From Bacteroidia bacterium (lineage in GTDB: Bacteria > Bacteroidota > Bacteroidia > M30B66), in contig OZ257142.1 in the NCBI GenBank assembly GCA_965279035.1, positions 1 through 64,000 on the forward strand: a stretch of 64,000 nucleotides of DNA. The letters are read 5' to 3'. A program made the position numbers and the translations under genes. The notes under the pieces were generated by a model that saw nothing but the letters and a program-made list of their open reading frames with translations, was not told the origin of the DNA and made no database searches. Numbering within the stretch: position 1 is the first letter of the stretch; each line of letters begins with the position of its first letter. This document shows, in pieces, positions 1 through 64,000 of the stretch.

Positions 1-332
1 AAATGATTGAAGGCTGCAATTTTGCAGATCGTATTTATGTGCATACAAGTAGTAAAAGCGCGTTAGAATTTCTCGCGAATTTCGAACGGGCACATCTTCC
101 CGAAGATCTCATTCCTGAAATTATTTTCCTCGATATCAACATGCCCATTATGGATGGGTTTCAGTTTGCCGAAGAATTTGGAAAATCTTGTCCGAAGATT
201 TACGATAAAATCAAAATCGTATTTCTCACCAGCTCACTCAATCCGGTAGATCAAAAAAGAGCGATGTCGGTTCGTGGAGTTTATTCCTTTTTGAATAAGC
301 CACTAGGAAAAGATCATCTCGATAAATTGTAA
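1..332 (+). CDS. Response regulator receiver (REC) domain protein, 5' end cut by window edge
   Basis: IIFLDINMPIMDGFQF phosphoacceptor motif, LTSS, FLNKPL; the N-terminal acidic pocket is missing, so the gene starts before base 1. Confidence 0.9.
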   Translation, partial: MIEGCNFADRIYVHTSSKSALEFLANFERAHLPEDLIPEIIFLDINMPIMDGFQFAEEFGKSCPKIYDKIKIVFLTSSLNPVDQKRAMSVRGVYSFLNKPLGKDHLDKL

Positions 333-371
333 TGCCCTCTGTTCTGCTAATGCGGAGCACCTCTATATATT

Positions 372-407
372 AGCCCAAAAGCAATTTGTTTTCGGGCTTT
401 CTTTTTT
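372..407 (+). terminator. Rho-independent terminator after REC gene
   Basis: agcccaaaa...ttttcgggct stem followed by ttctttttt. Confidence 0.65.
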
Positions 408-421
408 CCAAAATAGGACAT

Positions 422-453
422 AAAAAAACCCAGATACCGAAGCAGATGGGTTT
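422..453 (-). terminator. Rho-independent terminator for the minus-strand 483-aa gene
   Basis: On the minus strand: aaaccca-tctgc-TTCG-gtatc-tgggttttttt (UUCG loop, U-tract). Confidence 0.6.
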
Positions 454-472
454 AGATTTTTATTGAATCATC

Positions 473-1924
473 TTAGCGTTTCACTACTTGACTCAATGCT
501 TTTATAAAGCCTTCATCAATCTTAATGTATTCCAACATCCGATTGGATTTTTGGTTGAGTAATTCAAATTTCGAAAAGAGCTGACCAATTTTTTGGTCTA
601 CTTGACGAGCCGAAGAACTCATTTGTAATGATAAGATTTTGTAGAAAATAAGGGCATTTTCATATCCCATTTCATCATCAATCTCGCGGATTTTACGCGT
701 TACGCTCCGTAGCAAACTCGTTGCAGGATCGTATTTATTGATCATGGAATAATTCAAGGCCAATAACAACTTCACTTCAATTTCGGAATGTGGATAATTT
801 TTGAAACTGATGTCGTTGATGAGATTATTTAATATGTGAACGGCTTCCTGATATTTCTTCGCATAAAAGGCACTGGTGGCCATGTATTTCGAATAGTTGA
901 TATAATTCGGAATGTCGTTTTTATCGGGTTCGTAATTCGGAAGTAGCTTTTGATTTTGCTCGTACAGTTCGGTTTCAATACCTAATTCAACATATCGCTC
1001 AATTTTAGAGATAAGGAATTTGGTGGTGAAACAACAGTGATTAAACAAAAGGAATGAAGTCAGTTTTTTATCTACTTCCTCAAAATACTTAGATTCCTTC
1101 TTCGGCAAGTTGAGCTTATGATAATATTCAAAAGCTAGATTATTGAAAACCAATTGAAGATGCTGATAATTCGTGTCCTTACTGTATGTTGTAAAGATCT
1201 TCTCCATTTTAGCTAGTAGATCTTCAACCGGCTCATCGTCTTTTAAAGCATCTGCATTAGGTACATACAAAGCAAATGTAACATCAACAATGGCCTTATA
1301 AACTTGTAAGTGATGCGATTCGTAGAGATTGCAAATGTGCGCCATCTCTTGCTTGATCAAGGATAGATAATCTACTTGTGGTTTGTTGCGTGATGTGTAA
1401 TAATCACCCACGGTACGCATGAACGTGTTAAGCAAATCTTCTGCTTTATCAAGCGCAATGGTATATGCAAGGTGTTTATTGTAAAGTTGAGTGTATTCGT
1501 AATACTTTGGCGAGTTTACGTGTAACTTCTTTAAAGCACTATACACACTCGACAACTCATAAGGCATGTCGTAATTCTGAAGTTCAGATTCTAACTTCGA
1601 TAAAATGGCAATGGCTGTATCGCGATGTGTATCGTAAATAAGCGTTGGAATATTGGCCACTTTACGTAACAAGTCGATGATTGGAGTCGACATGTTATTG
1701 GTTAGAAAATCCTGAATCTTATCAAATAAACGCGACTTCAACGTATAGTAAGCGCTAGTGTTAACGCTTAGCATTTCTTGAATTTCTTCGTCGTTGTATT
1801 TATTCTCCCGATATAACTTCAGGAGTCTAAGATACTTGTCTGCCTTGGTTTCAATAAACTGTTGACACAGGTCATTGTACTCTTCTTCCTTGAGCTGCAG
1901 GACAATGCTCTTAAACTTGATCAT
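473..1924 (-). CDS. Hypothetical all-helical protein; possible N-terminal HTH plus TPR-like repeats (putative regulator)
   Basis: 483-aa ORF without signal peptide; EIQEMLSVNTSAYYTLKSRL resembles an HTH; amphipathic helical repeats such as YAKKYQEAVHILNNL. Confidence 0.55.
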   Translation of the reverse strand: MIKFKSIVLQLKEEEYNDLCQQFIETKADKYLRLLKLYRENKYNDEEIQEMLSVNTSAYYTLKSRLFDKIQDFLTNNMSTPIIDLLRKVANIPTLIYDTHRDTAIAILSKLESELQNYDMPYELSSVYSALKKLHVNSPKYYEYTQLYNKHLAYTIALDKAEDLLNTFMRTVGDYYTSRNKPQVDYLSLIKQEMAHICNLYESHHLQVYKAIVDVTFALYVPNADALKDDEPVEDLLAKMEKIFTTYSKDTNYQHLQLVFNNLAFEYYHKLNLPKKESKYFEEVDKKLTSFLLFNHCCFTTKFLISKIERYVELGIETELYEQNQKLLPNYEPDKNDIPNYINYSKYMATSAFYAKKYQEAVHILNNLINDISFKNYPHSEIEVKLLLALNYSMINKYDPATSLLRSVTRKIREIDDEMGYENALIFYKILSLQMSSSARQVDQKIGQLFSKFELLNQKSNRMLEYIKIDEGFIKALSQVVKR

Positions 1925-1979
1925 GCTCCCTTTTTGCCGACAATATATGTGATTTTTTCAATTACATATTCGATGTCGC

Positions 1980-4900
1980 TCAATTTTCATCAACAGTACT
2001 AAGAACATTTCCTTGCACTTGTTGGATGATTTCCCAGCTACCATCCTCATTCTGTTTCTCTATCACATAAAATCCAACTCCATTATCACCCCAACCGATG
2101 TAAGGAGTCCAATCAAGTTTGATAAAAATATCTCCTGCTGGCTCTGCTTTTAACACCACATTATCGCTGAATTCACCATAACGTCCTTCCAATCCACAGG
2201 TATTTGTTGCCATTATTTTGTAATAATACTTCACATGATCCACATCAACCGCTTCATCGATATAATAAGTTTGCTCATTACTTACTGTTTCAATCAAGAC
2301 AAAGTTGCTATTATCAGTCGAACGGAAAACCTTATATCCATTCACACGCTGTGGTTGAATCGTTGGGCGACTCCATTCGGTTAGAATAAATTGATTTTGT
2401 ACAACCGTCGATCGAGATGCATTCACTTGTTGATCTACAAACAAATTGGCAATTGGATCACTTAAGTCAAAGTCACTATCCGATTCAACGTGAGTTTGTC
2501 CATTTAATGCTTCTGCTTTAACTGAATACCGATATTTTACAGGACAAAATACAGATTGATCGTTATAGGTTGTTACATCACCGGGAACTGTTCCAAGATC
2601 AACAGTAATATTCACACTTTCTTCAGTTCGGAAAATCCGATAGGTTGATGGGATTTTACCAATGTATGGTGTCCAATTCACGTCAATGGTATTATCCATT
2701 CGAGTAATGGCTTCCACATTAATTGAACAATGCTCTATTAAACTATCCGATAGTACAGAATATCCGCAACGATCGACTGTTTCGAGTCTGTAGCAATACA
2801 CATTGTCGAAAGTATTGAGCCCATTATCATTATATGTGATTGTATGTGGATCGGTAATTTGAGCTTTCAGTTCGAAGATGCCTGTTTGAAGATTTTTTCG
2901 GTACAGGTTATAGCTTCCAAAATCTACTGCAATTGATTCTTCCCATTCGATGCTCACAGTTGATGGATCGACTACCGTAACACGCATAATTGGTGTTATT
3001 GGAGCGGGTAAGGTATCAAAAACTTGAATTAAAGATGGAACTGAAATCGTATCAGAACAACCGTGAATGCTAGTTACAGCTAAATCAACAGTGTAAAAAC
3101 CAGGATTATAATATACTTGAGTTGGATTTTCGGCCGATGAAGTTGATCCATTTCCAAAAGTCCAAGAATAAACTGGACTATCGAGTTGATACGACGTGTT
3201 TTCAAAACTCACCGATAATGGTGTACAACCTTCGGTTTGATTGATTGTAAAACCTGCAATTGGATTTTGATATGCTTCTACGTTATTTACAAATGCTGTG
3301 TCTTTACATCCAAACTCATTGGAAACAATCAATTTGATATCATAAACACCAGCATTGATGAAACTAAAAGCAGGCTCAAAATCAGTACTTGTTGAAATTC
3401 CTCCAAAGTCCCATGAATACAAAGTGCCACCTGTTGACTGATTATCAATTCCTAAAACTAAAGGAGCACATGAACTTGAATCGCTTAGTGTAAACTGAGC
3501 AACTGGGAAAGGATGAATTCCAAGTGGAACAGTCATACTATAGAATGCGCTACAACCTAAAGTATCTTGGGAGAAAAGGGTGACTACATAATTACCCACT
3601 TCGTTGTATATGAATGATGGGTTTTGTTCATGGCTCACGGTTCCTTCTCCAAAATTCCATTCCCATTCAACAGCACCATGGGAGAGGTCGGTAAATTGAA
3701 CAGAATTACCAACACAAGAGGAAAGTGAAGAAGCACTAAATGAAGTTGCTGGACCAAGCACAGTAACATATTGCAATCGCATTAAAGTATCAGAGCAACC
3801 ATTTGCATCTGTAACAGTGAGTTCGATATCATAAACTCCTGGAGAATCATATAGTTTGGTTGGATTATCAATGGTGGCATTGGTTCCATCACCAAAATCC
3901 CAGAACCAAGAAACCGCATTTGAAGAACTATCTACAAATTCTACAACCGAAGGTGCACAATTGGCTGGAGTTGGTGAAACAAAGTTTGCTTGAGGTCCAA
4001 TAACATGGATTGGAACTACTAAATGAGCAGTGTCTCTACAATTTGCTGATGAAGTAACAACTACATACGCATCAAAAACTCCATTTTGAGTATATACGTG
4101 ACTCGGGTTTGCGAGTGATGATGTGCCTCCATCCCCAAAATGCCATTGCCAATCAACATTGCCATCCATAGATGCGCTAAACTGCACTGGAAGCGGATTG
4201 CATTGTCCAACATAAGCTGCAGAAGCAGAAGCTTGAAAACGTGCTGGTCCTACTTTAGTAATACTCGAAGTACAACCAAATGCAGTAACAATCGATAGTG
4301 TTACAGAATCTGTTGGTATACTGTTATAAGTAATGAGTGGGTTTTGTTCTGTTGATGTAATACCGTTTCCAAAATCCCATAACCAAGAAGTAGCTCCTTC
4401 ACTTAAATCGTGGTATTGAACAGTGTATGGAACACATAATCCTGATTGAGTAAAATCGAAGTTTGCAGTTGCTCCATGCACCGTAATAACTTGTGGATAG
4501 GTGGAAGCAACAACACAATTAGTTAAACCCAAATCGTGAATTTCTTGTACAAATCCATAAACTCCTGGAGTTGTAAATGTTCGAGTAATTGGTCCTGAAT
4601 AGGAAGATCCATTCCAAGTTCCCAACGAAAAACCTTGACCATCGATATACCAAGCAACAGAACCATTACTTGTATTTACCAATGTTGTAGTTAATGGTGC
4701 GCATCCTTCTGTAGGTCCACTGATGGTCCAACCATTATGAGGAGCAGCAGCATAAATAGTATGAGGTAAAGTATAGGAAACTTCACAACCCGAAGGATAA
4801 ATTACGGTTAACTCAACTGTATAATATCCTGACTCGGTATAGTAATGACTAGGGTTTGCTTCGTTCGATGAAGTGCTATCACCAAATTCCCAATGAAAAG

Positions 4901-7802
4901 TAAATCCGGGGTTTGCTGATAAGCTATTTATAAAATTAACAGTGTCATTACAAATGGCATTGGGAAAATCGATGTTCGGTAATGGAGGACTCACTTGAAC
5001 ACTTTTCATTCTGGAAGAGTGACATCCAAGTGTATCAACCATTGTCATTAGAATGTTGTATGCTGAATTTGCATTTGCAAAATCATTACTCGCATTGATA
5101 GCATGTGAAATAAATCCATCACTAAAAGTCCAAGTAATTGTGTCGATGATTCCAGGATTTAAAGCAGCAACATCTACTTGAGTATGGTTACAAAAGGCTT
5201 GCTGACTTATGGTAAAATCGGGCGTTCCACCTCCTAGCAATATGGATTGATTGTATTGGATTGTTTGTAATCCGATATTGGTATTTGCTGTGTAAAAAAC
5301 GGTGTATATACCGGGTGAGGTATATTGATGAATTGGGTTTTGTTCGGTTGAAGTTTCTCCATCACCAAAATTCCAACTTATCACGGTATGCGTTTCGTCT
5401 TGCTTAAAAAATCGGATGACCATAGGAGCACATCCTCTTAACGGTTCGAGCAAAGGTTCTCCTTCACTTGGGAATGAACCACTACTTGAAGTATCTTGAT
5501 CGACCGCAACAGAATTTGCTTGGAACGGCGTTCCAGCTGATGATAAACTACAATCGGGTGTTTCGATTGAGAGAGTTACTACATAAGATCCATTTACTTG
5601 ATAGGTATGTACAGGATTCTCTTCAGTGGATGTTGTTCCATCTCCAAAGTTCCAAGTCCAGCTTGTTGCAGCAGGATTTGTTGAATGGAATTGCACATCT
5701 TGAGGAAATACATTTCCAACATAGGTGCTTGTAAACGTAGCTTGACTTGTAGCGAAGTTCACTGAATTGAAACCTATATAGGAGAATACACAACCCGCAG
5801 CTGTCGTGGTGGTTAATCCCACATGGTGAACATTCGTATTGGGGAAAACGTGAACAGGAGTTTCTTCGGTTGAAGTTGTTCCATCACCGAAATCCCAAAG
5901 CCAAGAAACTGCATCACTCGTTGTATCAGTAAATGTTACCGGAAAAGGCGGACACATGCCGATTTCAACCATAAACTGAGGAGGAATTCCTTCAACGTGT
6001 ATGGTTTGATAATTTGGATAGAAAACCATGCAGGGTGAACCATTGTCGACAAGAAGCGAGACAACATAATCTCCTGCAGTTTCATATTCGTGAGAAGGAT
6101 TGCTTAATGTTGATGTTGTTCCATCTCCAAAATCCCATAAATAACTTTGTCCGGGTTGAGGAGTAATGCTAAATGATGCTCCAAATGGTGCACATACTGT
6201 AATTGCAGGCGGTGGAGTGTATGAGGCAACCTCATAATTCACATCTATATAATTATGCATCACTAAAGTGTCGATGCAGCCATTGGTTCCAGTTGCAATC
6301 AATGTTACATCATATGAACCTAATTCTGAATATGTATGTGAAGGGCTTGCTACAGTTGAAGTCGTTCCATCACCAAAATTCCACAAATAACTTGTTGAAC
6401 CAGTAGAAAAGTTTGTAAACTGAACATTCAAAGGAGGACAACCAACAGTATCAGATGCTGTAAATGTTGCAACTGGACTAATAACATTCACCGCTGAGTT
6501 TATGACCATTTGTGCATGGCATCCATCGGCAGAAGTAACTGTCAAACGGATTGGATAAACTCCAGGACTTGTATAAATGTGTACTGGTTCGAAATCCGTT
6601 GAGTTAGTTAAATCCCAGAATTCCCAAAAGTAAGTGGATGCCCCTTGCGATAAATTGTCTGTAACAACAGCTAAAGGAGCACATCCAGAAGTATTACTAA
6701 GTGTAAAGTTTGCACTTGGAACAGAGTAAGCATGAATTAGATTGGTTGCAGTTGAAGTATAGCTACAACCATTTTGCATCGTAACAGTTAGTGAAGGAGA
6801 ATAAACTCCAGCCGTATTATAGGATACCAATTGGGATGCACTACTTGATGTTTGACCATTTCCAAAAGTCCAACTGTATGAACTAGCATTACTAATATTA
6901 GAAGTGAATGTTGTTCCCAACGAAACACACCCTGAAACCAATGAAGCCTGAATTTGAGGATTAACCGCTGGATAAACAGTTACATAATTAGTTTGAACAC
7001 GACTTTTAGTACATCCAAATGAATTGGTAACAGTCAAGCTAACTGTATATGTTCCTGGATTTGAATACGTTTTAAATGGAGAAGTGGAAGTGGAAGTTGT
7101 TCCATCACCAAAATCCCATAAGTAAGCGCTTGCATTTATTTGACTTGGAGTAAATTGGAATCCAATTGATGGAGAACATGAAATGACATTATCAACACTA
7201 AAATCAGCATTGGGCAATTCATTAATAGTAATTGCTTGAGGCAGATTATATACTGTGTTACATCCAATTGAATTCGTTGCCAATAGTGAGACATTGTAAG
7301 TTCCTGCCTCACTAAATGCTTTTGTCGGATTTAATTGAAGTGAAGAAGTTCCATCATCAAAATCCCAGAAATAACTAACGGCTCCTGTTGTTTGATTACT
7401 AAATGTAAAACTGGTTTGTTGAATACAACCTGTTAAAGCAGACGAAGTAAAAATGACGTTAGGGCCAGGTAATGCAGTTAAATAATTATTTTGAGTAAGA
7501 GTGTCACGTTGTCCATTTGAAGCAATGGCTATAAGAGAAACACTGTAAGTTCCCGGATTGACATATACATTCTGAGGATTTGTAAGGGATGAAAAATTCC
7601 CGTTTCCGAAAATCCATTGGTATGTTGAAGCTCCGGTTGAAGTATTGGTAAAATTTACGCTAAATGGAGAACAACCTTGCAATGCAGAAACACTAAAACC
7701 AGCAACGGGAGTTTGTGCAACTAAGATTGCTTCAACTCCTGACAAAAGCAGAATGACTAATGTCAGTGAACGTAAATGTTTCGTGTAAAGGTTTATCCTC
7801 AT
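1980..7802 (-). CDS. Large secreted PKD-repeat protein (~19 PKD domains) with 3.5 C-terminal FN3-like domains and no T9SS CTD
   Basis: Signal peptide ending ILVA|Q; ~19 W(D/N/T)FG(D/N)G...P.H.Y...G.Y.V.L repeats; FN3-like W...Y..YR...Y.D...Y.Y repeats; ends abruptly at STVDEN. Confidence 0.9.
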   Translation of the reverse strand: MRINLYTKHLRSLTLVILLLSGVEAILVAQTPVAGFSVSALQGCSPFSVNFTNTSTGASTYQWIFGNGNFSSLTNPQNVYVNPGTYSVSLIAIASNGQRDTLTQNNYLTALPGPNVIFTSSALTGCIQQTSFTFSNQTTGAVSYFWDFDDGTSSLQLNPTKAFSEAGTYNVSLLATNSIGCNTVYNLPQAITINELPNADFSVDNVISCSPSIGFQFTPSQINASAYLWDFGDGTTSTSTSPFKTYSNPGTYTVSLTVTNSFGCTKSRVQTNYVTVYPAVNPQIQASLVSGCVSLGTTFTSNISNASSYSWTFGNGQTSSSASQLVSYNTAGVYSPSLTVTMQNGCSYTSTATNLIHAYSVPSANFTLSNTSGCAPLAVVTDNLSQGASTYFWEFWDLTNSTDFEPVHIYTSPGVYPIRLTVTSADGCHAQMVINSAVNVISPVATFTASDTVGCPPLNVQFTNFSTGSTSYLWNFGDGTTSTVASPSHTYSELGSYDVTLIATGTNGCIDTLVMHNYIDVNYEVASYTPPPAITVCAPFGASFSITPQPGQSYLWDFGDGTTSTLSNPSHEYETAGDYVVSLLVDNGSPCMVFYPNYQTIHVEGIPPQFMVEIGMCPPFPVTFTDTTSDAVSWLWDFGDGTTSTEETPVHVFPNTNVHHVGLTTTTAAGCVFSYIGFNSVNFATSQATFTSTYVGNVFPQDVQFHSTNPAATSWTWNFGDGTTSTEENPVHTYQVNGSYVVTLSIETPDCSLSSAGTPFQANSVAVDQDTSSSGSFPSEGEPLLEPLRGCAPMVIRFFKQDETHTVISWNFGDGETSTEQNPIHQYTSPGIYTVFYTANTNIGLQTIQYNQSILLGGGTPDFTISQQAFCNHTQVDVAALNPGIIDTITWTFSDGFISHAINASNDFANANSAYNILMTMVDTLGCHSSRMKSVQVSPPLPNIDFPNAICNDTVNFINSLSANPGFTFHWEFGDSTSSNEANPSHYYTESGYYTVELTVIYPSGCEVSYTLPHTIYAAAPHNGWTISGPTEGCAPLTTTLVNTSNGSVAWYIDGQGFSLGTWNGSSYSGPITRTFTTPGVYGFVQEIHDLGLTNCVVASTYPQVITVHGATANFDFTQSGLCVPYTVQYHDLSEGATSWLWDFGNGITSTEQNPLITYNSIPTDSVTLSIVTAFGCTSSITKVGPARFQASASAAYVGQCNPLPVQFSASMDGNVDWQWHFGDGGTSSLANPSHVYTQNGVFDAYVVVTSSANCRDTAHLVVPIHVIGPQANFVSPTPANCAPSVVEFVDSSSNAVSWFWDFGDGTNATIDNPTKLYDSPGVYDIELTVTDANGCSDTLMRLQYVTVLGPATSFSASSLSSCVGNSVQFTDLSHGAVEWEWNFGEGTVSHEQNPSFIYNEVGNYVVTLFSQDTLGCSAFYSMTVPLGIHPFPVAQFTLSDSSSCAPLVLGIDNQSTGGTLYSWDFGGISTSTDFEPAFSFINAGVYDIKLIVSNEFGCKDTAFVNNVEAYQNPIAGFTINQTEGCTPLSVSFENTSYQLDSPVYSWTFGNGSTSSAENPTQVYYNPGFYTVDLAVTSIHGCSDTISVPSLIQVFDTLPAPITPIMRVTVVDPSTVSIEWEESIAVDFGSYNLYRKNLQTGIFELKAQITDPHTITYNDNGLNTFDNVYCYRLETVDRCGYSVLSDSLIEHCSINVEAITRMDNTIDVNWTPYIGKIPSTYRIFRTEESVNITVDLGTVPGDVTTYNDQSVFCPVKYRYSVKAEALNGQTHVESDSDFDLSDPIANLFVDQQVNASRSTVVQNQFILTEWSRPTIQPQRVNGYKVFRSTDNSNFVLIETVSNEQTYYIDEAVDVDHVKYYYKIMATNTCGLEGRYGEFSDNVVLKAEPAGDIFIKLDWTPYIGWGDNGVGFYVIEKQNEDGSWEIIQQVQGNVLSTVDEN

Positions 7803-7810
7803 CTTCTGTA

Positions 7811-8326
7811 CTATTGATCGCCCATTCCTTCTGCTACCAAGGTTACTCTACCTTTTTCTTCAGGTAAAGGCTTGTCGTTTAATCCTGTTGCTTTCACTTG
7901 ATATACATATACATCCGTACTTGTAATTTTTTCTCCTTGATAAGTACCATCCCATAGATTAGTAATGTCTTCTGATTCGAAAACCATTTCTCCCCAGCGA
8001 TTGAAAATCTGAAGCTTAAATTGTTTAATTCCTTCGGCTTTTACTCCAAAAAAGTCGTTAATACCATCTCCATTGGGTGTAAATGCACTTGGTATATACA
8101 TCGTTGGTTTTGGCATCGCCTCAGCAATATTTGATAAACTGCTTGTTGAGGCATTGGACATTTTGTAAGCGGTAATTCGATATCGTTTGTTCCCGTTTTG
8201 TGGAGTTGGTTGAAGTTGTTGAGCACTGATACTTCCCATGCAGAACAACATGATTAAGCCAAAAAACCCTCTTGTCAGAGTGGTCCGAGCTTTTCGGGTC
8301 TTTTTAAATGTTGTAGATGCTTCCAT
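7811..8326 (-). CDS. Small secreted protein consisting of two FN3-type strands plus a T9SS type-B (gliding motility-associated) C-terminal domain
   Basis: Signal peptide ISA|QQ; YRITAYK...SSLSN followed by IPSAFTPNGDGINDFF...IFNRWGEMVF...WDG...DVYVY...KGRVTLV. Confidence 0.9.
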   Translation of the reverse strand: MEASTTFKKTRKARTTLTRGFFGLIMLFCMGSISAQQLQPTPQNGNKRYRITAYKMSNASTSSLSNIAEAMPKPTMYIPSAFTPNGDGINDFFGVKAEGIKQFKLQIFNRWGEMVFESEDITNLWDGTYQGEKITSTDVYVYQVKATGLNDKPLPEEKGRVTLVAEGMGDQ

Positions 8327-8607
8327 AAGTACTTCTCATACTCGTTGAAGCCTATTACTGTTACCGAATCAAGCTCAAGCAATGAAGGAAACCTTTCAGG
8401 TGTAAGTTTTTTATGCGCTTTCTAAGACCTCATGTTCTATCTGTTTATTTTTCAGGATATTAACTTGTCATTTGTACTTTATTAGCCTAATTTTTTATGT
8501 AAGTTGAAAGGTGATTTTCATTTTATTGATCAAATCTGATTTCAATTTCAGAAAGCATTTCGGCATTCGGCAGAAAAAGTGTTAATTCGTAAAAGAGCTA
8601 TCGCGGA

Positions 8608-9771
8608 ATGCAATCGGTACCATTACATCTGATTATACCTGAAGAAGAAAGTGCTGGAGTTGAACTACTCAAAAAGGCATTTATTCCTCTCAATGGCGCA
8701 TTCAGTTTGAGTATTGTTAATAGCGATCTTCAATTAAGTAATCAAATTGAACTTGGAATTCGCATAGCAGTTTATGCTGGAAAACCCGATTATCTTAGTT
8801 GGCAAGAATGCGCTCGTCGACTTCGACAACAATCCCCAGAGGCCATTTTTATATTGATTTCGGATGATGAAAGTACTTCTTCGGCCATAACACAAGGAGC
8901 CGATTTACTCATCCGATTTACAGAAACCGAAAGCTTACCTCAAATCATCGGTGCCTTTTTAAAAAGACATTCTGTTAAAACGATTCAAGTAATTAAACCA
9001 AGTATTGATGTTGAGAATTCCGGTGAAAGCCTTAGTCAGCTTCAAGAAAAAAATAAGGAACTCGAAAAAATCAACTACGAACTTGATCGTTTTGTTTATT
9101 CTGCCTCGCATGATTTGAGATCACCATTGACTTCCGTTTTAGGCTTGTTAAACTTAATGCGTGAAGAAGTAAAAGATGATGGCACACATCATTTGGTTGC
9201 ATTAATGGAAGAAAGTATTCTCAAACTTGACAATACCATTCGAGACATTGTTGCCTATTCAAGGAACAACAGAACTGAAATCACCTTTGAGCCTGTTCGA
9301 ATTAAATCAATAGTAGATGATATCATCAACAATTTACGGTATCTCGAAACAGGAGATTTCAAAATTCCAGATCAAATTACCGTAATAGATTCGTCTGTTT
9401 TCCCTTGCGATCGTAATCGACTTCAAATTATCTTAAACAACCTTCTAGCAAACGCGATTCGGTATAGGCACCCAGCTCGAAAACCAAACATTATTGTTGA
9501 TTCCAAATTAAAAGGACAAATTGTAGAGATTACTGTTAGCGATAATGGAATTGGAATAAACGAACAACATATTGGTAAAATCTTCGATATGTTTTACCGA
9601 ACTGCCGATACTAGCGCCGGTTCCGGTTTGGGTTTATACATCGTGAAAGAAACAATCAAAAAATTAAATGGCAGTATTGAAGTGCGTTCACGCGTAAACG
9701 AAGGAACAACTTTCGTAATTACCTTACCACTTTCTCTTCATTCATCAATTAAAACGGGTGGAAATGAATAA
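8608..9771 (+). CDS. Cytoplasmic sensor histidine kinase with degenerate N-terminal receiver-like domain
   Basis: H-box FVYSASHDLRSPL, N-box NLLANAIRY, DNGIGI, IFDMFYR, GSGLGLYIV; no TM segment. Confidence 0.92.
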   Translation: MQSVPLHLIIPEEESAGVELLKKAFIPLNGAFSLSIVNSDLQLSNQIELGIRIAVYAGKPDYLSWQECARRLRQQSPEAIFILISDDESTSSAITQGADLLIRFTETESLPQIIGAFLKRHSVKTIQVIKPSIDVENSGESLSQLQEKNKELEKINYELDRFVYSASHDLRSPLTSVLGLLNLMREEVKDDGTHHLVALMEESILKLDNTIRDIVAYSRNNRTEITFEPVRIKSIVDDIINNLRYLETGDFKIPDQITVIDSSVFPCDRNRLQIILNNLLANAIRYRHPARKPNIIVDSKLKGQIVEITVSDNGIGINEQHIGKIFDMFYRTADTSAGSGLGLYIVKETIKKLNGSIEVRSRVNEGTTFVITLPLSLHSSIKTGGNE

Positions 9772-10153
9772 AGTCAAAACCGTTCTAATTATTGAAGATA
9801 GTGCGATTGATATTTTTATCAATACCAAAGTAATTAACCAAAGCGGATTATCTGAAGAAGTGATATCCCTTCCATCGGCTCGAGATGCCTTGATGTATTT
9901 AGAAATAAGTGCATCCAGAAATATCCTTCCTAATATTATCTTTCTAGATATCCGAATGCCCGATATGGATGGCTTTGAGTTTATGGTAGAATTTGCAAAA
10001 CTCTCTGAGGAAATTAAAACTAAGTGCAAAGTCGTTATGCTTTCCTCAACAATTGACCCCATTGAACTTGATAAAGCACGAAGTAATGAACTCATCTTTG
10101 CTTTTATTCCCAAGCCACTCACACGTTTAAAAGTAGAAGAGCTTTTTGCTTAA
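9758..10153 (+). CDS. Single-domain response regulator (REC); start may be 9764
   Basis: VLIIEDS, IIFLDIRMPDMDGFEF, MLSST, FIPKPL; overlaps the kinase stop. Confidence 0.92.
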   Translation: MEMNKVKTVLIIEDSAIDIFINTKVINQSGLSEEVISLPSARDALMYLEISASRNILPNIIFLDIRMPDMDGFEFMVEFAKLSEEIKTKCKVVMLSSTIDPIELDKARSNELIFAFIPKPLTRLKVEELFA

Positions 10154-10164
10154 TTAAATAAAAT

Positions 10165-10203
10165 AAAAAAACCGGCAAAACACTGATTTTGCCGGCTTTC
10201 TTT
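10165..10203. terminator. Bidirectional terminator between convergent genes
   Basis: aaaaaaa-ccggcaaaa-cactga-ttttgccgg-ctttcttt. Confidence 0.8.
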
Positions 10204-10216
10204 ATTATGATATTGC

Positions 10217-11182
10217 TTATTTCAACATGAAGTCAGTTGCTCCTATTTGAACACCATCGCAATAAATTTCAACTTGATATTGACCTGCTAAAAGTGCATC
10301 TGTTTGCTTCACTTCCCAATTCAAACAAAGCTGCATTACTTTATTATCATAGAAAACTTCTTTTTTCACGCTGTATGGAATTTCTTCTCCATTTAACAAA
10401 GTGATTTTTGATTTATCGCCTTCTACAAATACTTTCTTATCAGGTCCTTTAATCACTGCATAAAGCAATTTTTCTTGCTTATCAGCCAATTGGTTATCTA
10501 AAACTGTAAAGCAAACACGAATACGATCCGCTTTTTTCGCCTTATCTGTTTGTTTTTCTTTTGTGCCACCACCCGAAACACGAACTGCGTCTGCATACAC
10601 TTCATATGTTTTTAAGCGCTTAGCTATTTCAACTGTTTTATTGAGCTTACTATTTTCAGTTGTAAGCTTGTTATTTTGCTCTGCCGTTTCTTCCAATTGC
10701 TTTTTAGAGCGGAAGTTTTCATTCGTTAATTCTTGGTTCTTCGCTTTCAATTCCAAGATCACAGCTTCACTTTCGTCATACGTTTGTTGAAGCTCTTCTA
10801 ATCGTTGACGCATCGAAACTCCACCAGGGCTTTCTAAACTTCCGCCACTTTTCTTTAATGCTTCATAATCGGCAAGAAGCGTAACCACTTTTTGACGTTC
10901 AACTTCAAGCTCAGCGCGAAGGCCTTCATGAGCCTGCATCAGACTATCATATTTAGCTGTAAGCAATTGCAATTGAGCACGGTATTCGTCCGTGTCTTTT
11001 TCGGCTTCTACCTTTTGTGTTTTCAGCGCTTCTGCTTCTTTTTTCAATTCTCCAACCTGATAAAACAGGTATCCAGATAATACAGCTAAAAGTGCAGTTA
11101 TGACAAAAAGAATGATTAGCAGTCCGCCTTTCTTATTCTCTTTTTCTTCAGGTTGCTCACCTTGCGGGGAGGTATTCTCCAT
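10217..11182 (-). CDS. Membrane-anchored coiled-coil protein with C-terminal beta domain (hypothetical)
   Basis: One N-terminal TM helix (LLIILFVITALLAVLSGYLFY), ~150-aa heptad region, then a beta-rich tail (RIRVCFTV...GQYQVEIY). Confidence 0.75.
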   Translation of the reverse strand: MENTSPQGEQPEEKENKKGGLLIILFVITALLAVLSGYLFYQVGELKKEAEALKTQKVEAEKDTDEYRAQLQLLTAKYDSLMQAHEGLRAELEVERQKVVTLLADYEALKKSGGSLESPGGVSMRQRLEELQQTYDESEAVILELKAKNQELTNENFRSKKQLEETAEQNNKLTTENSKLNKTVEIAKRLKTYEVYADAVRVSGGGTKEKQTDKAKKADRIRVCFTVLDNQLADKQEKLLYAVIKGPDKKVFVEGDKSKITLLNGEEIPYSVKKEVFYDNKVMQLCLNWEVKQTDALLAGQYQVEIYCDGVQIGATDFMLK

Positions 11183-11213
11183 ACGTTCAATTGTTAGATT
11201 TTTTACAGCATTG

Positions 11214-11221
11214 CAAAGATA
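11214..11221 (-). promoter_or_regulatory. Bacteroidota sigma-A -7 element
   Basis: TATCTTTG on minus strand, 31 nt upstream of the 11182 start. Confidence 0.65.
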
Positions 11222-11300
11222 TTTTTTTTTGCATGCTATAAAGTCACTAATACATCTTTTCGCATAAATTTGAACATACCTTATTATAATTATTTCAAAT

Positions 11301-11981
11301 ATGCTTAGTGAATTACTTCATTTATTTTTCCCGAACCTTTGTCCTTCTTGCAATTCTCCTTTATACAGGAATGAACAAGTAATTTGTTTTCGTTGCAAAA
11401 ATCAACTTCCCCGAACGCATTTTCATCTTCAACCAGGAAATCCTCTTGAGCGTGTATTTTGGGGACGAGTTCCTTTGAGAGCGGCTGCTGCTTGCTTTAT
11501 CTTCCGAAAAGAAGGTGGCGTTCAACATTTGCTTCACGAATTAAAATACCGCAACTCTCCTGAAATTGGTAGAGAAATAGGACGGATTTATGGACGAGAA
11601 TTAATCAATGCACCTGCATTTCAAGAAGCAGAATTGATTTTACCTGTTCCCCTTCACCCAGAAAAACTCCGAATAAGAGGATATAATCAGAGTGGCGTTT
11701 TTGGGGAAGGTCTTCAGGAAATTCTCTCTGGAAGTCTCAATGAATCTGCATTAATCCGAGAGACAAATACCGGAACTCAAACTCGAAAATCGCGATTTGC
11801 ACGTTGGGAAAATGTAGAAAGTATTTTCAAAATCTCCGATCCCGATCAAGTTAGAAACAAACGGATTTTACTCGTCGATGATGTCATTACCACCGGAGCA
11901 ACCTTAGAATCCTGTGCAGTTAATTTACTAAAAGCAGGAGTTGCCGAAATCAGCGTTGCCTGCATTGCAGCCCCTTTATAA
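11301..11981 (+). CDS. comF: ComF family phosphoribosyltransferase-domain protein
   Basis: N-terminal CPSC...CFRC zinc ribbon, PVPLH, RGYNQS, ILLVDDVITTGAT PRPP-binding motif. Confidence 0.9.
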   Translation: MLSELLHLFFPNLCPSCNSPLYRNEQVICFRCKNQLPRTHFHLQPGNPLERVFWGRVPLRAAAACFIFRKEGGVQHLLHELKYRNSPEIGREIGRIYGRELINAPAFQEAELILPVPLHPEKLRIRGYNQSGVFGEGLQEILSGSLNESALIRETNTGTQTRKSRFARWENVESIFKISDPDQVRNKRILLVDDVITTGATLESCAVNLLKAGVAEISVACIAAPL

Positions 11982-12317
11982 GCCGTCTTGCTCCTTTAAT
12001 CGTGGATTGTTATGATGACGATCTTTATCACGATTCGTTTTCTTTTCCAAATTCCGAATCATAGCAGATTCCAAATCGACTCCGGTTTGATTTGCCAAAC
12101 AAGTCAGTACAAATAATACATCCGCCATTTCATCTCCCAAGGAAGAAGCATCTTCGCCCGCTTTAAACGATTGCTCACCATATTGACGAGACATGATACG
12201 AGCTAGTTCACCCACTTCTTCCATTAAAACAGCAGTATTCGTTAGTTCGTTGAAGTAACGAACACCGTTTTCTTTTATCCAGTCATCGACTGTCTTTTGA
12301 AGGACAGAAAGTTCCAT
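11976..12317 (-). CDS. MazG-like nucleotide pyrophosphohydrolase (YpjD-like)
   Basis: LMEEVGELAR...GEQSFK...DEMADVLFVLTCLAN. Confidence 0.9.
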   Translation of the reverse strand: MELSVLQKTVDDWIKENGVRYFNELTNTAVLMEEVGELARIMSRQYGEQSFKAGEDASSLGDEMADVLFVLTCLANQTGVDLESAMIRNLEKKTNRDKDRHHNNPRLKEQDGL

Positions 12318-12320
12318 CGT

Positions 12321-15300
12321 TTATTGCTCCACCATTTGTCCGTGGCAGTTTTTGTATTTCTTGCCACTACCGCATGGACATTGATCATTACGCCCCACTT
12401 TGGGTTCTACTTTAACGGGTTGCGAACGTAGAGCTTCGGCATTGGTGTTCAAATGTTCAGGAATTTCGCTGCGACTCGTTTGAAGTTGTGGCATTGGTCT
12501 CGGTGCTGGTGCTGCAGGAGCAACACGCGGTGCGGATGGGGCTTGTGCTTGTTCAGGATTGGCAGCAGGAAGATTTCCTTTCATTAAGAACTGGGTAATT
12601 TCTTTTCCCACATCTCCCAACATCTGTTTAAACAAATTGAACGATTCCAACTTATAAATCAAGAGTGGATCTTTTTGCTCATAAACAGCATTCTGAACCG
12701 ATTGCTTCAACTCATCCATTTCGCGTAAATGCTCTTTCCAAGCATCGTCGATCATGGCAAGTGTGATCATCTTTTCTAAGGCATTCACCACTTCACGCCC
12801 TTTTGAATCAAAAGCTTTTTTCAAATTCACTAAAACCTGAATCGTTTTCAATCCATCAGTAATAGGAATCAAAATGTTTTCATATTGATGACCTTGGCTT
12901 TCGTAAACTTGAGTGATAACAGGAAGTGCCATTTGAGCTATGTGCTCCGATTTGCGGCGGTAAAAAGTCATCACTTCGTGATACAGCACATCGGCCAAAT
13001 CATGCGACTTTTCTTTCATGAAACTATCATGAGAAATGCCCGTGCTCATAGAAAAGATGCGAATAACTTCTAATCTAAATCCTTCAAAGTCGCGCACATC
13101 TTGGTATTCTTCCACCGTGCTTTCGCAAGCCTCCAAAACCATGTTGGCAATATCAACCGCTAAACGATCGCCGTATAAAGCATTCCGACGACGACGATAA
13201 ACAACCTCACGTTGAGAGTTCATCACATCATCATATTCCAACAAGCGTTTACGAATTCCGAAGTTGTTCTCTTCTACTTTTTTCTGTGCACGTTCAATTG
13301 AGCTGGTAATCATACCGCTCTGAATCACTTCCCCTTCTTTCATTCCAAGACGGTCCATAATTCGAGCAATCCGGTCAGAACCGAACAAACGCATCAAGTC
13401 ATCTTCCAATGAAACGAAGAATTGAGATGAACCTGGATCTCCTTGACGACCAGCACGACCACGTAACTGACGGTCAACACGACGACTCTCGTGACGTTCA
13501 GTACCAATAATCGCTAAACCACCAGCGTCTTTCACTCCTGCGCCTAACTTAATATCGGTACCACGACCAGCCATATTGGTAGCAATGGTTACTGTGGATG
13601 CTTGTCCTGCTTCGGCAACAATTTCAGCCTCGCGTTGGTGCATTTTCGCATTCAAAACATTGTGCTTAATGCCTTTTAATTTCAACATGCGGCTGAGCAA
13701 TTCTGAAATTTCAACCGATGTAGTACCAACTAATACTGGACGACCTTTAGCTGTTTCTTCAACAATGACATCAATAACTGCATTGTATTTCTCACGCTTT
13801 GTTTTGTAAACCAAATCTTCGCGGTCTTTCCTAGAAATTGCACGATTGGTAGGTATTACAGCCACATCGAGTTTATAGATATCCCATAACTCACCTGCTT
13901 CTGTTTCGGCAGTACCGGTCATACCAGCCAACTTGTTATACATCCGGAAATAATTCTGCAATGTAACCGTAGCATAGGTTTGAGTTGCCGCTTCGATTGT
14001 TACATTTTCTTTCGCTTCAATGGCTTGATGTAATCCATCGCTATAGCGACGACCATCGAGGATACGACCTGTTTGCTCATCAACAATCTTCACTTTTCCA
14101 TCCATCACGACATATTCCACATCCATTTCGAAAAGTGTGTAGGCTTTAAGAAGTTGATTGATGGTATGAATACGTTCCGATTTAATAGCAAAATCGCGTA
14201 AAAGCTGATCTTTCTGATCTATTTTATCTTCGTCAGATAAAGATGATTTTTCAATAGCTGCGATTTGAGTTCCTACATCCGGTAAAACAAAGAACTGAGC
14301 ATCTTCGCTCACTCCAGTGATGAGTTCTAATCCTTTCTCCGTCATTTCGATGGAGTTGTTTTTCTCATCAATCACAAAGAAAAGCTCGGTATCTACTTTA
14401 TGCATTTCGCGACTTTGGTCTTGCATGTAGAAATTCTCCGTTTTCTGAAGTAATTGTTTTACTCCCGGCTCACTAAGGTATTTGATTAAAGCTTTATTCT
14501 TTGGAAGTCCACGATGGGCACGTAACAAGGCCATTCCTGCTTCCTTTTCATTTTGACCAAACAATTTTTTTGCATCTGCCAAAGCCGTATTGATGTAATT
14601 CCGTTGAGCAGTTACAAGCTTTTCGATTCGTGGTTTTAATGCAAAGAATTCTTGGTTATCTCCTTTGGGTGTAGGACCAGAAATGATTAATGGTGTACGA
14701 GCATCATCCACTAAAACTGAATCGACCTCATCGACGATAGCGTAATTATGACCGCGTTGCACCAATTCTTCGGGACTGCGGGCCATGTTATCGCGTAGAT
14801 AATCGAAGCCAAATTCGTTGTTCGTACCAAAGGTAATTTCGGCAGCATAGGCAGCACGACGTTCTGCTGAGTTCGGTTGATGTTTATCGATACAATCTAC
14901 ACGTAAACCATGGAATTCGTATAAAGTACCCATCCATTCAGAGTCACGACGAGCCAAGTAATCGTTCACGGTAACAAGGTGAACACCTTCGCCCGATAAG
15001 GCATTGAGGTAAACGGGAAGCGTTGCTACCAAGGTTTTTCCTTCACCAGTAGCCATCTCAGCAATTTTCCCTTTATGTAACATGATACCACCAATGAGCT
15101 GAACATCGTAGTGAACCATATCCCAGATTACACGATTTCCTGCTGCAGGCCAGTTATTCAAATAGGTAGCTTTATCACCTTGGATGCTGATATAATCTTT
15201 CTTAATCGAAAGATCGCGATCCATTTGTGTAGCATTTACTTCTAAACTAGGATTTTCGGTAAAACGACGAGCAGTTTCGCGCATTACGGCAAAAGCTTCA

Positions 15301-15638
15301 GGTAAAATTTCCAAAAGCTTCACTTCTATTTTTTCATGAATCTTCTTTTTAATCTTATCGATTGAATCGAAGAGTGTTTCTTTTTCATTGAAGTCCATGT
15401 CCACCTCAAGTTCCACACGGCTCATTAATGCAGCAATTTCATCCCGCTCAGCCTGAACAGCCGCTTGAATTGAAGCTCGGAATTCAGTCGTTTTTGAACG
15501 AAGCTCATCATGACTAAATGAAGCAAGCGTTGGATAAATGACATTAATTTTATCAACCAAAGGACGAATTTCGGCTAGGTCGCGATCGGCTTTGCTGCCG
15601 ACTAATTTTCCAAAGAGATTAGCGATCGTTTTGATCAT
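12321..15638 (-). CDS. secA: Preprotein translocase subunit SecA
   Basis: [58 protein letters not shown]-terminal SEC-C motif [13 protein letters not shown]. Confidence 0.99.
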
Positions 15639-15667
15639 GGGGAAGTATATTCAAAAAAAACAGAGGG

Positions 15668-15675
15668 CAAAATTA
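15668..15675 (-). promoter_or_regulatory. -7 promoter element of secA
   Basis: TAATTTTG on minus strand, 29 nt upstream of the secA ATG. Confidence 0.65.
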
Positions 15676-15732
15676 GGGATTTTCCCGGGGCGCAGGCTTG
15701 TCAACATTTATTCCTTCGAAAAGGATGCTGAC

Positions 15733-15779
15733 AAAAAGTCGAAGCGGCTTTCCTCCGTCAGAGAAAAACCGCTTCAACT
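15733..15779 (-). terminator. Terminator of the 1.8-kaa T9SS gene
   Basis: agtcgaagcgg...ccgcttcaact inverted repeat with a minus-strand T-tract (aaaaa at 15733). Confidence 0.65.
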
Positions 15780-15806
15780 GAAAATTTAAAAAGACTATTC
15801 TGCCAA

Positions 15807-18800
15807 TCAGACAGTTTTAACAAATCGCTTAACGATTGTATTTCCGTTAGAACGAATTAGTATTTGATATGAACCAGCAGCTAGATCTGCAATATGGATA
15901 AGCATTCGGTTTGTTCCTTGAGCTTGCATACGCACTTCAATTTTCCGCCCGCTTGCATCTAACACTTGAATGCTTCCCATTTCAGTCCCAGAAATCAATT
16001 CCAATACAACATAAGTAGATGCTGGGTTTGGATAAAGCTGAATCGAATTGTTTGCTATATTTTCTAGTGAAGTACAATCGATTACTTTAATAACATCTGC
16101 TGCTTGACTCGTGCATCCTTTTTCATTGGTATACGAATATGTGATATCGACATTTCCGGTAATATCGCTCGAAGTAAAGATTCCGTTATTAACTCCATTA
16201 CCAGAATAAACACCACCAGCAGGAGAACCACCACTAAGTGTAGCAGTGGTTTGCTTGTTACATATTTCTTCTGGACTTAAATCAAGACTAACGGTTGGAA
16301 GTGAATTAACAACAACCTCTTGCACTTCAGAATAAGCTGCACAATTCGAGGCATTGGTTGCTTTTAAAATATAGCTACCAGAAAGTTGAACATTCAAGCT
16401 GCCTTGTGTTCCGCCACTAATTGGATTTCCATCGCTCGACCAAGAGTAGGTTATTCCTGCAATTTGTGAATAATTCAAATTCACTTCGTCCCCTTGGCAA
16501 AAAGTAAGAGGCCCATCAGGAGTAACTACTGGAACGGTTGGAGTATTTCCAACACTTACTGATACAGGTGTTGAAGTACTAACACAATTATTTGGATCAG
16601 TTACAATAACAGTATAGTTTCCAGCACTTGTAGCAGAATAACTTACCTGTGTTGCACCCGAAATACCTGTCCCATTATTTTGCCATTGATACGATAATCC
16701 TGATCCAGCATTCGCATTCAATAAGAGTGCATTGCCATCGCATATTGCAGGCTGTCCGGTATAGGTGATTTCGGCTTGAACACCCGCAACATTCACATTG
16801 ATAGGAGCGGAAGTAGCGGTACATAAGTTTTGATCGGTAACAGTTACAGTATAACTGCCCGATTGACTCACATTAAACACATTGTTTACAACACCTGGTA
16901 TTGCAATTCCATTATTTAACCATTGATACGTGTACCCATTTCCAGAAGATGCCTGTAACAATACAGTTCCACCAATACAGAATGTTGTTGGACCGTTTGG
17001 TGTAATGATAGAAGCAGGAGCTGGATTAACAGTTACATCTATAGCAGAACTTGTTGTAGTACAAGCACCTGTGTTGGTGATTACTACGGTATAGCTTCCT
17101 GCAGCATTGGCGGTATAGCTAGGCTGAGTTGCCCCTGAAATAGTTGCTCCACCAACTTGCCATTGGTAAGTAAGCCCTGCACCCGTATTCGCATTTAAAA
17201 TAACAGAGCTTCCATGACAAATTCCTGTTGGACCAGCAGCTGTGATTACTGCAGATGGTGCTGCGATTATATTGACATTGGTTGCAGATGAAGTTGAAGA
17301 ACAATTTGCTCCTTGAGAAACAGTTACAGTATAATTTCCAGAAACAGTTGCCGTATAATTCAGTCCAGTTGCTCCCGAAATAGGTGTTCCATTTTGTGAC
17401 CACTGATAGGTAAGTCCATTACCAATTGGTGCACTAAGAGCAACGGTATTTCCTTGACATACTGTTGCATTTCCATTAACCGAAATTGTTGAAGTGGGAG
17501 GAGGTGTAGCATTTACAGACAAAGCAGGAGAGTTAGAAGAACAACCATTTGCAGTTATAGTAACAACGTAGTTTCCTGAAGTATTAGCTGAATAGGTAGA
17601 TTGAGTTGCACCATTAATTGGATTTGCATTATTCAACCATTGATAGGAATATCCTGTTCCTGTAGGCGCAGAAAGCGTTACAGTATTACCTTGACAAAAA
17701 GTAGTAGGACCACCAGCAGTAATGGAAGATGTAGGAGCTTGATTCACTGTTACGTTAATGGAGTTACTTGTAGCAGCACAAGCAACAGTGCTAACAAGAA
17801 CTGCATATGAACCAGCTTCAGTTGCTGAGTAACTAGTTGAAGATGCCCCAAATATTGGACTTCCTGCTAGTAACCATTGATAGCTTGCACCAGAAACTGG
17901 ACTAACATTAAGCGCCACATTACCACCAGCACAGAATGTTGTTGAACCGGTTGACGTTATGGTTGCTGTTGGGCCAGCTACTACAGTTAATACAATTGAA
18001 TTTGATGTTGCAGTACAAGTTGGACCATTTGATACAACGGCAGTATAAGTACCAGCTTGATTAGCTGTATATGTTGCTCCAGTTGCTCCAGAAATGTTAT
18101 TATTATTCAATTTCCATTGAATCGTATTTCCTGGTTCTGTGTTGATAGACAAAATACTAGAACTTCCTTGACAAATAGTTGTGTTTCCTGAAGCACCTAT
18201 GGAAGCTGTAAGGCTTGATACAACATCAATTTGAATGGAATTAGAAATAGACGAACAGCCTGATGCATTGGTAATAATCAATGAATAAGTACCTGCTTGA
18301 TTTGCTGAATACGAAGTTGAAGTTGCACCTCCAATATTGAGGTTATCTCGCTGCCATTGATAAGTTGAACCTGCTTGAGCTATTGTTGAAATTGAAATTG
18401 ATCCAGTACCACAAATGGTTGTACTAGCAGAAGTAATTGTAGCAGAAGGTGATTGAGCAGACGTTACGGTTATTGCATTACTTGTTGCTGTACATCCACT
18501 ACCATTCACAACATATAAGGTATAAGTTCCAGCTGATGCCGCTTGTAGTGTTGTTGATGTTTCACCAAGTAGATTAGCTCCATTCAATTTCCATTGATAC
18601 GTTAAGCCAGCAACTGTAGGAGCTGTTATCGAAACTGGATTTCCTCCGCAAATAATGGTCGAACCTGAAGCTGCAATTGTTGGAGCACTTAGATTACAAC
18701 CAACCGGAGTTCCTTCAATGGATAAATAAAAGGTACTGTTCGTTGTACTTGCATTTTCATCATACACGCGCAAGTAATACGTTTGACCAGGAGTTAGTGT

Positions 18801-21224
18801 TGTTAGCGTTATCGTTTCAACATCGTAAGGTCCTGTAATGTCATTATTATAACACCCAATCGAAGTGAGTGAAGAACACGTTCCTGAAAAAACTTCTAAA
18901 ATCGTATTGAAGTCTAAATCTCCTCCAGCATTGATCGTCGTTCCTTGAGGATTTTGACCTGCAACAAAGCTAAACCAAACATCGTCGTTTGCATTTCCTG
19001 TACAACCAGCAATTGATTGTGATGCTAGTGCTGTTGTATAAGGTAAGAAGTTGGTTGTTGCTGAAAGTGTGACAACTGGAGCGCCCGAACAATTATTATT
19101 TAAAGGAGTGCTTAGATTACGTACACAAATATTAAAATCGGTTGCCGTTGCATTCAAACCTCTGTAATCGAAAACCCGAATAAAATACGTTTGACCAATG
19201 ATTAATCCCGTAGCGGTTAAATGTTCTTCACCAGATAATTGAAAGAAGTCGGAACATCCACGTGAAACTAAAGCACCACAAGAACCTGAGAAATATTGAA
19301 TAACAGGATCCATTGTTGAAACAGGATCAACAGTAATATCAACCGAAGTAGCGGCAGCAATAAAGCTAAACCATACATCGGCAGCAACAGTGCCTCCACT
19401 AGAGCAAGATGAAGTAGGCAAAGAAGCCGTTGCATTGGCCACATCACCCGGAATTCCTAAACAGGTTGCTCCCGGAGTAATTGGAATTGCCCCTGAACAC
19501 TCATCGTTTGGCGGTACTAAAGATGCTGGATTCCAATAAGCACAAATCGTTATAGAAGGATCGGTTGGAACTGTACCATCAAAATTATATACACGAACGA
19601 ATATATCTTGTCCAGCAGAAATTCCAAAAATGTTAAAGGTTTCAATTGGACTACCAACATTAAAATTGGCGCAACCAAGACTAATTAATGTATTGCAATC
19701 TCCCGATACACTTGGGACAAAGATTTCAGCAATTAAATCGGAGGCTGCGTCTAATCCTGTAAGTTCGATAGTAACAGCCGTATCTGATGCAAATACTTGA
19801 AACCACACATCACCATTATCGGTACCTGAACATCCTGTACTAGGTAATGAGGCAGAAGAATTTGCCAAAGAAGAGTTTGTAAGTCCACACGTAGTTCCAG
19901 CAATAACGGTTGTTGCATTGGCGCATTCGTCATTAGGTGCAGTAACAACAGGATTCCATAAAGCGCAGGCACCAAAAGATGGATCCGCTGCAACACTAGC
20001 GTTATAATCATAAACGCGGAAAAATACATTCGTTCCCGGTGTTAAACCAGTAACATCAACACCTTCGGTTTGACTTCCAACTGTTGCATCAATACAACCA
20101 ATTTGAGTAAGGGCCGCACAGGATCCTTCAAAAACTTCTATAACCGCATCAACAGTTCCATTGGGAATAATTCCAAATGTAACACCTACATCAGTTGATG
20201 TTGCACGATACCATACATCATCGGTATTTGTTCCTCCACAAAGTGTGGCTGGTGAAGAAGCCGTTGCCCCGGCTAATGTTCCTGTAATTGTATTACAAAC
20301 TGTTCCTACCGTAAGGTTTGTCGCACCTAAACATTCGTTATTTGCCAATCCGCTTGAGGGAGCCTGAGTTGCACAAATACTGAAATTCGGATTTAACGCT
20401 AATGCAGTGTAATAATCAAAGATGCGGATATAAAAAACTTGACCTGCAGTTGGTGTAAGTAAATTAACTCCTTCAACACCTGCATCACCACCGTTATCAA
20501 CACAGCCAAGAAATCCTAAACTTGCACAACTTGTACCGGTAAAAACCTCCATTACAGGATCAAAGCCAGTCCCATTGGGTGTACATGAAACTGTTAGATC
20601 ATTGGTATTAGTAGAAACTACACGAAACCAAACGTCATCAGTGTTAGTTCCTGTGCAAGAAGTTGTTGGTGAAGAACCTGTAGCTCCTGTTAATGTACCT
20701 GAAATTGAATTGCAAAATTCTCCTACTGTTAATGTGGTTGCTCCTATGCAATTATCATTACTCGGTGTACCAAGCAACATTTGTCTATACAAAAGTGTCG
20801 TATTGGTAATATTAGTAATGCAGTTGTACTCATTGATTTGGACATTTAATAATCCAGAAAACGTTGCAGTCCAAGTTATTCGTGCATCTGCGGAACAAGA
20901 GTCATCGGCATAACCAATAGCAACAGTTGGATTTGCAGCATTAAATAATGTGATTTGAGAATCATAATTTGTAGAACCACCTCCACCATCAATAGCACAT
21001 AGTGAAAACTGATATTTATTTCCAGCAGTAACACTGAAAACAGCATATTCGCCACCATACATATTGGTAGCTGCTGCTTGAAATGAATAGGTAAAATTGC
21101 TAATTGTGGTCTGTGGCCATTGAGATGTTGAATTCGTACATTGAGCCTGTACTTGATGAATTCCGAAGATTGAGAACAGAATAAGTAAAGAAACAAATCC
21201 TGTTTTTTGTAGTTGTAGAATCAT
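15807..21224 (-). CDS. Large T9SS type-A cargo surface protein with five N(D/N)xC...DVWF repeats and ~10 Ig-like repeats; probable start 21224 (MILQLQK)
   Basis: Signal peptide VQA|Q; 5x N(D/N).C..A...C...DVW(F/Y); ~10x TT(F/I)C.G..V.L...YQW..NG..I.GAT..Y.A..AG.Y; CTD LYPNPAS...DASGR...GSYQI...KRFVK. Confidence 0.9.
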   Translation of the reverse strand: MILQLQKTGFVSLLILFSIFGIHQVQAQCTNSTSQWPQTTISNFTYSFQAAATNMYGGEYAVFSVTAGNKYQFSLCAIDGGGGSTNYDSQITLFNAANPTVAIGYADDSCSADARITWTATFSGLLNVQINEYNCITNITNTTLLYRQMLLGTPSNDNCIGATTLTVGEFCNSISGTLTGATGSSPTTSCTGTNTDDVWFRVVSTNTNDLTVSCTPNGTGFDPVMEVFTGTSCASLGFLGCVDNGGDAGVEGVNLLTPTAGQVFYIRIFDYYTALALNPNFSICATQAPSSGLANNECLGATNLTVGTVCNTITGTLAGATASSPATLCGGTNTDDVWYRATSTDVGVTFGIIPNGTVDAVIEVFEGSCAALTQIGCIDATVGSQTEGVDVTGLTPGTNVFFRVYDYNASVAADPSFGACALWNPVVTAPNDECANATTVIAGTTCGLTNSSLANSSASLPSTGCSGTDNGDVWFQVFASDTAVTIELTGLDAASDLIAEIFVPSVSGDCNTLISLGCANFNVGSPIETFNIFGISAGQDIFVRVYNFDGTVPTDPSITICAYWNPASLVPPNDECSGAIPITPGATCLGIPGDVANATASLPTSSCSSGGTVAADVWFSFIAAATSVDITVDPVSTMDPVIQYFSGSCGALVSRGCSDFFQLSGEEHLTATGLIIGQTYFIRVFDYRGLNATATDFNICVRNLSTPLNNNCSGAPVVTLSATTNFLPYTTALASQSIAGCTGNANDDVWFSFVAGQNPQGTTINAGGDLDFNTILEVFSGTCSSLTSIGCYNNDITGPYDVETITLTTLTPGQTYYLRVYDENASTTNSTFYLSIEGTPVGCNLSAPTIAASGSTIICGGNPVSITAPTVAGLTYQWKLNGANLLGETSTTLQAASAGTYTLYVVNGSGCTATSNAITVTSAQSPSATITSASTTICGTGSISISTIAQAGSTYQWQRDNLNIGGATSTSYSANQAGTYSLIITNASGCSSISNSIQIDVVSSLTASIGASGNTTICQGSSSILSINTEPGNTIQWKLNNNNISGATGATYTANQAGTYTAVVSNGPTCTATSNSIVLTVVAGPTATITSTGSTTFCAGGNVALNVSPVSGASYQWLLAGSPIFGASSTSYSATEAGSYAVLVSTVACAATSNSINVTVNQAPTSSITAGGPTTFCQGNTVTLSAPTGTGYSYQWLNNANPINGATQSTYSANTSGNYVVTITANGCSSNSPALSVNATPPPTSTISVNGNATVCQGNTVALSAPIGNGLTYQWSQNGTPISGATGLNYTATVSGNYTVTVSQGANCSSTSSATNVNIIAAPSAVITAAGPTGICHGSSVILNANTGAGLTYQWQVGGATISGATQPSYTANAAGSYTVVITNTGACTTTSSAIDVTVNPAPASIITPNGPTTFCIGGTVLLQASSGNGYTYQWLNNGIAIPGVVNNVFNVSQSGSYTVTVTDQNLCTATSAPINVNVAGVQAEITYTGQPAICDGNALLLNANAGSGLSYQWQNNGTGISGATQVSYSATSAGNYTVIVTDPNNCVSTSTPVSVSVGNTPTVPVVTPDGPLTFCQGDEVNLNYSQIAGITYSWSSDGNPISGGTQGSLNVQLSGSYILKATNASNCAAYSEVQEVVVNSLPTVSLDLSPEEICNKQTTATLSGGSPAGGVYSGNGVNNGIFTSSDITGNVDITYSYTNEKGCTSQAADVIKVIDCTSLENIANNSIQLYPNPASTYVVLELISGTEMGSIQVLDASGRKIEVRMQAQGTNRMLIHIADLAAGSYQILIRSNGNTIVKRFVKTV

Positions 21225-21244
21225 TTTGGTCAGATTAAGGGGGG

Positions 21245-21252
21245 CAAATGTA
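21245..21252 (-). promoter_or_regulatory. -7 promoter element
   Basis: TACATTTG on minus strand inside the ORF-track 5' extension, supporting a start at 21224. Confidence 0.65.
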
Positions 21253-21394
21253 ATACACATACCCCTAAAGATATAGTGGTTAATTGTTAAAAATTAAAAT
21301 GGAATGAAAGGATGAATTTACAATTCACATAAATCCGCACTAAATGCTATAAATGCAATAAAAAACCAATTGATTCTTTCGTGTTCAAATGCCA

Positions 21395-21970
21395 TTATTT
21401 TTCGTAGAAATGCATTTCTCGCATGTATTCCCAAGCTTTTGTTGGCATAAAACAACGGACATCTTTTTTCGCTTTTACTGCATTTCGGATCATGGTTGAG
21501 GATACTTCCATCAAAGGAGCATCAATCTGAGTGACTTGAGCATGTGTTAACAAATCACACTCTTCAAATCCTGGTCGAGGATAAACATACAGGCGTTGCT
21601 CAAATAGAATCTGCTCATAATTTTTCCATTTGTGAAATCCAGCGAGATTATCACTACCCATGATCAAAGAAAAAAGATGTTGTGGATATTTCTCTTTCAG
21701 ATACGTGAGCGTATTGATGGTAAATGAAGGTTTGGGTAGATTAAATTCTATATCGCTAGAACGTAAATAGGGAATATCCTCAAGGGCTTCATTTACCATG
21801 GCCAATCGGTGTCGATCCTGCAGTAAACTTTGTTTATCTTTAAGTGGATTTTGTGGTGAAACTACCAGCCATACTTGCTCTAAATCGCTAAACTGAGCCA
21901 TATAACCAGCAATGGCAATATGTCCAATATGAATTGGATTAAACGAACCGAAATACAGCCCGATATGCAT
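21395..21970 (-). CDS. nadD: Nicotinate-nucleotide adenylyltransferase
   Basis: GLYFGSFNPIHIGH, SPQNPLK, IMGSDNL, VSSTMIR. Confidence 0.97.
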   Translation of the reverse strand: MHIGLYFGSFNPIHIGHIAIAGYMAQFSDLEQVWLVVSPQNPLKDKQSLLQDRHRLAMVNEALEDIPYLRSSDIEFNLPKPSFTINTLTYLKEKYPQHLFSLIMGSDNLAGFHKWKNYEQILFEQRLYVYPRPGFEECDLLTHAQVTQIDAPLMEVSSTMIRNAVKAKKDVRCFMPTKAWEYMREMHFYEK

Positions 21971-21972
21971 AA

Positions 21973-22542
21973 TTATTTTTGTGATAAAAAGGCTTGTGCC
22001 ATATGAACAGCTTCAGGCAAGCAAACATCCAAGCTATCATTTACCAAAATACGATCGGCGTGTTTGGCATATTCCATTTCGCGTTCAGCTTTTGCTACAC
22101 GGGTTTTAAAGCTCTTTTCTGTTTCTGTTGCTCGATTAAACAATCGTTGCTTTAATACTTCCATGGAAGGTGGCATCACAAATACCAACAAAGCTCTATT
22201 TCCGTAATGCCGTTTGATATTCAATCCTCCTTCCACATCCACATCAAAAATTACGTGGTTTCCTCGATTCCAAATACGGTCAATCTCATTTTTTAAGGTG
22301 CCGTAGAATGTTCCAGGATACACTTCTTCCCACTCTAAAAACTCGTCTTGGGCAATCTTGGTGGTAAACTCATCCGTGCCGATAAAATAGTAATCAACTC
22401 CATTTATTTCATTAGACCTTTGTTTCCTATTGGTGGCTGATACAGAAAACTCAATCCCCGGAATGTTCTCCAAAATATGACGCACGATGGTTGTCTTTCC
22501 AGCCCCACTAGGCGCACATACGATAATCAGTTTGCCACTCAC
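21973..22542 (-). CDS. gmk: Guanylate kinase
   Basis: APSGAGKTT P-loop, SVSATNR, EINGVDYYF, EWEEVY, YGT, FDVDVEG. Confidence 0.97.
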   Translation of the reverse strand: MSGKLIIVCAPSGAGKTTIVRHILENIPGIEFSVSATNRKQRSNEINGVDYYFIGTDEFTTKIAQDEFLEWEEVYPGTFYGTLKNEIDRIWNRGNHVIFDVDVEGGLNIKRHYGNRALLVFVMPPSMEVLKQRLFNRATETEKSFKTRVAKAEREMEYAKHADRILVNDSLDVCLPEAVHMAQAFLSQK

Positions 22543-23411
22543 AACACGTTATTCAGTTGTTCTTTAATCTTTTCCAATTCGTCTTTCATCATGACCACAC
22601 TTTTTTGCATTTCAGCATGATTTGCTTTCGATCCAATGGTGTTGATTTCTCGTCCCATTTCTTGACTAATGAACGCTAGTTTTCTACCTGATGGTGTGTT
22701 CTCGTTTGATGTTTCTCTAAAATAGGTGCAATGTGCTCGTAAACGTTGCTTTTCTTCCGAGATATCCAATTTCTCCATGAAGTAGATCATCTCTTCCTCA
22801 AATCGATTTGAACTCGATTCCGTTTGGCTCATCAACTCATCAATCTTGGTCTTTAATCGAGCACGAATAGATACCATTCGGCTTTCTTCATGAACAGCAA
22901 TCGCTTCCAATAATTTTTCAATACTCGTTACCCGATCTAACAATTCAAGCCCGAGCCCTTTTCCCTCATCAACACGAAATCCATCAACTTGTTTTATTGC
23001 TTCTTTGATATGTTCTAAAACCAAAGCCCAATCAGCATCTTCTGCTTCACCTTCCTCTTCTTGCATTAAATCGGGCGACTTCAATAATTCGGAAAACAAA
23101 TTACCTGATTCGGCGCCAAGTTCGTCTGCTAGATTTTTTAGTGCCGAATACCGAACTTTAAATGCATCCGTATTTAAAGTCAAACCAGCTGCTGCTGTAG
23201 CGTTTTTTAGTGAAATGAAAATATCCACTTTGCCTCGTTCCAATTGAACAGAAACTAAATTCCGAACTTCTCCTTCCTTTTCCCGAAAAGCTTGTGGTAA
23301 GCGTAAATTCAGATCTAACAGTTTACTATTGAGCGCACGGATATCGATTGTAAGTGTCTTCAAGCCAATAGCAGCTTGACTTTTCCCGAAACCGGTCATG
23401 GATTTAATCAT
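22539..23411 (-). CDS. yicC: YicC/YloC family endoribonuclease
   Basis: MIKSMTGFG, EKLDISEE, GRKLAFISQEMGREINTIGSK, LEKIKEQ; conserved yicC-gmk order. Confidence 0.95.
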   Translation of the reverse strand: MIKSMTGFGKSQAAIGLKTLTIDIRALNSKLLDLNLRLPQAFREKEGEVRNLVSVQLERGKVDIFISLKNATAAAGLTLNTDAFKVRYSALKNLADELGAESGNLFSELLKSPDLMQEEEGEAEDADWALVLEHIKEAIKQVDGFRVDEGKGLGLELLDRVTSIEKLLEAIAVHEESRMVSIRARLKTKIDELMSQTESSSNRFEEEMIYFMEKLDISEEKQRLRAHCTYFRETSNENTPSGRKLAFISQEMGREINTIGSKANHAEMQKSVVMMKDELEKIKEQLNNVL

Positions 23412-23557
23412 CGGCGCTAAAGTAGTAAAATTGACCTTTGTGGAGAGTAAAACTTTAGTTTGATATGAATTTCAAAAGCGTGACATTCATCACAAACAAT
23501 ATAAAATTGATGAACTTTCTTTGATTCAATTATTTCATCACAAAAAGCTCAATAAAT

Positions 23558-23767
23558 ATGAAAGCAAACATGGGTTCTACCGATAAAATCATCCGCATTC
23601 TTGTGGCAATTGTATTCGGAGTATTATACTTTACTGGCACAATTACCGGTACTTTGGGAATTATTCTTCTTGTACTTGGGGGTGTGTTTGTCGCCACTTC
23701 ATTCATTAGTTTCTGCCCATTGTATTTGCCTTTTGGGATTAATACACGTAGTAAATCGCAGAAATAA
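23558..23767 (+). CDS. DUF2892 (YgaP-like) small membrane protein
   Basis: NMGSTDKIIR, two TM helices, FCPLYLPFGINT. Confidence 0.9.
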   Translation: MKANMGSTDKIIRILVAIVFGVLYFTGTITGTLGIILLVLGGVFVATSFISFCPLYLPFGINTRSKSQK

Positions 23768-23787
23768 TTACCAAAAACCAGCAAAAG

Positions 23788-23822
23788 AAAAAGGAGAACT
23801 AATTCGTAGTCCTCCTTTTTTT
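23788..23822. terminator. Bidirectional terminator
   Basis: aaaaaggag-aacta-attcg-tagtc-ctccttttttt between convergent genes. Confidence 0.75.
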
Positions 23823-23841
23823 ATTTTATTTATTTAGGAAA

Positions 23842-25752
23842 TTAAAGCGTTTCCTTCAGCCATTTAAAGAATTCGCGCTGCCAAACAACTCCGTTTTGTG
23901 CTTGTAAAATCCAGTGGTTTTCATCTGGAAAATACACCAAACGACTTTTGATATTACGCAACTGCAATGCTTGAAAAGCTTCAAATCCTTGTCCTTCTGG
24001 AACACGGAAATCTTTTCCTCCGTGAAAAATCAACATCGGAGTATCCCAATTGCCCACTTTGGCACTAGGATCAAATTCAGCATAGGTTTTTTGTGCTACC
24101 GAATTATTCTTTTCCCAATATGCTCCTCCCATATCAAAATTGGTAAAGAATACTTCTTCAGTTGTTCCATACATGCTCTTCAAATCGAAAACACCTGCAT
24201 GTGCAATAAAGGTTTTGAAACGTTTGTTATGCATGCCCGCTAAATTGAAAACGGAATATCCGCCATAGCTTGCTCCAATACAACCTAGTCGAGATTTGTC
24301 TACATAACTTTCTTTCGAAGCATCATCAATCGCACTTAAATAATCACGCATCGATTGTCCGCCCCAGTCTTTACTAATCGCTTCGTTCCATTCTACTCCA
24401 AAACCAGGTAAACCGCGACGATTAGGTGCAACTACAATATATCCTTGAGCTGCCATCACCTGAAAATTCCATCGGAACGAGTAAAACTGAGTCACCGGAG
24501 ATTGCGGTCCACCTTGACAATACAATAAGGTTGGATATTTTTTCGCTGGATCAAAATCGGGTGGAAAAACCATCCATACCAACATCTTCTTACCATCAGT
24601 AGTTGTCACATAACGACGTTCTACTTTGCTCATTTTCACACCTGCATACAACTCATCATTCACATGAGTAAGCTGTTTCAAGCTTTTGCTTTTCATGTCA
24701 TACGTGTAAATCTCTGCAGCATGATTCATATCCGTGCGACTCAAAAGCAATGTATTTCCAACTTGAGAAACAATGCCTGTAATATCAAAATCACCATTGG
24801 TTAATTGCTGAACAACAGGTAATTTTTTGGTCATTCCAGGGTAATCTACTTCAAACAATTGCAAGGTTCCATCAACGGCAGCTGTGAAATAGATATTCTT
24901 TCCATCATCTGCCCAGCGAAACGATTTAACTGTTCCATCCCAATTGGCAGTTAGGTTCATATCACCTCCTTTTCCGCGAACAATGATGTCGTTTTTATCT
25001 GCCTCATACCCATCTCGTTTCATGCTCAACCAAGCCAAATTATTTAGAGAGGAAAACAAAGGATCGGTATCATATCCCATTCGTCCTTCAGTTAAATTGC
25101 TAGTTAAACCGCTGGCAATATCATAGCTGTATAAATCAGTATTTGTGCTGATGGCGTATGCTGTCCCTGCTTTTTTCTTGCACACATAAACTACCTGCAT
25201 TCCATCGTTACTAAACGTGTAATCACTTTCGTCACCCATGGGTTGTTGAGGACTATCGTAAGGCTCTCCCGGCATCAAATCCATTCCTTCATCCGCTTTT
25301 CCATTGATCATTTTATGTAGAAAAACGTGACGGTATTTTCCATCTTCCCAAGTATCCCAGTGACGGTAATTTAAGCCATCGTAAATCTGCACATTGGCTT
25401 TGGTCATCTCAGGATAATAGTCAGCAGCTTGTACTTTATCTACTTTTACCAAATGCTCTTGAAGTTGGTATTTCCCGTCTTTGCTGATACTTGCATCCGC
25501 TACAAGACCACCCAAATCATCGAGTGTGGTCGCCACTCCTCCAGCTAATGGAATCATGTAAAGTTTAGAACTGTTCTTATTGGCTTCTAAATCAGGAACA
25601 CTAGCGCGATACACCAAGTTTTTACCATCTTTTGTAACACCAATGGCTGATACTCGTGCTACTTTTAATAGTTGCTCTGGCGTCATAGCCGACTGTGCTA
25701 TTACGCCACCCATCGTTGCGCATAGAATCAGGGAAAGGAAATGTTTTTTCAT
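23842..25752 (-). CDS. S9 family serine peptidase (Dpp5-like)
   Basis: Signal peptide; beta-propeller region; CQGGPQ, GASYGG nucleophile, DFRVP, ENHW catalytic triad. Confidence 0.93.
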   Translation of the reverse strand: MKKHFLSLILCATMGGVIAQSAMTPEQLLKVARVSAIGVTKDGKNLVYRASVPDLEANKNSSKLYMIPLAGGVATTLDDLGGLVADASISKDGKYQLQEHLVKVDKVQAADYYPEMTKANVQIYDGLNYRHWDTWEDGKYRHVFLHKMINGKADEGMDLMPGEPYDSPQQPMGDESDYTFSNDGMQVVYVCKKKAGTAYAISTNTDLYSYDIASGLTSNLTEGRMGYDTDPLFSSLNNLAWLSMKRDGYEADKNDIIVRGKGGDMNLTANWDGTVKSFRWADDGKNIYFTAAVDGTLQLFEVDYPGMTKKLPVVQQLTNGDFDITGIVSQVGNTLLLSRTDMNHAAEIYTYDMKSKSLKQLTHVNDELYAGVKMSKVERRYVTTTDGKKMLVWMVFPPDFDPAKKYPTLLYCQGGPQSPVTQFYSFRWNFQVMAAQGYIVVAPNRRGLPGFGVEWNEAISKDWGGQSMRDYLSAIDDASKESYVDKSRLGCIGASYGGYSVFNLAGMHNKRFKTFIAHAGVFDLKSMYGTTEEVFFTNFDMGGAYWEKNNSVAQKTYAEFDPSAKVGNWDTPMLIFHGGKDFRVPEGQGFEAFQALQLRNIKSRLVYFPDENHWILQAQNGVVWQREFFKWLKETL

Positions 25753-26036
25753 TTCGGAATTCAGTTTAGGGCGGTGAAGATAAAAGATTCATTGGATTTT
25801 GAATCTGCTTATAAGTCTAAAGATGCTCATCTAGTATTCGTTTAACTCAATTCCCGTTCGTTTTGCTGCCAAAAAATTTCTTGGGAAAATGAAGTGTAGA
25901 TTTCTCTTTTACAATAGATGTTTAATTGAAAAAATTCAATCAATTCAACCTTCCAAAAATGCCAATTACCACATTGAAACATTGAGTAAATGTTATTCTC
26001 TGTTCCATACATCGGAATGCGTATTTTTGGAGTTCT

Positions 26037-29000
26037 GTGAATTCGCCCTTGAAACGTAGTCGGCTACTTTTACTTATCCTTGCTTTGCTCTGTTTGGGAG
26101 CTGCGGAACTAGGTTTTCGTTTCACGCACTTTCCTGCTCCTTTTGAGCAAAAACAATTGCTCGAAGAACTTATAAAAAAGCGAGGTAAGGAAATCGACAC
26201 AGAAGCTCTTCATTTTAAACATGCCGGCTGTCGCGACTTTTCTTTTTACCCAAACTTCCCTTCTCATTGGCAAGACTTATCACAAAATAAAAACATCGCA
26301 TTTTTCGGTTACTCGGAGCGATCGGTTTATTTCTGGACCGACAACACCGTTCCAGTTTCTTCGAATGGCTTGAGAAGTCTTGATGAAAACACCTTATTAA
26401 AACTTAAAAATGGTTGGTATTTGGTTCGTCGATATGAAGATGGTCCCTGCACATTACTTGGATTAGCGCTCATTTGCCACGAATATTCCTACCAAAACGA
26501 TTACCTCCAAAATGGATTTCCTGAACTGAAAGACATTCCCGATGGCTCTCGGTTATTGACAACTAAAGCAGTTGGTTCCATTCCCGTTTTAGGAGAAAAA
26601 GGACAAGTGATGGCTTGGTTCAGTCCTGATCAGGATGGAGCAGATGTCGAGAAATATCCAATTTGGCCAGTTTGGCTTTCTGTATTGGGATTGCTCATAT
26701 TTTTATTTGCAGGACATGCTATTGCATGCCATTGGGCCGAAAATGGAAAAAAAATAGCAGTTTGGATATGGTGGATTCTCTTGCTAATTCTGCGATACTT
26801 GAGTTTTCACTTTGAATTTCCTGGAGCTTTAACACACTTGGCATTATTTAGTCCGAGCGAATATGCTGCAAGCAATTGGCTTCCCACTTTAGGTGATTTG
26901 CTTATCAATTCTGTATTGCTTCTATACTCTAGTTGGCTCTTACACCGACAAGGAAAACGATTAAACTCAAAACCATCTTTCCAAAAACCACTGGCATTTA
27001 TCATCGTGTTTTTCATGTTGCTTTTCGCTTGGTTTATAGGTGATGTAATACGAGGATTGATTATCAACTCTAGCATTTCCCTCGATATTTCGGATGTGCT
27101 CACCTTAACCACGAGCAGCTATTTATCCTTTTTAATCATTGGGATTTTGTTTGCAACCATGTTCATTCTCATGGATTGTTTAAGCCGATGGATTGCTCCA
27201 ATGGTGAAAAATAGAATTGTGCTCATTGCAATGCTGGCAATAAGTTCAATCATTTTATTTGCTGTGTTTTCATTTGAAACAATGGGCGACCCTTGGGTAG
27301 TTCCAGCTACAGCAATTCTCTTTTTTATCATTTATGCATCACGAAATCAGAGCAACGGATTTGGATATGCACGAGTGATTGGACTCATTGTCTGTTTCGC
27401 CTTTTTAGGAACTTATTTATTGCAGCGTTATTCTTCGGAACGCGAATATGAAAAACGAAAATTATTGGCTGGGAAGATTTCTGCCGAACGCGATCCGATC
27501 GCCGAAAGCCTTTTTCTTGAAGCGGAAAAGAAAATTCTAAACGATTCCATTCTAAAAACCTATCTCCGCCCAAGTACATTAGCCACAAGCCAAGTGCGCG
27601 ACTTAGCTCAACTCTACTTTAATAGTTATTGGGAAAAATACAGCATCAATGTAAATGTATTTGGTGCCGACGAATGCCCCATGACAGCATTGTATACCAC
27701 TTCCGTAAGCGATCCTTTAAAGTTTGATCGTTTAATTGATTCCATTGGAATTCCAACTTTGAGCGACCGATTTTTCTTTATGGATAACGGTTCTGGAAGA
27801 ATAAGCTACATGGCTCGTTTACCAATTCTCAACGAAAACCGAGATTCCATTCCATTAGGCACTTTATACATCGATTTTCAATCGCGTTATACGCCGGAAG
27901 AAATTGGATATCCTGAGCTTTTGCTCGATAAAATGGTGAGTACGCGCACCGATTTAAGCAACTACAGTTACGCCCGTTACAACCAAGGGAAATTGGTTTC
28001 TCACTATGGAATCTATCCCTACGAACTTTCCGACACCCTATTCCGCAAAGCTTCGATTGATGAATACACTTTTTTCAAAACCGAAAAATTCAGTCATCTC
28101 ATTTACCGCGTTCGTGCAAATTCCTATGTCATACTAAGCTTGCCCAAAGCGGGTTTGCTTGGTTTACTTACCCCATTTTCCTATTTGATTTTGTTCTTTA
28201 GTATTTTGGTTTTGCTGCCTTACTTAGGACAAGAATTATTTTACCAACGTCATTTACGACGAATCAGTTTTAAGCGTCGTATTCAGCTTTCCATAGTACT
28301 TATCCTTTTCATCTCGCTGATCTTAATTGGAGGTGGAACCATTATGTACATCGTTTCAAATAGCAATCAGAAAAACCAACACAACATCAGCGAGAAAATT
28401 CACTCCTTACTTGTTGAGACCGAATACATTTTAGGAAAGGACGATGGCTTGAGTCCATTTAAATCGGAAGATATTGCATATGCGCTCACACGTCAAGCCA
28501 ATGTGTTCTTTGCAGACATCAATATTTTTGACCCTTACGGACAATTATACGCCTCCTCGCGTACCAAGATTTTTGAAGAAGGATTGGTTTCGAAGAAGAT
28601 GAATCCGGAAGCTTATTACAATCTTTCGGTGAGAAAAGGAAGCGAGTTTATACACGAAGAAAATATTGGAAAACTGAATTATTTTTCGGCTTATGTTCCG
28701 CTGAGAAATTACGAAAACAAGGTAATTGGCTATTTGAATCTACCTTATTTCGCACGTCAAAATGAACTTCGTAAAGAGATTGCAACGTTCGTGGTAGCCA
28801 TTGTCAATATTTATGTACTGCTGATTGTATTGGTAGTAATTGCTGCGATATTCTTATCCAATACCGTAACAGAACCGTTGCGCTTGATTCAGGAAAAACT
28901 CAGTAATATTCAATTGGGTCGAAAGAATGAAGTGATTGAATGGAAAGGTCAAGATGAAATTGGAGATTTAATTAGTGAGTACAATCGCATGGTGAGTGAA

Positions 29001-29708
29001 TTAGCCGAAAGTGCCGATAAACTCGCACGATCGGAACGGGAAAGTGCTTGGCGAGAAATGGCCAAACAGGTTGCGCACGAAATTAAAAATCCGCTCACTC
29101 CAATGAAATTGAGTACTCAAATGCTCAAACGTGCTTGGGACGACGGTGCTCCTGGATTTGATCAACGAATAGATCGATATACGCAAAACCTCATTGAGCA
29201 AATTGATTCATTGAGCCACATTGCTACAGAGTTTTCGAATTTCGCCAAAATGCCTAAAATGGTGAAAGAGAAAGTCGATTTGTATACTTTGGTTAAAAGT
29301 GCAATCGACTTCCATCAAGGAGAGCAAGGCGTTGAAATTGAATTCAAATCGGAATGTGAAACACCCTGTTTGGTATTAACTGATAAAGAACAAATGCTGC
29401 GTGTGTTTAATAATTTACTTCGAAATGCAATTCAAGCAATTCCAGAAGAGAAACAAGGTCGAATTGATGTGCTTTTGAAACGGATTGGAAATAAGTTTTC
29501 ACTTGCAATTAAAGACAACGGAACCGGTATCGCAGATGAGTTGAGAGAGAAGATTTTCTCTCCAAATTTTACGACCAAAAACGCGGGTATGGGACTCGGT
29601 TTGGCTTTGGTAAAGAATATTGTAGAAAGTTCTGAAGGAGAAATTTGGTTTGAATCGGAAGTAGGATTTGGTACCACCTTTTTTGTTGAACTCCAAGCAA
29701 TCTCATGA
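26037..29708 (+). CDS. Large multi-TM sensor histidine kinase (HAMP-HisKA-HATPase, NtrY-like C-terminus)
   Basis: Many TM helices; HAMP DEIGDLISEYNRM; AWREMAKQVAHEIKNPLTPM; NLLRNAIQA; DNGTGI; FTTK..GMGLGL. Confidence 0.92.
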   Translation: MNSPLKRSRLLLLILALLCLGAAELGFRFTHFPAPFEQKQLLEELIKKRGKEIDTEALHFKHAGCRDFSFYPNFPSHWQDLSQNKNIAFFGYSERSVYFWTDNTVPVSSNGLRSLDENTLLKLKNGWYLVRRYEDGPCTLLGLALICHEYSYQNDYLQNGFPELKDIPDGSRLLTTKAVGSIPVLGEKGQVMAWFSPDQDGADVEKYPIWPVWLSVLGLLIFLFAGHAIACHWAENGKKIAVWIWWILLLILRYLSFHFEFPGALTHLALFSPSEYAASNWLPTLGDLLINSVLLLYSSWLLHRQGKRLNSKPSFQKPLAFIIVFFMLLFAWFIGDVIRGLIINSSISLDISDVLTLTTSSYLSFLIIGILFATMFILMDCLSRWIAPMVKNRIVLIAMLAISSIILFAVFSFETMGDPWVVPATAILFFIIYASRNQSNGFGYARVIGLIVCFAFLGTYLLQRYSSEREYEKRKLLAGKISAERDPIAESLFLEAEKKILNDSILKTYLRPSTLATSQVRDLAQLYFNSYWEKYSINVNVFGADECPMTALYTTSVSDPLKFDRLIDSIGIPTLSDRFFFMDNGSGRISYMARLPILNENRDSIPLGTLYIDFQSRYTPEEIGYPELLLDKMVSTRTDLSNYSYARYNQGKLVSHYGIYPYELSDTLFRKASIDEYTFFKTEKFSHLIYRVRANSYVILSLPKAGLLGLLTPFSYLILFFSILVLLPYLGQELFYQRHLRRISFKRRIQLSIVLILFISLILIGGGTIMYIVSNSNQKNQHNISEKIHSLLVETEYILGKDDGLSPFKSEDIAYALTRQANVFFADINIFDPYGQLYASSRTKIFEEGLVSKKMNPEAYYNLSVRKGSEFIHEENIGKLNYFSAYVPLRNYENKVIGYLNLPYFARQNELRKEIATFVVAIVNIYVLLIVLVVIAAIFLSNTVTEPLRLIQEKLSNIQLGRKNEVIEWKGQDEIGDLISEYNRMVSELAESADKLARSERESAWREMAKQVAHEIKNPLTPMKLSTQMLKRAWDDGAPGFDQRIDRYTQNLIEQIDSLSHIATEFSNFAKMPKMVKEKVDLYTLVKSAIDFHQGEQGVEIEFKSECETPCLVLTDKEQMLRVFNNLLRNAIQAIPEEKQGRIDVLLKRIGNKFSLAIKDNGTGIADELREKIFSPNFTTKNAGMGLGLALVKNIVESSEGEIWFESEVGFGTTFFVELQAIS

Positions 29709-29788
29709 GATTTTATCTCAAAATTTATCTTGATGAATTGCAGCAGAATCAAGGCTTTCAAATAAATAGTGATTTTTTTTCAAAGCGC

Positions 29789-29817
29789 TGTAACTTCGTC
29801 CTGTGTTTATTCCTCTA
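29789..29817 (+). promoter_or_regulatory. Putative ECF sigma-dependent promoter (autoregulatory)
   Basis: TGTAAC-N19-TCT upstream of the sigma gene; same motif at 31873. Confidence 0.5.
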
Positions 29818-29839
29818 AGGCAGACCAAAGCCCGAAACA

Positions 29840-30328
29840 GTGACTGTAGCCGAATTCAATCAAAGTGTAGATCAGTTTTCTGATAACATCTATCGCTTCA
29901 TCCTAAAGAATATGCGGGACGAAGACGAAGCACGTGATGTGGTTCAAGATACGTTTGAAAAAGTATGGTTGAAGGCTTCGGAAGTTTCCTTCGAAAAAGC
30001 AAAGTCGTATTTATTTACAACGGCTTATCGCCTGATGTTGGAGCGGATTCGTAAAAAGAAACGTCAGGAACCAATTGACAATTCTTTGCGTGTGGTTGCC
30101 GGTTCATCAAAAGATCCAGAATTTGATTTGAAACGCATCTTGAATGAAGCCATTGCAAAATTACCAGAAGATCAACGTTCAGTGATTATGTTGCGCGATT
30201 ATGAAGGATATTCTTATGATGAAATTGGTCGCATTACTGGATTGAATGAAAGTCAGGTTAAAGTTTACATTTTCAGAGCACGCGTATTTTTGAAGAATTA
30301 TTTAGTGAGAGCGGAGGTGGTATTATGA
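29840..30328 (+). CDS. ECF RNA polymerase sigma factor
   Basis: Region 2 ARDVVQDTFEKVW...KSYLFTTAYR; region 4 LPEDQRSVIMLRDYEGYSYDEIG...VKVYIFRAR. Confidence 0.95.
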   Translation: MTVAEFNQSVDQFSDNIYRFILKNMRDEDEARDVVQDTFEKVWLKASEVSFEKAKSYLFTTAYRLMLERIRKKKRQEPIDNSLRVVAGSSKDPEFDLKRILNEAIAKLPEDQRSVIMLRDYEGYSYDEIGRITGLNESQVKVYIFRARVFLKNYLVRAEVVL

Positions 30329-31593
30329 GCAGAATAGATAAAACCAATTATGAGGCTTGGCTGCTCGATTATACCGAAGGAAATTTGAGCGCCGAAGACA
30401 TCGCTGAACTTCTCTTGTTCTTAGAACAAAACCCAGAGTTGAAGACTGATTTGGATGGTTTGATGGATATTCAACTCGTGGACGATGATTTATCTCCAAT
30501 CGATTTTAAACACACATTGATAAAAGACGAATCGAACGTAAAAGAACGATTTGATGCATTATGCCTTTCGTTTTACGATAAAACCATTTCGGCTTCTGAG
30601 AAAAAGGAATTGGATTATATACTGCAACAAAAGCCTCATTGGGAAAAAGAATTCAAAGCATTTGCGTTTACGTATTTTATTCCTGCACCTGAAATTGAAT
30701 TCCCATCAAAAGCTGTTTTGAAAAAGCAGTTTCTTCCTGAAGATGGTTTTGAAAATCAAGCAGTGAAGGCTATTGAAGGATTGATGAAGCCGGAAGAGCG
30801 TTTAGTATTTGAACGAAGCTTAGAAGGAAATGCCGAAAAGATTTATGCATGGAAAGCATTTCAAAAATCGGTGCTTTCAAAAGAGAATATTGTTTTTGAA
30901 GAAAAGAGCAACTTATATAAAGAAAAAAACTCTGGTCGAATTGTATTTCTTGGAGCACGTTTGATTGCCATTGCTGCATCCATTGCTTTATTGATTGGCC
31001 TGTTTTCGCTTTTTAATTCGAATAAACCACACAATGGAATGGCGAGTATAAATTCAGATACGATTTCGGCTGTGCGTCCTGTAAAGCAGGTTGTTGTTCC
31101 TGAAACAAATTCATTTGTGAATACTGTTCCAAAGAAATTGGAAAATAAAAAATCTCAAAAAAATAATAGTCAAAAACCTTTGAGAATTGAAGCTCCAGTT
31201 GATATTCAGAAAGAAAGTTTTGCGGATTTAAAAACGTTAAAAGCGAAATCGATTGAGGATTTTGAATTGCCTGGTGAATATTTAACAATTAATCCTTACG
31301 ATAATATTCAAGTAAATCCTCAGATGCCAACAGCTTTCGTTGAATCTGAATTTTTAAGTCCAACACAATTTTTAGTTTCTAGAGCAAAAGGGCTTTTGAA
31401 GAAAAATAAAATTGATGTAGAAAAACCATTGCGTGAAATTAAAGAAGATGGATTGGCAGAAACAAGTTATAAAAGCATCGAACGAATCACTCGTGGAAAT
31501 GTAAATATTAACCGAGAAAAAACTCCCACAGGAAGTCGTGTTTTGGGTTTTAGTATTGGATCGCTGGAGTTTAGTCGTTCATCTGGAAGATAA
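30325..31593 (+). CDS. Putative anti-sigma factor, single TM helix
   Basis: Coupled to sigma (ATGA overlap); LLDYTEGNLS..D..ELL.FL N-terminus repeated in degenerate form; TM IAIAASIALLIGLF. Confidence 0.7.
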   Translation: MSRIDKTNYEAWLLDYTEGNLSAEDIAELLLFLEQNPELKTDLDGLMDIQLVDDDLSPIDFKHTLIKDESNVKERFDALCLSFYDKTISASEKKELDYILQQKPHWEKEFKAFAFTYFIPAPEIEFPSKAVLKKQFLPEDGFENQAVKAIEGLMKPEERLVFERSLEGNAEKIYAWKAFQKSVLSKENIVFEEKSNLYKEKNSGRIVFLGARLIAIAASIALLIGLFSLFNSNKPHNGMASINSDTISAVRPVKQVVVPETNSFVNTVPKKLENKKSQKNNSQKPLRIEAPVDIQKESFADLKTLKAKSIEDFELPGEYLTINPYDNIQVNPQMPTAFVESEFLSPTQFLVSRAKGLLKKNKIDVEKPLREIKEDGLAETSYKSIERITRGNVNINREKTPTGSRVLGFSIGSLEFSRSSGR

Positions 31594-31611
31594 AATATAA
31601 ATCTCAATTTT

Positions 31612-31644
31612 AAACGCCTTGTTTCAATGAAGCAGGGAGTTTTT
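31612..31644 (+). terminator. Terminator after sigma/anti-sigma
   Basis: aaacgccttgtttca-a-tgaagcagggagttttt. Confidence 0.6.
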
Positions 31645-31657
31645 GTTTAAAGAAAAA

Positions 31658-31755
31658 GGCTTAGCCCAGAAGGGGTTTACTGTTGAACGAATTACCCCGC
31701 ACGAAGGATGTTCCGATAGCTATCCGAATGAGCGGAAACGCGGTTAAGCCCCAAA
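31658..31755 (+). repeat. Dispersed ~100-bp intergenic repeat, copy 1
   Basis: ggcttagc..gaaggggtttac..ttga...cccgcacgaaggatgttccgatagctatc.gaat...aaacgcgg...aagccccaaa shared with 61645..61749. Confidence 0.85.
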
Positions 31756-31872
31756 CAAAAGAAATTGAATGTTGATTTTAAAAAAATTGAATCTGAAAAT
31801 TTGCTGAAAGCATGCTTATTATTGCCATTAGAAGATGTTGAAATAAAAAGATCGAAAAAAAATTCATTGGAT

Positions 31873-31901
31873 TGTAACTAATGAAACGTTTGAACTTCTT
31901 A
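31873..31901 (+). promoter_or_regulatory. Putative ECF promoter of the DUF2807 gene
   Basis: TGTAAC-N18-TCT, matching the motif at 29789. Confidence 0.5.
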
Positions 31902-31930
31902 TGCCTGAAACTCACCTAGAACATTGTGTT

Positions 31931-33388
31931 ATGAAAACGATATCATTCTTATTTGCTGCGGCTTTTACACTTGCCGCCACTTGCGTTAAAGCTCAGGGGA
32001 GTTTAGAACGCAAATCATTAGGTACATTTAATTCCCTCATCATTCGTGGTGCTGTGGATGTTTATGTAAATCAATCGAATGAACCTGGAATTAGTGCTTC
32101 AACCGAAGATTTTGGTTCGTTAAACTATGAGGTAAAAAATGGTGCGCTCGAAATTAATGGAGGCGCTCAAGGTCATGTTTATGTGCATGTGCCTTCCTTA
32201 TCGGCCATTGAGATTTATGGCAATTCGGATGTATATTCATCTGATACATTAAAAGGAACCGATTTGTTGGTTATAAATTCCGGTTCGGGAGATGCAACGT
32301 TGCTGTTGAATTACACCAATGTCGATACGCGCATTAATGGTTCTGCCGATGTAAAACTTTCGGGGAATGCAGAAAACTTAAAAGCCGATGTTACAGGAGC
32401 CGGCGATTTACATGCTTACAAGCTATTAGTGAACAATGCAACAATTACTTTGTCGGGAGCTGGAGATGCACAAGTAAACGCTCGAACTTCAATTAAAGGA
32501 AAGGTAAGCGGAGCTGGAACACTTTACCATCAAGGAGAACCATCGATAATGGAAGTAGAAGTGACAGGTGCGGGAGAAATAAAAAAATCAAATGCGTTGG
32601 TTAATGGTGATACAACACGAATTAAGTTTGGGAATAAGCAGATTATTATTTTAGATGAAGATGGGAAATCGAAAGTGGAGATTGGTGATGATGTGATTGT
32701 TGATGGAGAGATTCAAGGGAAAGACAATGAAAAACCTAAGAAAAAAGATCAACCACAAAGTATATGGTCGGGTTTTGAAATGGGTATTAATGGGTACATG
32801 AATCCGAACAATAGCTTTAATATGGATAGTGTAAATAGTGGGTATTCCTTAAACTATAACAAATCCATTGCAGTTAATTTTAACTTCTGGGAAGTACATG
32901 GACGAATTTTGAAAAACAATATTTACTTCACTACTGGACTTGGCTCTGAGATTAATAATTATCGTTTTGATAAGCATACTCGTCTACTTTCTGATACAAC
33001 TCCAACCATTGCAGTTGTTGAATCAAATAAAGACTATGATAAAAGTAAATTGGTAACTGGTTATTTAAATGCACCACTTTATTTAACGTTTGCTACCAAT
33101 GAATTTAAAAATGGAAAACGATTGAGCATCTCTCCTGGTATCACTGCTGGATGGAAATTCACTTCGTATAACAAGCGCGTTGTAAACGAAAACGGAGATC
33201 GTGAAAAAAGTCATAATCATGATGATTTCAACTTAAATCCATTTCGAGTGAATGCTTCTTTACGTGTGGGTTATGGCTCGTTTATTTTGTATGCGAATTA
33301 TGCATTAACCTCTTTATTTCAGAAAAATGAAGGTCCTAATCTAACTGCTTTTTCTGCTGGAATTCGAGTGGTTGGTTTTGGTAAATAA
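31931..33388 (+). CDS. DUF2807 (GIN/adhesin-like beta-helix) domain fused to an outer-membrane beta-barrel; probable start 31931
   Basis: Signal peptide MKTISF...VKA|Q; repeated (S/T)G(S/A)GD motifs; C-terminal barrel LNPFRVNASLRVGYG...YANYALTSLF. Confidence 0.85.
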   Translation: MKTISFLFAAAFTLAATCVKAQGSLERKSLGTFNSLIIRGAVDVYVNQSNEPGISASTEDFGSLNYEVKNGALEINGGAQGHVYVHVPSLSAIEIYGNSDVYSSDTLKGTDLLVINSGSGDATLLLNYTNVDTRINGSADVKLSGNAENLKADVTGAGDLHAYKLLVNNATITLSGAGDAQVNARTSIKGKVSGAGTLYHQGEPSIMEVEVTGAGEIKKSNALVNGDTTRIKFGNKQIIILDEDGKSKVEIGDDVIVDGEIQGKDNEKPKKKDQPQSIWSGFEMGINGYMNPNNSFNMDSVNSGYSLNYNKSIAVNFNFWEVHGRILKNNIYFTTGLGSEINNYRFDKHTRLLSDTTPTIAVVESNKDYDKSKLVTGYLNAPLYLTFATNEFKNGKRLSISPGITAGWKFTSYNKRVVNENGDREKSHNHDDFNLNPFRVNASLRVGYGSFILYANYALTSLFQKNEGPNLTAFSAGIRVVGFGK

Positions 33389-33419
33389 GTTCACCTGATT
33401 CTCAGAAAGGTGTTTGTGT

Positions 33420-33451
33420 AAGCCCGTTGTCCATTGGATGACGGGCTTTTT
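33420..33451 (+). terminator. Rho-independent terminator
   Basis: aagcccgttgtcca-t-tggatgacgggcttttt. Confidence 0.85.
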
Positions 33452-33565
33452 ATTTAATCATTTTAGTATCGCTTAAACTTAATTAGGTTAATGACTTCTA
33501 CGAGATCATTAGAATTGATTACCAATTCAACCCTTGTATAAAACAAAGCACTAATTTCGCCAGCT

Positions 33566-33937
33566 ATGCTGAAGATACTTTCTGTGTTTTTTGCTTTTAT
33601 AATTCTAACACCGTCATTATTAAAAATGGCTGTAGTGACGAATTATGTAGTGCAATATGAGCGTTATGCTACTGAGTTGTGCGAAAATCAAGACAAACCG
33701 GAATTAGCTTGTAACGGGAAATGTCAAATGATGAAAGAGCTGAACGAAGCTGAACAAAACGCTCCAGTTGCTCCATCATTACCCGAATTTAAGGTCAAAG
33801 AACAACCTGTTTGTGAATTGAATTCAGCAGCACTTATTTCGTTTTCTGTTGAATTGAAGCAAGAACAACCGCTTTCAAATTTTAAAGGATTACCCGAAGG
33901 TATATTCGGAAATGTGTTTCATCCTCCTTGCTGCTAA
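33566..33937 (+). CDS. Small Cys-motif protein with N-terminal hydrophobic helix and C-terminal FHPP (candidate metal-responsive leader ORF)
   Basis: LCENQDKPELACNGKCQM motif; ends VFHPPCC; lies upstream of an MbnP-like gene. Confidence 0.75.
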   Translation: MLKILSVFFAFIILTPSLLKMAVVTNYVVQYERYATELCENQDKPELACNGKCQMMKELNEAEQNAPVAPSLPEFKVKEQPVCELNSAALISFSVELKQEQPLSNFKGLPEGIFGNVFHPPCC

Positions 33938-34022
33938 TAGCAATTGAGTTGATTTCTTTTTAAACACATTTTCTAATCTGCAGCTCAATCTAGGAATGGA
34001 TTGGCTGTCACATTTTATACCT

Positions 34023-34808
34023 ATGAAACGTTCATTGAACTATTTCCTTTTTTTCCTTTCTATAACATCCATTTCACTTTCATCCTGTAAAAAAGATGAA
34101 GAAACACAAACGCCTACTCCTACGCCCTCTCCAACTGGTATGTTTAAAGTTGAATTTGAACATGGCTTTGATGGTGCCGAATTCAGTTTTGATACATCCT
34201 ACACCGATGCATCGGGTGATACATTAATCTTTACCAAATTCGATTATTATATTTCCAATGTTAAGTTGACTAAAACCGATGGTACAATTTGGTCTCAGCC
34301 GGATAGTTATTTTTTAATTAAAAGCAATGATGACTTAAGTCGTTTGATTTCTATTTCAAGTGTTCCTGCGGGAGGTTATACCGGAATAACATTTACTGTT
34401 GGAGTAGATTCAACGCATAATGTGAGTGGCGCACAAACAGGTGCATTAAATCCTGCAAATGATATGTTCTGGGCTTGGAATACTGGATATATTTTTATCA
34501 AAGCAGAAGGAACAAGCTCTGCATCAACTATGGGTGGTGTTTTTGAATACCATATTGGTGGCTACCAAACTGCAAATAATACCAATTGTATTCGTACAGT
34601 AAATCTCTCTTTTGGTGGAGGAACTTTAACAATTGCTCCGAATACAGCTCCCCAAATTCATTTATCAATAGATCTTTCCAAGTTGTTTAATGGAACAAAT
34701 AATTTAAGTGTTGCATCGATGCCGATGATTCATATGCCGGGAGCTGATGCTGTTGCTGCTGCTGATCGTTTTAAGGAAGCATTCGAATTTGAACATCTTC
34801 ACGAATAA
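34023..34808 (+). CDS. MbnP-like copper-binding lipoprotein; probable start 34023
   Basis: Lipobox LSSC; YYISNVKL, FTVGVDS..N.SGAQTGALNPANDMFWAWNTGYIFIKAEG (WxW), YHIGG, MIHMP. Confidence 0.8.
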   Translation: MKRSLNYFLFFLSITSISLSSCKKDEETQTPTPTPSPTGMFKVEFEHGFDGAEFSFDTSYTDASGDTLIFTKFDYYISNVKLTKTDGTIWSQPDSYFLIKSNDDLSRLISISSVPAGGYTGITFTVGVDSTHNVSGAQTGALNPANDMFWAWNTGYIFIKAEGTSSASTMGGVFEYHIGGYQTANNTNCIRTVNLSFGGGTLTIAPNTAPQIHLSIDLSKLFNGTNNLSVASMPMIHMPGADAVAAADRFKEAFEFEHLHE

Positions 34809-34867
34809 AAAAATTTCTGGAGCTGTTTGATGGAAATTAAATAGCTCCGGAATCTATACTAGAAGAT

Positions 34868-35794
34868 ATGAGAACCTCTTTTTTTCGATTCGTATGTGCT
34901 GGTTTATTTCTCCTCCTTCAACATAACGTTCGCGCATGTGATGTTTGTGGATGTTCGGCAAGTGGACTATCTGGTGGGATGTTTCCTCAAATACAAAACA
35001 ACCTCTTTGGAATTCGTTATACACCTCAGCATTTTATGCATCCTGCTACAATCGACAATATGAATGGATTGAGTTTGGTGAAAGAAGATCGGTATTATGA
35101 TCAAGAGCTGTTTTTCCGTTGGTATGCTCATAAACGTTTACAGCTTTGGTTTAACGTTCCATTTCGTTTTCACGAACGAATTGAAACGCTTAGAACTACG
35201 CAGATTAAGGGATTGGGAGATGTTTCGGTAAGCGCATTGTACACAGTCATCAACACCAATCAAGATTCTATTCAACGAAATTGGAAACATTTCTGGGTTG
35301 CTGGTGCTGGGTTTTCTTTACCAACAGGAAAGTACCGTCAGCGCGATGAAACATTAAGCACTTTGCCTGCTGGTTTTCAATTGGGAACTGGCTCGTATTC
35401 TACCGTGTTTAACACTGTTTATTTGATTCGTAGAAAACAAGTTGGAATGCAGTTTCAAGCTGATTATAGGATGTACAGTTTGAATGAATCGCAGTTTAAA
35501 AAAGGTGATCAATACAGCTTTCAAAGTCAATTGTTTTATCGTATTCCAATCAAGCATTCCATGTTATTGCCACAAGCTGGAATTCGTTACGAACACTTGA
35601 ATCAAGATTTTGAATTTAACGCATTGCGTCCTCAATCGGGAAGTACTTCTACTTGGACAACTGTTGGTTTAGATTATTATGCAAAGCACTACATGCTGGG
35701 TTGCTCGGTACAAACACCCATTCAACAAACTCTGACATCGGCGCAGCCAACACCGGGAATGCGTTTGAATTTTATGTTCGGATTCATTTGGTGA
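34868..35794 (+). CDS. Outer-membrane beta-barrel transporter-like protein with N-terminal CDVCGC motif
   Basis: Signal peptide VRA|CDVCGC; GLGDVS, SLPTGKY, FQLGTGS; aromatic C-terminus. Confidence 0.75.
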   Translation: MRTSFFRFVCAGLFLLLQHNVRACDVCGCSASGLSGGMFPQIQNNLFGIRYTPQHFMHPATIDNMNGLSLVKEDRYYDQELFFRWYAHKRLQLWFNVPFRFHERIETLRTTQIKGLGDVSVSALYTVINTNQDSIQRNWKHFWVAGAGFSLPTGKYRQRDETLSTLPAGFQLGTGSYSTVFNTVYLIRRKQVGMQFQADYRMYSLNESQFKKGDQYSFQSQLFYRIPIKHSMLLPQAGIRYEHLNQDFEFNALRPQSGSTSTWTTVGLDYYAKHYMLGCSVQTPIQQTLTSAQPTPGMRLNFMFGFIW

Positions 35795-35813
35795 AACTGT
35801 ACATTCGCTAAAC

Positions 35814-36698
35814 ATGAAACCGGTGTGGAAAGCGCATCTAGCTGTATTGCTAGCGAATGTGATTTATGGTGCTAATTATTCGGTCGCCAAAGAGGTGATG
35901 CCGCGATTTTTTGCCCCATTTGGAATCATTCTTTTACGTGTAACAGGAGCGATTATTTTATTTGCTTTGCTCTTTTTAAGAAAGACAGAACGCATTCGGA
36001 AAGAAGACCGGATGCGTTTTCTTTTATGTGGTTTGACTGGCGTTGCTTGCAATCAATTGTTGTTTTTCAAAGGGCTCAGTTTGACTACACCCATTGAAGC
36101 AGCAATCATTCTTACAGCCAACCCAATTTTAGTTTTAATTGCTGCTGCTCTAATTGCCCGTGAACGCATTACCTCATGGAAGGCATTAGGAATTTTATTA
36201 GGCTTATGCGGAGCATTGATACTTATACTTCAACGACCACAGGCTTCCAATGAAGGAGATAATTTCCTAGGCAATTTGATGATCTTAATGAATGCAGCTT
36301 TTTATGCTGTGTACTTGGTCATTGTTCGTCCATTGATGCAACGCTATCGCGCGAGTACGGTGATGTTATTTGTTTTTCTCTGCGGATGGATTCCCATTTT
36401 ACCCATAGGAATGAGCGAAGTGATGGCTGTTGATTGGCCCCATGTTCCGATGTGGGCTTTTGGTTCCTTAGCATTTATTGTAGTAGGAGCAACGTTTCTA
36501 GCCTACATTCTCAATGCATACGCTCTAGCCACTGTGAGCGCATCGGTGGTGAGCATTTATATTTATATGCAGCCTTTTTTAGCTGCTCTCATCGCTATAG
36601 CTTGGGGAAAGGACCAATTGGATGTTTCGAAAATTATTTCTGCAGCCTTTGTTTTTACTGGAGTTTGGTTGACGAGTCGGCCGCAAAGGGTAAATTAG
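35814..36698 (+). CDS. DMT/EamA family transporter
   Basis: ~10 TM helices in two repeats; IYGANY, NQLLFFKGL, YIYMQP. Confidence 0.92.
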   Translation: MKPVWKAHLAVLLANVIYGANYSVAKEVMPRFFAPFGIILLRVTGAIILFALLFLRKTERIRKEDRMRFLLCGLTGVACNQLLFFKGLSLTTPIEAAIILTANPILVLIAAALIARERITSWKALGILLGLCGALILILQRPQASNEGDNFLGNLMILMNAAFYAVYLVIVRPLMQRYRASTVMLFVFLCGWIPILPIGMSEVMAVDWPHVPMWAFGSLAFIVVGATFLAYILNAYALATVSASVVSIYIYMQPFLAALIAIAWGKDQLDVSKIISAAFVFTGVWLTSRPQRVN

Positions 36699-36713
36699 AG
36701 ACCAAAGTCAATG

Positions 36714-36810
36714 TGTTCACAAAATAGCTAATAAATGAACACATGCGTAATTTTGTCCATTTTTGAATGTACTTTTGACACAAGTTCATTTTTAGCTTAT
36801 TTATTGGACA
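36714..36810. promoter_or_regulatory. Three inverted-repeat operator-like sites upstream of the Fic gene
   Basis: TGTTCA-N16-TGAACA (36714), TGTCCA-N15-TTGACA (36754), AGTTCA-N16-TGGACA (36783). Confidence 0.55.
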
Positions 36811-36811
36811 T

Positions 36812-37933
36812 ATGACAAAAGTCAAATTTGATCGGGCAATTCCATATAATGATCTTCAAGACTTACCTCCATCAGACTCAATTTTTGATACTGAGGTTTT
36901 ACTAAAATGGGGAATTACATCGCGTGTATTGGCTGAACTCAATAGGAATTGCTTGCGAATACCTGAACCGAATATGTTAATTAATACAATTTCACTCCAA
37001 GAAGCTCAATCCTCTAGCGCAATTGAAAATATTTTTACAACGGATGATGAATTATTCAAAGCAATATCTGATACGGTTCGAGAATCGAATTCAACACATG
37101 CAACAAAAGAAGTACTAAGATATCGAGAAGCAATGTGGGCTGGATATTTATCTATTAAAGAAAACGGGAAAATTAATTTGAAAACTACGATCGATGTTTT
37201 TCGACAAATTCAAAAATCTAAACAAGGAATTCGCTCAGCACAATCTCAAATCGTAATTAAAAGAGGACAGAGTGAATTAAAACCTGGCGAAATAATATAT
37301 ACACCACCAAGAGGAGAAGGCATTATTGAACAAAAAATGAAGAATCTATTTACCTATTTAAATGATCATAAAAACTATACTCATGATCCACTTTTAAAGA
37401 TGATAATAGGTCATTATCAATTTGAGGCAATACATCCTTTTGTAGATGGGAATGGAAGAACAGGCCGAATTTTAAATCAATTGTATTTAATAAATGAAGG
37501 ACTATTATCGCACCCTGTCTTGTTTTTAAGTAAATATATTTTAGAGAATAAAGATGAATATTATGCTAAGCTTGCGGCTGTTACAATGCGAGGTTCTTGG
37601 AAGCCTTGGATAATGTATATGCTTGATGCAATTCATAAAACTGCCATAATCACAAACCAACGTATTGATGATATATTAAATCAAATGGATGCCACTTATT
37701 TGCATGCAAAAGGCAAAATAAAATGGTATAATTTGGAAATCCATTTCATGATCTTTTCTCAACCCTATATAAAACCCAAACGATTGGGAAGCTTATTAAA
37801 AATTAATAGCCGAACTACTTTAACTAAATATATGAATCAATTAGTTGATGCGGGAATTTTGAGTCCACAATATGATTCAAAAGAAGTGTTCTTTATAAAC
37901 AACGACCTAATTAGAATTCTTCAATCTAAATAA
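36812..37933 (+). CDS. Fic family AMP-transferase with N-terminal inhibitory helix and C-terminal winged helix (SoFic-like)
   Basis: HPFVDGNGRTGR catalytic motif; SSAIEN inhibitory motif; wHTH-like SRTTLTKYMNQLVDAGIL. Confidence 0.93.
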   Translation: MTKVKFDRAIPYNDLQDLPPSDSIFDTEVLLKWGITSRVLAELNRNCLRIPEPNMLINTISLQEAQSSSAIENIFTTDDELFKAISDTVRESNSTHATKEVLRYREAMWAGYLSIKENGKINLKTTIDVFRQIQKSKQGIRSAQSQIVIKRGQSELKPGEIIYTPPRGEGIIEQKMKNLFTYLNDHKNYTHDPLLKMIIGHYQFEAIHPFVDGNGRTGRILNQLYLINEGLLSHPVLFLSKYILENKDEYYAKLAAVTMRGSWKPWIMYMLDAIHKTAIITNQRIDDILNQMDATYLHAKGKIKWYNLEIHFMIFSQPYIKPKRLGSLLKINSRTTLTKYMNQLVDAGILSPQYDSKEVFFINNDLIRILQSK

Positions 37934-37934
37934 A

Positions 37935-39257
37935 TCAACCTTTTCGTCTTGGCTTTCCGTATTTCTCGCGCATTTGTTGGTCACGTGTTTTCCGAACGTT
38001 GACTTTTTTATTTTTCTCTTTCTTTTCATGAAAAGCCGGTCCTGGTTCGTATTTGCTCTTCTTGACTTTAGAGCCTGGCATGTTGATGCGCGGTTGTTCG
38101 TCTAAAGTTAAAACGCTTGATAATTCTACTTCTTCAGGAATAGTTAAACGATCGATTTTCTTTTGCATGAATTCTTCGATGGAAGCAATCATTTCGGCAT
38201 CCTTTTCCATCACAAACGTAATGGCATCGCCTTGTGCATCAGCACGTCCGGTTCGACCAATACGGTGAATGTAATTTTCCATCACATCGGGCACATCGAA
38301 ATTGATTACATGCGAAACGCCAGTAATATCAATCCCTCGAGATAGAATGTCGGTAGCGATAAGGATGCGTTGTTTGCCTTCTGCAAAATTTTCAACTGCT
38401 CGGAAACGTGTGTTTTGTGCTTTGTTAGAGTGAATAATGCCTGCTTCGGTTGGAAATTCTTCCTCGAGGTGAATGAAGAGTTTGTCGGCTAATTTTCGGC
38501 TACCGGCAAATAATAACACCCGATCCATATTTTCTTGGCTGAGCAGGTGATTGAGCAGGTTGAGTTTGGTGTTGTAATTTGGAACTTCGATGATGCTTTG
38601 CTTGATGTTTTCGAGCGGACTACCATTGGGAGCTGCTTCAATGCGAACCGGTGCACGGAAGTAGGTGATAATAAGTGCATCGACATCATCAGAAAGTGTA
38701 GCCGAAAACATGAACGTTTGTCGTTTCGGAGGAAGTACATCGAAAATACGTTCGAGTTGAGGACGGAATCCGAGGCTGAGCATTTCATCTACTTCATCGA
38801 TAACCAAGCGTTTGATGGTTTTGGTTTTCAGTGTTCCATCGAGGGCTAAATCGAGCAATCTTCCGGGTGTGGCAACAAGTATATCAAGTCCTTTGTGGAT
38901 GGCGTCTTTTTGCGTTCGGATATTTGCACCACCATAAACACCTACAGCAATGATGTTCATATAGGTGCTGAGCTTATTGATTTCTTCGACAACCTGAACG
39001 ACCAATTCGCGCGTTGGAACGAGGATAAGCGTTTGAGGAAGTTTGTCTTTGGAGAATTTCCATAAACGCAGGCAAGGCAGTAGATACGCAATGGTTTTTC
39101 CTGTACCAGTTTGAGCCAACCCAACAACATCGTTACCCGCCATCATAGCAGAAAAGGCTCGTTCTTGAATGGGAGTTGGATGCTCAAAACCTAAATCGCA
39201 AAGGGCATTGAAGAGTGGTGTATTGAGGTTTAGATCGGAAAAACTGCTTTTACTCAT
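37935..39257 (-). CDS. DEAD-box RNA helicase; probable start 39257 (MSKSSF)
   Basis: Q motif PTPIQ, AQTGTGKT, PTREL, TPGRL, DEVD, SAT, RGID, HRIGRTGRA; basic tail; TACCTTTG promoter at 39275..39282. Confidence 0.95.
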   Translation of the reverse strand: MSKSSFSDLNLNTPLFNALCDLGFEHPTPIQERAFSAMMAGNDVVGLAQTGTGKTIAYLLPCLRLWKFSKDKLPQTLILVPTRELVVQVVEEINKLSTYMNIIAVGVYGGANIRTQKDAIHKGLDILVATPGRLLDLALDGTLKTKTIKRLVIDEVDEMLSLGFRPQLERIFDVLPPKRQTFMFSATLSDDVDALIITYFRAPVRIEAAPNGSPLENIKQSIIEVPNYNTKLNLLNHLLSQENMDRVLLFAGSRKLADKLFIHLEEEFPTEAGIIHSNKAQNTRFRAVENFAEGKQRILIATDILSRGIDITGVSHVINFDVPDVMENYIHRIGRTGRADAQGDAITFVMEKDAEMIASIEEFMQKKIDRLTIPEEVELSSVLTLDEQPRINMPGSKVKKSKYEPGPAFHEKKEKNKKVNVRKTRDQQMREKYGKPRRKG

Positions 39258-39480
39258 GGTATTTGCTGGGATGGCAAAGGTAGTGTAGTTCGACCTCAGC
39301 CCCGACTTTTTCATTGAGATAGAAGAGATTTGAATTAGTGATATAGCTTAAAAGCACTGCCCTAGCTATTCGCTGGTAGTGTCTAAAAAAAGTGTGTATT
39401 GGATTCTCAACTTTAGAGGAGTAAAAATGGTTAATTTATTAATCCGTCCAATCAAAGTTTTTTATATCAGCATTTAGTTT

Positions 39481-39582
39481 TGGTATTTTACGATCGAAAG
39501 CTTTTCTTGATAAAGCGCTTGTTCAAAAAGGCTTTCCCAAACCTACACCAAGGCTATGGTATATTTGACAAGCTATATACAT
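39481..39582 (-). pseudogene. Possible frameshifted remnant of a GxxExxY-family gene
   Basis: Minus strand reads MYIACQIYHSLGVGL / (frameshift) ESLFEQALYQE...DRKIP, resembling the LGPGLLESVYEEAL.YEL..RGI family pattern. Confidence 0.35.
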
Positions 39583-39605
39583 AGTTGAATCTTAAGCACT
39601 TTTAT

Positions 39606-39693
39606 AAGCCTTCGCGGATGCTTCGGCTTGGGTCACGCTTTCGTGTAGCGGGAGCTATTCTCAATTGCTAGCCCCTTCGGAGTTTTGCTGGGC
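39606..39693 (-). repeat. Diverged copy of the dispersed intergenic repeat
   Basis: Reverse strand gcccag...gaagggg..ttgag.atagc.cccgc..acgaa...gccgaa...cgcgaaggc aligns loosely with the 31658 and 61645 copies. Confidence 0.45.
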
Positions 39694-39710
39694 ATTCTTA
39701 CAAATGCGAA

Positions 39711-41159
39711 TTATTCCACCTTTACCACTTTCTCCACCACAACCACCTCATCACCCTTTAAAATCCGGCAATAGTAAATCCCCGTTGCAAATCCGCTGAG
39801 AGATAAAGTATGTGTTCCCACTGCAGTAAATTGCTTCTGCTGCACCAAGCGCCCGGTTGCATCCAGAAGTTGAGCAGTGTACGCTGAGCCGGCAGTTTCT
39901 AAATCTATCCGCAGCCAGTCAGTTGCCGGATTGGGGTAAATGGTAACTGCATCGGGAAATGGCGCATCTTCGATTCCGACGCCACAGTTGGCAGGATCAA
40001 GACAGCCATCGGCATCCAATTTTACAACCCACGCGTTTTGTCCTCCACAACAAAAGTCATCATCGGCGGCGCCGCTTATTAACAAACCACCATCCTTGGT
40101 TTCAATAAAGTCGAGGAAGAAATCAGCCCAGTTTCCATGATCATACTCTTTCCTCCAAAGCAGATTGCCTAATGAATCTGATTTCATAATGAAACCAGCA
40201 TTGACGGTTGTATTGTTAATTCCAACTGAAACAATTCCTCCATCGGAAACTCTCCTCCCAATATAATTTGTGCTACTGTTCAACGACGGATAAGTTTTGT
40301 TATATAGAACATTTCCTTCCAAGTTCGTCATCACTACTTTTGGTCCTCCGACTTGATATTTATACCCAGAAAAGAGCAATTTATCGGTTCCAAACTGGCT
40401 CATACCTGCTTCAGTAATTTGAGGTATTTGCCATCCGTCTTGCCTTACCCCATTCTCATCAATACGAACTAGATATTCATGCAGTTCATTGATTGCAAAT
40501 GAACTGCCGGAGGTGCCGGAAATTAAATAATCTCCATTATCATAAACAATATTATTTGGAGAGTCCGCAATATCTTCATCAATCAATGCTTCAGCGAGCA
40601 GTTGTCCTTGACTATTTAGCCTTACGAAATAGCCATTCTGAGCCTCTGAATCAAAATATCCCCTAGAGGCCACTAACGCGATGTCCCCGCTTGGAGATTC
40701 AATTAAATCTTGGGGAGTATCGTAGTAAATAGAATCTCTGTGATAATAAGACCAGATTGTGTCCGCTAAATCAGGGCTTATTTTCAAAACAAAAATCTGA
40801 TTTCCTCCGGTTCCTCCCACTTTGCTTCGAGTATTAAATAACAGCAAATTTCCATCAACACTGCTAATCATTGAGCAAAAACCCGAAAAACGTCTAGACA
40901 AATCGTATTTAAAATTGTTCAACACGATGTTTCCTGAATCATCAAATGAATGCGCCCGCTGGAATCCGCCCTCTTCAACAAACAAACTGTATCCCGAACT
41001 TGCGATATAGTACTTACCGCTGTCAAGCTCAACAGCCCTAGATGCGCTGCCTGCTAAATTTGCCGTGTCGTTGTACGTTCTGGCAAATGTTGCGACCTGG
41101 CCTAAACTTGAAAGGCTAAGTATTAAATGAAAAAAAACAACAGCGAGAAAGTTTCTCAT
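39711..41159 (-). CDS. Array partner protein 5 (type B): secreted beta-propeller-like protein with T9SS type-A CTD
   Basis: Signal peptide SLG|Q; repeated G.(I/F).K.D..G...W motifs; DFIETKDGGLLISG...NAWVVKLDADGCL; CTD IYPNPA...GIYYCRI...EKVVK. Confidence 0.88.
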   Translation of the reverse strand: MRNFLAVVFFHLILSLSSLGQVATFARTYNDTANLAGSASRAVELDSGKYYIASSGYSLFVEEGGFQRAHSFDDSGNIVLNNFKYDLSRRFSGFCSMISSVDGNLLLFNTRSKVGGTGGNQIFVLKISPDLADTIWSYYHRDSIYYDTPQDLIESPSGDIALVASRGYFDSEAQNGYFVRLNSQGQLLAEALIDEDIADSPNNIVYDNGDYLISGTSGSSFAINELHEYLVRIDENGVRQDGWQIPQITEAGMSQFGTDKLLFSGYKYQVGGPKVVMTNLEGNVLYNKTYPSLNSSTNYIGRRVSDGGIVSVGINNTTVNAGFIMKSDSLGNLLWRKEYDHGNWADFFLDFIETKDGGLLISGAADDDFCCGGQNAWVVKLDADGCLDPANCGVGIEDAPFPDAVTIYPNPATDWLRIDLETAGSAYTAQLLDATGRLVQQKQFTAVGTHTLSLSGFATGIYYCRILKGDEVVVVEKVVKVE

Positions 41160-41635
41160 TATCTGGAAATGATTAGCCGCTGAACGCCCAACACTTCTTT
41201 ATTTTCAGCGTAAATCCGACAGAAGTAAATGCCTGCTGATAAATGGTCCAAGTGGAGATTCTCCGTGTGCTTGATTTCGCGTTTGACGAAGGATCCGCTA
41301 TGCAACGTGCGCCCGGTAATATCAATTATTTGAAAAGTGAGATTGCCAGCTTCAGCGGTACTAATGTTTAGAGTAAATATCCCTTTGTTGGGGTTGGGAT
41401 AAATGTCTACTTCAGTCTTTGCATCTTGTTTTCGTTGCGGTTTTACTTCTGCTCCTGCAAGCCTTGCCCCAGATGGTTCATCTATATAGGGATACCGATG
41501 GTAAATCGTATCGCCCCGAAGCTGCCGCGCGGCCATTGCGTAACTCTGAATACTGGACGGCACGCGGGATAAAAATTCGAGCTGTTGTTTCTGAACAGAA
41601 TCTATTTGCAGCCAGGTAAGGGAATCTTCTATCAT
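41159..41635 (-). CDS. Orphan C-terminal fragment 4 (type B) of the large protease-like protein: helical segment plus CTD, no signal peptide
   Basis: MIEDSLTWLQIDS...IQSYAMAARQLRGDTIYHRYP...IYPNPN aligns with LLRDSLTWLTIDT...VQQYALAVLQLRGDTTIEHYP...VYPNPN of 49116..55448. Confidence 0.8.
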   Translation of the reverse strand: MIEDSLTWLQIDSVQKQQLEFLSRVPSSIQSYAMAARQLRGDTIYHRYPYIDEPSGARLAGAEVKPQRKQDAKTEVDIYPNPNKGIFTLNISTAEAGNLTFQIIDITGRTLHSGSFVKREIKHTENLHLDHLSAGIYFCRIYAENKEVLGVQRLIISR

Positions 41636-41661
41636 GTCGAGAGTAAGGTAGATATAATCGG

Positions 41662-43110
41662 CTAGTTCACCTTTACCACTTTCTCCACCACAACCACCTC
41701 ATCACCGTTTAAAACCCGGCAGTAATAGATACCCGTTGCAAGTCCGCTTAGCGATAAAGTATGCGTTCCCACTACAGTAAACTGCTCCTGCTGCACCAAT
41801 CGCCCTGTTGCATCCAGAAGTTGAGCCGTATACTCTGTGCCAGCAGTTTCCAAATCTATGCGCAGCCAATCAGTTGCTGGGTTGGGATAAATCGTAACAG
41901 CATCGGGGAATGGTGCATCTTCGATTCCTACGCCACAGTTGGCTGGATCTAGGCAACCATCGGCATCGAGTTTTACTACCCAAGCATTTTGTCCGCCACA
42001 GCAAAAATCATCATCAGCAGCCCCACTGATCAATAAGCCACCATCTTTCGTTTCAATAAAGTCGAGAAAGAAATCAGACAAGTTGCCGTGGTCGTATTCT
42101 TTATGCCAAAGCAGATTTCCTAATGAATCAGATTTCATAATGAAACCAGCATTAATTGTGGTCGTATTAATGCCAACTGAAACAACACCACCATCAGAAA
42201 CTTTTCGACCGATATAACTTTCATTGTTAAACAACGAAGTATAAGTCTTATTAAAAATTATATTTCCATCAAGATCGGTCATTACTAGTTTTGGTCCACC
42301 TGCTTGGTATTTATAACCTGAAAAAAGCAATTTATCTGGTCCAAACTGGCTCATTCCACCTTCTGTAATTTGAGATAATTGCCAGCCTTCTTGTCGAATT
42401 CCATTTTCATCAAGTTTTATTAAATACTCATATCCAACGTCACTTGTAAAAGCAATCCCGGCAACACCAGCTATAAGAAATCCCCCGTCGGATGCACTAA
42501 TTATATTCTTTGGGGAATCAGCTATATTTTCATTAATTAAAGTTTCATTGACAAGTTCTCCCAGAGCATTAAGTTTAATAAAATATCCATCGTGGTCTTC
42601 AGTAGTAGTAAAATAATCTCGTGAAGCTATCAATGCAATTTCACCGCTTGTTGTTTCAATTAAATCTTCTGGAGTATCATAATACAATGAGTCATGATGG
42701 TAATATGACCAAAGTGTATCTGTTAAGTCCGGGCTTAGTTTTAATACGAAGATTTGAGTACCACCTGCATCATTAATCCAACTTCGTGTATTGAACAAAA
42801 GAAGATTACCGTCATTGCTTCTTATCATCGAGCAGAAATCGAAAAAGCGCCTTGATGGAACATAACTGAAATTATCTAAGATAATATCGCCAGAATCATC
42901 AAATGAATGAACTCTCTGAAATCCACCATCTTCTACAACCAAACTAAATCCAGAGCTAGAAATATAATAACTGCCGCTATCGAGTTCAACAGGTCTAGAT
43001 GCATTTCCACCAAAATTTGCCGTGTCATTGTAAGTACGGGCAAAAGTTGGCACCTGTGCAATACTAGATATACTTAATAAAGCAAAAAAGTATGCGACAA
43101 ATTCTTTCAT
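41662..43110 (-). CDS. Array partner protein 4 (type B), T9SS cargo
   Basis: Paralog of 39711..41159 (TFARTYNDTAN...VELDSG...GGFQR); CTD near-identical. Confidence 0.88.
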   Translation of the reverse strand: MKEFVAYFFALLSISSIAQVPTFARTYNDTANFGGNASRPVELDSGSYYISSSGFSLVVEDGGFQRVHSFDDSGDIILDNFSYVPSRRFFDFCSMIRSNDGNLLLFNTRSWINDAGGTQIFVLKLSPDLTDTLWSYYHHDSLYYDTPEDLIETTSGEIALIASRDYFTTTEDHDGYFIKLNALGELVNETLINENIADSPKNIISASDGGFLIAGVAGIAFTSDVGYEYLIKLDENGIRQEGWQLSQITEGGMSQFGPDKLLFSGYKYQAGGPKLVMTDLDGNIIFNKTYTSLFNNESYIGRKVSDGGVVSVGINTTTINAGFIMKSDSLGNLLWHKEYDHGNLSDFFLDFIETKDGGLLISGAADDDFCCGGQNAWVVKLDADGCLDPANCGVGIEDAPFPDAVTIYPNPATDWLRIDLETAGTEYTAQLLDATGRLVQQEQFTVVGTHTLSLSGLATGIYYCRVLNGDEVVVVEKVVKVN

Positions 43111-43586
43111 TACTTGGAAATGATAAATCGTTGAACACCCAGCAACTCTTTATTAGAAGTATAAACCCTACAGAAATAAATACCAACTGATAAGTTATCC
43201 AACTGTATATTTTCAATGTATTTGTTTTCCCGTTTCACGAAGGATTCGATATGCAATGTGCGCCCAGTAATATCAACTATTTCAATTGTATGTCCACCTG
43301 TTGTTATGCTAGTCACATTTAGAGAAAATATGCCTTTATTCGGATTTGGATAAATGCCTATTTCAGACTTTACTTGTTTTTTTTGTTGAGGTTCAACTTG
43401 AGTTCCAGCAAGCCTTGCACCAGATGGTACATCAATGTATGGATACCGGTGGTAAATAGTATCTCCCCGGAGTTGCCTAGCTGCCATTGCGTAACTCTGA
43501 ATACTGGACGGCACCCGCGACAAAAATTCGAGTTGCTGCTTCTGAACAGAATCTATTTGCAGCCAGGTAAGGGAATCTTCTATCAT
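43110..43586 (-). CDS. Orphan C-terminal fragment 3 (type B)
   Basis: First ~52 aa identical to fragment 4; CTD diverged; TAATG overlap with the partner start. Confidence 0.8.
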   Translation of the reverse strand: MIEDSLTWLQIDSVQKQQLEFLSRVPSSIQSYAMAARQLRGDTIYHRYPYIDVPSGARLAGTQVEPQQKKQVKSEIGIYPNPNKGIFSLNVTSITTGGHTIEIVDITGRTLHIESFVKRENKYIENIQLDNLSVGIYFCRVYTSNKELLGVQRFIISK

Positions 43587-43612
43587 GTCGAGAGTAAGGT
43601 AGATATAATCGG

Positions 43613-45076
43613 CTAGTTCACCTTTACCACTTTCTCCACCACAACCACCTCATCACCGTTTAAAACCCGGCAGTAATAGATACCCGTTGCAAGTCCGCTT
43701 AGCGATAAAGTATGCGTTCCCACTACAGTAAACTGCTCCTGCTGCACCAATCGCCCTGTTGCATCCAGCAGTTGAGCGGTATACGATGAGCCGGCAGTTT
43801 CCAAATCTATTTGCAGCCATTCTGTTGCTGGGTTAGGATATATAGTTAATGCATCAGGGAAAGGAGCATCTTCGATTCCTACACCGCAATTGGCAGGGTC
43901 AAGACATCCGTTGGCATCAAGTTTTAGCAGCCATGAGTTCTGACCTCCATCTGCGTTGCTTTGGCTAGCGGAACCGCTTATCAAAAGTCCACCATCAGAG
44001 GTTTCGATAAAATCGCTGAAGTATTCCACAAAGTCGCCTAAGGTATATTTATAATCTTTCTGCCAGAGCAAAATTCCATCGGCGTCTGTTTTCATTATAT
44101 ACCCATTATTGTTTTCAACAAAATCTAGGTTTGTGGCCAATCCCACAGAGACTATCCCCCCATCAGCAACTTTTCTTCCGATGTAGTTGATAGATGAGGA
44201 TCCAGGATAGATGTATGTTTTATTCTGAACTAAATTTCCAGCCGTATCCAAGAGAAGGATCTTTGCTTCCCCATTTGGGTAGGAGTATCCCGATAAAATA
44301 ATCTTGTTTTCATCATATAAACTCATACCACACTCAGTAATCTGAAAATAGTCTTGGCTCCAAAGAATTTGACCTTGACTGCTTATTTTCATAAGAAAAC
44401 CGTGGAGATTTGTTGAATTAGAAGGTCCGCGGGTGCCTCCAATCAAAACAGAACCATCTGCTAGTTGGGCCAAAGACTCCAGGGCCTGAATTTCACGTTC
44501 ACGAATTATCATTTCGCTTACGAATTGCCCCTGCGAATCTAGCCGTATGATTATACCCAGCATAGAGTCGTTTTCGAGTGGGCGTCTTCTTGCTGTAATA
44601 TACACTTCACCGTTGGTGGATTCAAAAATGTCAGCAGTAGTATTAAACGCACTTGAATCTGAATTAAGATAACTCCACAAAGTATCCGATAAATCCGCAC
44701 TTATTTTCTGAACAAAAATGCGGTTCTCTGTGGTATTCCCCAATTTGCTCCTCGTACTTGCCAAAAAAAGATTCTCATTATTACTTTTTATGAGTTTACT
44801 GAAACCCGAATAAGTTCTGTTTAAATCATACTCCATCCTATTTTGAATCAACTCACCTTGTTGATCCACTTGGTAGATTCGCTGGTAACTACCTTGAGAA
44901 AGACTTAATCCTCCACCTGAGGATGCAATAGAATAAACACCATCCGGATACTCAACAGGTCTTGAACTAATGTTAGAAAGATTTAATGTGTCGCGGTAGG
45001 TTTTGTTAAATGTATTTACCTGCGCTAAAAGCGACTGAAAGGAAAAAAGTAAAGCGAGGGCGAACAGTTTTTTCAT
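43613..45076 (-). CDS. Array partner protein 3 (type A), T9SS cargo
   Basis: Signal peptide LLA|Q; QVNTFNKTYRDTL...; same C-terminal block and CTD as the other partners. Confidence 0.88.
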   Translation of the reverse strand: MKKLFALALLFSFQSLLAQVNTFNKTYRDTLNLSNISSRPVEYPDGVYSIASSGGGLSLSQGSYQRIYQVDQQGELIQNRMEYDLNRTYSGFSKLIKSNNENLFLASTRSKLGNTTENRIFVQKISADLSDTLWSYLNSDSSAFNTTADIFESTNGEVYITARRRPLENDSMLGIIIRLDSQGQFVSEMIIREREIQALESLAQLADGSVLIGGTRGPSNSTNLHGFLMKISSQGQILWSQDYFQITECGMSLYDENKIILSGYSYPNGEAKILLLDTAGNLVQNKTYIYPGSSSINYIGRKVADGGIVSVGLATNLDFVENNNGYIMKTDADGILLWQKDYKYTLGDFVEYFSDFIETSDGGLLISGSASQSNADGGQNSWLLKLDANGCLDPANCGVGIEDAPFPDALTIYPNPATEWLQIDLETAGSSYTAQLLDATGRLVQQEQFTVVGTHTLSLSGLATGIYYCRVLNGDEVVVVEKVVKVN

Positions 45077-45549
45077 CGCGCCAATGTAATACGTTGCAAA
45101 GCAATTACCCCTTTGTCCTCTCCACGCAATTCAACTAAATACAGCCCATCAACAAGATCTGTGATTTCTATAGATGACCGAATCTGTTTGGCACCACCTG
45201 GGAGCTTTCCAGATTTTAACTGGCGGCCTGTGAGATCAAATATTTTCCATTCAATCTGTTCTTCTTTTTCGAGCGTGAGTTCCAAGGTGAACGTGCCGGA
45301 GTTAGGGTTGGGATAAATCCGCACGACGTTTTTCTGCCCGGTTTTCTTCGGTGTGGGTTTTATCTGTGACGCAAGGCGGGGAGATGTTGTTGATTCAAGG
45401 TCCGGATATCGGTGGTAAATCGTATCACCGCGCAATGAGCGTGCTGCAAGCGCATAACTCTGAATAATTGATTGCTCGCGCGAAAGATTTTCCAGGCGTA
45501 TTACCTGTACAGAGTCCAACTGCATCCAGGAGAGGGTATCTTCTTGCAT
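45073..45549 (-). CDS. Orphan C-terminal fragment 2 (type A)
   Basis: MQEDTLSWMQLDS...LRGDTIYHRYP...IYPNPN; near-identical to fragment 1; ATGA overlap with partner. Confidence 0.8.
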   Translation of the reverse strand: MQEDTLSWMQLDSVQVIRLENLSREQSIIQSYALAARSLRGDTIYHRYPDLESTTSPRLASQIKPTPKKTGQKNVVRIYPNPNSGTFTLELTLEKEEQIEWKIFDLTGRQLKSGKLPGGAKQIRSSIEITDLVDGLYLVELRGEDKGVIALQRITLAR

Positions 45550-45575
45550 ATCCAGGTAAAGGTCGGTATAATCGG

Positions 45576-47036
45576 CTAGTTCACCTTCACCACTTTCTCC
45601 ACCACAACCACCTCGTCACCCTTTAAAACACGGCAATAGTAAATCCCCGTTGCTAGTCCGCTTAGCGACAAGGTATGCGTTCCCACAACAGTAAACTGTT
45701 CCTGCTGCACCAAACGACCCGTTGCATCCAGCAGTTGACCGGTATACGCTGAGCCGGCTGTTTCCAAATCTATACGTAGCCAGTCGGTTGCCGGGTTCGG
45801 ATAAATAGTAACTGCATCAGGAAACGGCGCATCTTCGATTCCTACTCCGCAATTAGAAGGGTCAAGACAGCCATCGGCATCAAGTTTTAGCAGCCAGGAG
45901 TTCTGACCACCATCTGCGTTGCTTTGGCTAGCGGAACCACTTATCAAAAGGCCACCATCTGAAGTTTCGATGAAATCCGTTAAGTATTCCACAAAGTCGC
46001 CTGAAGTATATTTGTAATTTTTCTGCCAGAGCAAATTTCCATTTGGGTCGGTTTTCATAATATACCCATTATTATTATCAACGAAATCCAGGTTTGTGGC
46101 CAATCCGACCGAAACAATTCCGCCATCAGCAACTTTTCTTCCGATATAATTAATGGCAGAAAATCCCGGATAGACATAGGTTTTATTTTGAACTAAATTT
46201 CCAGAGGTATCTAAAAGAAGCATTTTGACGGTGCCGCTTGTGGTATTGTATCCTGATAAGATAACCTTGCCATCATCATATAAACTCATTCGTCCTTCTG
46301 TGATTTGTGGATAATTAAAATCCCATATAACTTCACCAAAGGAATTCACCTTCATCAGGAACCCTTGAATGTTGCCAGCATCGATTCTACGAGCTCCGCC
46401 GATTAATAGATTGCCATCCGACAATTGAACCAAACTATACGGAGATTGCTTTTTGTATTGCCTAAATACTGCTTGAGTTAAGAATTGACCCTGTGCCGTT
46501 AAATGAATAAAAACAGCAAGCATGGAATCGGAGTCAAAAAATGCTCTGTTTGCTGTGAGATAAACGCTGCCATCCGCAGCCTCTAGTAGATCTTCCGTTG
46601 TATCAAAAAAGGTCGAATCAGAATGAAAATAACTCCACAATGTATCTGATAAGTCGGCACTTATTTTCTGCACAAAAATTCTATTCCCGCCTGTGCTTCC
46701 CGCCAAACTCCTCGTGCTGGCCAAAAAGAGATCATTGCTGTTCGAGTGAATCAGTTGGCTTGCTCCCTGATATCTTCTGGAAATATCATATTCCATTCGA
46801 TTCTGGATCAACTCACCCTGATCATTGACTTGGTAGATGCGTTGGTAACCACCTTCAGCAAGACTCAATCCTCCGCCTGCCGTTGCAATACTGTAAATAC
46901 CTGGAGGGTCCTCTACTGGCCTTGAACTGATGTTGGAAAGGACAAGGGTATCCCTAAACGTTTTGTTGAACGTGTTCACCTGCGCTATTAACGAATGAAA
47001 GGAGACAAGTAAGGCGAAGGAGAAAAGGTTTTTCAT
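45576..47036 (-). CDS. Array partner protein 2 (type A), T9SS cargo
   Basis: Close paralog of 43613..45076 (YQRIYQV..QGELIQNRMEYD; IFVQKISADLSDTLWSY). Confidence 0.88.
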   Translation of the reverse strand: MKNLFSFALLVSFHSLIAQVNTFNKTFRDTLVLSNISSRPVEDPPGIYSIATAGGGLSLAEGGYQRIYQVNDQGELIQNRMEYDISRRYQGASQLIHSNSNDLFLASTRSLAGSTGGNRIFVQKISADLSDTLWSYFHSDSTFFDTTEDLLEAADGSVYLTANRAFFDSDSMLAVFIHLTAQGQFLTQAVFRQYKKQSPYSLVQLSDGNLLIGGARRIDAGNIQGFLMKVNSFGEVIWDFNYPQITEGRMSLYDDGKVILSGYNTTSGTVKMLLLDTSGNLVQNKTYVYPGFSAINYIGRKVADGGIVSVGLATNLDFVDNNNGYIMKTDPNGNLLWQKNYKYTSGDFVEYLTDFIETSDGGLLISGSASQSNADGGQNSWLLKLDADGCLDPSNCGVGIEDAPFPDAVTIYPNPATDWLRIDLETAGSAYTGQLLDATGRLVQQEQFTVVGTHTLSLSGLATGIYYCRVLKGDEVVVVEKVVKVN

Positions 47037-47656
47037 CGCGCCAGTGTAATGCGTTGCACGTCAATTACCCCTTTGTCTTCGCCACGCAATTCAACTAAAT
47101 ACAGCCCATCAACAAGATCTGTGATTTCGATTGCTGAGCGAATCTGTTTTGAGCCACCTGAAAGCGCACCTGATTTTAACTGGCGGCCTGTGAGATCAAA
47201 TATTTTCCATTCAATCTGTTCTTCTTTTTCGAGCGTGAGTTCCAAGGTGAATGAGCCGGAGTTAGGGTTGGGATAAATCCGCACGACGTTTTTCTGCCCG
47301 GTTTTTTTCGGGGTGGGTTTTATCTGTGACGCAAGGCGGGGAGATGTTGTTGATTCAAGGTCCGGATACCGGTGGTAAATCGTATCACCGCGCAATGAGC
47401 GCGCTGCAAGCGCATAACTCTGAATGATCGACTCCTCTTGCGATAATTGCTCCAGTCGTAGCACCTGCAGGGAGTCGAGTTGCATCCAGGAGAGGGTATC
47501 TTCTTGCATATCCAGGTAAAGATCGGTATAATCGGCAAACAGGCTGTCATTGCGTGTGCTGAGCGTCAATGAATCTAACCAGCGTCGGGCATCTGCCAGG
47601 CTATTTGTATTGGTTAATTTAAAGCCCGGCATCTCATCACCGATAAGCATGCTCAC
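47033..47656 (-). CDS. Orphan C-terminal fragment 1 (type A, longest)
   Basis: NSLADARRWLDSLTLSTRNDSLFADY aligns with DSLDQAEAVLDSITLSTLDDSLFVDY of the large gene; no signal peptide. Confidence 0.8.
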   Translation of the reverse strand: MSMLIGDEMPGFKLTNTNSLADARRWLDSLTLSTRNDSLFADYTDLYLDMQEDTLSWMQLDSLQVLRLEQLSQEESIIQSYALAARSLRGDTIYHRYPDLESTTSPRLASQIKPTPKKTGQKNVVRIYPNPNSGSFTLELTLEKEEQIEWKIFDLTGRQLKSGALSGGSKQIRSAIEITDLVDGLYLVELRGEDKGVIDVQRITLAR

Positions 47657-49119
47657 CGTGCAATAACAACCCTTTCCGTCACACTTTTCCCATCCTTCAA
47701 CGTAAACTTCGCCAGATACAAACCCACCGGCAAATGGCTCACCTGAATTGCTTCCAAGGGAGCAGTTAGTTTTGTGTTCATCACCCGCTGACCTGCAATA
47801 GAAAATAATTCCAGGGCCACCGCTTGCGTTGTGTTTTGCAATTTAAAGCTTAGCCAATCATTGGCAGGGTTGGGGAAAATGGAAACACCAAGTTTATTAG
47901 CTTCCACACTTTCCAAACCAACCCAGCAGTCGGGTTCCAGGCATCCCATTGAATCCAGTTTGACTATCCATAGGTTCTGACCACCAGCTCCTGGGTCAGT
48001 GGCTGAACCATCAATTAAAAGACCTCCATCAGAAGTTTCAAGCACATCAGTGAAAAAGTCTGTATTGGAATTGTAATTATATCTTCGAAACCATTGAAGA
48101 TCTCCAGAATGGTCCGCAAGAGAAATGAAACCGGCGTTATCTGCATCAATCAACCCAATCGAGATGATTTTACCATTGGAATTTCGCCTTGAGTAATATT
48201 GATCTATTCCATCAGCTTCAAAATCGTTTAGTTTATCCCATAATACAATCCCGCTTGTATCGACTTTAATTGTGCGTGTAAAGTGATTTGACAAATTCGA
48301 TGGAGTGCCAGATAGTAAATATTCTCCATTAGAGTATGGTGAAACCCGCAAATTATAATGATTAGGATATTCATTATGATCAATGAGATTTCCTAAAAGA
48401 TTTAATTTATATACTACTCCATCGTATTGGTTGCCATCGGAATATCCGCTACCACCAATATAAATATTGTTGTTGATAAGAGTTGCACTTAGAAAATATA
48501 AGTTAGCACCATTTTCATAGATTTTGAAATCAAGTGAATCACCTTCATTATTTAGTTTTAAAAAGAATCCATCAAATTCATTTGCCTCCAAGCTATCTGG
48601 ATAAACTCTTGAACCAATAATAATTATAGATTGATCAGATTCGGAAATAAGTATATCAGCAATCGCATCAACATAACTATTTTGTGGAAACGTATATTTC
48701 CATATGGTATCCAACTCAGGTGTGAGTTTTGCGATTTCTAAGTTTGCATATGTAACGGAACTAACCAAATTCACATTAACTTTAGAATAGGCTGAAAACA
48801 AATTTATTCCATCCGTTGCAAGTGCACCTGACGGAATATAACGGCCCATTGTATCGTAATTCATTTTACGAAAAACGATTTCTCCATCTTCTGTAATTCT
48901 TGTAACCATATTATACCCTTTTAGACCATCCATACCAAACCCAGAAGATTGTATGAAATAATCTTCGTCTAATAATACTGCTCTTGATGATAACGAGGCA
49001 TAATTTAGAGTATCATTTAATGTAAAACTAAATGTGGTTATTCCTTGAGCAGAACTTTTTAAAAATCCTACATAAATAAAAATGAGAAGAAGAATTAACC
49101 GTAACGTCATTACTTTCAA
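47653..49119 (-). CDS. Array partner protein 1 (divergent type C), directly coupled to the large gene; T9SS cargo
   Basis: Signal peptide SSA|Q; TFSFTLNDTLN..SSRAV; DVLETSDGGLLIDG...GGQNLWIVKLDSMGCL; CTD IFPNPA. Confidence 0.88.
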   Translation of the reverse strand: MKVMTLRLILLLIFIYVGFLKSSAQGITTFSFTLNDTLNYASLSSRAVLLDEDYFIQSSGFGMDGLKGYNMVTRITEDGEIVFRKMNYDTMGRYIPSGALATDGINLFSAYSKVNVNLVSSVTYANLEIAKLTPELDTIWKYTFPQNSYVDAIADILISESDQSIIIIGSRVYPDSLEANEFDGFFLKLNNEGDSLDFKIYENGANLYFLSATLINNNIYIGGSGYSDGNQYDGVVYKLNLLGNLIDHNEYPNHYNLRVSPYSNGEYLLSGTPSNLSNHFTRTIKVDTSGIVLWDKLNDFEADGIDQYYSRRNSNGKIISIGLIDADNAGFISLADHSGDLQWFRRYNYNSNTDFFTDVLETSDGGLLIDGSATDPGAGGQNLWIVKLDSMGCLEPDCWVGLESVEANKLGVSIFPNPANDWLSFKLQNTTQAVALELFSIAGQRVMNTKLTAPLEAIQVSHLPVGLYLAKFTLKDGKSVTERVVIAR

Positions 49120-52100
49120 TGAATTAATGAAATTTTATGGTGTCCTAAAACTCTTCCATCTTTATCAAGTATGTTAAGTAAGTAAATACCATTGGATAGA
49201 TCATTACACGTTAACTCGATTAATTGATTACGCTCTGTTAGTTGATTTATCTGTCGAATCAAACGACCGGAAAGGTCTACAAGACTTATTATAAGATTTC
49301 CTTCATAGTCATTAACTTGTAGAGTAAATTTACCATCATTGGGATTAGGATAAACACGTGTTAAGATATTTTTACTCTTTCGATTGTATTTTGCTTCATT
49401 AGCCAACCTAGCTGAAGGTGGAAAAGCATTTTCCGGATAATGCTCAATGGTCGTATCACCGCGTAGTTGCAGAACAGCTAATGCATACTGTTGTACAGAC
49501 GAAGGAATAGAGGCCATGTTTCGAATGTCTTCTAATATTGTAGTATCTATGGTAAGCCAAGTAAGGCTATCGCGTAATAAGTTCAGATACATTTTATGGT
49601 AATCAACAAACAAGCTATCATCTAGAGTTGATAAAGTTATGGAATCGAGAACAGCTTCAGCTTGATCCAAGCTGTCGCTACCCAGATAAGTACTGAAAAG
49701 GCTTCTTTCAAAACCGGTACCAAGGCTATCTTTGTATAAGGCAGCCAGCTCATACCATTCATCTCGTTCTAACAAACTTGATTCAATTTTACTAATAGTA
49801 GTTAGCCATTCACCTCGAAAATGATGAGCTGCCCTTTTATAGGTTTCATGTGTTTGAACATAGGCGTTTTCTTTTTGCAATCCAAGCAAGCTGTCACGAG
49901 TAGCTTGATAGTAATTAGTATCTGCTAAGAGAACTCTCAATTCATTCAGTACTTTTTGTGTAGCAGGAAGGTTTAGCAGCATAAAATTGATTAACTCATT
50001 ATTACTAAATAAGTTTTCCAGACGTAAAGCAGTTACAAGCACACTATCGCTTAAAGGTGAATATAATGTTAATACAATTGATAAATCAGCTGAAGATTGA
50101 GTTGTGTCAGAAAGTATACCCAATAGGCTATCGGTTTGCATTCCATCTAAGTTTTCAAGTATTGTTTGCTTTTGTAATTCCATACTATCTGACATGAACT
50201 TAAATTGTCTGCGTTCAGCATTTAGACTGATAATATTAAGAGCTCCAGTTCCAGATGGGCAAGGATTTGACAATCCAGATCCGCAAATAGTTGTTGAGCC
50301 TGACTCAGAAATGGAACTGAATACAGGAGTTTCGACATTAATTGGTCTTGCATAATAATACCAATCTGGTGTTTGATTATTGGGGGCCCATATATGTTTA
50401 ACACCAACACCTTGATCATTAAAAATGTTTCCGGGACGGTATTGTGCAGGACCACAACCAATGCCTTGGTTATTAAATACACCCGACATACTTAACGGAT
50501 TGATATGCCAGTCATAATTATTATTGGTAAAGTCGTTACATTTTAAAAATAAATATGGGTTATTATATTCTGATTGAAAACCACGCTGTAGGTTAGTAAA
50601 ATCGTTACGTTGTATAAGCATATTTATGCCAGAACTTTGAGGCTGAAGACCTCTAGTAATTAGTCCCCAATTATATGGTTCGGCTGAACCAGATCCAATG
50701 AAATTATTTAATTGAACCTTGTTAGCAGTGCGGTAATCATAAAAATAGATACCATATGGATCAGGAATAACAGATGTATTGCCATCGGAATCTGGTATGT
50801 TAAAATCGTTATTGATATAATTATCACCACGAGCATTCTCAGAATATATTCCCATTCGACAATTGTCAAACAAAGACCCTGAACTATAAACATTATACCC
50901 GATTGATGTATTTGTAACTCGGGTAATAATTCCACGGGTTAATCCAATAAATCGGTTCCGAAGCGCATTATCGGCATTCAGATCAGATTGGTCGTCATTA
51001 TTTGGATTAGTTGAAAGAACTCTGACTTGTGCATCATACAAGGCAATTCCTTGAGTTCTGTCGTGAGACAGAAATGGGTATTCAGTGGTGGTACAACTTT
51101 CTTTTATTGAAAAGTCTCCATCATTTAGAAAAATATTATCTCTAAATATAACACCTTTTATTTCCCATGCAGATACAAACATTTGTGAGGCCAACCAGTA
51201 ATTTGTTTGACTATCGAAATAATCAGGATTTTTCAAATGATCATCGCAAATGAATAAACAGTTGGTGAATTTACTTATACTTGGAAAAGTATAAGGATGA
51301 AAAGATACTGACCGCCAGTTGTTCCTGAAAGTACTATTGGATGCTACTACAATTCCTCCTGTTACCCCCCCATACATATTGTCACCTGCATCACTCATAA
51401 AAATACCTTCTTCAGCATTTTCTATTACTGCATGATTTTTCATTTCAACTACACCTTGAACAGTATTTGCTAATGTTCCTTGTGGCTGCGAAGCAATACC
51501 CATTAATCTAATTCCTCTCCACATAGTACAGGAACTAGTTAGAGTTCCGCCATCTAAAATCAGTTTACCCCCAGGCTGAATAAGTATCATAGCATCATCA
51601 GGAAATTCTACTTTACAAGTTATAGTTAACGTGCGTCCTGGATAGACAATTATATCATTGTAAACTCTAATATCAAGTTCCCAAGTTTCGTTCATATTTA
51701 TACCAATAGGAGTACTAGAATAAGGACAATCGTCTATAAAGCGTTTCAAATTAGTAATAGATGCTGCTTTATGAATTTTTCCAACTTGATTAGGTGAATA
51801 ATATAAGTAACTCTGATAATTACCGCCCATCACATTATTAGTTGTCCTTGTATAACATGGGTCATTAGGATCATTTATATAAGGATCAACAACTAATGCA
51901 CCAGGTGGACATCCTGAAGGATGAACTATTTGTCCATGAGGGCAATTCAGATCATTTCCATCAATTACTCCAAATAAATCTAGTAACCCATCAAAATCAG
52001 AATCTTGATCTTCGATAGTACAATAAATTCCATTTTGATATAAATGTACTAAGTCTAACATGTGAGCAATTTCATGTGCAACATGTCTAGTGAAAGCCCA

Positions 52101-55100
52101 TACAAAACCTTCAAGTCCATTTAATTGATATGATTCAAAAGCTTTTCTAGAAAATGCATACATTGGATCATTTTGATTGCAAGATGGAGGTGTGGCATTA
52201 CCATATGCACCGCCAACATTATTAACTAAAAAGTAATTAAAGTCATCTTCTATTTCGCATCCAAACTCAGCAATAGCTTGTTGGTAGAGATTTAAACGAA
52301 GATTAGAACTTGAGTAATCAGCATTAAATTGTGTATTTGTTACAGGCATAAATAGAATTCGTTCAATATAAAAATCAATTCGTGCTGAATTCAATTCATT
52401 AATTGGAAGTATAATTGGATCTGACGGATTTCCATTTCCAGTAAAAAGCGATTTTATTGACCATGCTTGATTTGTTTCAAAAACTTGTCGAATTGCATTA
52501 ATATGGCTAGGAATATCCTCAAAATTCCCAGGTAAATTCGGAGCGGAATTTTGCACAACTATAACATTAATTCCAATTCTTTTGATAGGAATAAATGTAC
52601 TTGAATTGTCACTAGGCTGATAGAATTTAAATTTGTAATAACGTTCGCTGTTTTCTGGAAATACATATGAGGGATCATTAATATATTGAGAACAACCTCC
52701 ACATGCTAAACGGTCGGTTGCCATATAGTTACAAACAACGGTGTTGCTCTCTGTAGATTGAGTTGGAAGTGAAATTTTTGACTCACAACCTGTATTTTCA
52801 GTTATGACAGCATTAATTGTATCTCCTAAAACAGCATTATTTAATATTAAAATACTGTCTTTCCCAACATAAAGTAATTGATTGTTTAGACTAAATTGAT
52901 ATGATTTCTGATTAGGTGAGAATCTTACTACTTGAGCTTTTTGCAAAAATGTATCAACTCCGGTTACATAAGAAGGAGTAAGAAAACACTTACCAACCAA
53001 ATTTAATATAGTAGGAAAAGAATTAATGCTTGTTACCGCTTGAACATTTCCAATTGTGCTATTTCCTGAATAGGTGCCATTGCCTTTATCTTTCCATTGG
53101 CTGCCATCCCAGATGGTAATTTTCGCATCAACAGGGTTAGAACTATAGCACGGATTATTACTCCAACCCAATTTGGCATTTGTTGTTCCTGTTCCTGCTG
53201 TGCGGTCTAATTTCCAATAACCACAACGATTTACAAAACCTAATGTGGAATCTTTGCTCGATCTTGAATAGTTGCTGTTTGGGTCTGTTCCAAAATATGA
53301 AGCTTTAAACGTTGTGTTGCTTGAAACTGAATCGATACTTATTGGTGCATACTGCCCTCCACCACCAGTCGGAAATGTAAATTCGGTGATTCCCATTTTG
53401 CTGATTGCTCCTTCTACATAGGAAGAATCACTGCCTTGTGATGCGATGGCAAAATATTCGAGAAACAGCGAATTGGTATCACTTATTTGTACAATGCCTT
53501 TGCTTAGATTGAGCGCACTTAGAATATGAAGAGGGACATCGATGATAAGCTGCCCATTGGGCTTTTCAACGTTTAATGTTGCCATTGAAAAATCATTAAA
53601 GGTGCCCGTAGATTCAATGTGTTGGTCATCCTCTCCAACAAATCGCATAGCACTCCCTTGATTTAAATCGGGAGATGTGCTGCCTCTGAATTCAAGGTTT
53701 TTGTAAATATCAGAACTACCATCACTTGCTGTCATCACTTTTCCATCACCTGTACATTCGATAATTAAATCATCCCAAAATTGATTGTTAGAAGCATCAT
53801 AATTTAAAAGGAAATACCCATCCGAACTGGTTTTAAAATGAGCCTTTCCATAAAACACCATGCTTCCACCACCTTGATCATAGCCACTTCCGGTTTTGTG
53901 TAATAGGGTATTTCCGTGATAAAAACCTCCATTGGTTACGATGGATGGAAGTTCCACGTTAAGTGGTCCTTGAATTTGACATTGACTCAATACAAGGCGC
54001 GAATTATCCGTTCCTGTAAAAGTTATGCTATCTGTATTGGTTGATCGAAAACCCAATAGATCCAATTCGGAATTTGCAAATGATGTAGTATAAATAGTTC
54101 CGCTACTGCCTTGTTTTATCATACCCAATACAACCAAACCACCCGTACAATTTAAATTAATATTTCCTTGAACGATATTGGTATCGGTTGAATATTCCCC
54201 TAATGCTATACGTCCAGCAGATGAGCTAATTTTTAAATCACCACCAATTGATAAAAATCCATTGCTTGCAATATCGATGGAGCCCTCATCAGTATTAATC
54301 AAGCTGAGATCGGAACGAAATGAGCAAGAATCGTCTAATGCAGTTAAAAAGGAACCAGTGCCAGAATTGGTTAACGAAAACGGAGCGTTGGTTATAATTG
54401 GTCCGAAACGAGGCTGATTTGATTCCGGTCCTATTTTAACAAAACTGGTTGAATCATTGAATGTTGAATTGCCTATGTAAATGGATTGAGCTGAGCAATT
54501 TACTTTAGAGTTAAATATACTACCTTGATCAATATAGAGGGAATTACCTTTTTGATTATCATCCATTTGGATAGATAAGGAATCATCTAGCGTAACTCCA
54601 CGAAACCTTAATTCACCAACAAACCAACCAGTCTCAGAAAGACTTATTGGGGCTCCAGAATGAAAATGAGCATTTCGTGTAAACTCAAGTGCATTTGCTC
54701 CATTGTTCCCAATGAGAACTGGAGCATAAAAATCGACCGATGCCGAATCAGCGCCATCGCAGAAATAGATGGACGAATTTGACTTCATATCGATTCGGCA
54801 AAATCCATTGATCTGTGTGTTAACAGAGTTATGAGCAAAGTGAAAAACTCCAGGATTTAAATATACACCATCATAAGAAATTATTTGTAAACTATCTTGA
54901 AAGGTATCGGGTGCATCATAACCAAAATACAAATCGGCAGCACCTTCATTTGAAATCTTCAATGATTTTTCAAACGTGTTTCCACCGCAATAACTTGGAG
55001 AACTGCTACTAACGGCAATTGAGCTTGCTTTTTTAAAAACACAATTTGAAATAGTAGAAGTCCCAATTAATGCTAAAATAGTGACATCCAATTGTGAATT

Positions 55101-55448
55101 CGTTAATTGAATAGATTGATAAGTTAATGGTCCAGTTATTTGAAGATCTCCATGTTTAATGCTTGCTTCATTCATGGCAAACCGGCCATTGATTGTCAAA
55201 AGATATCCTCCTAAATCGAGTTCAGCACCACTCGTTAGTATTATTGTATAACAATAGGTATTTCCGGATAATACTGGTTTATTGCTAGAGGAATGAATAT
55301 AAATTGTATCTGCCCAACTGGGTGATGAAGGGCTCCAATTAGCAGCAGTACTCCAATTTGTGCTAACAGTACCTGTCCACGTTCTTGACGACGCAAAAGC
55401 ACATTGGTTCAAAATTAAAATGAATAGCAGGAGAAGGAAATTTTTCAT
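49116..55448 (-). CDS. Very large T9SS-secreted protein: N-terminal beta-helix region, central metzincin (M43/pappalysin-like) zinc protease domain, second beta-helix, helical domain, type-A CTD; probable start 55448
   Basis: Signal peptide MKNFLLLLFILILNQCAFA; WTGTVSTNWSTAANW; HEIAHMLDLVH (52044..52076) plus Met-turn NNVMGG; CTD VYPNPN...DLSGR...NGIYLL. Confidence 0.85.
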   Translation of the reverse strand: MKNFLLLLFILILNQCAFASSRTWTGTVSTNWSTAANWSPSSPSWADTIYIHSSSNKPVLSGNTYCYTIILTSGAELDLGGYLLTINGRFAMNEASIKHGDLQITGPLTYQSIQLTNSQLDVTILALIGTSTISNCVFKKASSIAVSSSSPSYCGGNTFEKSLKISNEGAADLYFGYDAPDTFQDSLQIISYDGVYLNPGVFHFAHNSVNTQINGFCRIDMKSNSSIYFCDGADSASVDFYAPVLIGNNGANALEFTRNAHFHSGAPISLSETGWFVGELRFRGVTLDDSLSIQMDDNQKGNSLYIDQGSIFNSKVNCSAQSIYIGNSTFNDSTSFVKIGPESNQPRFGPIITNAPFSLTNSGTGSFLTALDDSCSFRSDLSLINTDEGSIDIASNGFLSIGGDLKISSSAGRIALGEYSTDTNIVQGNINLNCTGGLVVLGMIKQGSSGTIYTTSFANSELDLLGFRSTNTDSITFTGTDNSRLVLSQCQIQGPLNVELPSIVTNGGFYHGNTLLHKTGSGYDQGGGSMVFYGKAHFKTSSDGYFLLNYDASNNQFWDDLIIECTGDGKVMTASDGSSDIYKNLEFRGSTSPDLNQGSAMRFVGEDDQHIESTGTFNDFSMATLNVEKPNGQLIIDVPLHILSALNLSKGIVQISDTNSLFLEYFAIASQGSDSSYVEGAISKMGITEFTFPTGGGGQYAPISIDSVSSNTTFKASYFGTDPNSNYSRSSKDSTLGFVNRCGYWKLDRTAGTGTTNAKLGWSNNPCYSSNPVDAKITIWDGSQWKDKGNGTYSGNSTIGNVQAVTSINSFPTILNLVGKCFLTPSYVTGVDTFLQKAQVVRFSPNQKSYQFSLNNQLLYVGKDSILILNNAVLGDTINAVITENTGCESKISLPTQSTESNTVVCNYMATDRLACGGCSQYINDPSYVFPENSERYYKFKFYQPSDNSSTFIPIKRIGINVIVVQNSAPNLPGNFEDIPSHINAIRQVFETNQAWSIKSLFTGNGNPSDPIILPINELNSARIDFYIERILFMPVTNTQFNADYSSSNLRLNLYQQAIAEFGCEIEDDFNYFLVNNVGGAYGNATPPSCNQNDPMYAFSRKAFESYQLNGLEGFVWAFTRHVAHEIAHMLDLVHLYQNGIYCTIEDQDSDFDGLLDLFGVIDGNDLNCPHGQIVHPSGCPPGALVVDPYINDPNDPCYTRTTNNVMGGNYQSYLYYSPNQVGKIHKAASITNLKRFIDDCPYSSTPIGINMNETWELDIRVYNDIIVYPGRTLTITCKVEFPDDAMILIQPGGKLILDGGTLTSSCTMWRGIRLMGIASQPQGTLANTVQGVVEMKNHAVIENAEEGIFMSDAGDNMYGGVTGGIVVASNSTFRNNWRSVSFHPYTFPSISKFTNCLFICDDHLKNPDYFDSQTNYWLASQMFVSAWEIKGVIFRDNIFLNDGDFSIKESCTTTEYPFLSHDRTQGIALYDAQVRVLSTNPNNDDQSDLNADNALRNRFIGLTRGIITRVTNTSIGYNVYSSGSLFDNCRMGIYSENARGDNYINNDFNIPDSDGNTSVIPDPYGIYFYDYRTANKVQLNNFIGSGSAEPYNWGLITRGLQPQSSGINMLIQRNDFTNLQRGFQSEYNNPYLFLKCNDFTNNNYDWHINPLSMSGVFNNQGIGCGPAQYRPGNIFNDQGVGVKHIWAPNNQTPDWYYYARPINVETPVFSSISESGSTTICGSGLSNPCPSGTGALNIISLNAERRQFKFMSDSMELQKQTILENLDGMQTDSLLGILSDTTQSSADLSIVLTLYSPLSDSVLVTALRLENLFSNNELINFMLLNLPATQKVLNELRVLLADTNYYQATRDSLLGLQKENAYVQTHETYKRAAHHFRGEWLTTISKIESSLLERDEWYELAALYKDSLGTGFERSLFSTYLGSDSLDQAEAVLDSITLSTLDDSLFVDYHKMYLNLLRDSLTWLTIDTTILEDIRNMASIPSSVQQYALAVLQLRGDTTIEHYPENAFPPSARLANEAKYNRKSKNILTRVYPNPNDGKFTLQVNDYEGNLIISLVDLSGRLIRQINQLTERNQLIELTCNDLSNGIYLLNILDKDGRVLGHHKISLIH

Positions 55449-55483
55449 GGGATAATTTTTTTGAAATAATGGATATGGAATTT

Positions 55484-55924
55484 TCAATATGCTTTGCCTG
55501 AATAATGAGCTACAATTGTTCCCGCAGCATTTTTTGCATCAATGCTTAAAAAACAATCTCGTCGGTTTACCCAATTACCAATTCCGGCAGAGCAAATGAT
55601 TCCTTTACGCTTGAACCATATGATAGATGAAATAATGCTAAGACTATTAAAAGAAAAGGATTGATCATAAAAATCAGATCCATTGAGTGAGCTTCCTAAT
55701 CTAATTTGTATGGTCGAAATATTGGAAGTATCAGCTACTTCGAAAGCCAAGGTCTTGGTTTCGGTTACAATCAACGAATCGCCACCAAACGAGGAAGAAA
55801 CAGTGGCTGTATCTGTAGTCATCAAGGGCGTCTTCACATGTATTCTAGAGATTGAATTCGGTTGTGCAGCAAGTGTGAATGCGGATAAACAGGCGAAGAG
55901 ATAAAGAATAGATACTTTATTCAT
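55484..55924 (-). CDS. Small secreted hypothetical protein, first gene of the protease operon
   Basis: 146 aa, signal peptide LAA|Q, beta-rich; 35 bp upstream of the probable start of the large gene. Confidence 0.65.
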   Translation of the reverse strand: MNKVSILYLFACLSAFTLAAQPNSISRIHVKTPLMTTDTATVSSSFGGDSLIVTETKTLAFEVADTSNISTIQIRLGSSLNGSDFYDQSFSFNSLSIISSIIWFKRKGIICSAGIGNWVNRRDCFLSIDAKNAAGTIVAHYSGKAY

Positions 55925-56196
55925 GTGGCGATATTTTAAAATAGTTAAACTAAATAAAGCAACAATTTTCGCAAAAGCAAGCTAACGAGATTAAAATTCC
56001 AGCGAGAGAAGAAAATTTAACATTTGGGAAATTTATATAATATCATTTCGTAGTAATATCAGACTATACAGCTATGTTGCTTTTTAAATGCTCCTCATTT
56101 TTTAACATTCTATCTTTTTAAGTTAGAACTACATCACTATTTCAATCATATTAATTGAGATACCATTCTGCTTTTTACTATGTATCTAATTGCAAA

Positions 56197-56331
56197 ATCT
56201 AGCATGTGCGATTAATTGCCTCGGACTGAAGTCCGAGGGTGCGGAAGTTAGAGATCAGCAATCTGTTTGAGTTTATATTAATCGGATCTAGCATGTTTGA
56301 CACGTAGCCTCGTACTTTAGTCCGAGAGTGC
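56197..56331. repeat. Two ~46-bp direct repeats 89 bp apart, each with a REP-like palindrome
   Basis: atctagcatgt...gCCTCGGACTgaAGTCCGAGGgtgc (56197) and atctagcatgt...gCCTCGtACTttAGTCCGAGagtgc (56286). Confidence 0.75.
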
Positions 56332-56472
56332 TAGAGAAGAATGCTGCTTTGGAGTAAGGTGTTGCGAAAGCGATAGAGCCAAATGCCGTGCATGGGCGAT
56401 AGCGCGGTGCCATTGAAAATGTAGCTTTGCGGAATTTTAAATGGCATTCGCCCCAATCTATTGATTCTTGAT

Positions 56473-57471
56473 TTATAAGGAATCGCGTAGTTGGTCGATT
56501 TTTTTCAATTGGGCTTTGAAGAATTGATTGCGGATTTTTTCTGCCATGCCGCTAATTTGGATTGATTTCCGTTTCAAGTTATCCATCCATTGCAAGTGTT
56601 GTTTGTTGAAGGCTTCGTTGCGGGTGAGGATGGAGTTGAAGGTGTTGTAGCCAATGGAGGAAATAGCACTTTCGCCGGTACTCACATAAATGGAGTTATT
56701 CCCAATCATTAAATCGCAGAGATACACTTGCAGCACAGCGCCTGTATTTGCGCCATTGTAGCCAATTTTTTGTCCGGTTTCGGTTTGGCGGGCAATGCGA
56801 CGAATGAGTTCTTCCATTTGGTCGATTACAGTCAAAGCCGCGTCCTTGTTGACAAAGAATCCCGCATCCCAATAGAATTTGATTTGTTGCAAGGTGCTTT
56901 CGATGGTTTCGTCGGTCCAGATTTCGGTTCCCGGAATTTCGGCATAATGCTGATAAAGACCTTTTAGTAGTTCGGTATCGAAATACTCTTCTACTGAAAA
57001 TGGGAAATGAGCGCTTTCGAATTCGGGAATATTGAGGATGGATTTCATCCAATAGAGCAACTTAAAGGTAGTCAGTTCTGGAAAGCCGAAATGGTAAAAC
57101 ATGGGAATGTCTTCGGCGGCATAATGGAAATCGGGATTTGAATGTTTGCGGAAGGATTTGAGTTGATCGCTTAGTGTTTGCAGGTAATTGCGAAACTGAT
57201 CGAGGCTTTGATCGAGCGGATTGAATTGAAAAGTAACCACATCGGGCACTTCGTTGTTGAGTGCTTCGAGCGGAATGCTGTAATGCAAACAAATCTTCAC
57301 GGTTTCGTCGAGCGTGATGGCTGTTTCGCAACGCAATCGTCTGTAGGCCCCATCCTGACTGATTTCCAGAATGTCCATAAGATCGCGCGCCAGGTTCACT
57401 TGACCGGGAACCAATGTCTTAAGTAATGCAATAAAACGTTGCTGATGAAAAATGCGGGTTTTGTTTGGCAT
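56473..57471 (-). CDS. Putative transcriptional regulator with N-terminal BetR-like HTH
   Basis: LARDLMDILEISQDGAYRRLRCETAITLDETVKICLHYSIPLE; YAAEDIPMFYHF; EIW...T. Confidence 0.75.
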   Translation of the reverse strand: MPNKTRIFHQQRFIALLKTLVPGQVNLARDLMDILEISQDGAYRRLRCETAITLDETVKICLHYSIPLEALNNEVPDVVTFQFNPLDQSLDQFRNYLQTLSDQLKSFRKHSNPDFHYAAEDIPMFYHFGFPELTTFKLLYWMKSILNIPEFESAHFPFSVEEYFDTELLKGLYQHYAEIPGTEIWTDETIESTLQQIKFYWDAGFFVNKDAALTVIDQMEELIRRIARQTETGQKIGYNGANTGAVLQVYLCDLMIGNNSIYVSTGESAISSIGYNTFNSILTRNEAFNKQHLQWMDNLKRKSIQISGMAEKIRNQFFKAQLKKIDQLRDSL

Positions 57472-57685
57472 AATTCCGTAAGTGTGTTGCTTTTGATTTG
57501 TGTGAAATGCGTAAATGTCAAATTTAATTTGAAAATAATACTAAATCAAGTGTAAAATTGGATCTGTAAAGTGCAAGGAATTATTAATTATTAATAGAAG
57601 CGCGAATGCGTTGGTGAATATCCGTAGAAATGAGGTGTTAAACTGCTGCAACTTTGTCTCAACAAAAAACCAAAAACTCAATCTT

Positions 57686-58813
57686 ATGAAACGTCTGACA
57701 CTTTCCCTTATCTTTTTTCTTGCTACTTCATTTTCTCTTTTAGTAGCACAAACATCACGTCCACTTTTAGCTGTTGGCGAAATTGATGCAAACGATGCAC
57801 TTCTTGGAAATGGCTATTCCACCTTATCAGAAATGGCGATGCGTAAAATGGAGCGTATTGGAACGTATGAAATCTTGGATCAATACGACATGAATTTCTT
57901 AGCGAAACGTGATGATATTAATTTGACCGGTTGTTATTCGAAAATCTGCTTGACTGAGATTGGAACGAAACTGCATGTAGATAAAATGTTGACTGGTAGT
58001 ATCCGCACAGTAGGCGACAACATCACTGTGAACTTCCGGATTTTGGATGTAAAAACAGGAGCGATTGAGCGTTCACATACGAATGATTTCTTGAAAATAA
58101 ATGCTGAATACCGCAACATGATTGAAATTACCATTGATGAAATGATGGGAAATCCGGTGGATGAAGAAATCAAGAAAAAACTCACACTAAAAAACGATTT
58201 CGATAATACCGTGAATAACCCGTATCAATTGCGTTTGCGTACTGATGGACCACGCATGGGATTTACCATGTTCACTGGAGAAACTGCATCAATTTTAGGC
58301 TCAACCCGCAATAAAGGTGGATTTGAAGCGGAGCCGATGATGTTTCAATTTGGGTATCAATTCGAAAAACAATATTTGAATGAAGGAAATTTTCAGGCAT
58401 TGTTTGAATTTATTCCGATGATGACTGGATTAGATCAAGGCCTTTTTATTCCAAGTATTACAGTAATGAATGGTTTGCGTAATAATAAAAACGGATGGGA
58501 ATTCGCATTCGGACCAACCTTTTCGGTGGTAACAAAAAGTCAGGGATATTATACTGCCGACACACATACTTGGACCATCCTAAATGATAGTTTACAAACT
58601 CCTGAAAATGCAGATGTCATTACTCGCCTAGATAGTCGTGGTGATGCAGCTATACAAGCCGGATTTATTTTCGCATTCGGAAAAACATTTAAATCAGGAA
58701 AATTAAATATCCCAGTAAATGCCTTTTTGATTCCGAATAATAAAGGCTTGCGTTTCGGAGTGTCGTTCGGATTTAATGCACGTGATCGTTATGCGTATAG
58801 TGCGGTAAAATAA
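57686..58813 (+). CDS. Exported protein with N-terminal CsgG/TolB-N-like alpha/beta domain and C-terminal beta-barrel-like region; probable start 57686
   Basis: Signal peptide LVA|Q; C...C..EIG..L.VDKMLTGSI...V.FRILDVKTG; GPRMG, FQFGYQFE, alternating beta-strand pattern; divergent from the regulator. Confidence 0.65.
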   Translation: MKRLTLSLIFFLATSFSLLVAQTSRPLLAVGEIDANDALLGNGYSTLSEMAMRKMERIGTYEILDQYDMNFLAKRDDINLTGCYSKICLTEIGTKLHVDKMLTGSIRTVGDNITVNFRILDVKTGAIERSHTNDFLKINAEYRNMIEITIDEMMGNPVDEEIKKKLTLKNDFDNTVNNPYQLRLRTDGPRMGFTMFTGETASILGSTRNKGGFEAEPMMFQFGYQFEKQYLNEGNFQALFEFIPMMTGLDQGLFIPSITVMNGLRNNKNGWEFAFGPTFSVVTKSQGYYTADTHTWTILNDSLQTPENADVITRLDSRGDAAIQAGFIFAFGKTFKSGKLNIPVNAFLIPNNKGLRFGVSFGFNARDRYAYSAVK

Positions 58814-58843
58814 TTGTCAGCAACGAGTCCTCTTGATTGGGGC

Positions 58844-58877
58844 AAACGCTCGGAGAGAAATCTTCGGGCGTTTTTTT
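58844..58877 (+). terminator. Rho-independent terminator
   Basis: aaacgctcggaga-gaaa-tcttcgggcgttttttt. Confidence 0.8.
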
Positions 58878-58947
58878 ATTGAATTTAATTCAGATGAAAT
58901 GATGAAATATTTTGCAATCTTAAAACTGAAATTCTTTTAGGGAATTA

Positions 58948-59868
58948 TTATTTGTTTGTATAAACAGAATCAATTAAGCCTTGAATTTTAGAAGTAAAAA
59001 GTGCGGCTCCATCGACACTCAAATGATCTACATTAAAAAAATGATGCTCTTTAAATGAAGTGTCGGATTGTGCATTTAAATAATGAATACCGTATTTTTT
59101 TTGAAGATGATGAATAAAGTTAAGCTTATCTTTTTCAACTCGTGGATCTAATTCATTTGTATAGTATTTATAGCAAGGAGCTGTAACAAGAATGGGTTCA
59201 ATATTTTTATCTTTTAATGTTTTAATTAATGATTCAATTTCGGAACGAATAAAAAATGTTTCGCCAAATCGAATGCTGTTTTTTATATCTGAATTAAATG
59301 AATTTACTTTTTTAAGTCCGTATTCTTTGGTCATTGCTGAATAATCTGTCTTAACAGCACCATCACTCCATCCTTTATCGAATTTATATTGTTCATTATT
59401 ATAAATTAAATTAAGTGCTAAATTGGGATTGTACACATAAAAGAAAAATGAAAATCGCTGTTTATAATAGTTTCTATTATGCAGATTTATACCATAGTAA
59501 TTGTAATAGAAAAAATCACGGTCTTCGATGAATCCCCAATAAAGAGAAGGATAATCGATACTAATAATGACGTATTTGAGTTTTTTTAATTTAGGAAGAA
59601 AATGTAGAATGATTTCTTTATCATATAAAATAGATTGCGCTCCGTAGGCAATATTATAAGCATTGTTTTTAAATGCTGAGGGTTTAATTCCCATAGATGC
59701 ATGAGAATTTCCAACAACTAAAATTTCAATTTCTCCTGCATTTTGAGTGACATCATTTTTCTTAGCGAGGTATCCGCTATGAAGATGACGCGTTAAATAT
59801 TCGAGTGTTCCGTAACATACCATTAATGGTAATAAGAAAAGAAAGCATTTAAGTAGATACAATTTCAT
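58948..59868 (-). CDS. SGNH-like periplasmic partner of the MBOAT (putative O-acetyltransferase)
   Basis: N-terminal TM; VVGNSH (GxS), NIAYGAQ, FNVDHLSVDGA (DH); 3 bp downstream of the MBOAT gene. Confidence 0.75.
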   Translation of the reverse strand: MKLYLLKCFLFLLPLMVCYGTLEYLTRHLHSGYLAKKNDVTQNAGEIEILVVGNSHASMGIKPSAFKNNAYNIAYGAQSILYDKEIILHFLPKLKKLKYVIISIDYPSLYWGFIEDRDFFYYNYYGINLHNRNYYKQRFSFFFYVYNPNLALNLIYNNEQYKFDKGWSDGAVKTDYSAMTKEYGLKKVNSFNSDIKNSIRFGETFFIRSEIESLIKTLKDKNIEPILVTAPCYKYYTNELDPRVEKDKLNFIHHLQKKYGIHYLNAQSDTSFKEHHFFNVDHLSVDGAALFTSKIQGLIDSVYTNK

Positions 59869-59871
59869 TGT

Positions 59872-61338
59872 TCAAAATTGAAAGTAAATGAATTGCTGTT
59901 CTTTTCCAGAAAAGAAAAACACCATAATAATGATCACATAATAAATTGACCAACGAAGTACTCTTGGAAATTTTAAACCCAGGTTTGCAATCGCATAATG
60001 TTGTTCTCTTCCAATCCATTCTAAAATCATGAAAATAATTAATAGGATGAAAATGGGTGGTGATTTTTCATATTCCTTCATGTAGGGTATTTCGGGAAGA
60101 TGAGGAACTGTAAAAAGCGATTTGCTAAAAATGCTTGAGATATAGTCGATGGCTTGTTTTACTCCATTAGCACGAAAGAATATCCAAGCAAACGTTGTTA
60201 AACTAAAGGTGAGAATCATGGAAAAAAGATCTCGAATTCCAGGAATTAATTTGCCCATGGACACGCTATCCAAATTATTTCGATTGGTATTAAATAATAT
60301 GGAAGGCATGATGTAAAGTGCATTTAAAAATCCCCAAATAATAAAATTCCAACTGGCTCCATGCCAAAATCCGCTTACTAAGAAAATGATAAATGTATTT
60401 CTCACTTTCATCCACGTACCGCCCTTGCTGCCGCCAAGAGGAATGTAGAGATAATCACGAAACCATGAGGAAAGCGAAATATGCCATCTGCGCCAGAATT
60501 CGGCAATGTCGCGAGAGAAATATGGGAATGAGAAGTTTCTTAATAAATCAATTCCAAATAGTTTGGCTGTTCCGAGCGCGATATCTGAATATCCCGAAAA
60601 GTCGCCATATATCTGAAAGGCAAATAATACTGCTCCCAACACATGTGTGCTACCTGAATAATCGGAAGAATTATTAAAAATCAAATTAACAAACGTGGCA
60701 CATTGATCGGCAATAACTACCTTTTTGAAAAGTCCCCAAATAATTTGACGTAAGCCATCGACCGCTTTTGAATAATCGAATATTCTTTTTTTCTGAATTT
60801 GAGGTAATAAATGCGTTGCTCGTTCGATTGGACCAGCAACGAGCAAAGGGAAAAAACTCACGAAAACAGAATAATCGATGAAGTTTTTTTCCGCTTTTAT
60901 TTTATTGTTATAAATATCAATGACGTAGGATAAACCATGAAAAGTATAGAAGGAAATTCCAACGGGGAGAATGACGTTAAGTGTCCAAATATCGACATGA
61001 AAACCAATTGCAGAAACGGCACTGGCGAATGAAGAAGCAAAAAAGTTGAAGTATTTAAAAACTCCTAAAAAACCAAGATTAACTGTAACGCTGAGCCAAA
61101 ACCAAAACTTTTTCCAGTGTTGATTCTTTGCGTCGGACATTTTAAGTCCGGTAAAATAATCGAGAAGAGTGGAGAAGATTAATAAAAACAGAAAGCGCCA
61201 ATCCCAGCATGCATAAAAGAAATAGCTGGAAATAAGTAATAAAATATTTTGTAGTTTAAGACTTCTATTAGTAACAAACCAATAGAGAACGAAGACAAGA
61301 GGAAGAAAAAGTAAAAAATTGAATGAGTTAAAAAGCAT
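59872..61338 (-). CDS. MBOAT family O-acyltransferase (AlgI/DltB-like)
   Basis: MLFNS..F, LPVGISFYTF, FFPLLVAGPIER, QIYGDFSGYSDIA, FWRRWHISLSSWFRDYLYIPLGG, SGFWHGA, FIYFQF. Confidence 0.96.
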   Translation of the reverse strand: MLFNSFNFLLFLPLVFVLYWFVTNRSLKLQNILLLISSYFFYACWDWRFLFLLIFSTLLDYFTGLKMSDAKNQHWKKFWFWLSVTVNLGFLGVFKYFNFFASSFASAVSAIGFHVDIWTLNVILPVGISFYTFHGLSYVIDIYNNKIKAEKNFIDYSVFVSFFPLLVAGPIERATHLLPQIQKKRIFDYSKAVDGLRQIIWGLFKKVVIADQCATFVNLIFNNSSDYSGSTHVLGAVLFAFQIYGDFSGYSDIALGTAKLFGIDLLRNFSFPYFSRDIAEFWRRWHISLSSWFRDYLYIPLGGSKGGTWMKVRNTFIIFLVSGFWHGASWNFIIWGFLNALYIMPSILFNTNRNNLDSVSMGKLIPGIRDLFSMILTFSLTTFAWIFFRANGVKQAIDYISSIFSKSLFTVPHLPEIPYMKEYEKSPPIFILLIIFMILEWIGREQHYAIANLGLKFPRVLRWSIYYVIIIMVFFFSGKEQQFIYFQF

Positions 61339-61437
61339 TCTTGTTTTGATTTTTATTGATGTTCAATTCCATGATTTTCAAGTCACCGAATCCAAGGAAT
61401 CTGATTTAATAAAATCAGAAAACCGCTTCAATACAGG

Positions 61438-61445
61438 CAAATATA
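61438..61445 (-). promoter_or_regulatory. -7 promoter element for the MBOAT operon
   Basis: TATATTTG on minus strand ~100 nt upstream of the start. Confidence 0.5.
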
Positions 61446-61644
61446 TATAAATTGAGTGAATGAGTATTTTGACAATTGCAGAATTGGATGAATGAATGTA
61501 GAAATGAAATTTCAAATAAAATCATGTGGTGAATTCTGCTTGAATTTGCTTTCGAACTCATTGAATTAAATTTCTACAAAAAGAAATGCTGAATTTATTT
61601 AGGTGATTGGGTTATAAACGAAATGTTTCGAGTTAACAACCAAT

Positions 61645-61749
61645 GGCTTAGCGTTGAAGGGGTTTACGGTTGAGGCGGATAGCCCGCACGAAGGATGTTC
61701 CGATAGCTATCGGAATTTGCCGAAAACGCGGCCGAAGGCAAGCCCCAAA
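61645..61749 (+). repeat. Dispersed ~100-bp intergenic repeat, copy 2, with perfect palindrome
   Basis: ttccgatagctatcggaa perfect inverted repeat; flanks match 31658..31755. Confidence 0.85.
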
Positions 61750-61840
61750 TTGAAAATATTCGTTGAAATTAAACGATGAAATAGGCGTTTACAAAAGCTG
61801 TTTCATCACTTGGATGGTTCAATAAACTATATTCGCTTCA

Positions 61841-64000
61841 ATGAAATTCAGGCTACTTTTATTAACCCTATTTCTTGCTAATTTCCTAACTGCACAAACT
61901 AACATTCGAGGTGTTGTGCGTGATGTGGATCTGAATAGACCACTTGCCTTTGTAAGCATTGTAGTAAAAGGTTTTCCGCAAGCTACTGCCATGACCGATA
62001 TTGACGGTCAATTTACCATAGCCTTACCCAATGACTTACCGGCGGTTTTGCATTTTACGTATGTTGGTTATTTGTCGACCGAAATTCGATTAGACAGCGA
62101 TTCTGATAAGAAGCTACTTGTTGAAATGAAATCTTCGGCGCAGCAAATTCGAGTGTTTGAAGTGAAAGCGGGAGAAAATCCTGCACATCGAATTATTCGT
62201 CAAACCTGGAAACGACATGATGAGCATGATCCTGAGAAATTGGAATCGTATCGCTGTGAGACATATAATAAATTGGTTTTATCGGGTAGGCCGGACACTT
62301 CGTTTGTAGCAAAAAAAGAGGAAGAAAAAAATAAAGTAAAACGTTACGATAGTTTATTTAAAGAGAAACATTTATTTCTGATTGAATCGTCGAATGAGCG
62401 TCTTTTCAAAAATGGGAAAGTGAAAGAAAATGTGATTGGTTCGCGGGTTTCGGGTGTGAAAGAAGCATCTGTTTTTATGCTGGCTTTGCAATTTCAACCT
62501 TTTAGTTTTTATGCCCCATTTATAGAAATTAATGGACAACAATTATTAAATCCAATTAGTAAAAACAGTGAAGCTGTGTATTCATTTAGTTTGGAAGACA
62601 CTTTATTTACTGGCAAGGACAGCATTTACGTAATTCGATTTCAGCCCAAGAAAAATGCAACAATTGAAGGGCTGAAGGGACTGTTGTATATATCTGCACC
62701 TGATTATGCAATTCAAAATGTAATTGCAGAACCAGCAAGTAAATCCAATACGTTACAACTTCGAGTTCAGCAACAATATACACGATTGGCGAATGGAACT
62801 TGGTTTCCTGAACAGCTTAATACAGATATGATTTTTTTAACGGTGAATTTGACCGGATATAAAATGTTTGGAGAAAGTAGGACGTATATAAGCAAGGCAG
62901 AAATCAACCCGAAACTATCGTCCAAATTGTTTGATGAAGTGGAATTGGAAGTGTCAAAAAACTCATCGGATAAAACAGAAGCTTATTGGGAAACGGTTCG
63001 CATTGAGGATTTAAGTGAGCGCGAACAACGAACATATTATTTTCTTGATAGCATTTCGCGCGCTGATAATTTAGCACCAAAGTTCAAAGCGATTGAAGCC
63101 TATGTTCGAGGTTATATTCCGATACGTTGGTTTGATTTGGAAATCAATCGGATTTTACGATTTAACAATCATGAAGGATTACGTTTGGGCGCTGGTGGAA
63201 TTACCAATGATAAATTATCGCGGTATTTTGGAATTGGTGGTTTCATGGCGTATGGCTTAAAGGACAAACAAACGAAATATGGAGCCGAAGGACGATTTTA
63301 TTTATATCCACGAAGAGAATTGGAGTTAAGACTCATGTATTCGAACGATGTTTGGGAAGCAGGAACGCCACAATTTGTGAATGATCGACGGCCTCAACGA
63401 ACTGAAACAATTAGGCAAGTATTGGTTCGTAACATGGATTGGGAAGAACGAAGTGAAGTCAATATCGGTTGGCGTTGGTTGAAGTATTTGCGCACGGATT
63501 TGCAATTAAGAGAAACGCATTCAACTCCAAAATATGAGTATCAATTTAGCGATTTACCTATGTATTCGCGCTTTAGTTGGCTCGAACAGAGTGTTTCGTT
63601 TACCTATTGTTACAAGGAAAAATTTTTCCGAAACGGGAAACTAAAAATCTCACTCGGTGGAAAATCACCCACCTTCCGATTCATGATAACGAATGCGAAA
63701 GATTTGAGCTATGGTGGAAAATTAAATTACCAACGAGCCGATTTGCGCATGGATTATTCTTTTCAATGGAGAAGAATTGGGAAGACTTGGTTACAATGTT
63801 CGGGCGGAATGGTGAATGGTCAAGTTCCATATTCACGACTATTTAATGGGAAAGGAAATCTGTCGGGAAATGCTGATTTGAGAGCGGCTTCGATGAATTG
63901 TTTTGAAACGATGCTGATGAATCAATTCACTAGCGATCGATTTGCCGCCCTATTTATTCAACATGATTTAGGATCTTTTTTCCACATAGGTCAATTTAAA
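61841..64000 (+). CDS. Carboxypeptidase-regulatory-like domain plus DUF5686 outer-membrane protein, runs off the window end (absent from the ORF track)
   Basis: Hand translation of both ends: MKFRLLLLTLFLANFLTA|QTNIRGVVRD...TDIDGQF...FTYVGY...GENPAHRIIR...YNK; the same frame at the end reads FETMLMNQFTSDRFAALFIQHDLG. Confidence 0.88.
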   Translation, partial: MKFRLLLLTLFLANFLTAQTNIRGVVRDVDLNRPLAFVSIVVKGFPQATAMTDIDGQFTIALPNDLPAVLHFTYVGYLSTEIRLDSDSDKKLLVEMKSSAQQIRVFEVKAGENPAHRIIRQTWKRHDEHDPEKLESYRCETYNKLVLSGRPDTSFVAKKEEEKNKVKRYDSLFKEKHLFLIESSNERLFKNGKVKENVIGSRVSGVKEASVFMLALQFQPFSFYAPFIEINGQQLLNPISKNSEAVYSFSLEDTLFTGKDSIYVIRFQPKKNATIEGLKGLLYISAPDYAIQNVIAEPASKSNTLQLRVQQQYTRLANGTWFPEQLNTDMIFLTVNLTGYKMFGESRTYISKAEINPKLSSKLFDEVELEVSKNSSDKTEAYWETVRIEDLSEREQRTYYFLDSISRADNLAPKFKAIEAYVRGYIPIRWFDLEINRILRFNNHEGLRLGAGGITNDKLSRYFGIGGFMAYGLKDKQTKYGAEGRFYLYPRRELELRLMYSNDVWEAGTPQFVNDRRPQRTETIRQVLVRNMDWEERSEVNIGWRWLKYLRTDLQLRETHSTPKYEYQFSDLPMYSRFSWLEQSVSFTYCYKEKFFRNGKLKISLGGKSPTFRFMITNAKDLSYGGKLNYQRADLRMDYSFQWRRIGKTWLQCSGGMVNGQVPYSRLFNGKGNLSGNADLRAASMNCFETMLMNQFTSDRFAALFIQHDLGSFFHIGQFK

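What the first reader, a model, noticed from the sequence alone, without database searches (positions are those of the whole stretch)
1980..8326. Split T9SS cargo: sorting signal supplied in trans by an upstream gene that completes a broken FN3 domain
Seen: the three complete FN3-like repeats of the 1940-aa PKD protein run W...Y..(Y/F)R...(T/Y)Y.D then Y.Y(R/S/K)....S (TYNDNG..YCYRLETV; TYNDQS..YRYSVKA; YYIDEA..YYYKIMA). The fourth stops exactly after the D strand (LSTVDEN*), and the protein has no CTD. The gene 8 bp upstream has its own signal peptide, then KRYRITAYKMSNASTSSLSN (the two missing strands), then a type-B CTD. Gene order is permuted (tail first) and both genes have separate signal peptides, so this is not a frameshift. 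Established: T9SS export needs a CTD, and FN3/Ig folds can be completed by donor strands. Inference: the two proteins assemble in the periplasm by beta-strand complementation and the small one acts as a secretion/anchoring adaptor, a piggy-back export route I have not seen described.
Basis: partly seen in the sequence, partly recalled or inferred. Interest (0 to 1): 0.88.

Follow-up and report, generated by a model that had tools for sequence, protein, structure and literature searches.

The report
Split secretion cargo with tail in trans
A giant surface-protein gene has lost its export tag together with the last two strands of its final domain, and a small separate gene supplies exactly those strands plus the tag, an arrangement kept across a whole group of Bacteroidota and likely to let the small protein carry the giant one out of the cell.

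Summary
The 171-aa protein has a signal peptide, a conserved hairpin (KRYRITAYK…SSLSN) and a type-B T9SS C-terminal domain (CTD). Eight bases downstream starts a 1940-aa protein with 17 PKD domains, no CTD, ending in the E-F loop of its fourth FN3-like domain.

It is not an artefact. Of 100 homologues, 82 stop at the same point and 17 carry the fused hairpin and CTD; one tree branch separates the two forms. On a fused homologue the large protein ends at residue 1769 and the small one begins at 1774.

In one order of 146 genomes, 120 hold both genes, 13 neither, 3 only the small and 10 only the large, and the genes are mostly unlinked.

A complex model places the hairpin as the missing F and G strands: ipSAE 0.89, best control 0.00. 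This may partly reflect likeness to solved FN3 folds.

Best reading (about 0.7): the two assemble in the periplasm and the small protein provides the T9SS signal and surface anchor in trans. Export itself is untested. Six literature searches found no description. Rated a new variant of known kinds.

The parts
7811..8326 (-). Small gene (171 aa, P0001): signal peptide, then FN3 F-G hairpin, then type-B T9SS CTD. This is the proposed in-trans sorting and anchoring adaptor.
   Evidence: ORF and translation are. PF13585 scores 72.6 bits and TIGR04131 59.8 bits. 149 homologues at E<=0.001 were found in the 94-300 aa length band that was searched.
8222..8326 (-). Signal peptide of the small protein (aa 1-35). 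It probably cleaves before Q36, which is nearly invariant.
   Evidence: The n/h/c pattern is read from the sequence. Q36 is >=90% conserved in 40 homologues. No signal-peptide predictor was available.
8123..8188 (-). Hairpin KRYRITAYKMSNASTSSLSNIA (aa 47-68), the F and G strands missing from the large protein's last domain.
   Evidence: Y49, R50, S63, S65 and N66 are invariant in 40 homologues. The mean majority-residue share is 0.65, against 0.73 for the CTD and 0.24-0.26 for the signal peptide and linker. The hairpin aligns to strands F and G of fused homologues. The predicted interface covers aa 47-57 and 61-73.
7880..8095 (-). Type-B CTD (CHU_C / Bac_Flav_CTERM), aa 78-149.
7803..7810 (.). 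8-bp spacer between the stop of the small gene and the ATG of the large gene. The two are probably one operon.
   Evidence: The spacer is 11 bp in three close relatives and 70 bp in G040.
1980..7802 (-). Large gene (1940 aa, P0002): signal peptide, 17 PKD domains, three complete FN3-like domains and one truncated one. It has no CTD.
   Evidence: 82 homologues end within 0-11 aa of the same point.
3012..7712 (-). PKD-domain array (about aa 31-1597).
   Evidence: PF18911 hits with 17 stretches at E 2.3e-203.
2151..3011 (-). Three complete FN3-like domains (about aa 1598-1884).
   Evidence: The repeat pattern is visible. A fused homologue's equivalent domain models as a 7-strand sandwich, and Foldseek hits tandem FN3 chains.
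1983..2150 (-). Truncated fourth FN3-like domain (aa 1885-1940: strands A, B, C, C', E only), ending in the acidic tail VDEN.
   Evidence: This stretch aligns to residues up to 1769 of fused P0243, just before strand F. In the complex job, chain 1 has pLDDT 86-87 with the partner and 64 with unrelated partners. 71 of 82 split homologues have 2 or more acidic residues among their last four.

Best explanation
This is an ancient gene fission of a conventional type-B T9SS cargo, cut in the E-F loop of its last FN3-like domain.

Both products cross the inner membrane through Sec on their own signal peptides. In the periplasm the N-terminal hairpin of the small protein (strands F and G) inserts into the five-strand remnant at the C-terminus of the PKD protein and completes the beta-sandwich. 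This rebuilds the topology of the fused ancestor, apart from one open loop.

The small protein's type-B CTD is then recognised by the T9SS translocon and a PorP/SprF-type carrier. The whole complex is exported and held on the cell surface through that carrier.

What is shown here: the anatomy, conservation of both halves, fused relatives with abutting boundaries, co-occurrence in genomes, and a confident predicted interface. What is inferred: binding in the cell, export as a complex, and surface anchoring.
For: (1) Anatomy.

(2) Abutting boundaries. The C-terminal 421 aa of the large protein align to fused P0243 (from locus L004) residues 1375-1769, up to their last residue. Small-protein aa 45-150 align to residues 1774-1879 of the same protein.

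(3) Position of the break. In the AlphaFold2 model of that fused C-terminus (mean pLDDT 81) the break falls between strand E (model residues 155-158) and strand F (167-175).

(4) Clean dichotomy among homologues. Of 100 homologues hit by BLAST, 82 have a tail of 0-11 aa, 17 have a tail of 118-146 aa and 1 was a partial match. On a 99-row tree one branch (SH-aLRT 99) separates split from fused forms, so a single change suffices.

(5) The hairpin is under selection. It holds 5 invariant columns in 40 sequences and is nearly as conserved as the CTD.

(6) Co-occurrence without linkage. In the order of G001 (146 genomes), 120 have both genes, 3 the small only, 10 the large only and 13 neither (Fisher p = 4e-10, uncorrected for phylogeny). 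Counting only hits in small ORFs gives 118/3/12/13 (p = 2e-9). In most of these genomes the genes lie on different contigs or about 100 kb apart.

(7) Adjacency in the same order. It is seen in the window, in 3 of 3 close metagenome loci and in G040. Eleven further small/large pairs share an identical longest-contig length.

(8) Genomes with fused forms lack a small orthologue. In four such genomes, 31 of 32 matches lie in open frames of 770 aa or more.

(9) Complex model. The score is 0.89 and the best of 3 controls 0.00. That mark was reached by 58 of 80 solved complexes and 2 of 110 mismatched pairs, and these counts hold only roughly because my own alignments were used. The runs agree in at least 93% of contacts and the partner's pLDDT is at least 80.

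(10) Changes specific to the split lineage. 92 of 96 small proteins have K or R in the two residues before the F-strand Tyr. None of the 17 fused forms does, and 15 of those 17 have Cys there. 71 of 82 split large proteins end in an acidic tail.

(11) Background from papers. Type-B cargo leave the translocon bound to carrier proteins that anchor them to the surface (passages of PMC10994853; abstract of PMC9143113). Orphan type-B CTDs can use a carrier encoded elsewhere (abstract of PMC12618676). An mCherry-CTD fusion is used as a T9SS model substrate (PMC10994853).
Against: No experimental or expression data exist for this pair.

Halves of one domain can score high in a complex model simply because complete FN3 folds are well represented among solved structures, so one search shows fit rather than binding.

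The co-occurrence statistic is not corrected for phylogeny. The 13 genomes lacking both carry neighbouring handles and may belong to a few clades.

There are 13 to 15 discordant genomes. MAG incompleteness may explain them, but that is not shown.

No PorP/SprF-like gene was recognised next to the pair (one search covers four neighbours only), and the window's whole genome is not held, so the presence of a T9SS in this organism was not checked.

It is unknown whether a non-covalent two-strand joint would survive passage through the translocon.

The tree is unrooted, so fusion of an ancestrally split pair cannot be formally excluded.
Confidence: 0.7

Rival explanations
1. The two proteins are functionally independent. 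The small protein is a minimal T9SS substrate or regulator, in the way that PorA of P. gingivalis is a small CTD protein whose CTD signals to PorY. On this reading the conserved hairpin is merely part of an extended type-B targeting region. The PKD protein would then stay in the periplasm or use another route.
For: PorA shows that a small CTD protein can have a regulatory role (abstract of PMC12152298). A histidine kinase gene lies divergently upstream of the pair and a receiver-domain ORF lies at 3..332. In G040 a response-regulator-like ORF sits directly upstream of the small gene. In most genomes of the order the two genes are unlinked.
Against: The hairpin matches exactly the two strands the large protein lacks, and the boundaries abut on fused homologues. 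The two genes co-occur. The small orthologue is absent where the fused form is present. The hairpin's confidence depends on the partner: partner pLDDT is 81-83 with chain 1 and 63 with an unrelated chain. PorA carries a type-A CTD (recalled; not stated in what I read), whereas this is type B. The neighbouring kinase gave only HisKA and HATPase hits in Pfam; its membrane topology was not analysed.
Confidence: 0.12
2. The two proteins do bind by strand complementation, but the purpose is not export of the complex. The small protein might cap or chaperone the open domain in the periplasm. Alternatively the complex might tether the translocon or carrier to a periplasmic PKD array.
For: All the binding evidence above applies. 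Nothing here shows where either protein ends up.
Against: The small protein keeps a full type-B CTD above both curated cut-offs, and the CTD is as conserved as in cargo. The fused relatives are ordinary CTD-bearing cargo. A 17-PKD array is typical of surface adhesins; this last point is general knowledge and was not tested.
Confidence: 0.12
3. The large proteins polymerise by strand exchange, as pilins do, and the small CTD protein only caps or anchors the fibre.
For: An open Ig-like domain awaiting donor strands is the principle of chaperone-usher pili (abstract start of PMC6615685 in the listing) and of type V pili (recalled). Some genomes have two split large paralogues and one small gene.
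Against: The mature N-terminus of the large protein begins directly with a PKD domain and shows no YR.TA...S.SN-like segment. Only the small family carries that motif outside fused proteins.
Confidence: 0.03
4. The arrangement is an artefact or decay: a misassembly, a frameshift, or a pseudogene pair.
For: None was found.
Against: Four per-run assemblies reproduce the region with 0 differences (one sample, possibly the source). 82 homologues stop at the same point and the lineage is deep, with identity down to about 28-34%. Both ORFs are intact and each has its own signal peptide.
Confidence: 0.01

Closest known systems
Conventional (fused) type-B CTD cargo of the T9SS. Examples are the fused homologues found here (L004/P0243, L010/P0244, P0164, P0178, P0203 and others) and, as the textbook case, SprB of Flavobacterium johnsoniae.
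   Same: The domain order is the same: signal peptide, PKD array, FN3-like domains, type-B CTD. The same hairpin-CTD junction is present (YR.TAY...S.SN...AFTPNGDG). The expected dependence on a PorP/SprF-type carrier is also shared (abstracts of PMC9143113 and PMC12618676).
   Different: Here the polypeptide is cut inside the last FN3-like domain. The tail is a separate secreted protein encoded upstream or elsewhere in the genome. The Cys found before the F strand in 15 of 17 fused forms is absent, and basic residues stand in its place.
Donor-strand complementation in chaperone-usher pili and Bacteroidota type V pili (FimA/Mfa1).
   Same: An incomplete Ig-like sandwich is completed by strand(s) from the N-terminal part of another secreted polypeptide. 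The principle is stated in the abstract start of PMC6615685 (listing).
   Different: Two strands (F and G) are donated rather than one. The donor is a dedicated adaptor, not the next subunit. No chaperone, usher or proteolytic priming is evident. The proposed purpose is attachment of a secretion signal, not polymerisation. The interaction here is predicted only.
Tat 'hitchhiker' co-export, in which a signal-less subunit is exported bound to a signal-bearing partner (recalled from general knowledge; not looked up).
   Same: The export signal is supplied in trans by a partner protein, and a folded complex is transported.
   Different: The membrane and machine differ: the outer-membrane T9SS. Both partners have their own Sec signal for the first step. 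The joint is one shared domain rather than a subunit interface.
PorA of Porphyromonas gingivalis, a small CTD protein with a regulatory role.
   Same: It is a small secreted protein that consists of little more than a CTD (abstract of PMC12152298).
   Different: PorA's CTD is type A (recalled) and signals to PorY. PorA is not described as completing a domain of another protein. The protein here has a type-B CTD and a hairpin that fits a specific partner.

Membership tests
T9SS type-B CTD (Pfam PF13585 CHU_C; NCBIfam TIGR04131 Bac_Flav_CTERM): small protein | The HMM score is above the curated cut-off and the domain lies at the C-terminus. | tested here: met
   PF13585 scores 72.6 bits against a cut-off of 27 (aa 78-149). 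TIGR04131 scores 59.8 bits against 35.
T9SS type-B CTD: large protein | Any CTD (type A or type B) is present at the C-terminus. | tested here: not met
   No PF13585, PF18962 or TIGR04131/TIGR04183 hit at E<=0.01. The protein ends 0 aa after the E strand.
T9SS cargo (either protein) | An N-terminal Sec signal peptide is present. | tested here: inconclusive
   Both N-termini show a basic n-region, a hydrophobic core and an A-Q site, and Q36 is conserved. No signal-peptide predictor was available.
T9SS cargo (either protein) | The organism encodes a T9SS (SprA/Sov, PorK-N, PorV or PorP/SprF). | not testable with these tools
   No whole genome is held for the window. Related genomes carry many type-B CTD proteins: 11-13 matches each at E<=1e-12 in G001-G003.
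T9SS type-B cargo | A cognate PorP/SprF-like carrier exists, often encoded next to the cargo. | tested here: inconclusive
   Four neighbouring ORFs have no PorP/SprF hit. The rest of the window was not scanned with family models. Orphan type-B CTDs are known to use a carrier encoded elsewhere (abstract of PMC12618676).
Fibronectin type III domain | The sequence-family model (PF00041) matches. | tested here: not met
   No fn3 hit for P0002 at E<=0.01. Precomputed PF00041 is listed for only 2 of the 120 listed homologues (P0163 and P0206).
Fibronectin type III domain | The fold is a seven-strand beta-sandwich (A, B, E / C', C, F, G). | tested here: met
   The AlphaFold2 model of the fused homologue shows 7 strands per domain. 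Foldseek's top hits are tandem FN3 chains (fibronectin, gp130, titin, contactin) at E 6e-9 to 1e-7 and probability 1.00. Whole-model TM-scores are low (0.23-0.33) because three domains are compared at once.
PKD domain array | PF18911/PF00801 score above cut-off. | tested here: met
   PF18911 scores 659 bits over 17 stretches and PF00801 scores 389 bits over 15 stretches.
Donor-strand complementation systems | The acceptor domain lacks C-terminal strand(s) of an Ig-like fold. | tested here: met
   The large protein ends between strands E and F.
Donor-strand complementation systems | The donor strand(s) physically occupy the groove. | tested here: inconclusive
   This is predicted only: ipSAE 0.89 against a best control of 0.00. 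That mark was reached by 58 of 80 solved complexes and 2 of 110 mismatched pairs. Contacts agree at 93% or more and partner pLDDT is 80 or more. No experiment exists.
Donor-strand complementation systems (chaperone-usher or type V pili) | A dedicated chaperone and usher, or proteolytic priming, and polymerisation. | not tested
   None was seen among four neighbours, and this was not searched for systematically. The pair is therefore not filed as a member, only as working in a similar way.

The most novel reading that the evidence does not exclude
A whole lineage of Bacteroidota exports giant PKD adhesins through the T9SS without a covalent sorting signal. A small plug-in adaptor completes the cargo's last FN3-like domain with two donor strands and brings the type-B CTD in trans. 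One adaptor can serve two different cargo proteins in the same cell: G138, G078, G079 and G084 each have two split-type large genes and one small gene. This would be the first piggy-back route through the T9SS and a natural split-FN3 joint strong enough to be pulled through a translocon. It might also allow regulated release or exchange of the adhesin at the surface.
Probability: 0.55. Interest if true: 0.88.

Novelty: new variant of a known kind. Interest (0 to 1): 0.8.

Why it matters
T9SS cargo are currently identified by a covalent C-terminal domain, both in genome annotation and in models of the mechanism. If a CTD can be supplied by a second polypeptide through domain completion, three things follow.

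(1) CTD-based censuses miss a class of very large surface proteins. 82 truncated homologues were found in one search, and 120 of 146 genomes in one order carry both genes.

(2) The translocon must accept a non-covalent complex, and force must pass through a two-strand beta joint. That constrains models of how cargo is pulled out.

(3) The pair offers a natural, compact split-domain tag: a hairpin of about 25 aa plus the CTD. It could attach arbitrary passengers to the T9SS or to the cell surface.

It is also a clean example of gene fission inside a domain, followed by long-term retention and adaptation of both halves. In the split lineage basic residues face an acidic C-terminal tail, and a cysteine found in the fused forms has been lost.

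Tried and rejected
Whole-genome context of the window: no genome is held. T9SS core genes and PorP/SprF genes of this organism could therefore not be searched.

Genome-contig scan with the small-protein alignment. Of the 80 loci kept, my motif search found the hairpin-CTD junction in 7: 2 small ORFs, 4 fused large proteins and 1 protein of 657 aa. The other 73 were not examined further. My motif missed L002's small ORF, which HMMER then found.

Metagenome scan with P0001. It returned 7 loci, of which 3 are close relatives (76-77% identity) and were used. The other 4 matched only the CTD (44-45% identity, or a 33-residue stretch) and were not examined.

Alignments A3 and A4. MAFFT shifted the C-termini of the large proteins by one repeat or dragged their tails to the end of the alignment. 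Those rows were dropped, and A5 (4 fused and 29 small sequences) was used for the structure job. The N-terminal half of that model therefore rests on 4 sequences.

RNA evidence: no RNA holder was listed. The four runs that were laid are contigs from one sample, possibly the source of the window. The small 'joints' reported there are 19-32-base matches to other contigs, read as other contigs sharing short stretches, and were disregarded.

Frameshift or readthrough: rejected. The tail gene lies upstream, has its own signal peptide, and the arrangement is conserved.

Polymerisation of the large protein through its own N-terminus: considered and thought unlikely (see rivals).

Mirror-tree or residue covariation between the two families: not attempted. 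Both interface segments are nearly invariant, and pairing across metagenome proteins could only be guessed from contig lengths.

Literature. Six full-text searches combined T9SS/type IX secretion with in trans, piggyback, hitchhik, donor strand, strand complementation, split/adaptor/non-covalent and 'lacking a CTD'. None gave a paper describing a CTD supplied by a second protein. Term look-ups inside PMC12618676 and PMC10202324 gave 0 occurrences. Subscription journals and supplementary files were not visible, so an existing description cannot be excluded.

The search of earlier findings: the first request had too many words. The corrected one was answered 'closed for now', so no earlier findings were seen.

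The second structure prediction, the search of protein representatives, the listing of cluster members and the protein-atlas search were not used.
Full report
WHAT IS THERE.

On the minus strand lie three consecutive ORFs: 7811..8326 (171 aa), 1980..7802 (1940 aa) and 473..1924 (483 aa).

The 171-aa protein begins with a basic and then hydrophobic N-terminus ending SISAQ|Q. It continues with NGNKRYRITAYKMSNASTSSLSNIAEA and ends in a type-B T9SS sorting domain. That domain hits PF13585 at 72.6 bits against a cut-off of 27 (aa 78-149) and TIGR04131 at 59.8 bits against 35.

The 1940-aa protein has its own signal-peptide-like N-terminus and 17 PKD_4 stretches. A C-terminal region of four repeats follows the pattern W..Y...Y.(I/V)...........(T/Y)Y.D.......Y.Y(K/R)(I/L/V).A......S. 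The fourth repeat stops at ...GNVLSTVDEN*, and no CTD model hits the protein.

The stop of the small gene and the ATG of the large gene are 8 bp apart. Only 55 bp separate the large gene's stop from the next gene, so no CTD is hidden downstream. Four per-run assemblies of one sample, which may be the source, each cover 1700-8700 in one contig with no differences.

IT IS A FAMILY, NOT AN ACCIDENT.

A search with the small protein, restricted to lengths of 94-300 aa, returned 149 proteins at E<=0.001. The first ~96 are 130-209 aa long (plus one 96-aa fragment) and share the whole architecture. 96 of those 97 carry the motif Y(R/I)(V/I).(A/G) ahead of the CTD; the exception is that 96-aa fragment.

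In an alignment of 40 of them, Y49, R50, S63, S65 and N66 are invariant. The hairpin (aa 47-68) has a mean majority-residue share of 0.65. The CTD scores 0.73, and the signal peptide and the linker after it score 0.24-0.26.

A search with the last 421 aa of the large protein returned 254 proteins, of which 120 were listed. I BLASTed its FN3-like region against those 120, the window's own protein and 2 fused proteins taken from loci. 100 gave a hit. Of these:
- 82 end 0-11 aa after the alignment (split type);
- 17 continue for 118-146 aa (hairpin plus CTD, fused type);
- 1 matched only partially and was left out of the tree.

No intermediate tail lengths occur. On a maximum-likelihood tree of the 99 regions a single branch (SH-aLRT 99) separates the 82 split from the 17 fused sequences. 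One change of state therefore suffices (quick search, unrooted, with several long branches flagged by the tool).

THE TWO HALVES FIT A FUSED RELATIVE EXACTLY.

In the fused protein P0243 (1893 aa, locus L004), the large protein's C-terminal region aligns to residues 1375-1769 and ends with its own last residue. The small protein's residues 45-150 align to residues 1774-1879. The boundaries abut with four residues between them.

An AlphaFold2 model of the last 284 residues of P0243 (mean pLDDT 81, pTM 0.57) gives two seven-strand sandwiches followed by the CTD. The alignment behind it held 4 fused and 29 small sequences, so its N-terminal half is thinly supported. The break point (model residues 160/165) lies between strand E (155-158) and strand F (167-175).

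Foldseek against the PDB returns tandem FN3 chains (fibronectin, gp130, titin, contactin) at probability 1.00, with low whole-model TM-scores as expected for three flexibly linked domains.

DISTRIBUTION AND LINKAGE.

Three close metagenome relatives (76-77% identity) show the same order: small gene, 11 bp, large gene. The two whose contigs reach far enough also have the 483-aa gene next. Eleven further small/large pairs from the two protein searches share an identical longest-contig length (7,956 to 218,816 bp). This indicates the same contig but is indirect.

In more distant genomes the genes are usually unlinked. In G001-G003 the small gene sits in a housekeeping neighbourhood with no PKD gene within reach. 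Each of those genomes has one split-type large gene on another contig, ending ...QYDYQE* or ...QYKYQE*. Each also has exactly one small orthologue, standing 12 or more orders of magnitude in E-value above the generic CTD hits.

Across the order that contains G001 (146 genomes), the small protein is found at E<=1e-24 in 123 and the large C-terminus at E<=1e-40 in 130. That gives 120 with both, 3 with the small only, 10 with the large only and 13 with neither (Fisher p = 4e-10). Two of the 123 hits lie only in large ORFs. Counting small ORFs alone gives 118/3/12/13 (p = 2e-9). These p-values ignore phylogeny, and the MAGs' completeness was not given. One genome in the tally, G092, is flagged unpublished.

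In G040 one pair is adjacent in the window's order: receiver-domain ORF, small gene of 176 aa, 70 bp, large gene of 1862 aa. All 9 large-gene ends that I cut out of five genomes stop 1-5 residues after the E strand. G138, G078, G079 and G084 each have two such large genes but only one small gene at the threshold used.

Conversely, in four genomes that carry the fused form, 31 of 32 matches to the small protein lie in open frames of 770 aa or more, and no small orthologue appears. The one exception is a 240-aa frame with an internal stop.

DO THEY BIND?

The complex job used large-protein aa 1780-1940 with a 32-row alignment and small-protein aa 37-171 with a 40-row alignment. It gave ipSAE values of 0.88, 0.89 and 0.89, and the best of 3 controls was 0.00.

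By the tool's calibration, that mark was reached by 58 of 80 solved complexes and 2 of 110 mismatched pairs. These counts hold only roughly, because my own alignments were used. The runs agree in at least 93% of contacts and the partner's pLDDT is at least 80.

The lowest-error pairs are 1912:53, 1913:52, 1915:50 and 1916:49. This is an antiparallel register between the hairpin's first strand and GVGFYVIEKQ (strand C). Residues 63-68 lie against 1882-1884 and 1799-1800. That is where strands F and G would sit.

Chain 1's pLDDT falls from 86-87 to 64 when the partner is replaced. The partner's pLDDT falls from 81-83 to 63 when chain 1 is replaced.

The caution is that two halves of a common fold may pass on likeness to solved FN3 domains. 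The result shows that the pieces fit, not that they bind in the cell.

SIGNS OF ADAPTATION TO THE SPLIT STATE.

In 92 of 96 small proteins at least one of the two residues before the F-strand Tyr is K or R (both in 66). In the 17 fused forms neither residue ever is, and 15 of 17 have Cys directly before the Tyr; I read this by eye from the strings printed. Most fused forms also have a second Cys after the S.SN motif.

Of the split large proteins, 71 of 82 have two or more acidic residues among the last four, and VDEN occurs in 41. An acidic free C-terminus facing a basic patch at the start of the donor hairpin is a plausible electrostatic clasp at the cut. This is inference.

HOW IT MOST LIKELY WORKS.

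Both proteins are exported by Sec. The hairpin of the small protein completes the open domain of the large one in the periplasm. The type-B CTD then targets the complex to the T9SS.

According to the literature, type-B cargo leave the translocon bound to PorP/SprF-type carriers that hold them on the surface (passages of PMC10994853; abstract of PMC9143113). Some type-B CTDs use a carrier encoded elsewhere (abstract of PMC12618676). The lack of a carrier gene among the four neighbours examined is therefore not a contradiction.

I put 0.7 on this reading. The main rivals are:
- the proteins are independent, with the small one acting as a PorA-like regulator (abstract of PMC12152298; two-component genes do flank the pair), at 0.12;
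- they bind, but not in order to be exported, at 0.12;
- pilus-like polymerisation, at 0.03;
- artefact, at 0.01.

COMPARISON AND NOVELTY.

The parts are known: the type-B CTD, PKD and FN3-like arrays, and strand complementation as used by pili. The combination is what I did not find described: a sorting and anchoring domain delivered by a second polypeptide that completes a broken domain of the cargo, kept for a long time in a diverse lineage, and possibly one adaptor for two cargo proteins. Six full-text searches and two in-paper term look-ups found nothing. Subscription journals and supplements were not visible.

I rate it a new variant of known kinds, with interest 0.8. Everything about function remains to be shown at the bench.

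Noticed in passing
G138, G078, G079, G084 (loci L096-L103): Each of these genomes has two different split-type large PKD genes (about 1850 and 1950-2040 aa), both ending right after strand E. Each has only one small hairpin-CTD gene at E<=1e-24. One adaptor may serve two cargo proteins.
   Followed up: partly
Fused homologues printed (P0243, P0244, P0164, P0178, P0203...): In 15 of 17 fused forms a Cys stands directly before the F-strand Tyr, and most have a second Cys after the S.SN motif, which suggests a disulfide stapling the hairpin. In the split small proteins K or R stands in place of the first Cys.
   Followed up: partly
window 473-1924 (-): A 483-aa protein without a signal peptide and without any Pfam or NCBIfam hit lies directly downstream of the large gene. 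It is conserved in the same place in two close relatives (L089, L091) but not in G040.
   Followed up: partly
window 3-332 (+), 8608-9771 (+); L104 157-564: Two-component genes flank the pair: a receiver-domain ORF, and a divergent HisKA/HATPase kinase. In G040 a receiver-domain ORF lies immediately upstream of the small gene. A regulatory link is possible.
   Followed up: no
window 39711-49110 (-) and 49116-55448 (-): Five tandem paralogous genes of 482-487 aa, each with a signal-peptide-like start and the N-terminal motif TF(A/N)(R/K)TY.DT.N, lie directly downstream of a 2110-aa protein gene.
   Followed up: no
window 15807-21260 (-): Another very large (1817 aa) secreted-looking protein gene sits next to the 1105-aa gene at 12321-15638, which resembles the SecA-like ORF seen in L090. 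Its domains and C-terminus were not examined.
   Followed up: no
L001 6836-8739: In G001 two tandem ~255-aa proteins with signal peptides and beta-barrel-like C-termini (...GIQVRF, ...GIQIGF) lie 1.6 kb downstream of the unlinked small gene. They were not tested for PorP/SprF membership.
   Followed up: no
G147-G150: In genomes with fused forms, dozens of large proteins (770-7222 aa) match the small protein from about residue 44-48 onward. An FN3-like F-G hairpin directly before a type-B CTD seems to be a common junction in this CTD class.
   Followed up: partly

What the first reader, a model, noticed from the sequence alone, without database searches (positions are those of the whole stretch)
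39711..55924. Polymorphic T9SS cassette array: giant metalloprotease followed by orphan C-terminus/partner modules
Seen in sequence: the full-length 2.1-kaa gene is coupled (ATGA) to a ~485-aa T9SS partner. Four ~1.95-kb units follow, each a signal-less 3' fragment homologous to the last ~160-190 aa of the big gene plus another partner paralog. Fragments 2-4 all begin at the same junction (partner stop ...gtgaacTAG running into gccgattata, the ADY codons). The fragments resemble each other more than they resemble the resident gene, so they are not simple local duplications of it. Established: orphan CT-immunity modules behind rhs and cdiA genes have this layout and can be swapped in by recombination. 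Inference: this is an analogous cassette system on the T9SS. Here the catalytic domain is central and stays fixed, and the varied unit is the CTD plus a co-secreted propeller-like partner. The partner could be a specificity/adhesin subunit or a library of inhibitors against rival proteases. I do not know of a described system like this.
Basis: partly seen in the sequence, partly recalled or inferred. Interest (0 to 1): 0.92.

Follow-up and report, generated by a model that had tools for sequence, protein, structure and literature searches.

The report
Tandem T9SS propeller-gene array with gene tails
A giant secreted protein gene is followed by five variable copies of a secreted propeller-protein gene, and four of them are preceded by a small, well-preserved copy of the giant gene's tail; the layout recurs in other bacteria and does not seem to have been described.

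Summary
On the minus strand lie a 2,123-codon T9SS cargo gene, a 488-aa partner (P0), then four units. Each unit is a signal-less copy of a giant-gene tail (F1-F4: 207, 158, 158, 158 codons) plus a partner paralog (P1-P4). Units 2-4 share one junction.

The array is not an assembly artefact. Error-free read-derived contigs bridge most junctions, and the same architecture occurs in independent assemblies (G002, G070, G001, G336).

The Rhs/CdiA reading is only partly supported:
- The tail is a two-helix hairpin, a linker and a type A sorting domain. It holds no toxin.
- The partner is a secreted beta-propeller, not an immunity protein.
- The resident gene and the cassettes share no exact match over 13 nt.
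- In G070 the tails derive from the resident gene's own end.

The tails are not decaying relics. All are intact, tightly coupled ORFs with dN/dS about 0.15 (F3-F4 hairpin: 14 synonymous, 0 nonsynonymous changes). Partner bodies are hypervariable mosaics on a conserved 3' block.

Best reading (confidence 0.5): a tandem-duplication, gene-conversion paralog array that diversifies a surface propeller, with the tails kept as selected, translated leader ORFs. New variant of a known kind; interest 0.66.

The parts
55484..55924 (-). 146-aa ORF with a hydrophobic N-terminus, immediately upstream of the giant gene. No family hit.
49116..55487 (-). Giant T9SS cargo gene (2,123 codons from TTG; 2,110 aa as called in the database). 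It has a signal peptide, repeat-rich N-terminal part, HEIAHMLDLVH motif, a long C-terminal region before the CTD that I read by eye as helical (about 450 aa; only its last two helices were modelled, through F4), and a type A CTD at residues 2045-2113.
52044..52076 (-). HExxHxxxxxH zinc-protease-like motif (giant residues 1138-1148). HExxH is kept in 5 of 5 homologues that have the region. The third His is at the same spacing in 4 of 5.
   Evidence: Pfam Reprolysin_5 only E 0.14.
47653..49119 (-). P0, the resident partner: 488 aa with signal peptide, beta-propeller and type A CTD. It is 29-32% identical to P1-P4.
47033..47656 (-). F1, a type A tail ORF of 207 codons. Its GTG start overlaps the P0 stop. 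Homology to giant-type tails starts within about 8 codons of that stop.
45576..47036 (-). P1, a type A partner paralog of 486 aa.
45073..45549 (-). F2, a type A tail ORF of 158 codons. Homology (ADY...) starts at 45576, overlapping the last base (G) of the P1 stop codon TAG, 26 nt before the ATG.
43613..45076 (-). P2, a type A partner paralog of 487 aa, 73% identical to P1.
43110..43586 (-). F3, a type B tail ORF of 158 codons, with the same junction as F2 and F4.
41662..43110 (-). P3, a type B partner paralog of 482 aa. A near-copy of its first half lies elsewhere in the genome (P0007).
41159..41635 (-). F4, a type B tail ORF of 158 codons. The model shows helices 8-24 and 30-42, a disordered linker and a 7-strand CTD sandwich.
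39711..41159 (-). P4, a type B partner paralog of 482 aa and the last gene of the array. The model shows a beta-propeller plus a CTD sandwich (pLDDT 86).
45576..45876 (-). Conserved 3' block of the partner gene, running into the junction. Copies also lie at 43613-43913, 41662-41962 and 39711-40011. The block is 85-93% identical at the DNA level while partner bodies are 53-75%. It is the presumed anchor for unequal crossover and gene conversion.

Best explanation
This is a genuine, single-copy, co-directional 11-gene cluster in a roughly 4.2-Mb contig. It encodes a giant T9SS-secreted surface protein and five paralogous T9SS-secreted beta-propeller proteins.

I read it as a paralog array with gene birth and loss and concerted evolution.
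1. A unit made of the last part of a giant gene plus the adjacent propeller gene was duplicated in tandem.
2. That unit was amplified, which explains the identical junction in units 2-4.
3. The units have since exchanged segments by unequal crossover and gene conversion, anchored on the conserved last ~300 nt of the propeller gene.

The result is a set of co-expressed, hypervariable, mosaic propeller bodies on a constant C-terminal part. This is a diversity generator for a surface, possibly lectin-like, protein that works beside the giant protein.

The giant-gene tails are not relics. They are kept as translated ORFs. The most likely reason is that each promoter-less propeller gene is translated by coupling to the ORF in front of it. 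The peptide itself (two-helix hairpin, linker, CTD) is also under purifying selection for a role that is still unknown.

Shown: the anatomy, the recurrence, the selection signal, the mosaicism and the lack of homology with the resident gene. Inferred: duplication as the origin in this genome, co-transcription, coupling as the reason for retention, and surface binding as the partner's role.
For: Real array:
- Logan contigs from 4 runs (1 study, 2 samples; possibly the source sample) have 0 mismatches and bridge giant/P0 and P0/F1 (47492-53240), F1/P1 and P1/F2 (45532-47111), F2/P2 (43739-45151) and F4/P4 (39726-41561). Their depth is like that of the flank.
- The contig is 4,200,666 bp.

Recurrence:
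- G070 has giant-P-F-P-F-P with one shared junction.
- G002 has giant-P-F-P.
- G001 has P-P-F-P and a second locus P-F-X.
- G336 and G022 also have such units.
- 6 of the 13 genomes that carry the tail module (400 searched) have at least one stand-alone tail ORF.
- 14 of 19 partner genes with known context directly follow a giant-type tail: 4 full-length and 10 orphan.

Local duplication:
- The G070 orphans are 65-77% aa and 78-81% nt identical to the resident gene's end.
- Units 2-4 here share a junction.

Selection on the tails:
- F1-F2: dN/dS 0.15 (16.5 nonsynonymous vs 29.5 synonymous changes, Fisher p 4e-10).
- F3-F4: dN/dS 0.15 (p 1e-16). The hairpin codons 1-48 show 14 synonymous and 0 nonsynonymous changes.
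- G070 orphan pair, first 140 codons: 18.5 synonymous vs 5.5 nonsynonymous.
- G001 orphan pair, first 55 codons: 13 vs 7.
- All 4 tails here are open frames, as are the tails found in other genomes.

Coupling: stop/start overlaps or gaps of 26 nt or less at every junction.

Concerted evolution and mosaicism:
- Synonymous divergence in the partner's last 60 codons between P2 and P3 is 0.08, against saturation elsewhere.
- The 3' 273 nt are 85-93% identical among P1-P4.
- P0007 is 88-98% like P3 over columns 0-250, then 92% like P0002 where it is only 57% like P3. P0003 is likewise mosaic.

Hypervariable partner: L003 and L004 flanks are 86.7% identical over 7.2 kb, yet the partner body is not alignable as DNA and is 48% identical as protein.

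Partner fold: beta-propeller plus CTD, pLDDT 86. The best PDB matches are the CylK propeller (TMq 0.60), seven-bladed lectins and BamB.
Against: - In this window the resident tail and P0 are only 35-38% and about 30% identical to the cassettes.
- Their third-position GC is 0.24-0.28, against 0.29-0.50 in the cassettes. So at least one step here was not a simple local duplication. Either the resident pair or the cassettes were replaced or imported.
- The tails lack a signal peptide, so a T9SS sorting domain made in the cytoplasm has no obvious job.
- Translational coupling alone would keep a frame open, but it would not give dN/dS of 0.15.
- One partner gene (L001 11138-12580) follows another partner gene with no tail between them, so a tail is not strictly needed.
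- No expression data could be obtained.
- The dN/dS values are Nei-Gojobori estimates on mosaic sequences. Import of segments from functional full-length alleles of other strains could mimic selection on orphans.
Confidence: 0.5

Rival explanations
1. First reader's model. This is an Rhs/CdiA-like polymorphic system on the T9SS. Each orphan tail plus partner is a displaced or stored module that can be recombined onto the giant gene to change its C-terminus and its cognate partner.
For: - The layout matches.
- An orphan tail in one genome is 79% identical to the live tail of a full-length gene in another (L001 vs L003).
- The resident tail type occurs as an orphan elsewhere (P0087, 53%).
- Partial giants P0081 and P0082 carry type A/B-like tails at 44-55% identity.
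- A 77%-identical CTD plus partner module sits behind two unrelated cargo genes in G002.
- The cassettes differ from the resident pair in third-position GC.
- Intact frames and low dN/dS are also what periodically re-used silent cassettes would show.
Against: - The tail holds no toxin or effector domain.
- The partner is a 482-488-aa secreted propeller, not an immunity-type protein.
- The longest exact match between the resident giant+P0 and any cassette is 13 nt.
- No second full-length gene with this tail module was found on the 4.2-Mb contig: of 35 hits, only the gene itself and P0228, which has a different C-terminus.
- G001, G022 and G365 show orphans but no full-length gene, with the caveat that these MAGs may be incomplete.
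- Units 2-4 share a junction.
- Tail and partner do not co-vary tightly: L001F/L003 tails are 79% identical but their partners only 53%.
Confidence: 0.2
2. The stand-alone tail ORFs are a small-protein family with a function of their own. The CTD-plus-partner pair would then be a functional cognate module, comparable to type B CTD cargo and the PorP/SprF-like gene encoded just downstream.
For: - Purifying selection on orphan pairs that share a junction in three lineages.
- Orphan starts differ between lineages, but all orphans keep the second helix, the linker and the CTD.
- 19 M-starting proteins of 124-219 aa (besides the window's own F2 and F4) are among the best profile matches that include the helical part, in a library of 1.84 billion representatives.
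- 14 of 19 partner genes follow such a tail (calls listed under the best explanation).
- Passages of PMC12618676 describe cognate CTD/shuttle pairs for type B CTDs.
Against: - There is no signal peptide, so the CTD cannot reach the T9SS.
- The partner is itself a cargo protein, not an outer-membrane shuttle.
- The hairpin and the CTD are joined by a disordered linker and do not form one domain (pTM 0.50).
- The CTD part of the G001 orphans has been swapped while the hairpin stayed.
Confidence: 0.2
3. The tails are neutral debris of duplications: pseudogene remnants without function that merely have not decayed yet.
For: They are truncated copies without a signal peptide. Bacterial tandem duplications often carry partial genes.
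Against: - 4 of 4 frames here are intact despite synonymous divergence of 0.3 to above 2.
- dN/dS is 0.15 with p below 1e-9.
- The same pattern holds in G070 and G001.
- Orphans sharing the start 'MNHTC.SLF' (P0089, P0093) represent different 50%-identity clusters yet keep all conserved positions.
Confidence: 0.06
4. The array is an assembly artefact: strain variants of one tail-plus-partner region were strung together in tandem.
For: The units contain exact repeats of up to 156 nt. The P2/F3 and P3/F4 junctions were not among the bridging pieces listed.
Against: - The contig is 4.2 Mb.
- Mismatch-free contigs bridge 6 of the 10 gene junctions (a seventh, F3/P3, is bridged by a contig with 2-10 mismatches), at depths equal to the flank in organism-labelled runs.
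- The same architecture is seen in unrelated assemblies G001, G002, G070 and G336.
Confidence: 0.03

Closest known systems
Orphan CT/immunity module arrays behind rhs and cdiA genes. Basis: recalled knowledge; for PMC3967940 I saw only the search listing and the start of the abstract.
   Same: A full-length gene is followed, in the same orientation, by 5'-truncated copies of its 3' end, each paired with the next gene. Orphan types also occur as live tips of full-length genes in other genomes.
   Different: - The repeated tail is a linker-like hairpin plus a secretion signal, not a toxin.
- The paired gene is a large secreted propeller, not a small immunity protein.
- No homology tract links the orphans to the resident gene.
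- The orphans have start codons and are under purifying selection.
- Arrays exist without any parent gene.
Type B CTD cargo genes with a cognate PorP/SprF-like gene directly downstream in Flavobacterium johnsoniae. Basis: passages of PMC12618676 read; for PMC9143113 only the listing.
   Same: A T9SS sorting domain and the gene right behind it behave as a linked pair. 'Orphan' members exist.
   Different: - Here the CTD is type A (Por_Secre_tail).
- The downstream gene encodes a beta-propeller cargo with its own CTD, not an outer-membrane beta-barrel shuttle.
- In that paper 'orphan' means unlinked, not truncated.
Tandem multigene families evolving by unequal crossover and gene conversion, and silent-cassette systems such as pilE/pilS or vls (recalled, not tested against a reference).
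   Same: Conserved blocks flank hypervariable bodies. Alleles are mosaic. Near-identical tracts sit between otherwise saturated paralogs.
   Different: - All five partner copies are complete genes with signal peptides, probably co-expressed, so they are not silent cassettes.
- The truncated elements (the tails) are not the diversified part.
TANFOR polymorphic toxins of Bacteroidetes. Basis: passages of PMC7073777 read.
   Same: Large Bacteroidetes proteins in T9SS-rich neighbourhoods with variable C-terminal ends.
   Different: Those carry C-terminal nuclease or other toxin domains with immunity genes. The word 'orphan' does not occur in that paper (0 occurrences). No TANFOR or toxin domain was found here.

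Membership tests
Rhs/CdiA-type polymorphic toxin locus with orphan modules | A full-length gene followed by co-oriented 5'-truncated 3' fragments, each with a downstream partner gene | tested here: met
Rhs/CdiA-type polymorphic toxin locus with orphan modules | The variable C-terminal part is a toxin/effector domain | tested here: not met
   The tail is two helices, a disordered linker and Por_Secre_tail. Pfam and NCBIfam give only the sorting domain.
Rhs/CdiA-type polymorphic toxin locus with orphan modules | The downstream gene encodes a small, non-secreted cognate immunity protein | tested here: not met
   The partner is 482-488 aa with an N-terminal signal-like sequence, a beta-propeller and its own type A CTD.
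Rhs/CdiA-type polymorphic toxin locus with orphan modules | Orphans share a homology tract with the main gene that allows recombination | tested here: not met
   The longest exact match between the resident gene and the cassettes is 13 nt. DNA identity is 29-66% per 100-nt window.
Rhs/CdiA-type polymorphic toxin locus with orphan modules | Orphan types occur as tips of full-length genes in other genomes | tested here: inconclusive
   Met within the family: the L001 orphan is 79% identical to the L003 giant tail. For types A and B of this window, the nearest long forms are only 44-55% identical (P0081, P0082). Close relatives of this genome could not be fetched.
T9SS type A CTD cargo | C-terminal Por_Secre_tail / TIGR04183 domain above the curated cut-off | tested here: met
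   Giant 44.5 bits; the three partners scanned (P0, P1, P4) 45-49 bits; the three tails scanned (F1, F2, F4) 40-45 bits, all against a cut-off of 27 or 23.
T9SS type A CTD cargo | N-terminal Sec signal peptide | tested here: inconclusive
   No signal-peptide predictor was available. By reading the sequence, the giant (from M14) and P0-P4 have hydrophobic leaders ending ...AQ, with Q invariant in 12 of 12 partners. F1-F4 have none, so the tails fail this feature.
Metzincin-like zinc metalloprotease (giant gene) | HExxHxxGxxH-type zinc-binding motif | tested here: met
   HEIAHMLDLVH at residues 1138-1148. HExxH is kept in 5 of 5 homologues and the third His at the same spacing in 4 of 5. The consensus itself is recalled.
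Metzincin-like zinc metalloprotease (giant gene) | Significant match to a curated peptidase family or a solved protease | tested here: not met
   Reprolysin_5 at E 0.14, 12.8 bits against a cut-off of 27. NCBIfam gives none. PDB phmmer gives 0 hits at E up to 10.
Silent-cassette antigenic variation (pilS/vls type) | Promoter-less partial copies donate segments to one expression site through shared conserved blocks | tested here: not met
   The tails share no blocks with the giant gene. The partner copies do share a conserved 3' block and form mosaics, but they are complete genes.

The most novel reading that the evidence does not exclude
The pair of T9SS type A sorting-domain tail and downstream propeller gene is a mobile, polymorphic 3' cassette of Bacteroidota. 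It can be attached to different cargo genes, stored in arrays and reshuffled between genomes. Its signal-less tail ORFs form a previously unrecognised class of selected small proteins (helical hairpin plus CTD) that act inside the cell or in partner production. On this reading it would be a T9SS counterpart of polymorphic secretion-system loci, built around surface specificity rather than toxins.
Probability: 0.3. Interest if true: 0.85.

Novelty: new variant of a known kind. Interest (0 to 1): 0.66.

Why it matters
T9SS cargo genes are usually treated as independent genes with a removable sorting tag. Here the tag-coding end of a cargo gene, together with the next gene, behaves as a heritable unit. 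The unit is duplicated, kept under selection, recombined and found behind different genes in several uncultured Bacteroidota lineages.

If the tail ORFs are translated, this points to an unknown use for a T9SS sorting domain made without a signal peptide. If they serve only as coupling leaders, it is a clear natural example of how organisms that lack Shine-Dalgarno-led initiation keep promoter-less paralogs expressed.

The hypervariable, mosaic propeller family is a candidate surface-recognition repertoire (prey, polysaccharide or phage interface). That can be tested with glycan or cell-binding assays.

Three full-text searches returned no paper describing such arrays.

Tried and rejected
1. 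Whole genome of the window: not held. The second tail/partner locus implied by P0007 and by variant contigs could therefore not be read.
2. The search for homologous proteins with F1, 'longer' setting: no hit among 1,755 candidates of 364-2,000 aa. This is weak, because giants above 2,000 aa were outside the range searched.
3. Metagenome scan with the partner alignment: 249 of 603 stretches were relatives, but only 1 of the 80 kept loci (L077) covered the whole partner. The rest matched the CTD only.
4. Complex prediction with P4 (residues 20-482) and F4: no verdict, score 0.00 in two runs. This is not evidence either way.
5. RNA evidence: no RNA holder was listed among the 4 runs found.
6. 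Sigma-70-type promoter and terminator scans over 39.0-56.6 kb gave 58 and 11 sites, against 54.5 and 13.4 expected. Uninformative.
7. A Bacteroidetes-type TAnnTTTG motif (recalled) occurs at the same place in the 3' block of P1-P3. It is simply the codons for I-D-L and is lost in P4 by a synonymous change. No conclusion.
8. Programmed -1 frameshifting from partner into tail: every tail frame is -1 relative to the upstream partner and is open for 12-62 codons upstream. I saw no slippery heptamer by eye, and ATGA/GTGA overlaps are ordinary. Left untested.
9. Earlier findings of this scan: nothing on this genome or this sequence.
10. ESM Atlas with F4: only generic clusters of short Por_Secre_tail proteins.
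11. GC3 as a guide to which part is foreign: ambiguous, because the other giant cargo genes of the window also have the lowest GC3, 0.21-0.24.
12. P2/F3 and P3/F4 junctions: no bridging piece was among those listed (281 pieces were not shown).

Full report
**Anatomy**

The feature lies on the minus strand. The order is:
- a 146-aa ORF with a hydrophobic N-terminus (55924..55484);
- a giant gene (55487..49116), 2,123 codons from a TTG and 2,110 aa as called in the public collection;
- P0 (49119..47653, 488 aa);
- four units: F1/P1, F2/P2, F3/P3 and F4/P4, ending at 39711.

A roughly 400-nt spacer and a DEAD-box helicase gene follow.

Unit spacing is 1951, 1951 and 1963 nt. Genes overlap by 1-4 nt or are at most 26 nt apart.

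Pfam and NCBIfam find a type A T9SS sorting domain above cut-off in the giant, in the three partners scanned (P0, P1, P4) and in the three tails scanned (F1, F2, F4). They find nothing else of note.

The 'metalloprotease' label rests on HEIAHMLDLVH at residues 1138-1148. HExxH is kept in 5 of 5 homologues. The only family match is Reprolysin_5 at E 0.14, and there is no PDB sequence match.

- F1 matches giant residues 1937-2121 at 37%. F2-F4 match about 1970-2121 at 35-38%.
- F1-F2 are 92% identical, F3-F4 76%, and type A versus type B 41-44%.
- P1-P2 are 73%, P3-P4 74%, A versus B 50-52%, and P0 versus the others 29-32%.
- Units 2-4 begin at one junction. The partner stop TAG runs straight into the ADY codons.
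- Unit 1 has another junction: the F1 GTG start overlaps the P0 stop.

**Is the array real?**

- The window's proteins sit on a contig of 4,200,666 bp.
- Four organism-labelled runs of one study hold 87-90% of the array's sampled words. They may include the source sample, so they are not independent support.
- Their k-mer contigs, with 0 mismatches and depths like the flank, bridge giant/P0, P0/F1, F1/P1, P1/F2, F2/P2 and F4/P4. F3/P3 is bridged with 2-10 differences.
- The P2/F3 and P3/F4 junctions were not among the pieces listed.
- Extra variant contigs over 41.8-43.6 kb fit a second U3-like copy elsewhere in the genome. This agrees with P0007, a sixth partner on the same 4.2-Mb contig but outside the window.

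**Recurrence**

Full-length partner relatives are rare.
- In the genome-contig scan, 4 of 76 loci cover most of the query.
- In the metagenome scan, 1 of the 80 kept loci does.
- In the protein search, 34 of 76 hits cover at least 95% of the query.

Their neighbourhoods nevertheless repeat the architecture:
- G002: giant-P-F-P.
- G070: giant-P-F-P-F-P, with one junction shared by both tails.
- G001: P-P-F-P, plus a second locus P-relic-F-X, and no full-length gene with this tail.
- G336 and G022: F-P units.

A profile of the tail module found it in 13 of 400 sampled genomes of the class. 20 of the 22 listed matches include the helical part. Of those 20, 9 are open frames under 300 aa away from contig ends, 10 are frames of 500 aa or more, and 1 is cut by a contig end. 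6 of the 13 genomes have at least one stand-alone tail.

Of 19 partner genes whose upstream neighbour I could read:
- 4 follow a full-length giant-type gene;
- 10 follow a stand-alone tail;
- 1 follows an unrelated 365-aa cargo whose 79-aa CTD is 77% identical to the giant's CTD in the same genome;
- 1 follows another partner directly;
- 3 have none of these.

In a library of 1.84 billion representatives, 19 M-starting proteins of 124-219 aa (besides the window's own F2 and F4) are among the best matches that include the helical part.

**The tails are not decaying**

All four are open frames with start codons. Nei-Gojobori estimates give:
- F1-F2: dN/dS 0.15 (29.5 synonymous, 16.5 nonsynonymous changes; Fisher p 4e-10).
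- F3-F4: dN/dS 0.15 (55.8 and 45.2; p 1e-16).
- F3-F4 hairpin, codons 1-48: 14 synonymous changes and no nonsynonymous change.

Orphan pairs that share a junction behave alike in two other lineages. In G070 the first 140 codons show 18.5 synonymous against 5.5 nonsynonymous changes. In G001 the first 55 codons show 13 against 7.

The F4 model (pLDDT 82) shows two helices, a disordered linker and a seven-strand CTD sandwich, with no packing between the two parts (pTM 0.50).

Orphan starts differ between lineages, from about 281 aa in G070 down to 124-130 aa. All orphans keep the second helix, the linker and the CTD.

Only the gene itself and P0228 were found as giant paralogs on the 4.2-Mb contig, among 35 hits. 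P0228 shares 78% identity over the N-terminal 37% but has a different C-terminus. Intragenomic refreshment of the orphans from a live type A or B gene is therefore unlikely, within the limits of that search.

**The partner**

The P4 model (pLDDT 86) is a beta-propeller followed by a CTD sandwich. The best PDB matches are the CylK propeller (TMq 0.60), seven-bladed lectins and BamB.

Its last ~300 nt are 85-93% identical among P1-P4, while the bodies are 53-75% identical. Synonymous divergence between P2 and P3 drops to 0.08 in the last 60 codons and is saturated elsewhere.

Between two related genomes the flanks are 86.7% identical over 7.2 kb, but the partner body is not alignable as DNA.

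Alleles are mosaics. P0007 follows P3 (88-98%) for 250 columns, then follows P0002 (92%) where it is only 57% like P3. P0003 switches between P3-, P4- and P0002-like segments.

**Against the Rhs/CdiA reading**

- There is no effector domain in the tail.
- The partner is a secreted cargo and occurs alone (L077).
- No exact match over 13 nt links the resident gene to any cassette, whereas cassettes share runs of 26-156 nt.
- The shared junction points to amplification of an already-orphan unit.
- The G070 tails are 65-77% identical to the resident gene's own end.
- Tail and partner do not co-vary tightly: 79% against 53% for L001/L003.

**For the Rhs/CdiA reading**

- Orphan and live tails are matched across genomes.
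- The CTD-plus-partner module sits behind two different cargo genes in G002.
- The resident pair here is strongly diverged from the cassettes and differs in GC3 (0.24-0.28 against 0.29-0.50). A purely local duplication does not explain this.

**Verdict**

The array is real and recurrent, and three full-text searches returned no paper that describes it.

I favour a tandem-duplication and gene-conversion paralog array that diversifies a surface propeller, with the giant-gene tails retained as selected, translationally coupled ORFs (confidence 0.5).

The polymorphic-cassette reading keeps about 0.2. A reading in which the tail ORFs have a function of their own, as part of a CTD-partner module, also keeps about 0.2.

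What the signal-less tail proteins do remains unexplained, and it is the most interesting open point.

Noticed in passing
window 7811-8326 (-), next to 1980-7802 (-) and 473-1924 (-): A 171-aa stand-alone ORF carries a CHU_C (type B) T9SS signal domain. It sits directly upstream of a 1,940-aa protein with 16 PKD stretches and no CTD hit, which is followed by a 483-aa ORF with no family. This may be another detached sorting-domain ORF, of the other CTD type.
   Followed up: partly
outside the window, same 4.2-Mb contig (P0228): A second giant gene (2,162 aa) is 78% identical to the resident giant over 37% of its length (the N-terminal part), but has a wholly different C-terminal half and CTD. 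The giant genes are therefore mosaics too.
   Followed up: partly
outside the window (P0007); variant contigs over window 41800-43580: A sixth partner paralog with an F3-like tail in front of it exists elsewhere in the genome. The variant contig continues upstream of the F3 start with diverged but homologous codons. Its context could not be read.
   Followed up: partly
window 56100-56410: In all 4 runs a contig 'goes back 55' at 56272/56218 with 34 other letters between. There are several loose ends and a 1-nt deletion at 56151 at about half depth. The spacer upstream of the cluster holds a repeat or a variant copy.
   Followed up: no
L177 6668-8080 (-) and L192 4125-5498 (-): In G001 and G365 a stand-alone tail ORF is followed by a different 457-470-aa T9SS cargo instead of the propeller partner. 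The two are 24-27% identical to each other and have only a Por_Secre_tail hit.
   Followed up: partly
L177 8520-8706: Between the 489-aa partner and the tail ORF of the second G001 locus lies a relic of the last ~20 codons of another partner gene. It is nearly identical to the sequence in front of the first G001 tail. The block 'partner 3' end plus tail' therefore moved as one piece.
   Followed up: partly
L003 338-6685: The giant homologue of G003 is split into two ORFs (1,509 and 563 aa) with a gap of about 125 nt. This could be a frameshift, a broken gene or an assembly error.
   Followed up: no
window 1980-7802, 15807-21260, 49116-55487: The three giant cargo genes have the lowest third-position GC in the window (0.21-0.24, against mostly 0.27-0.42 for other genes).
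   Followed up: no
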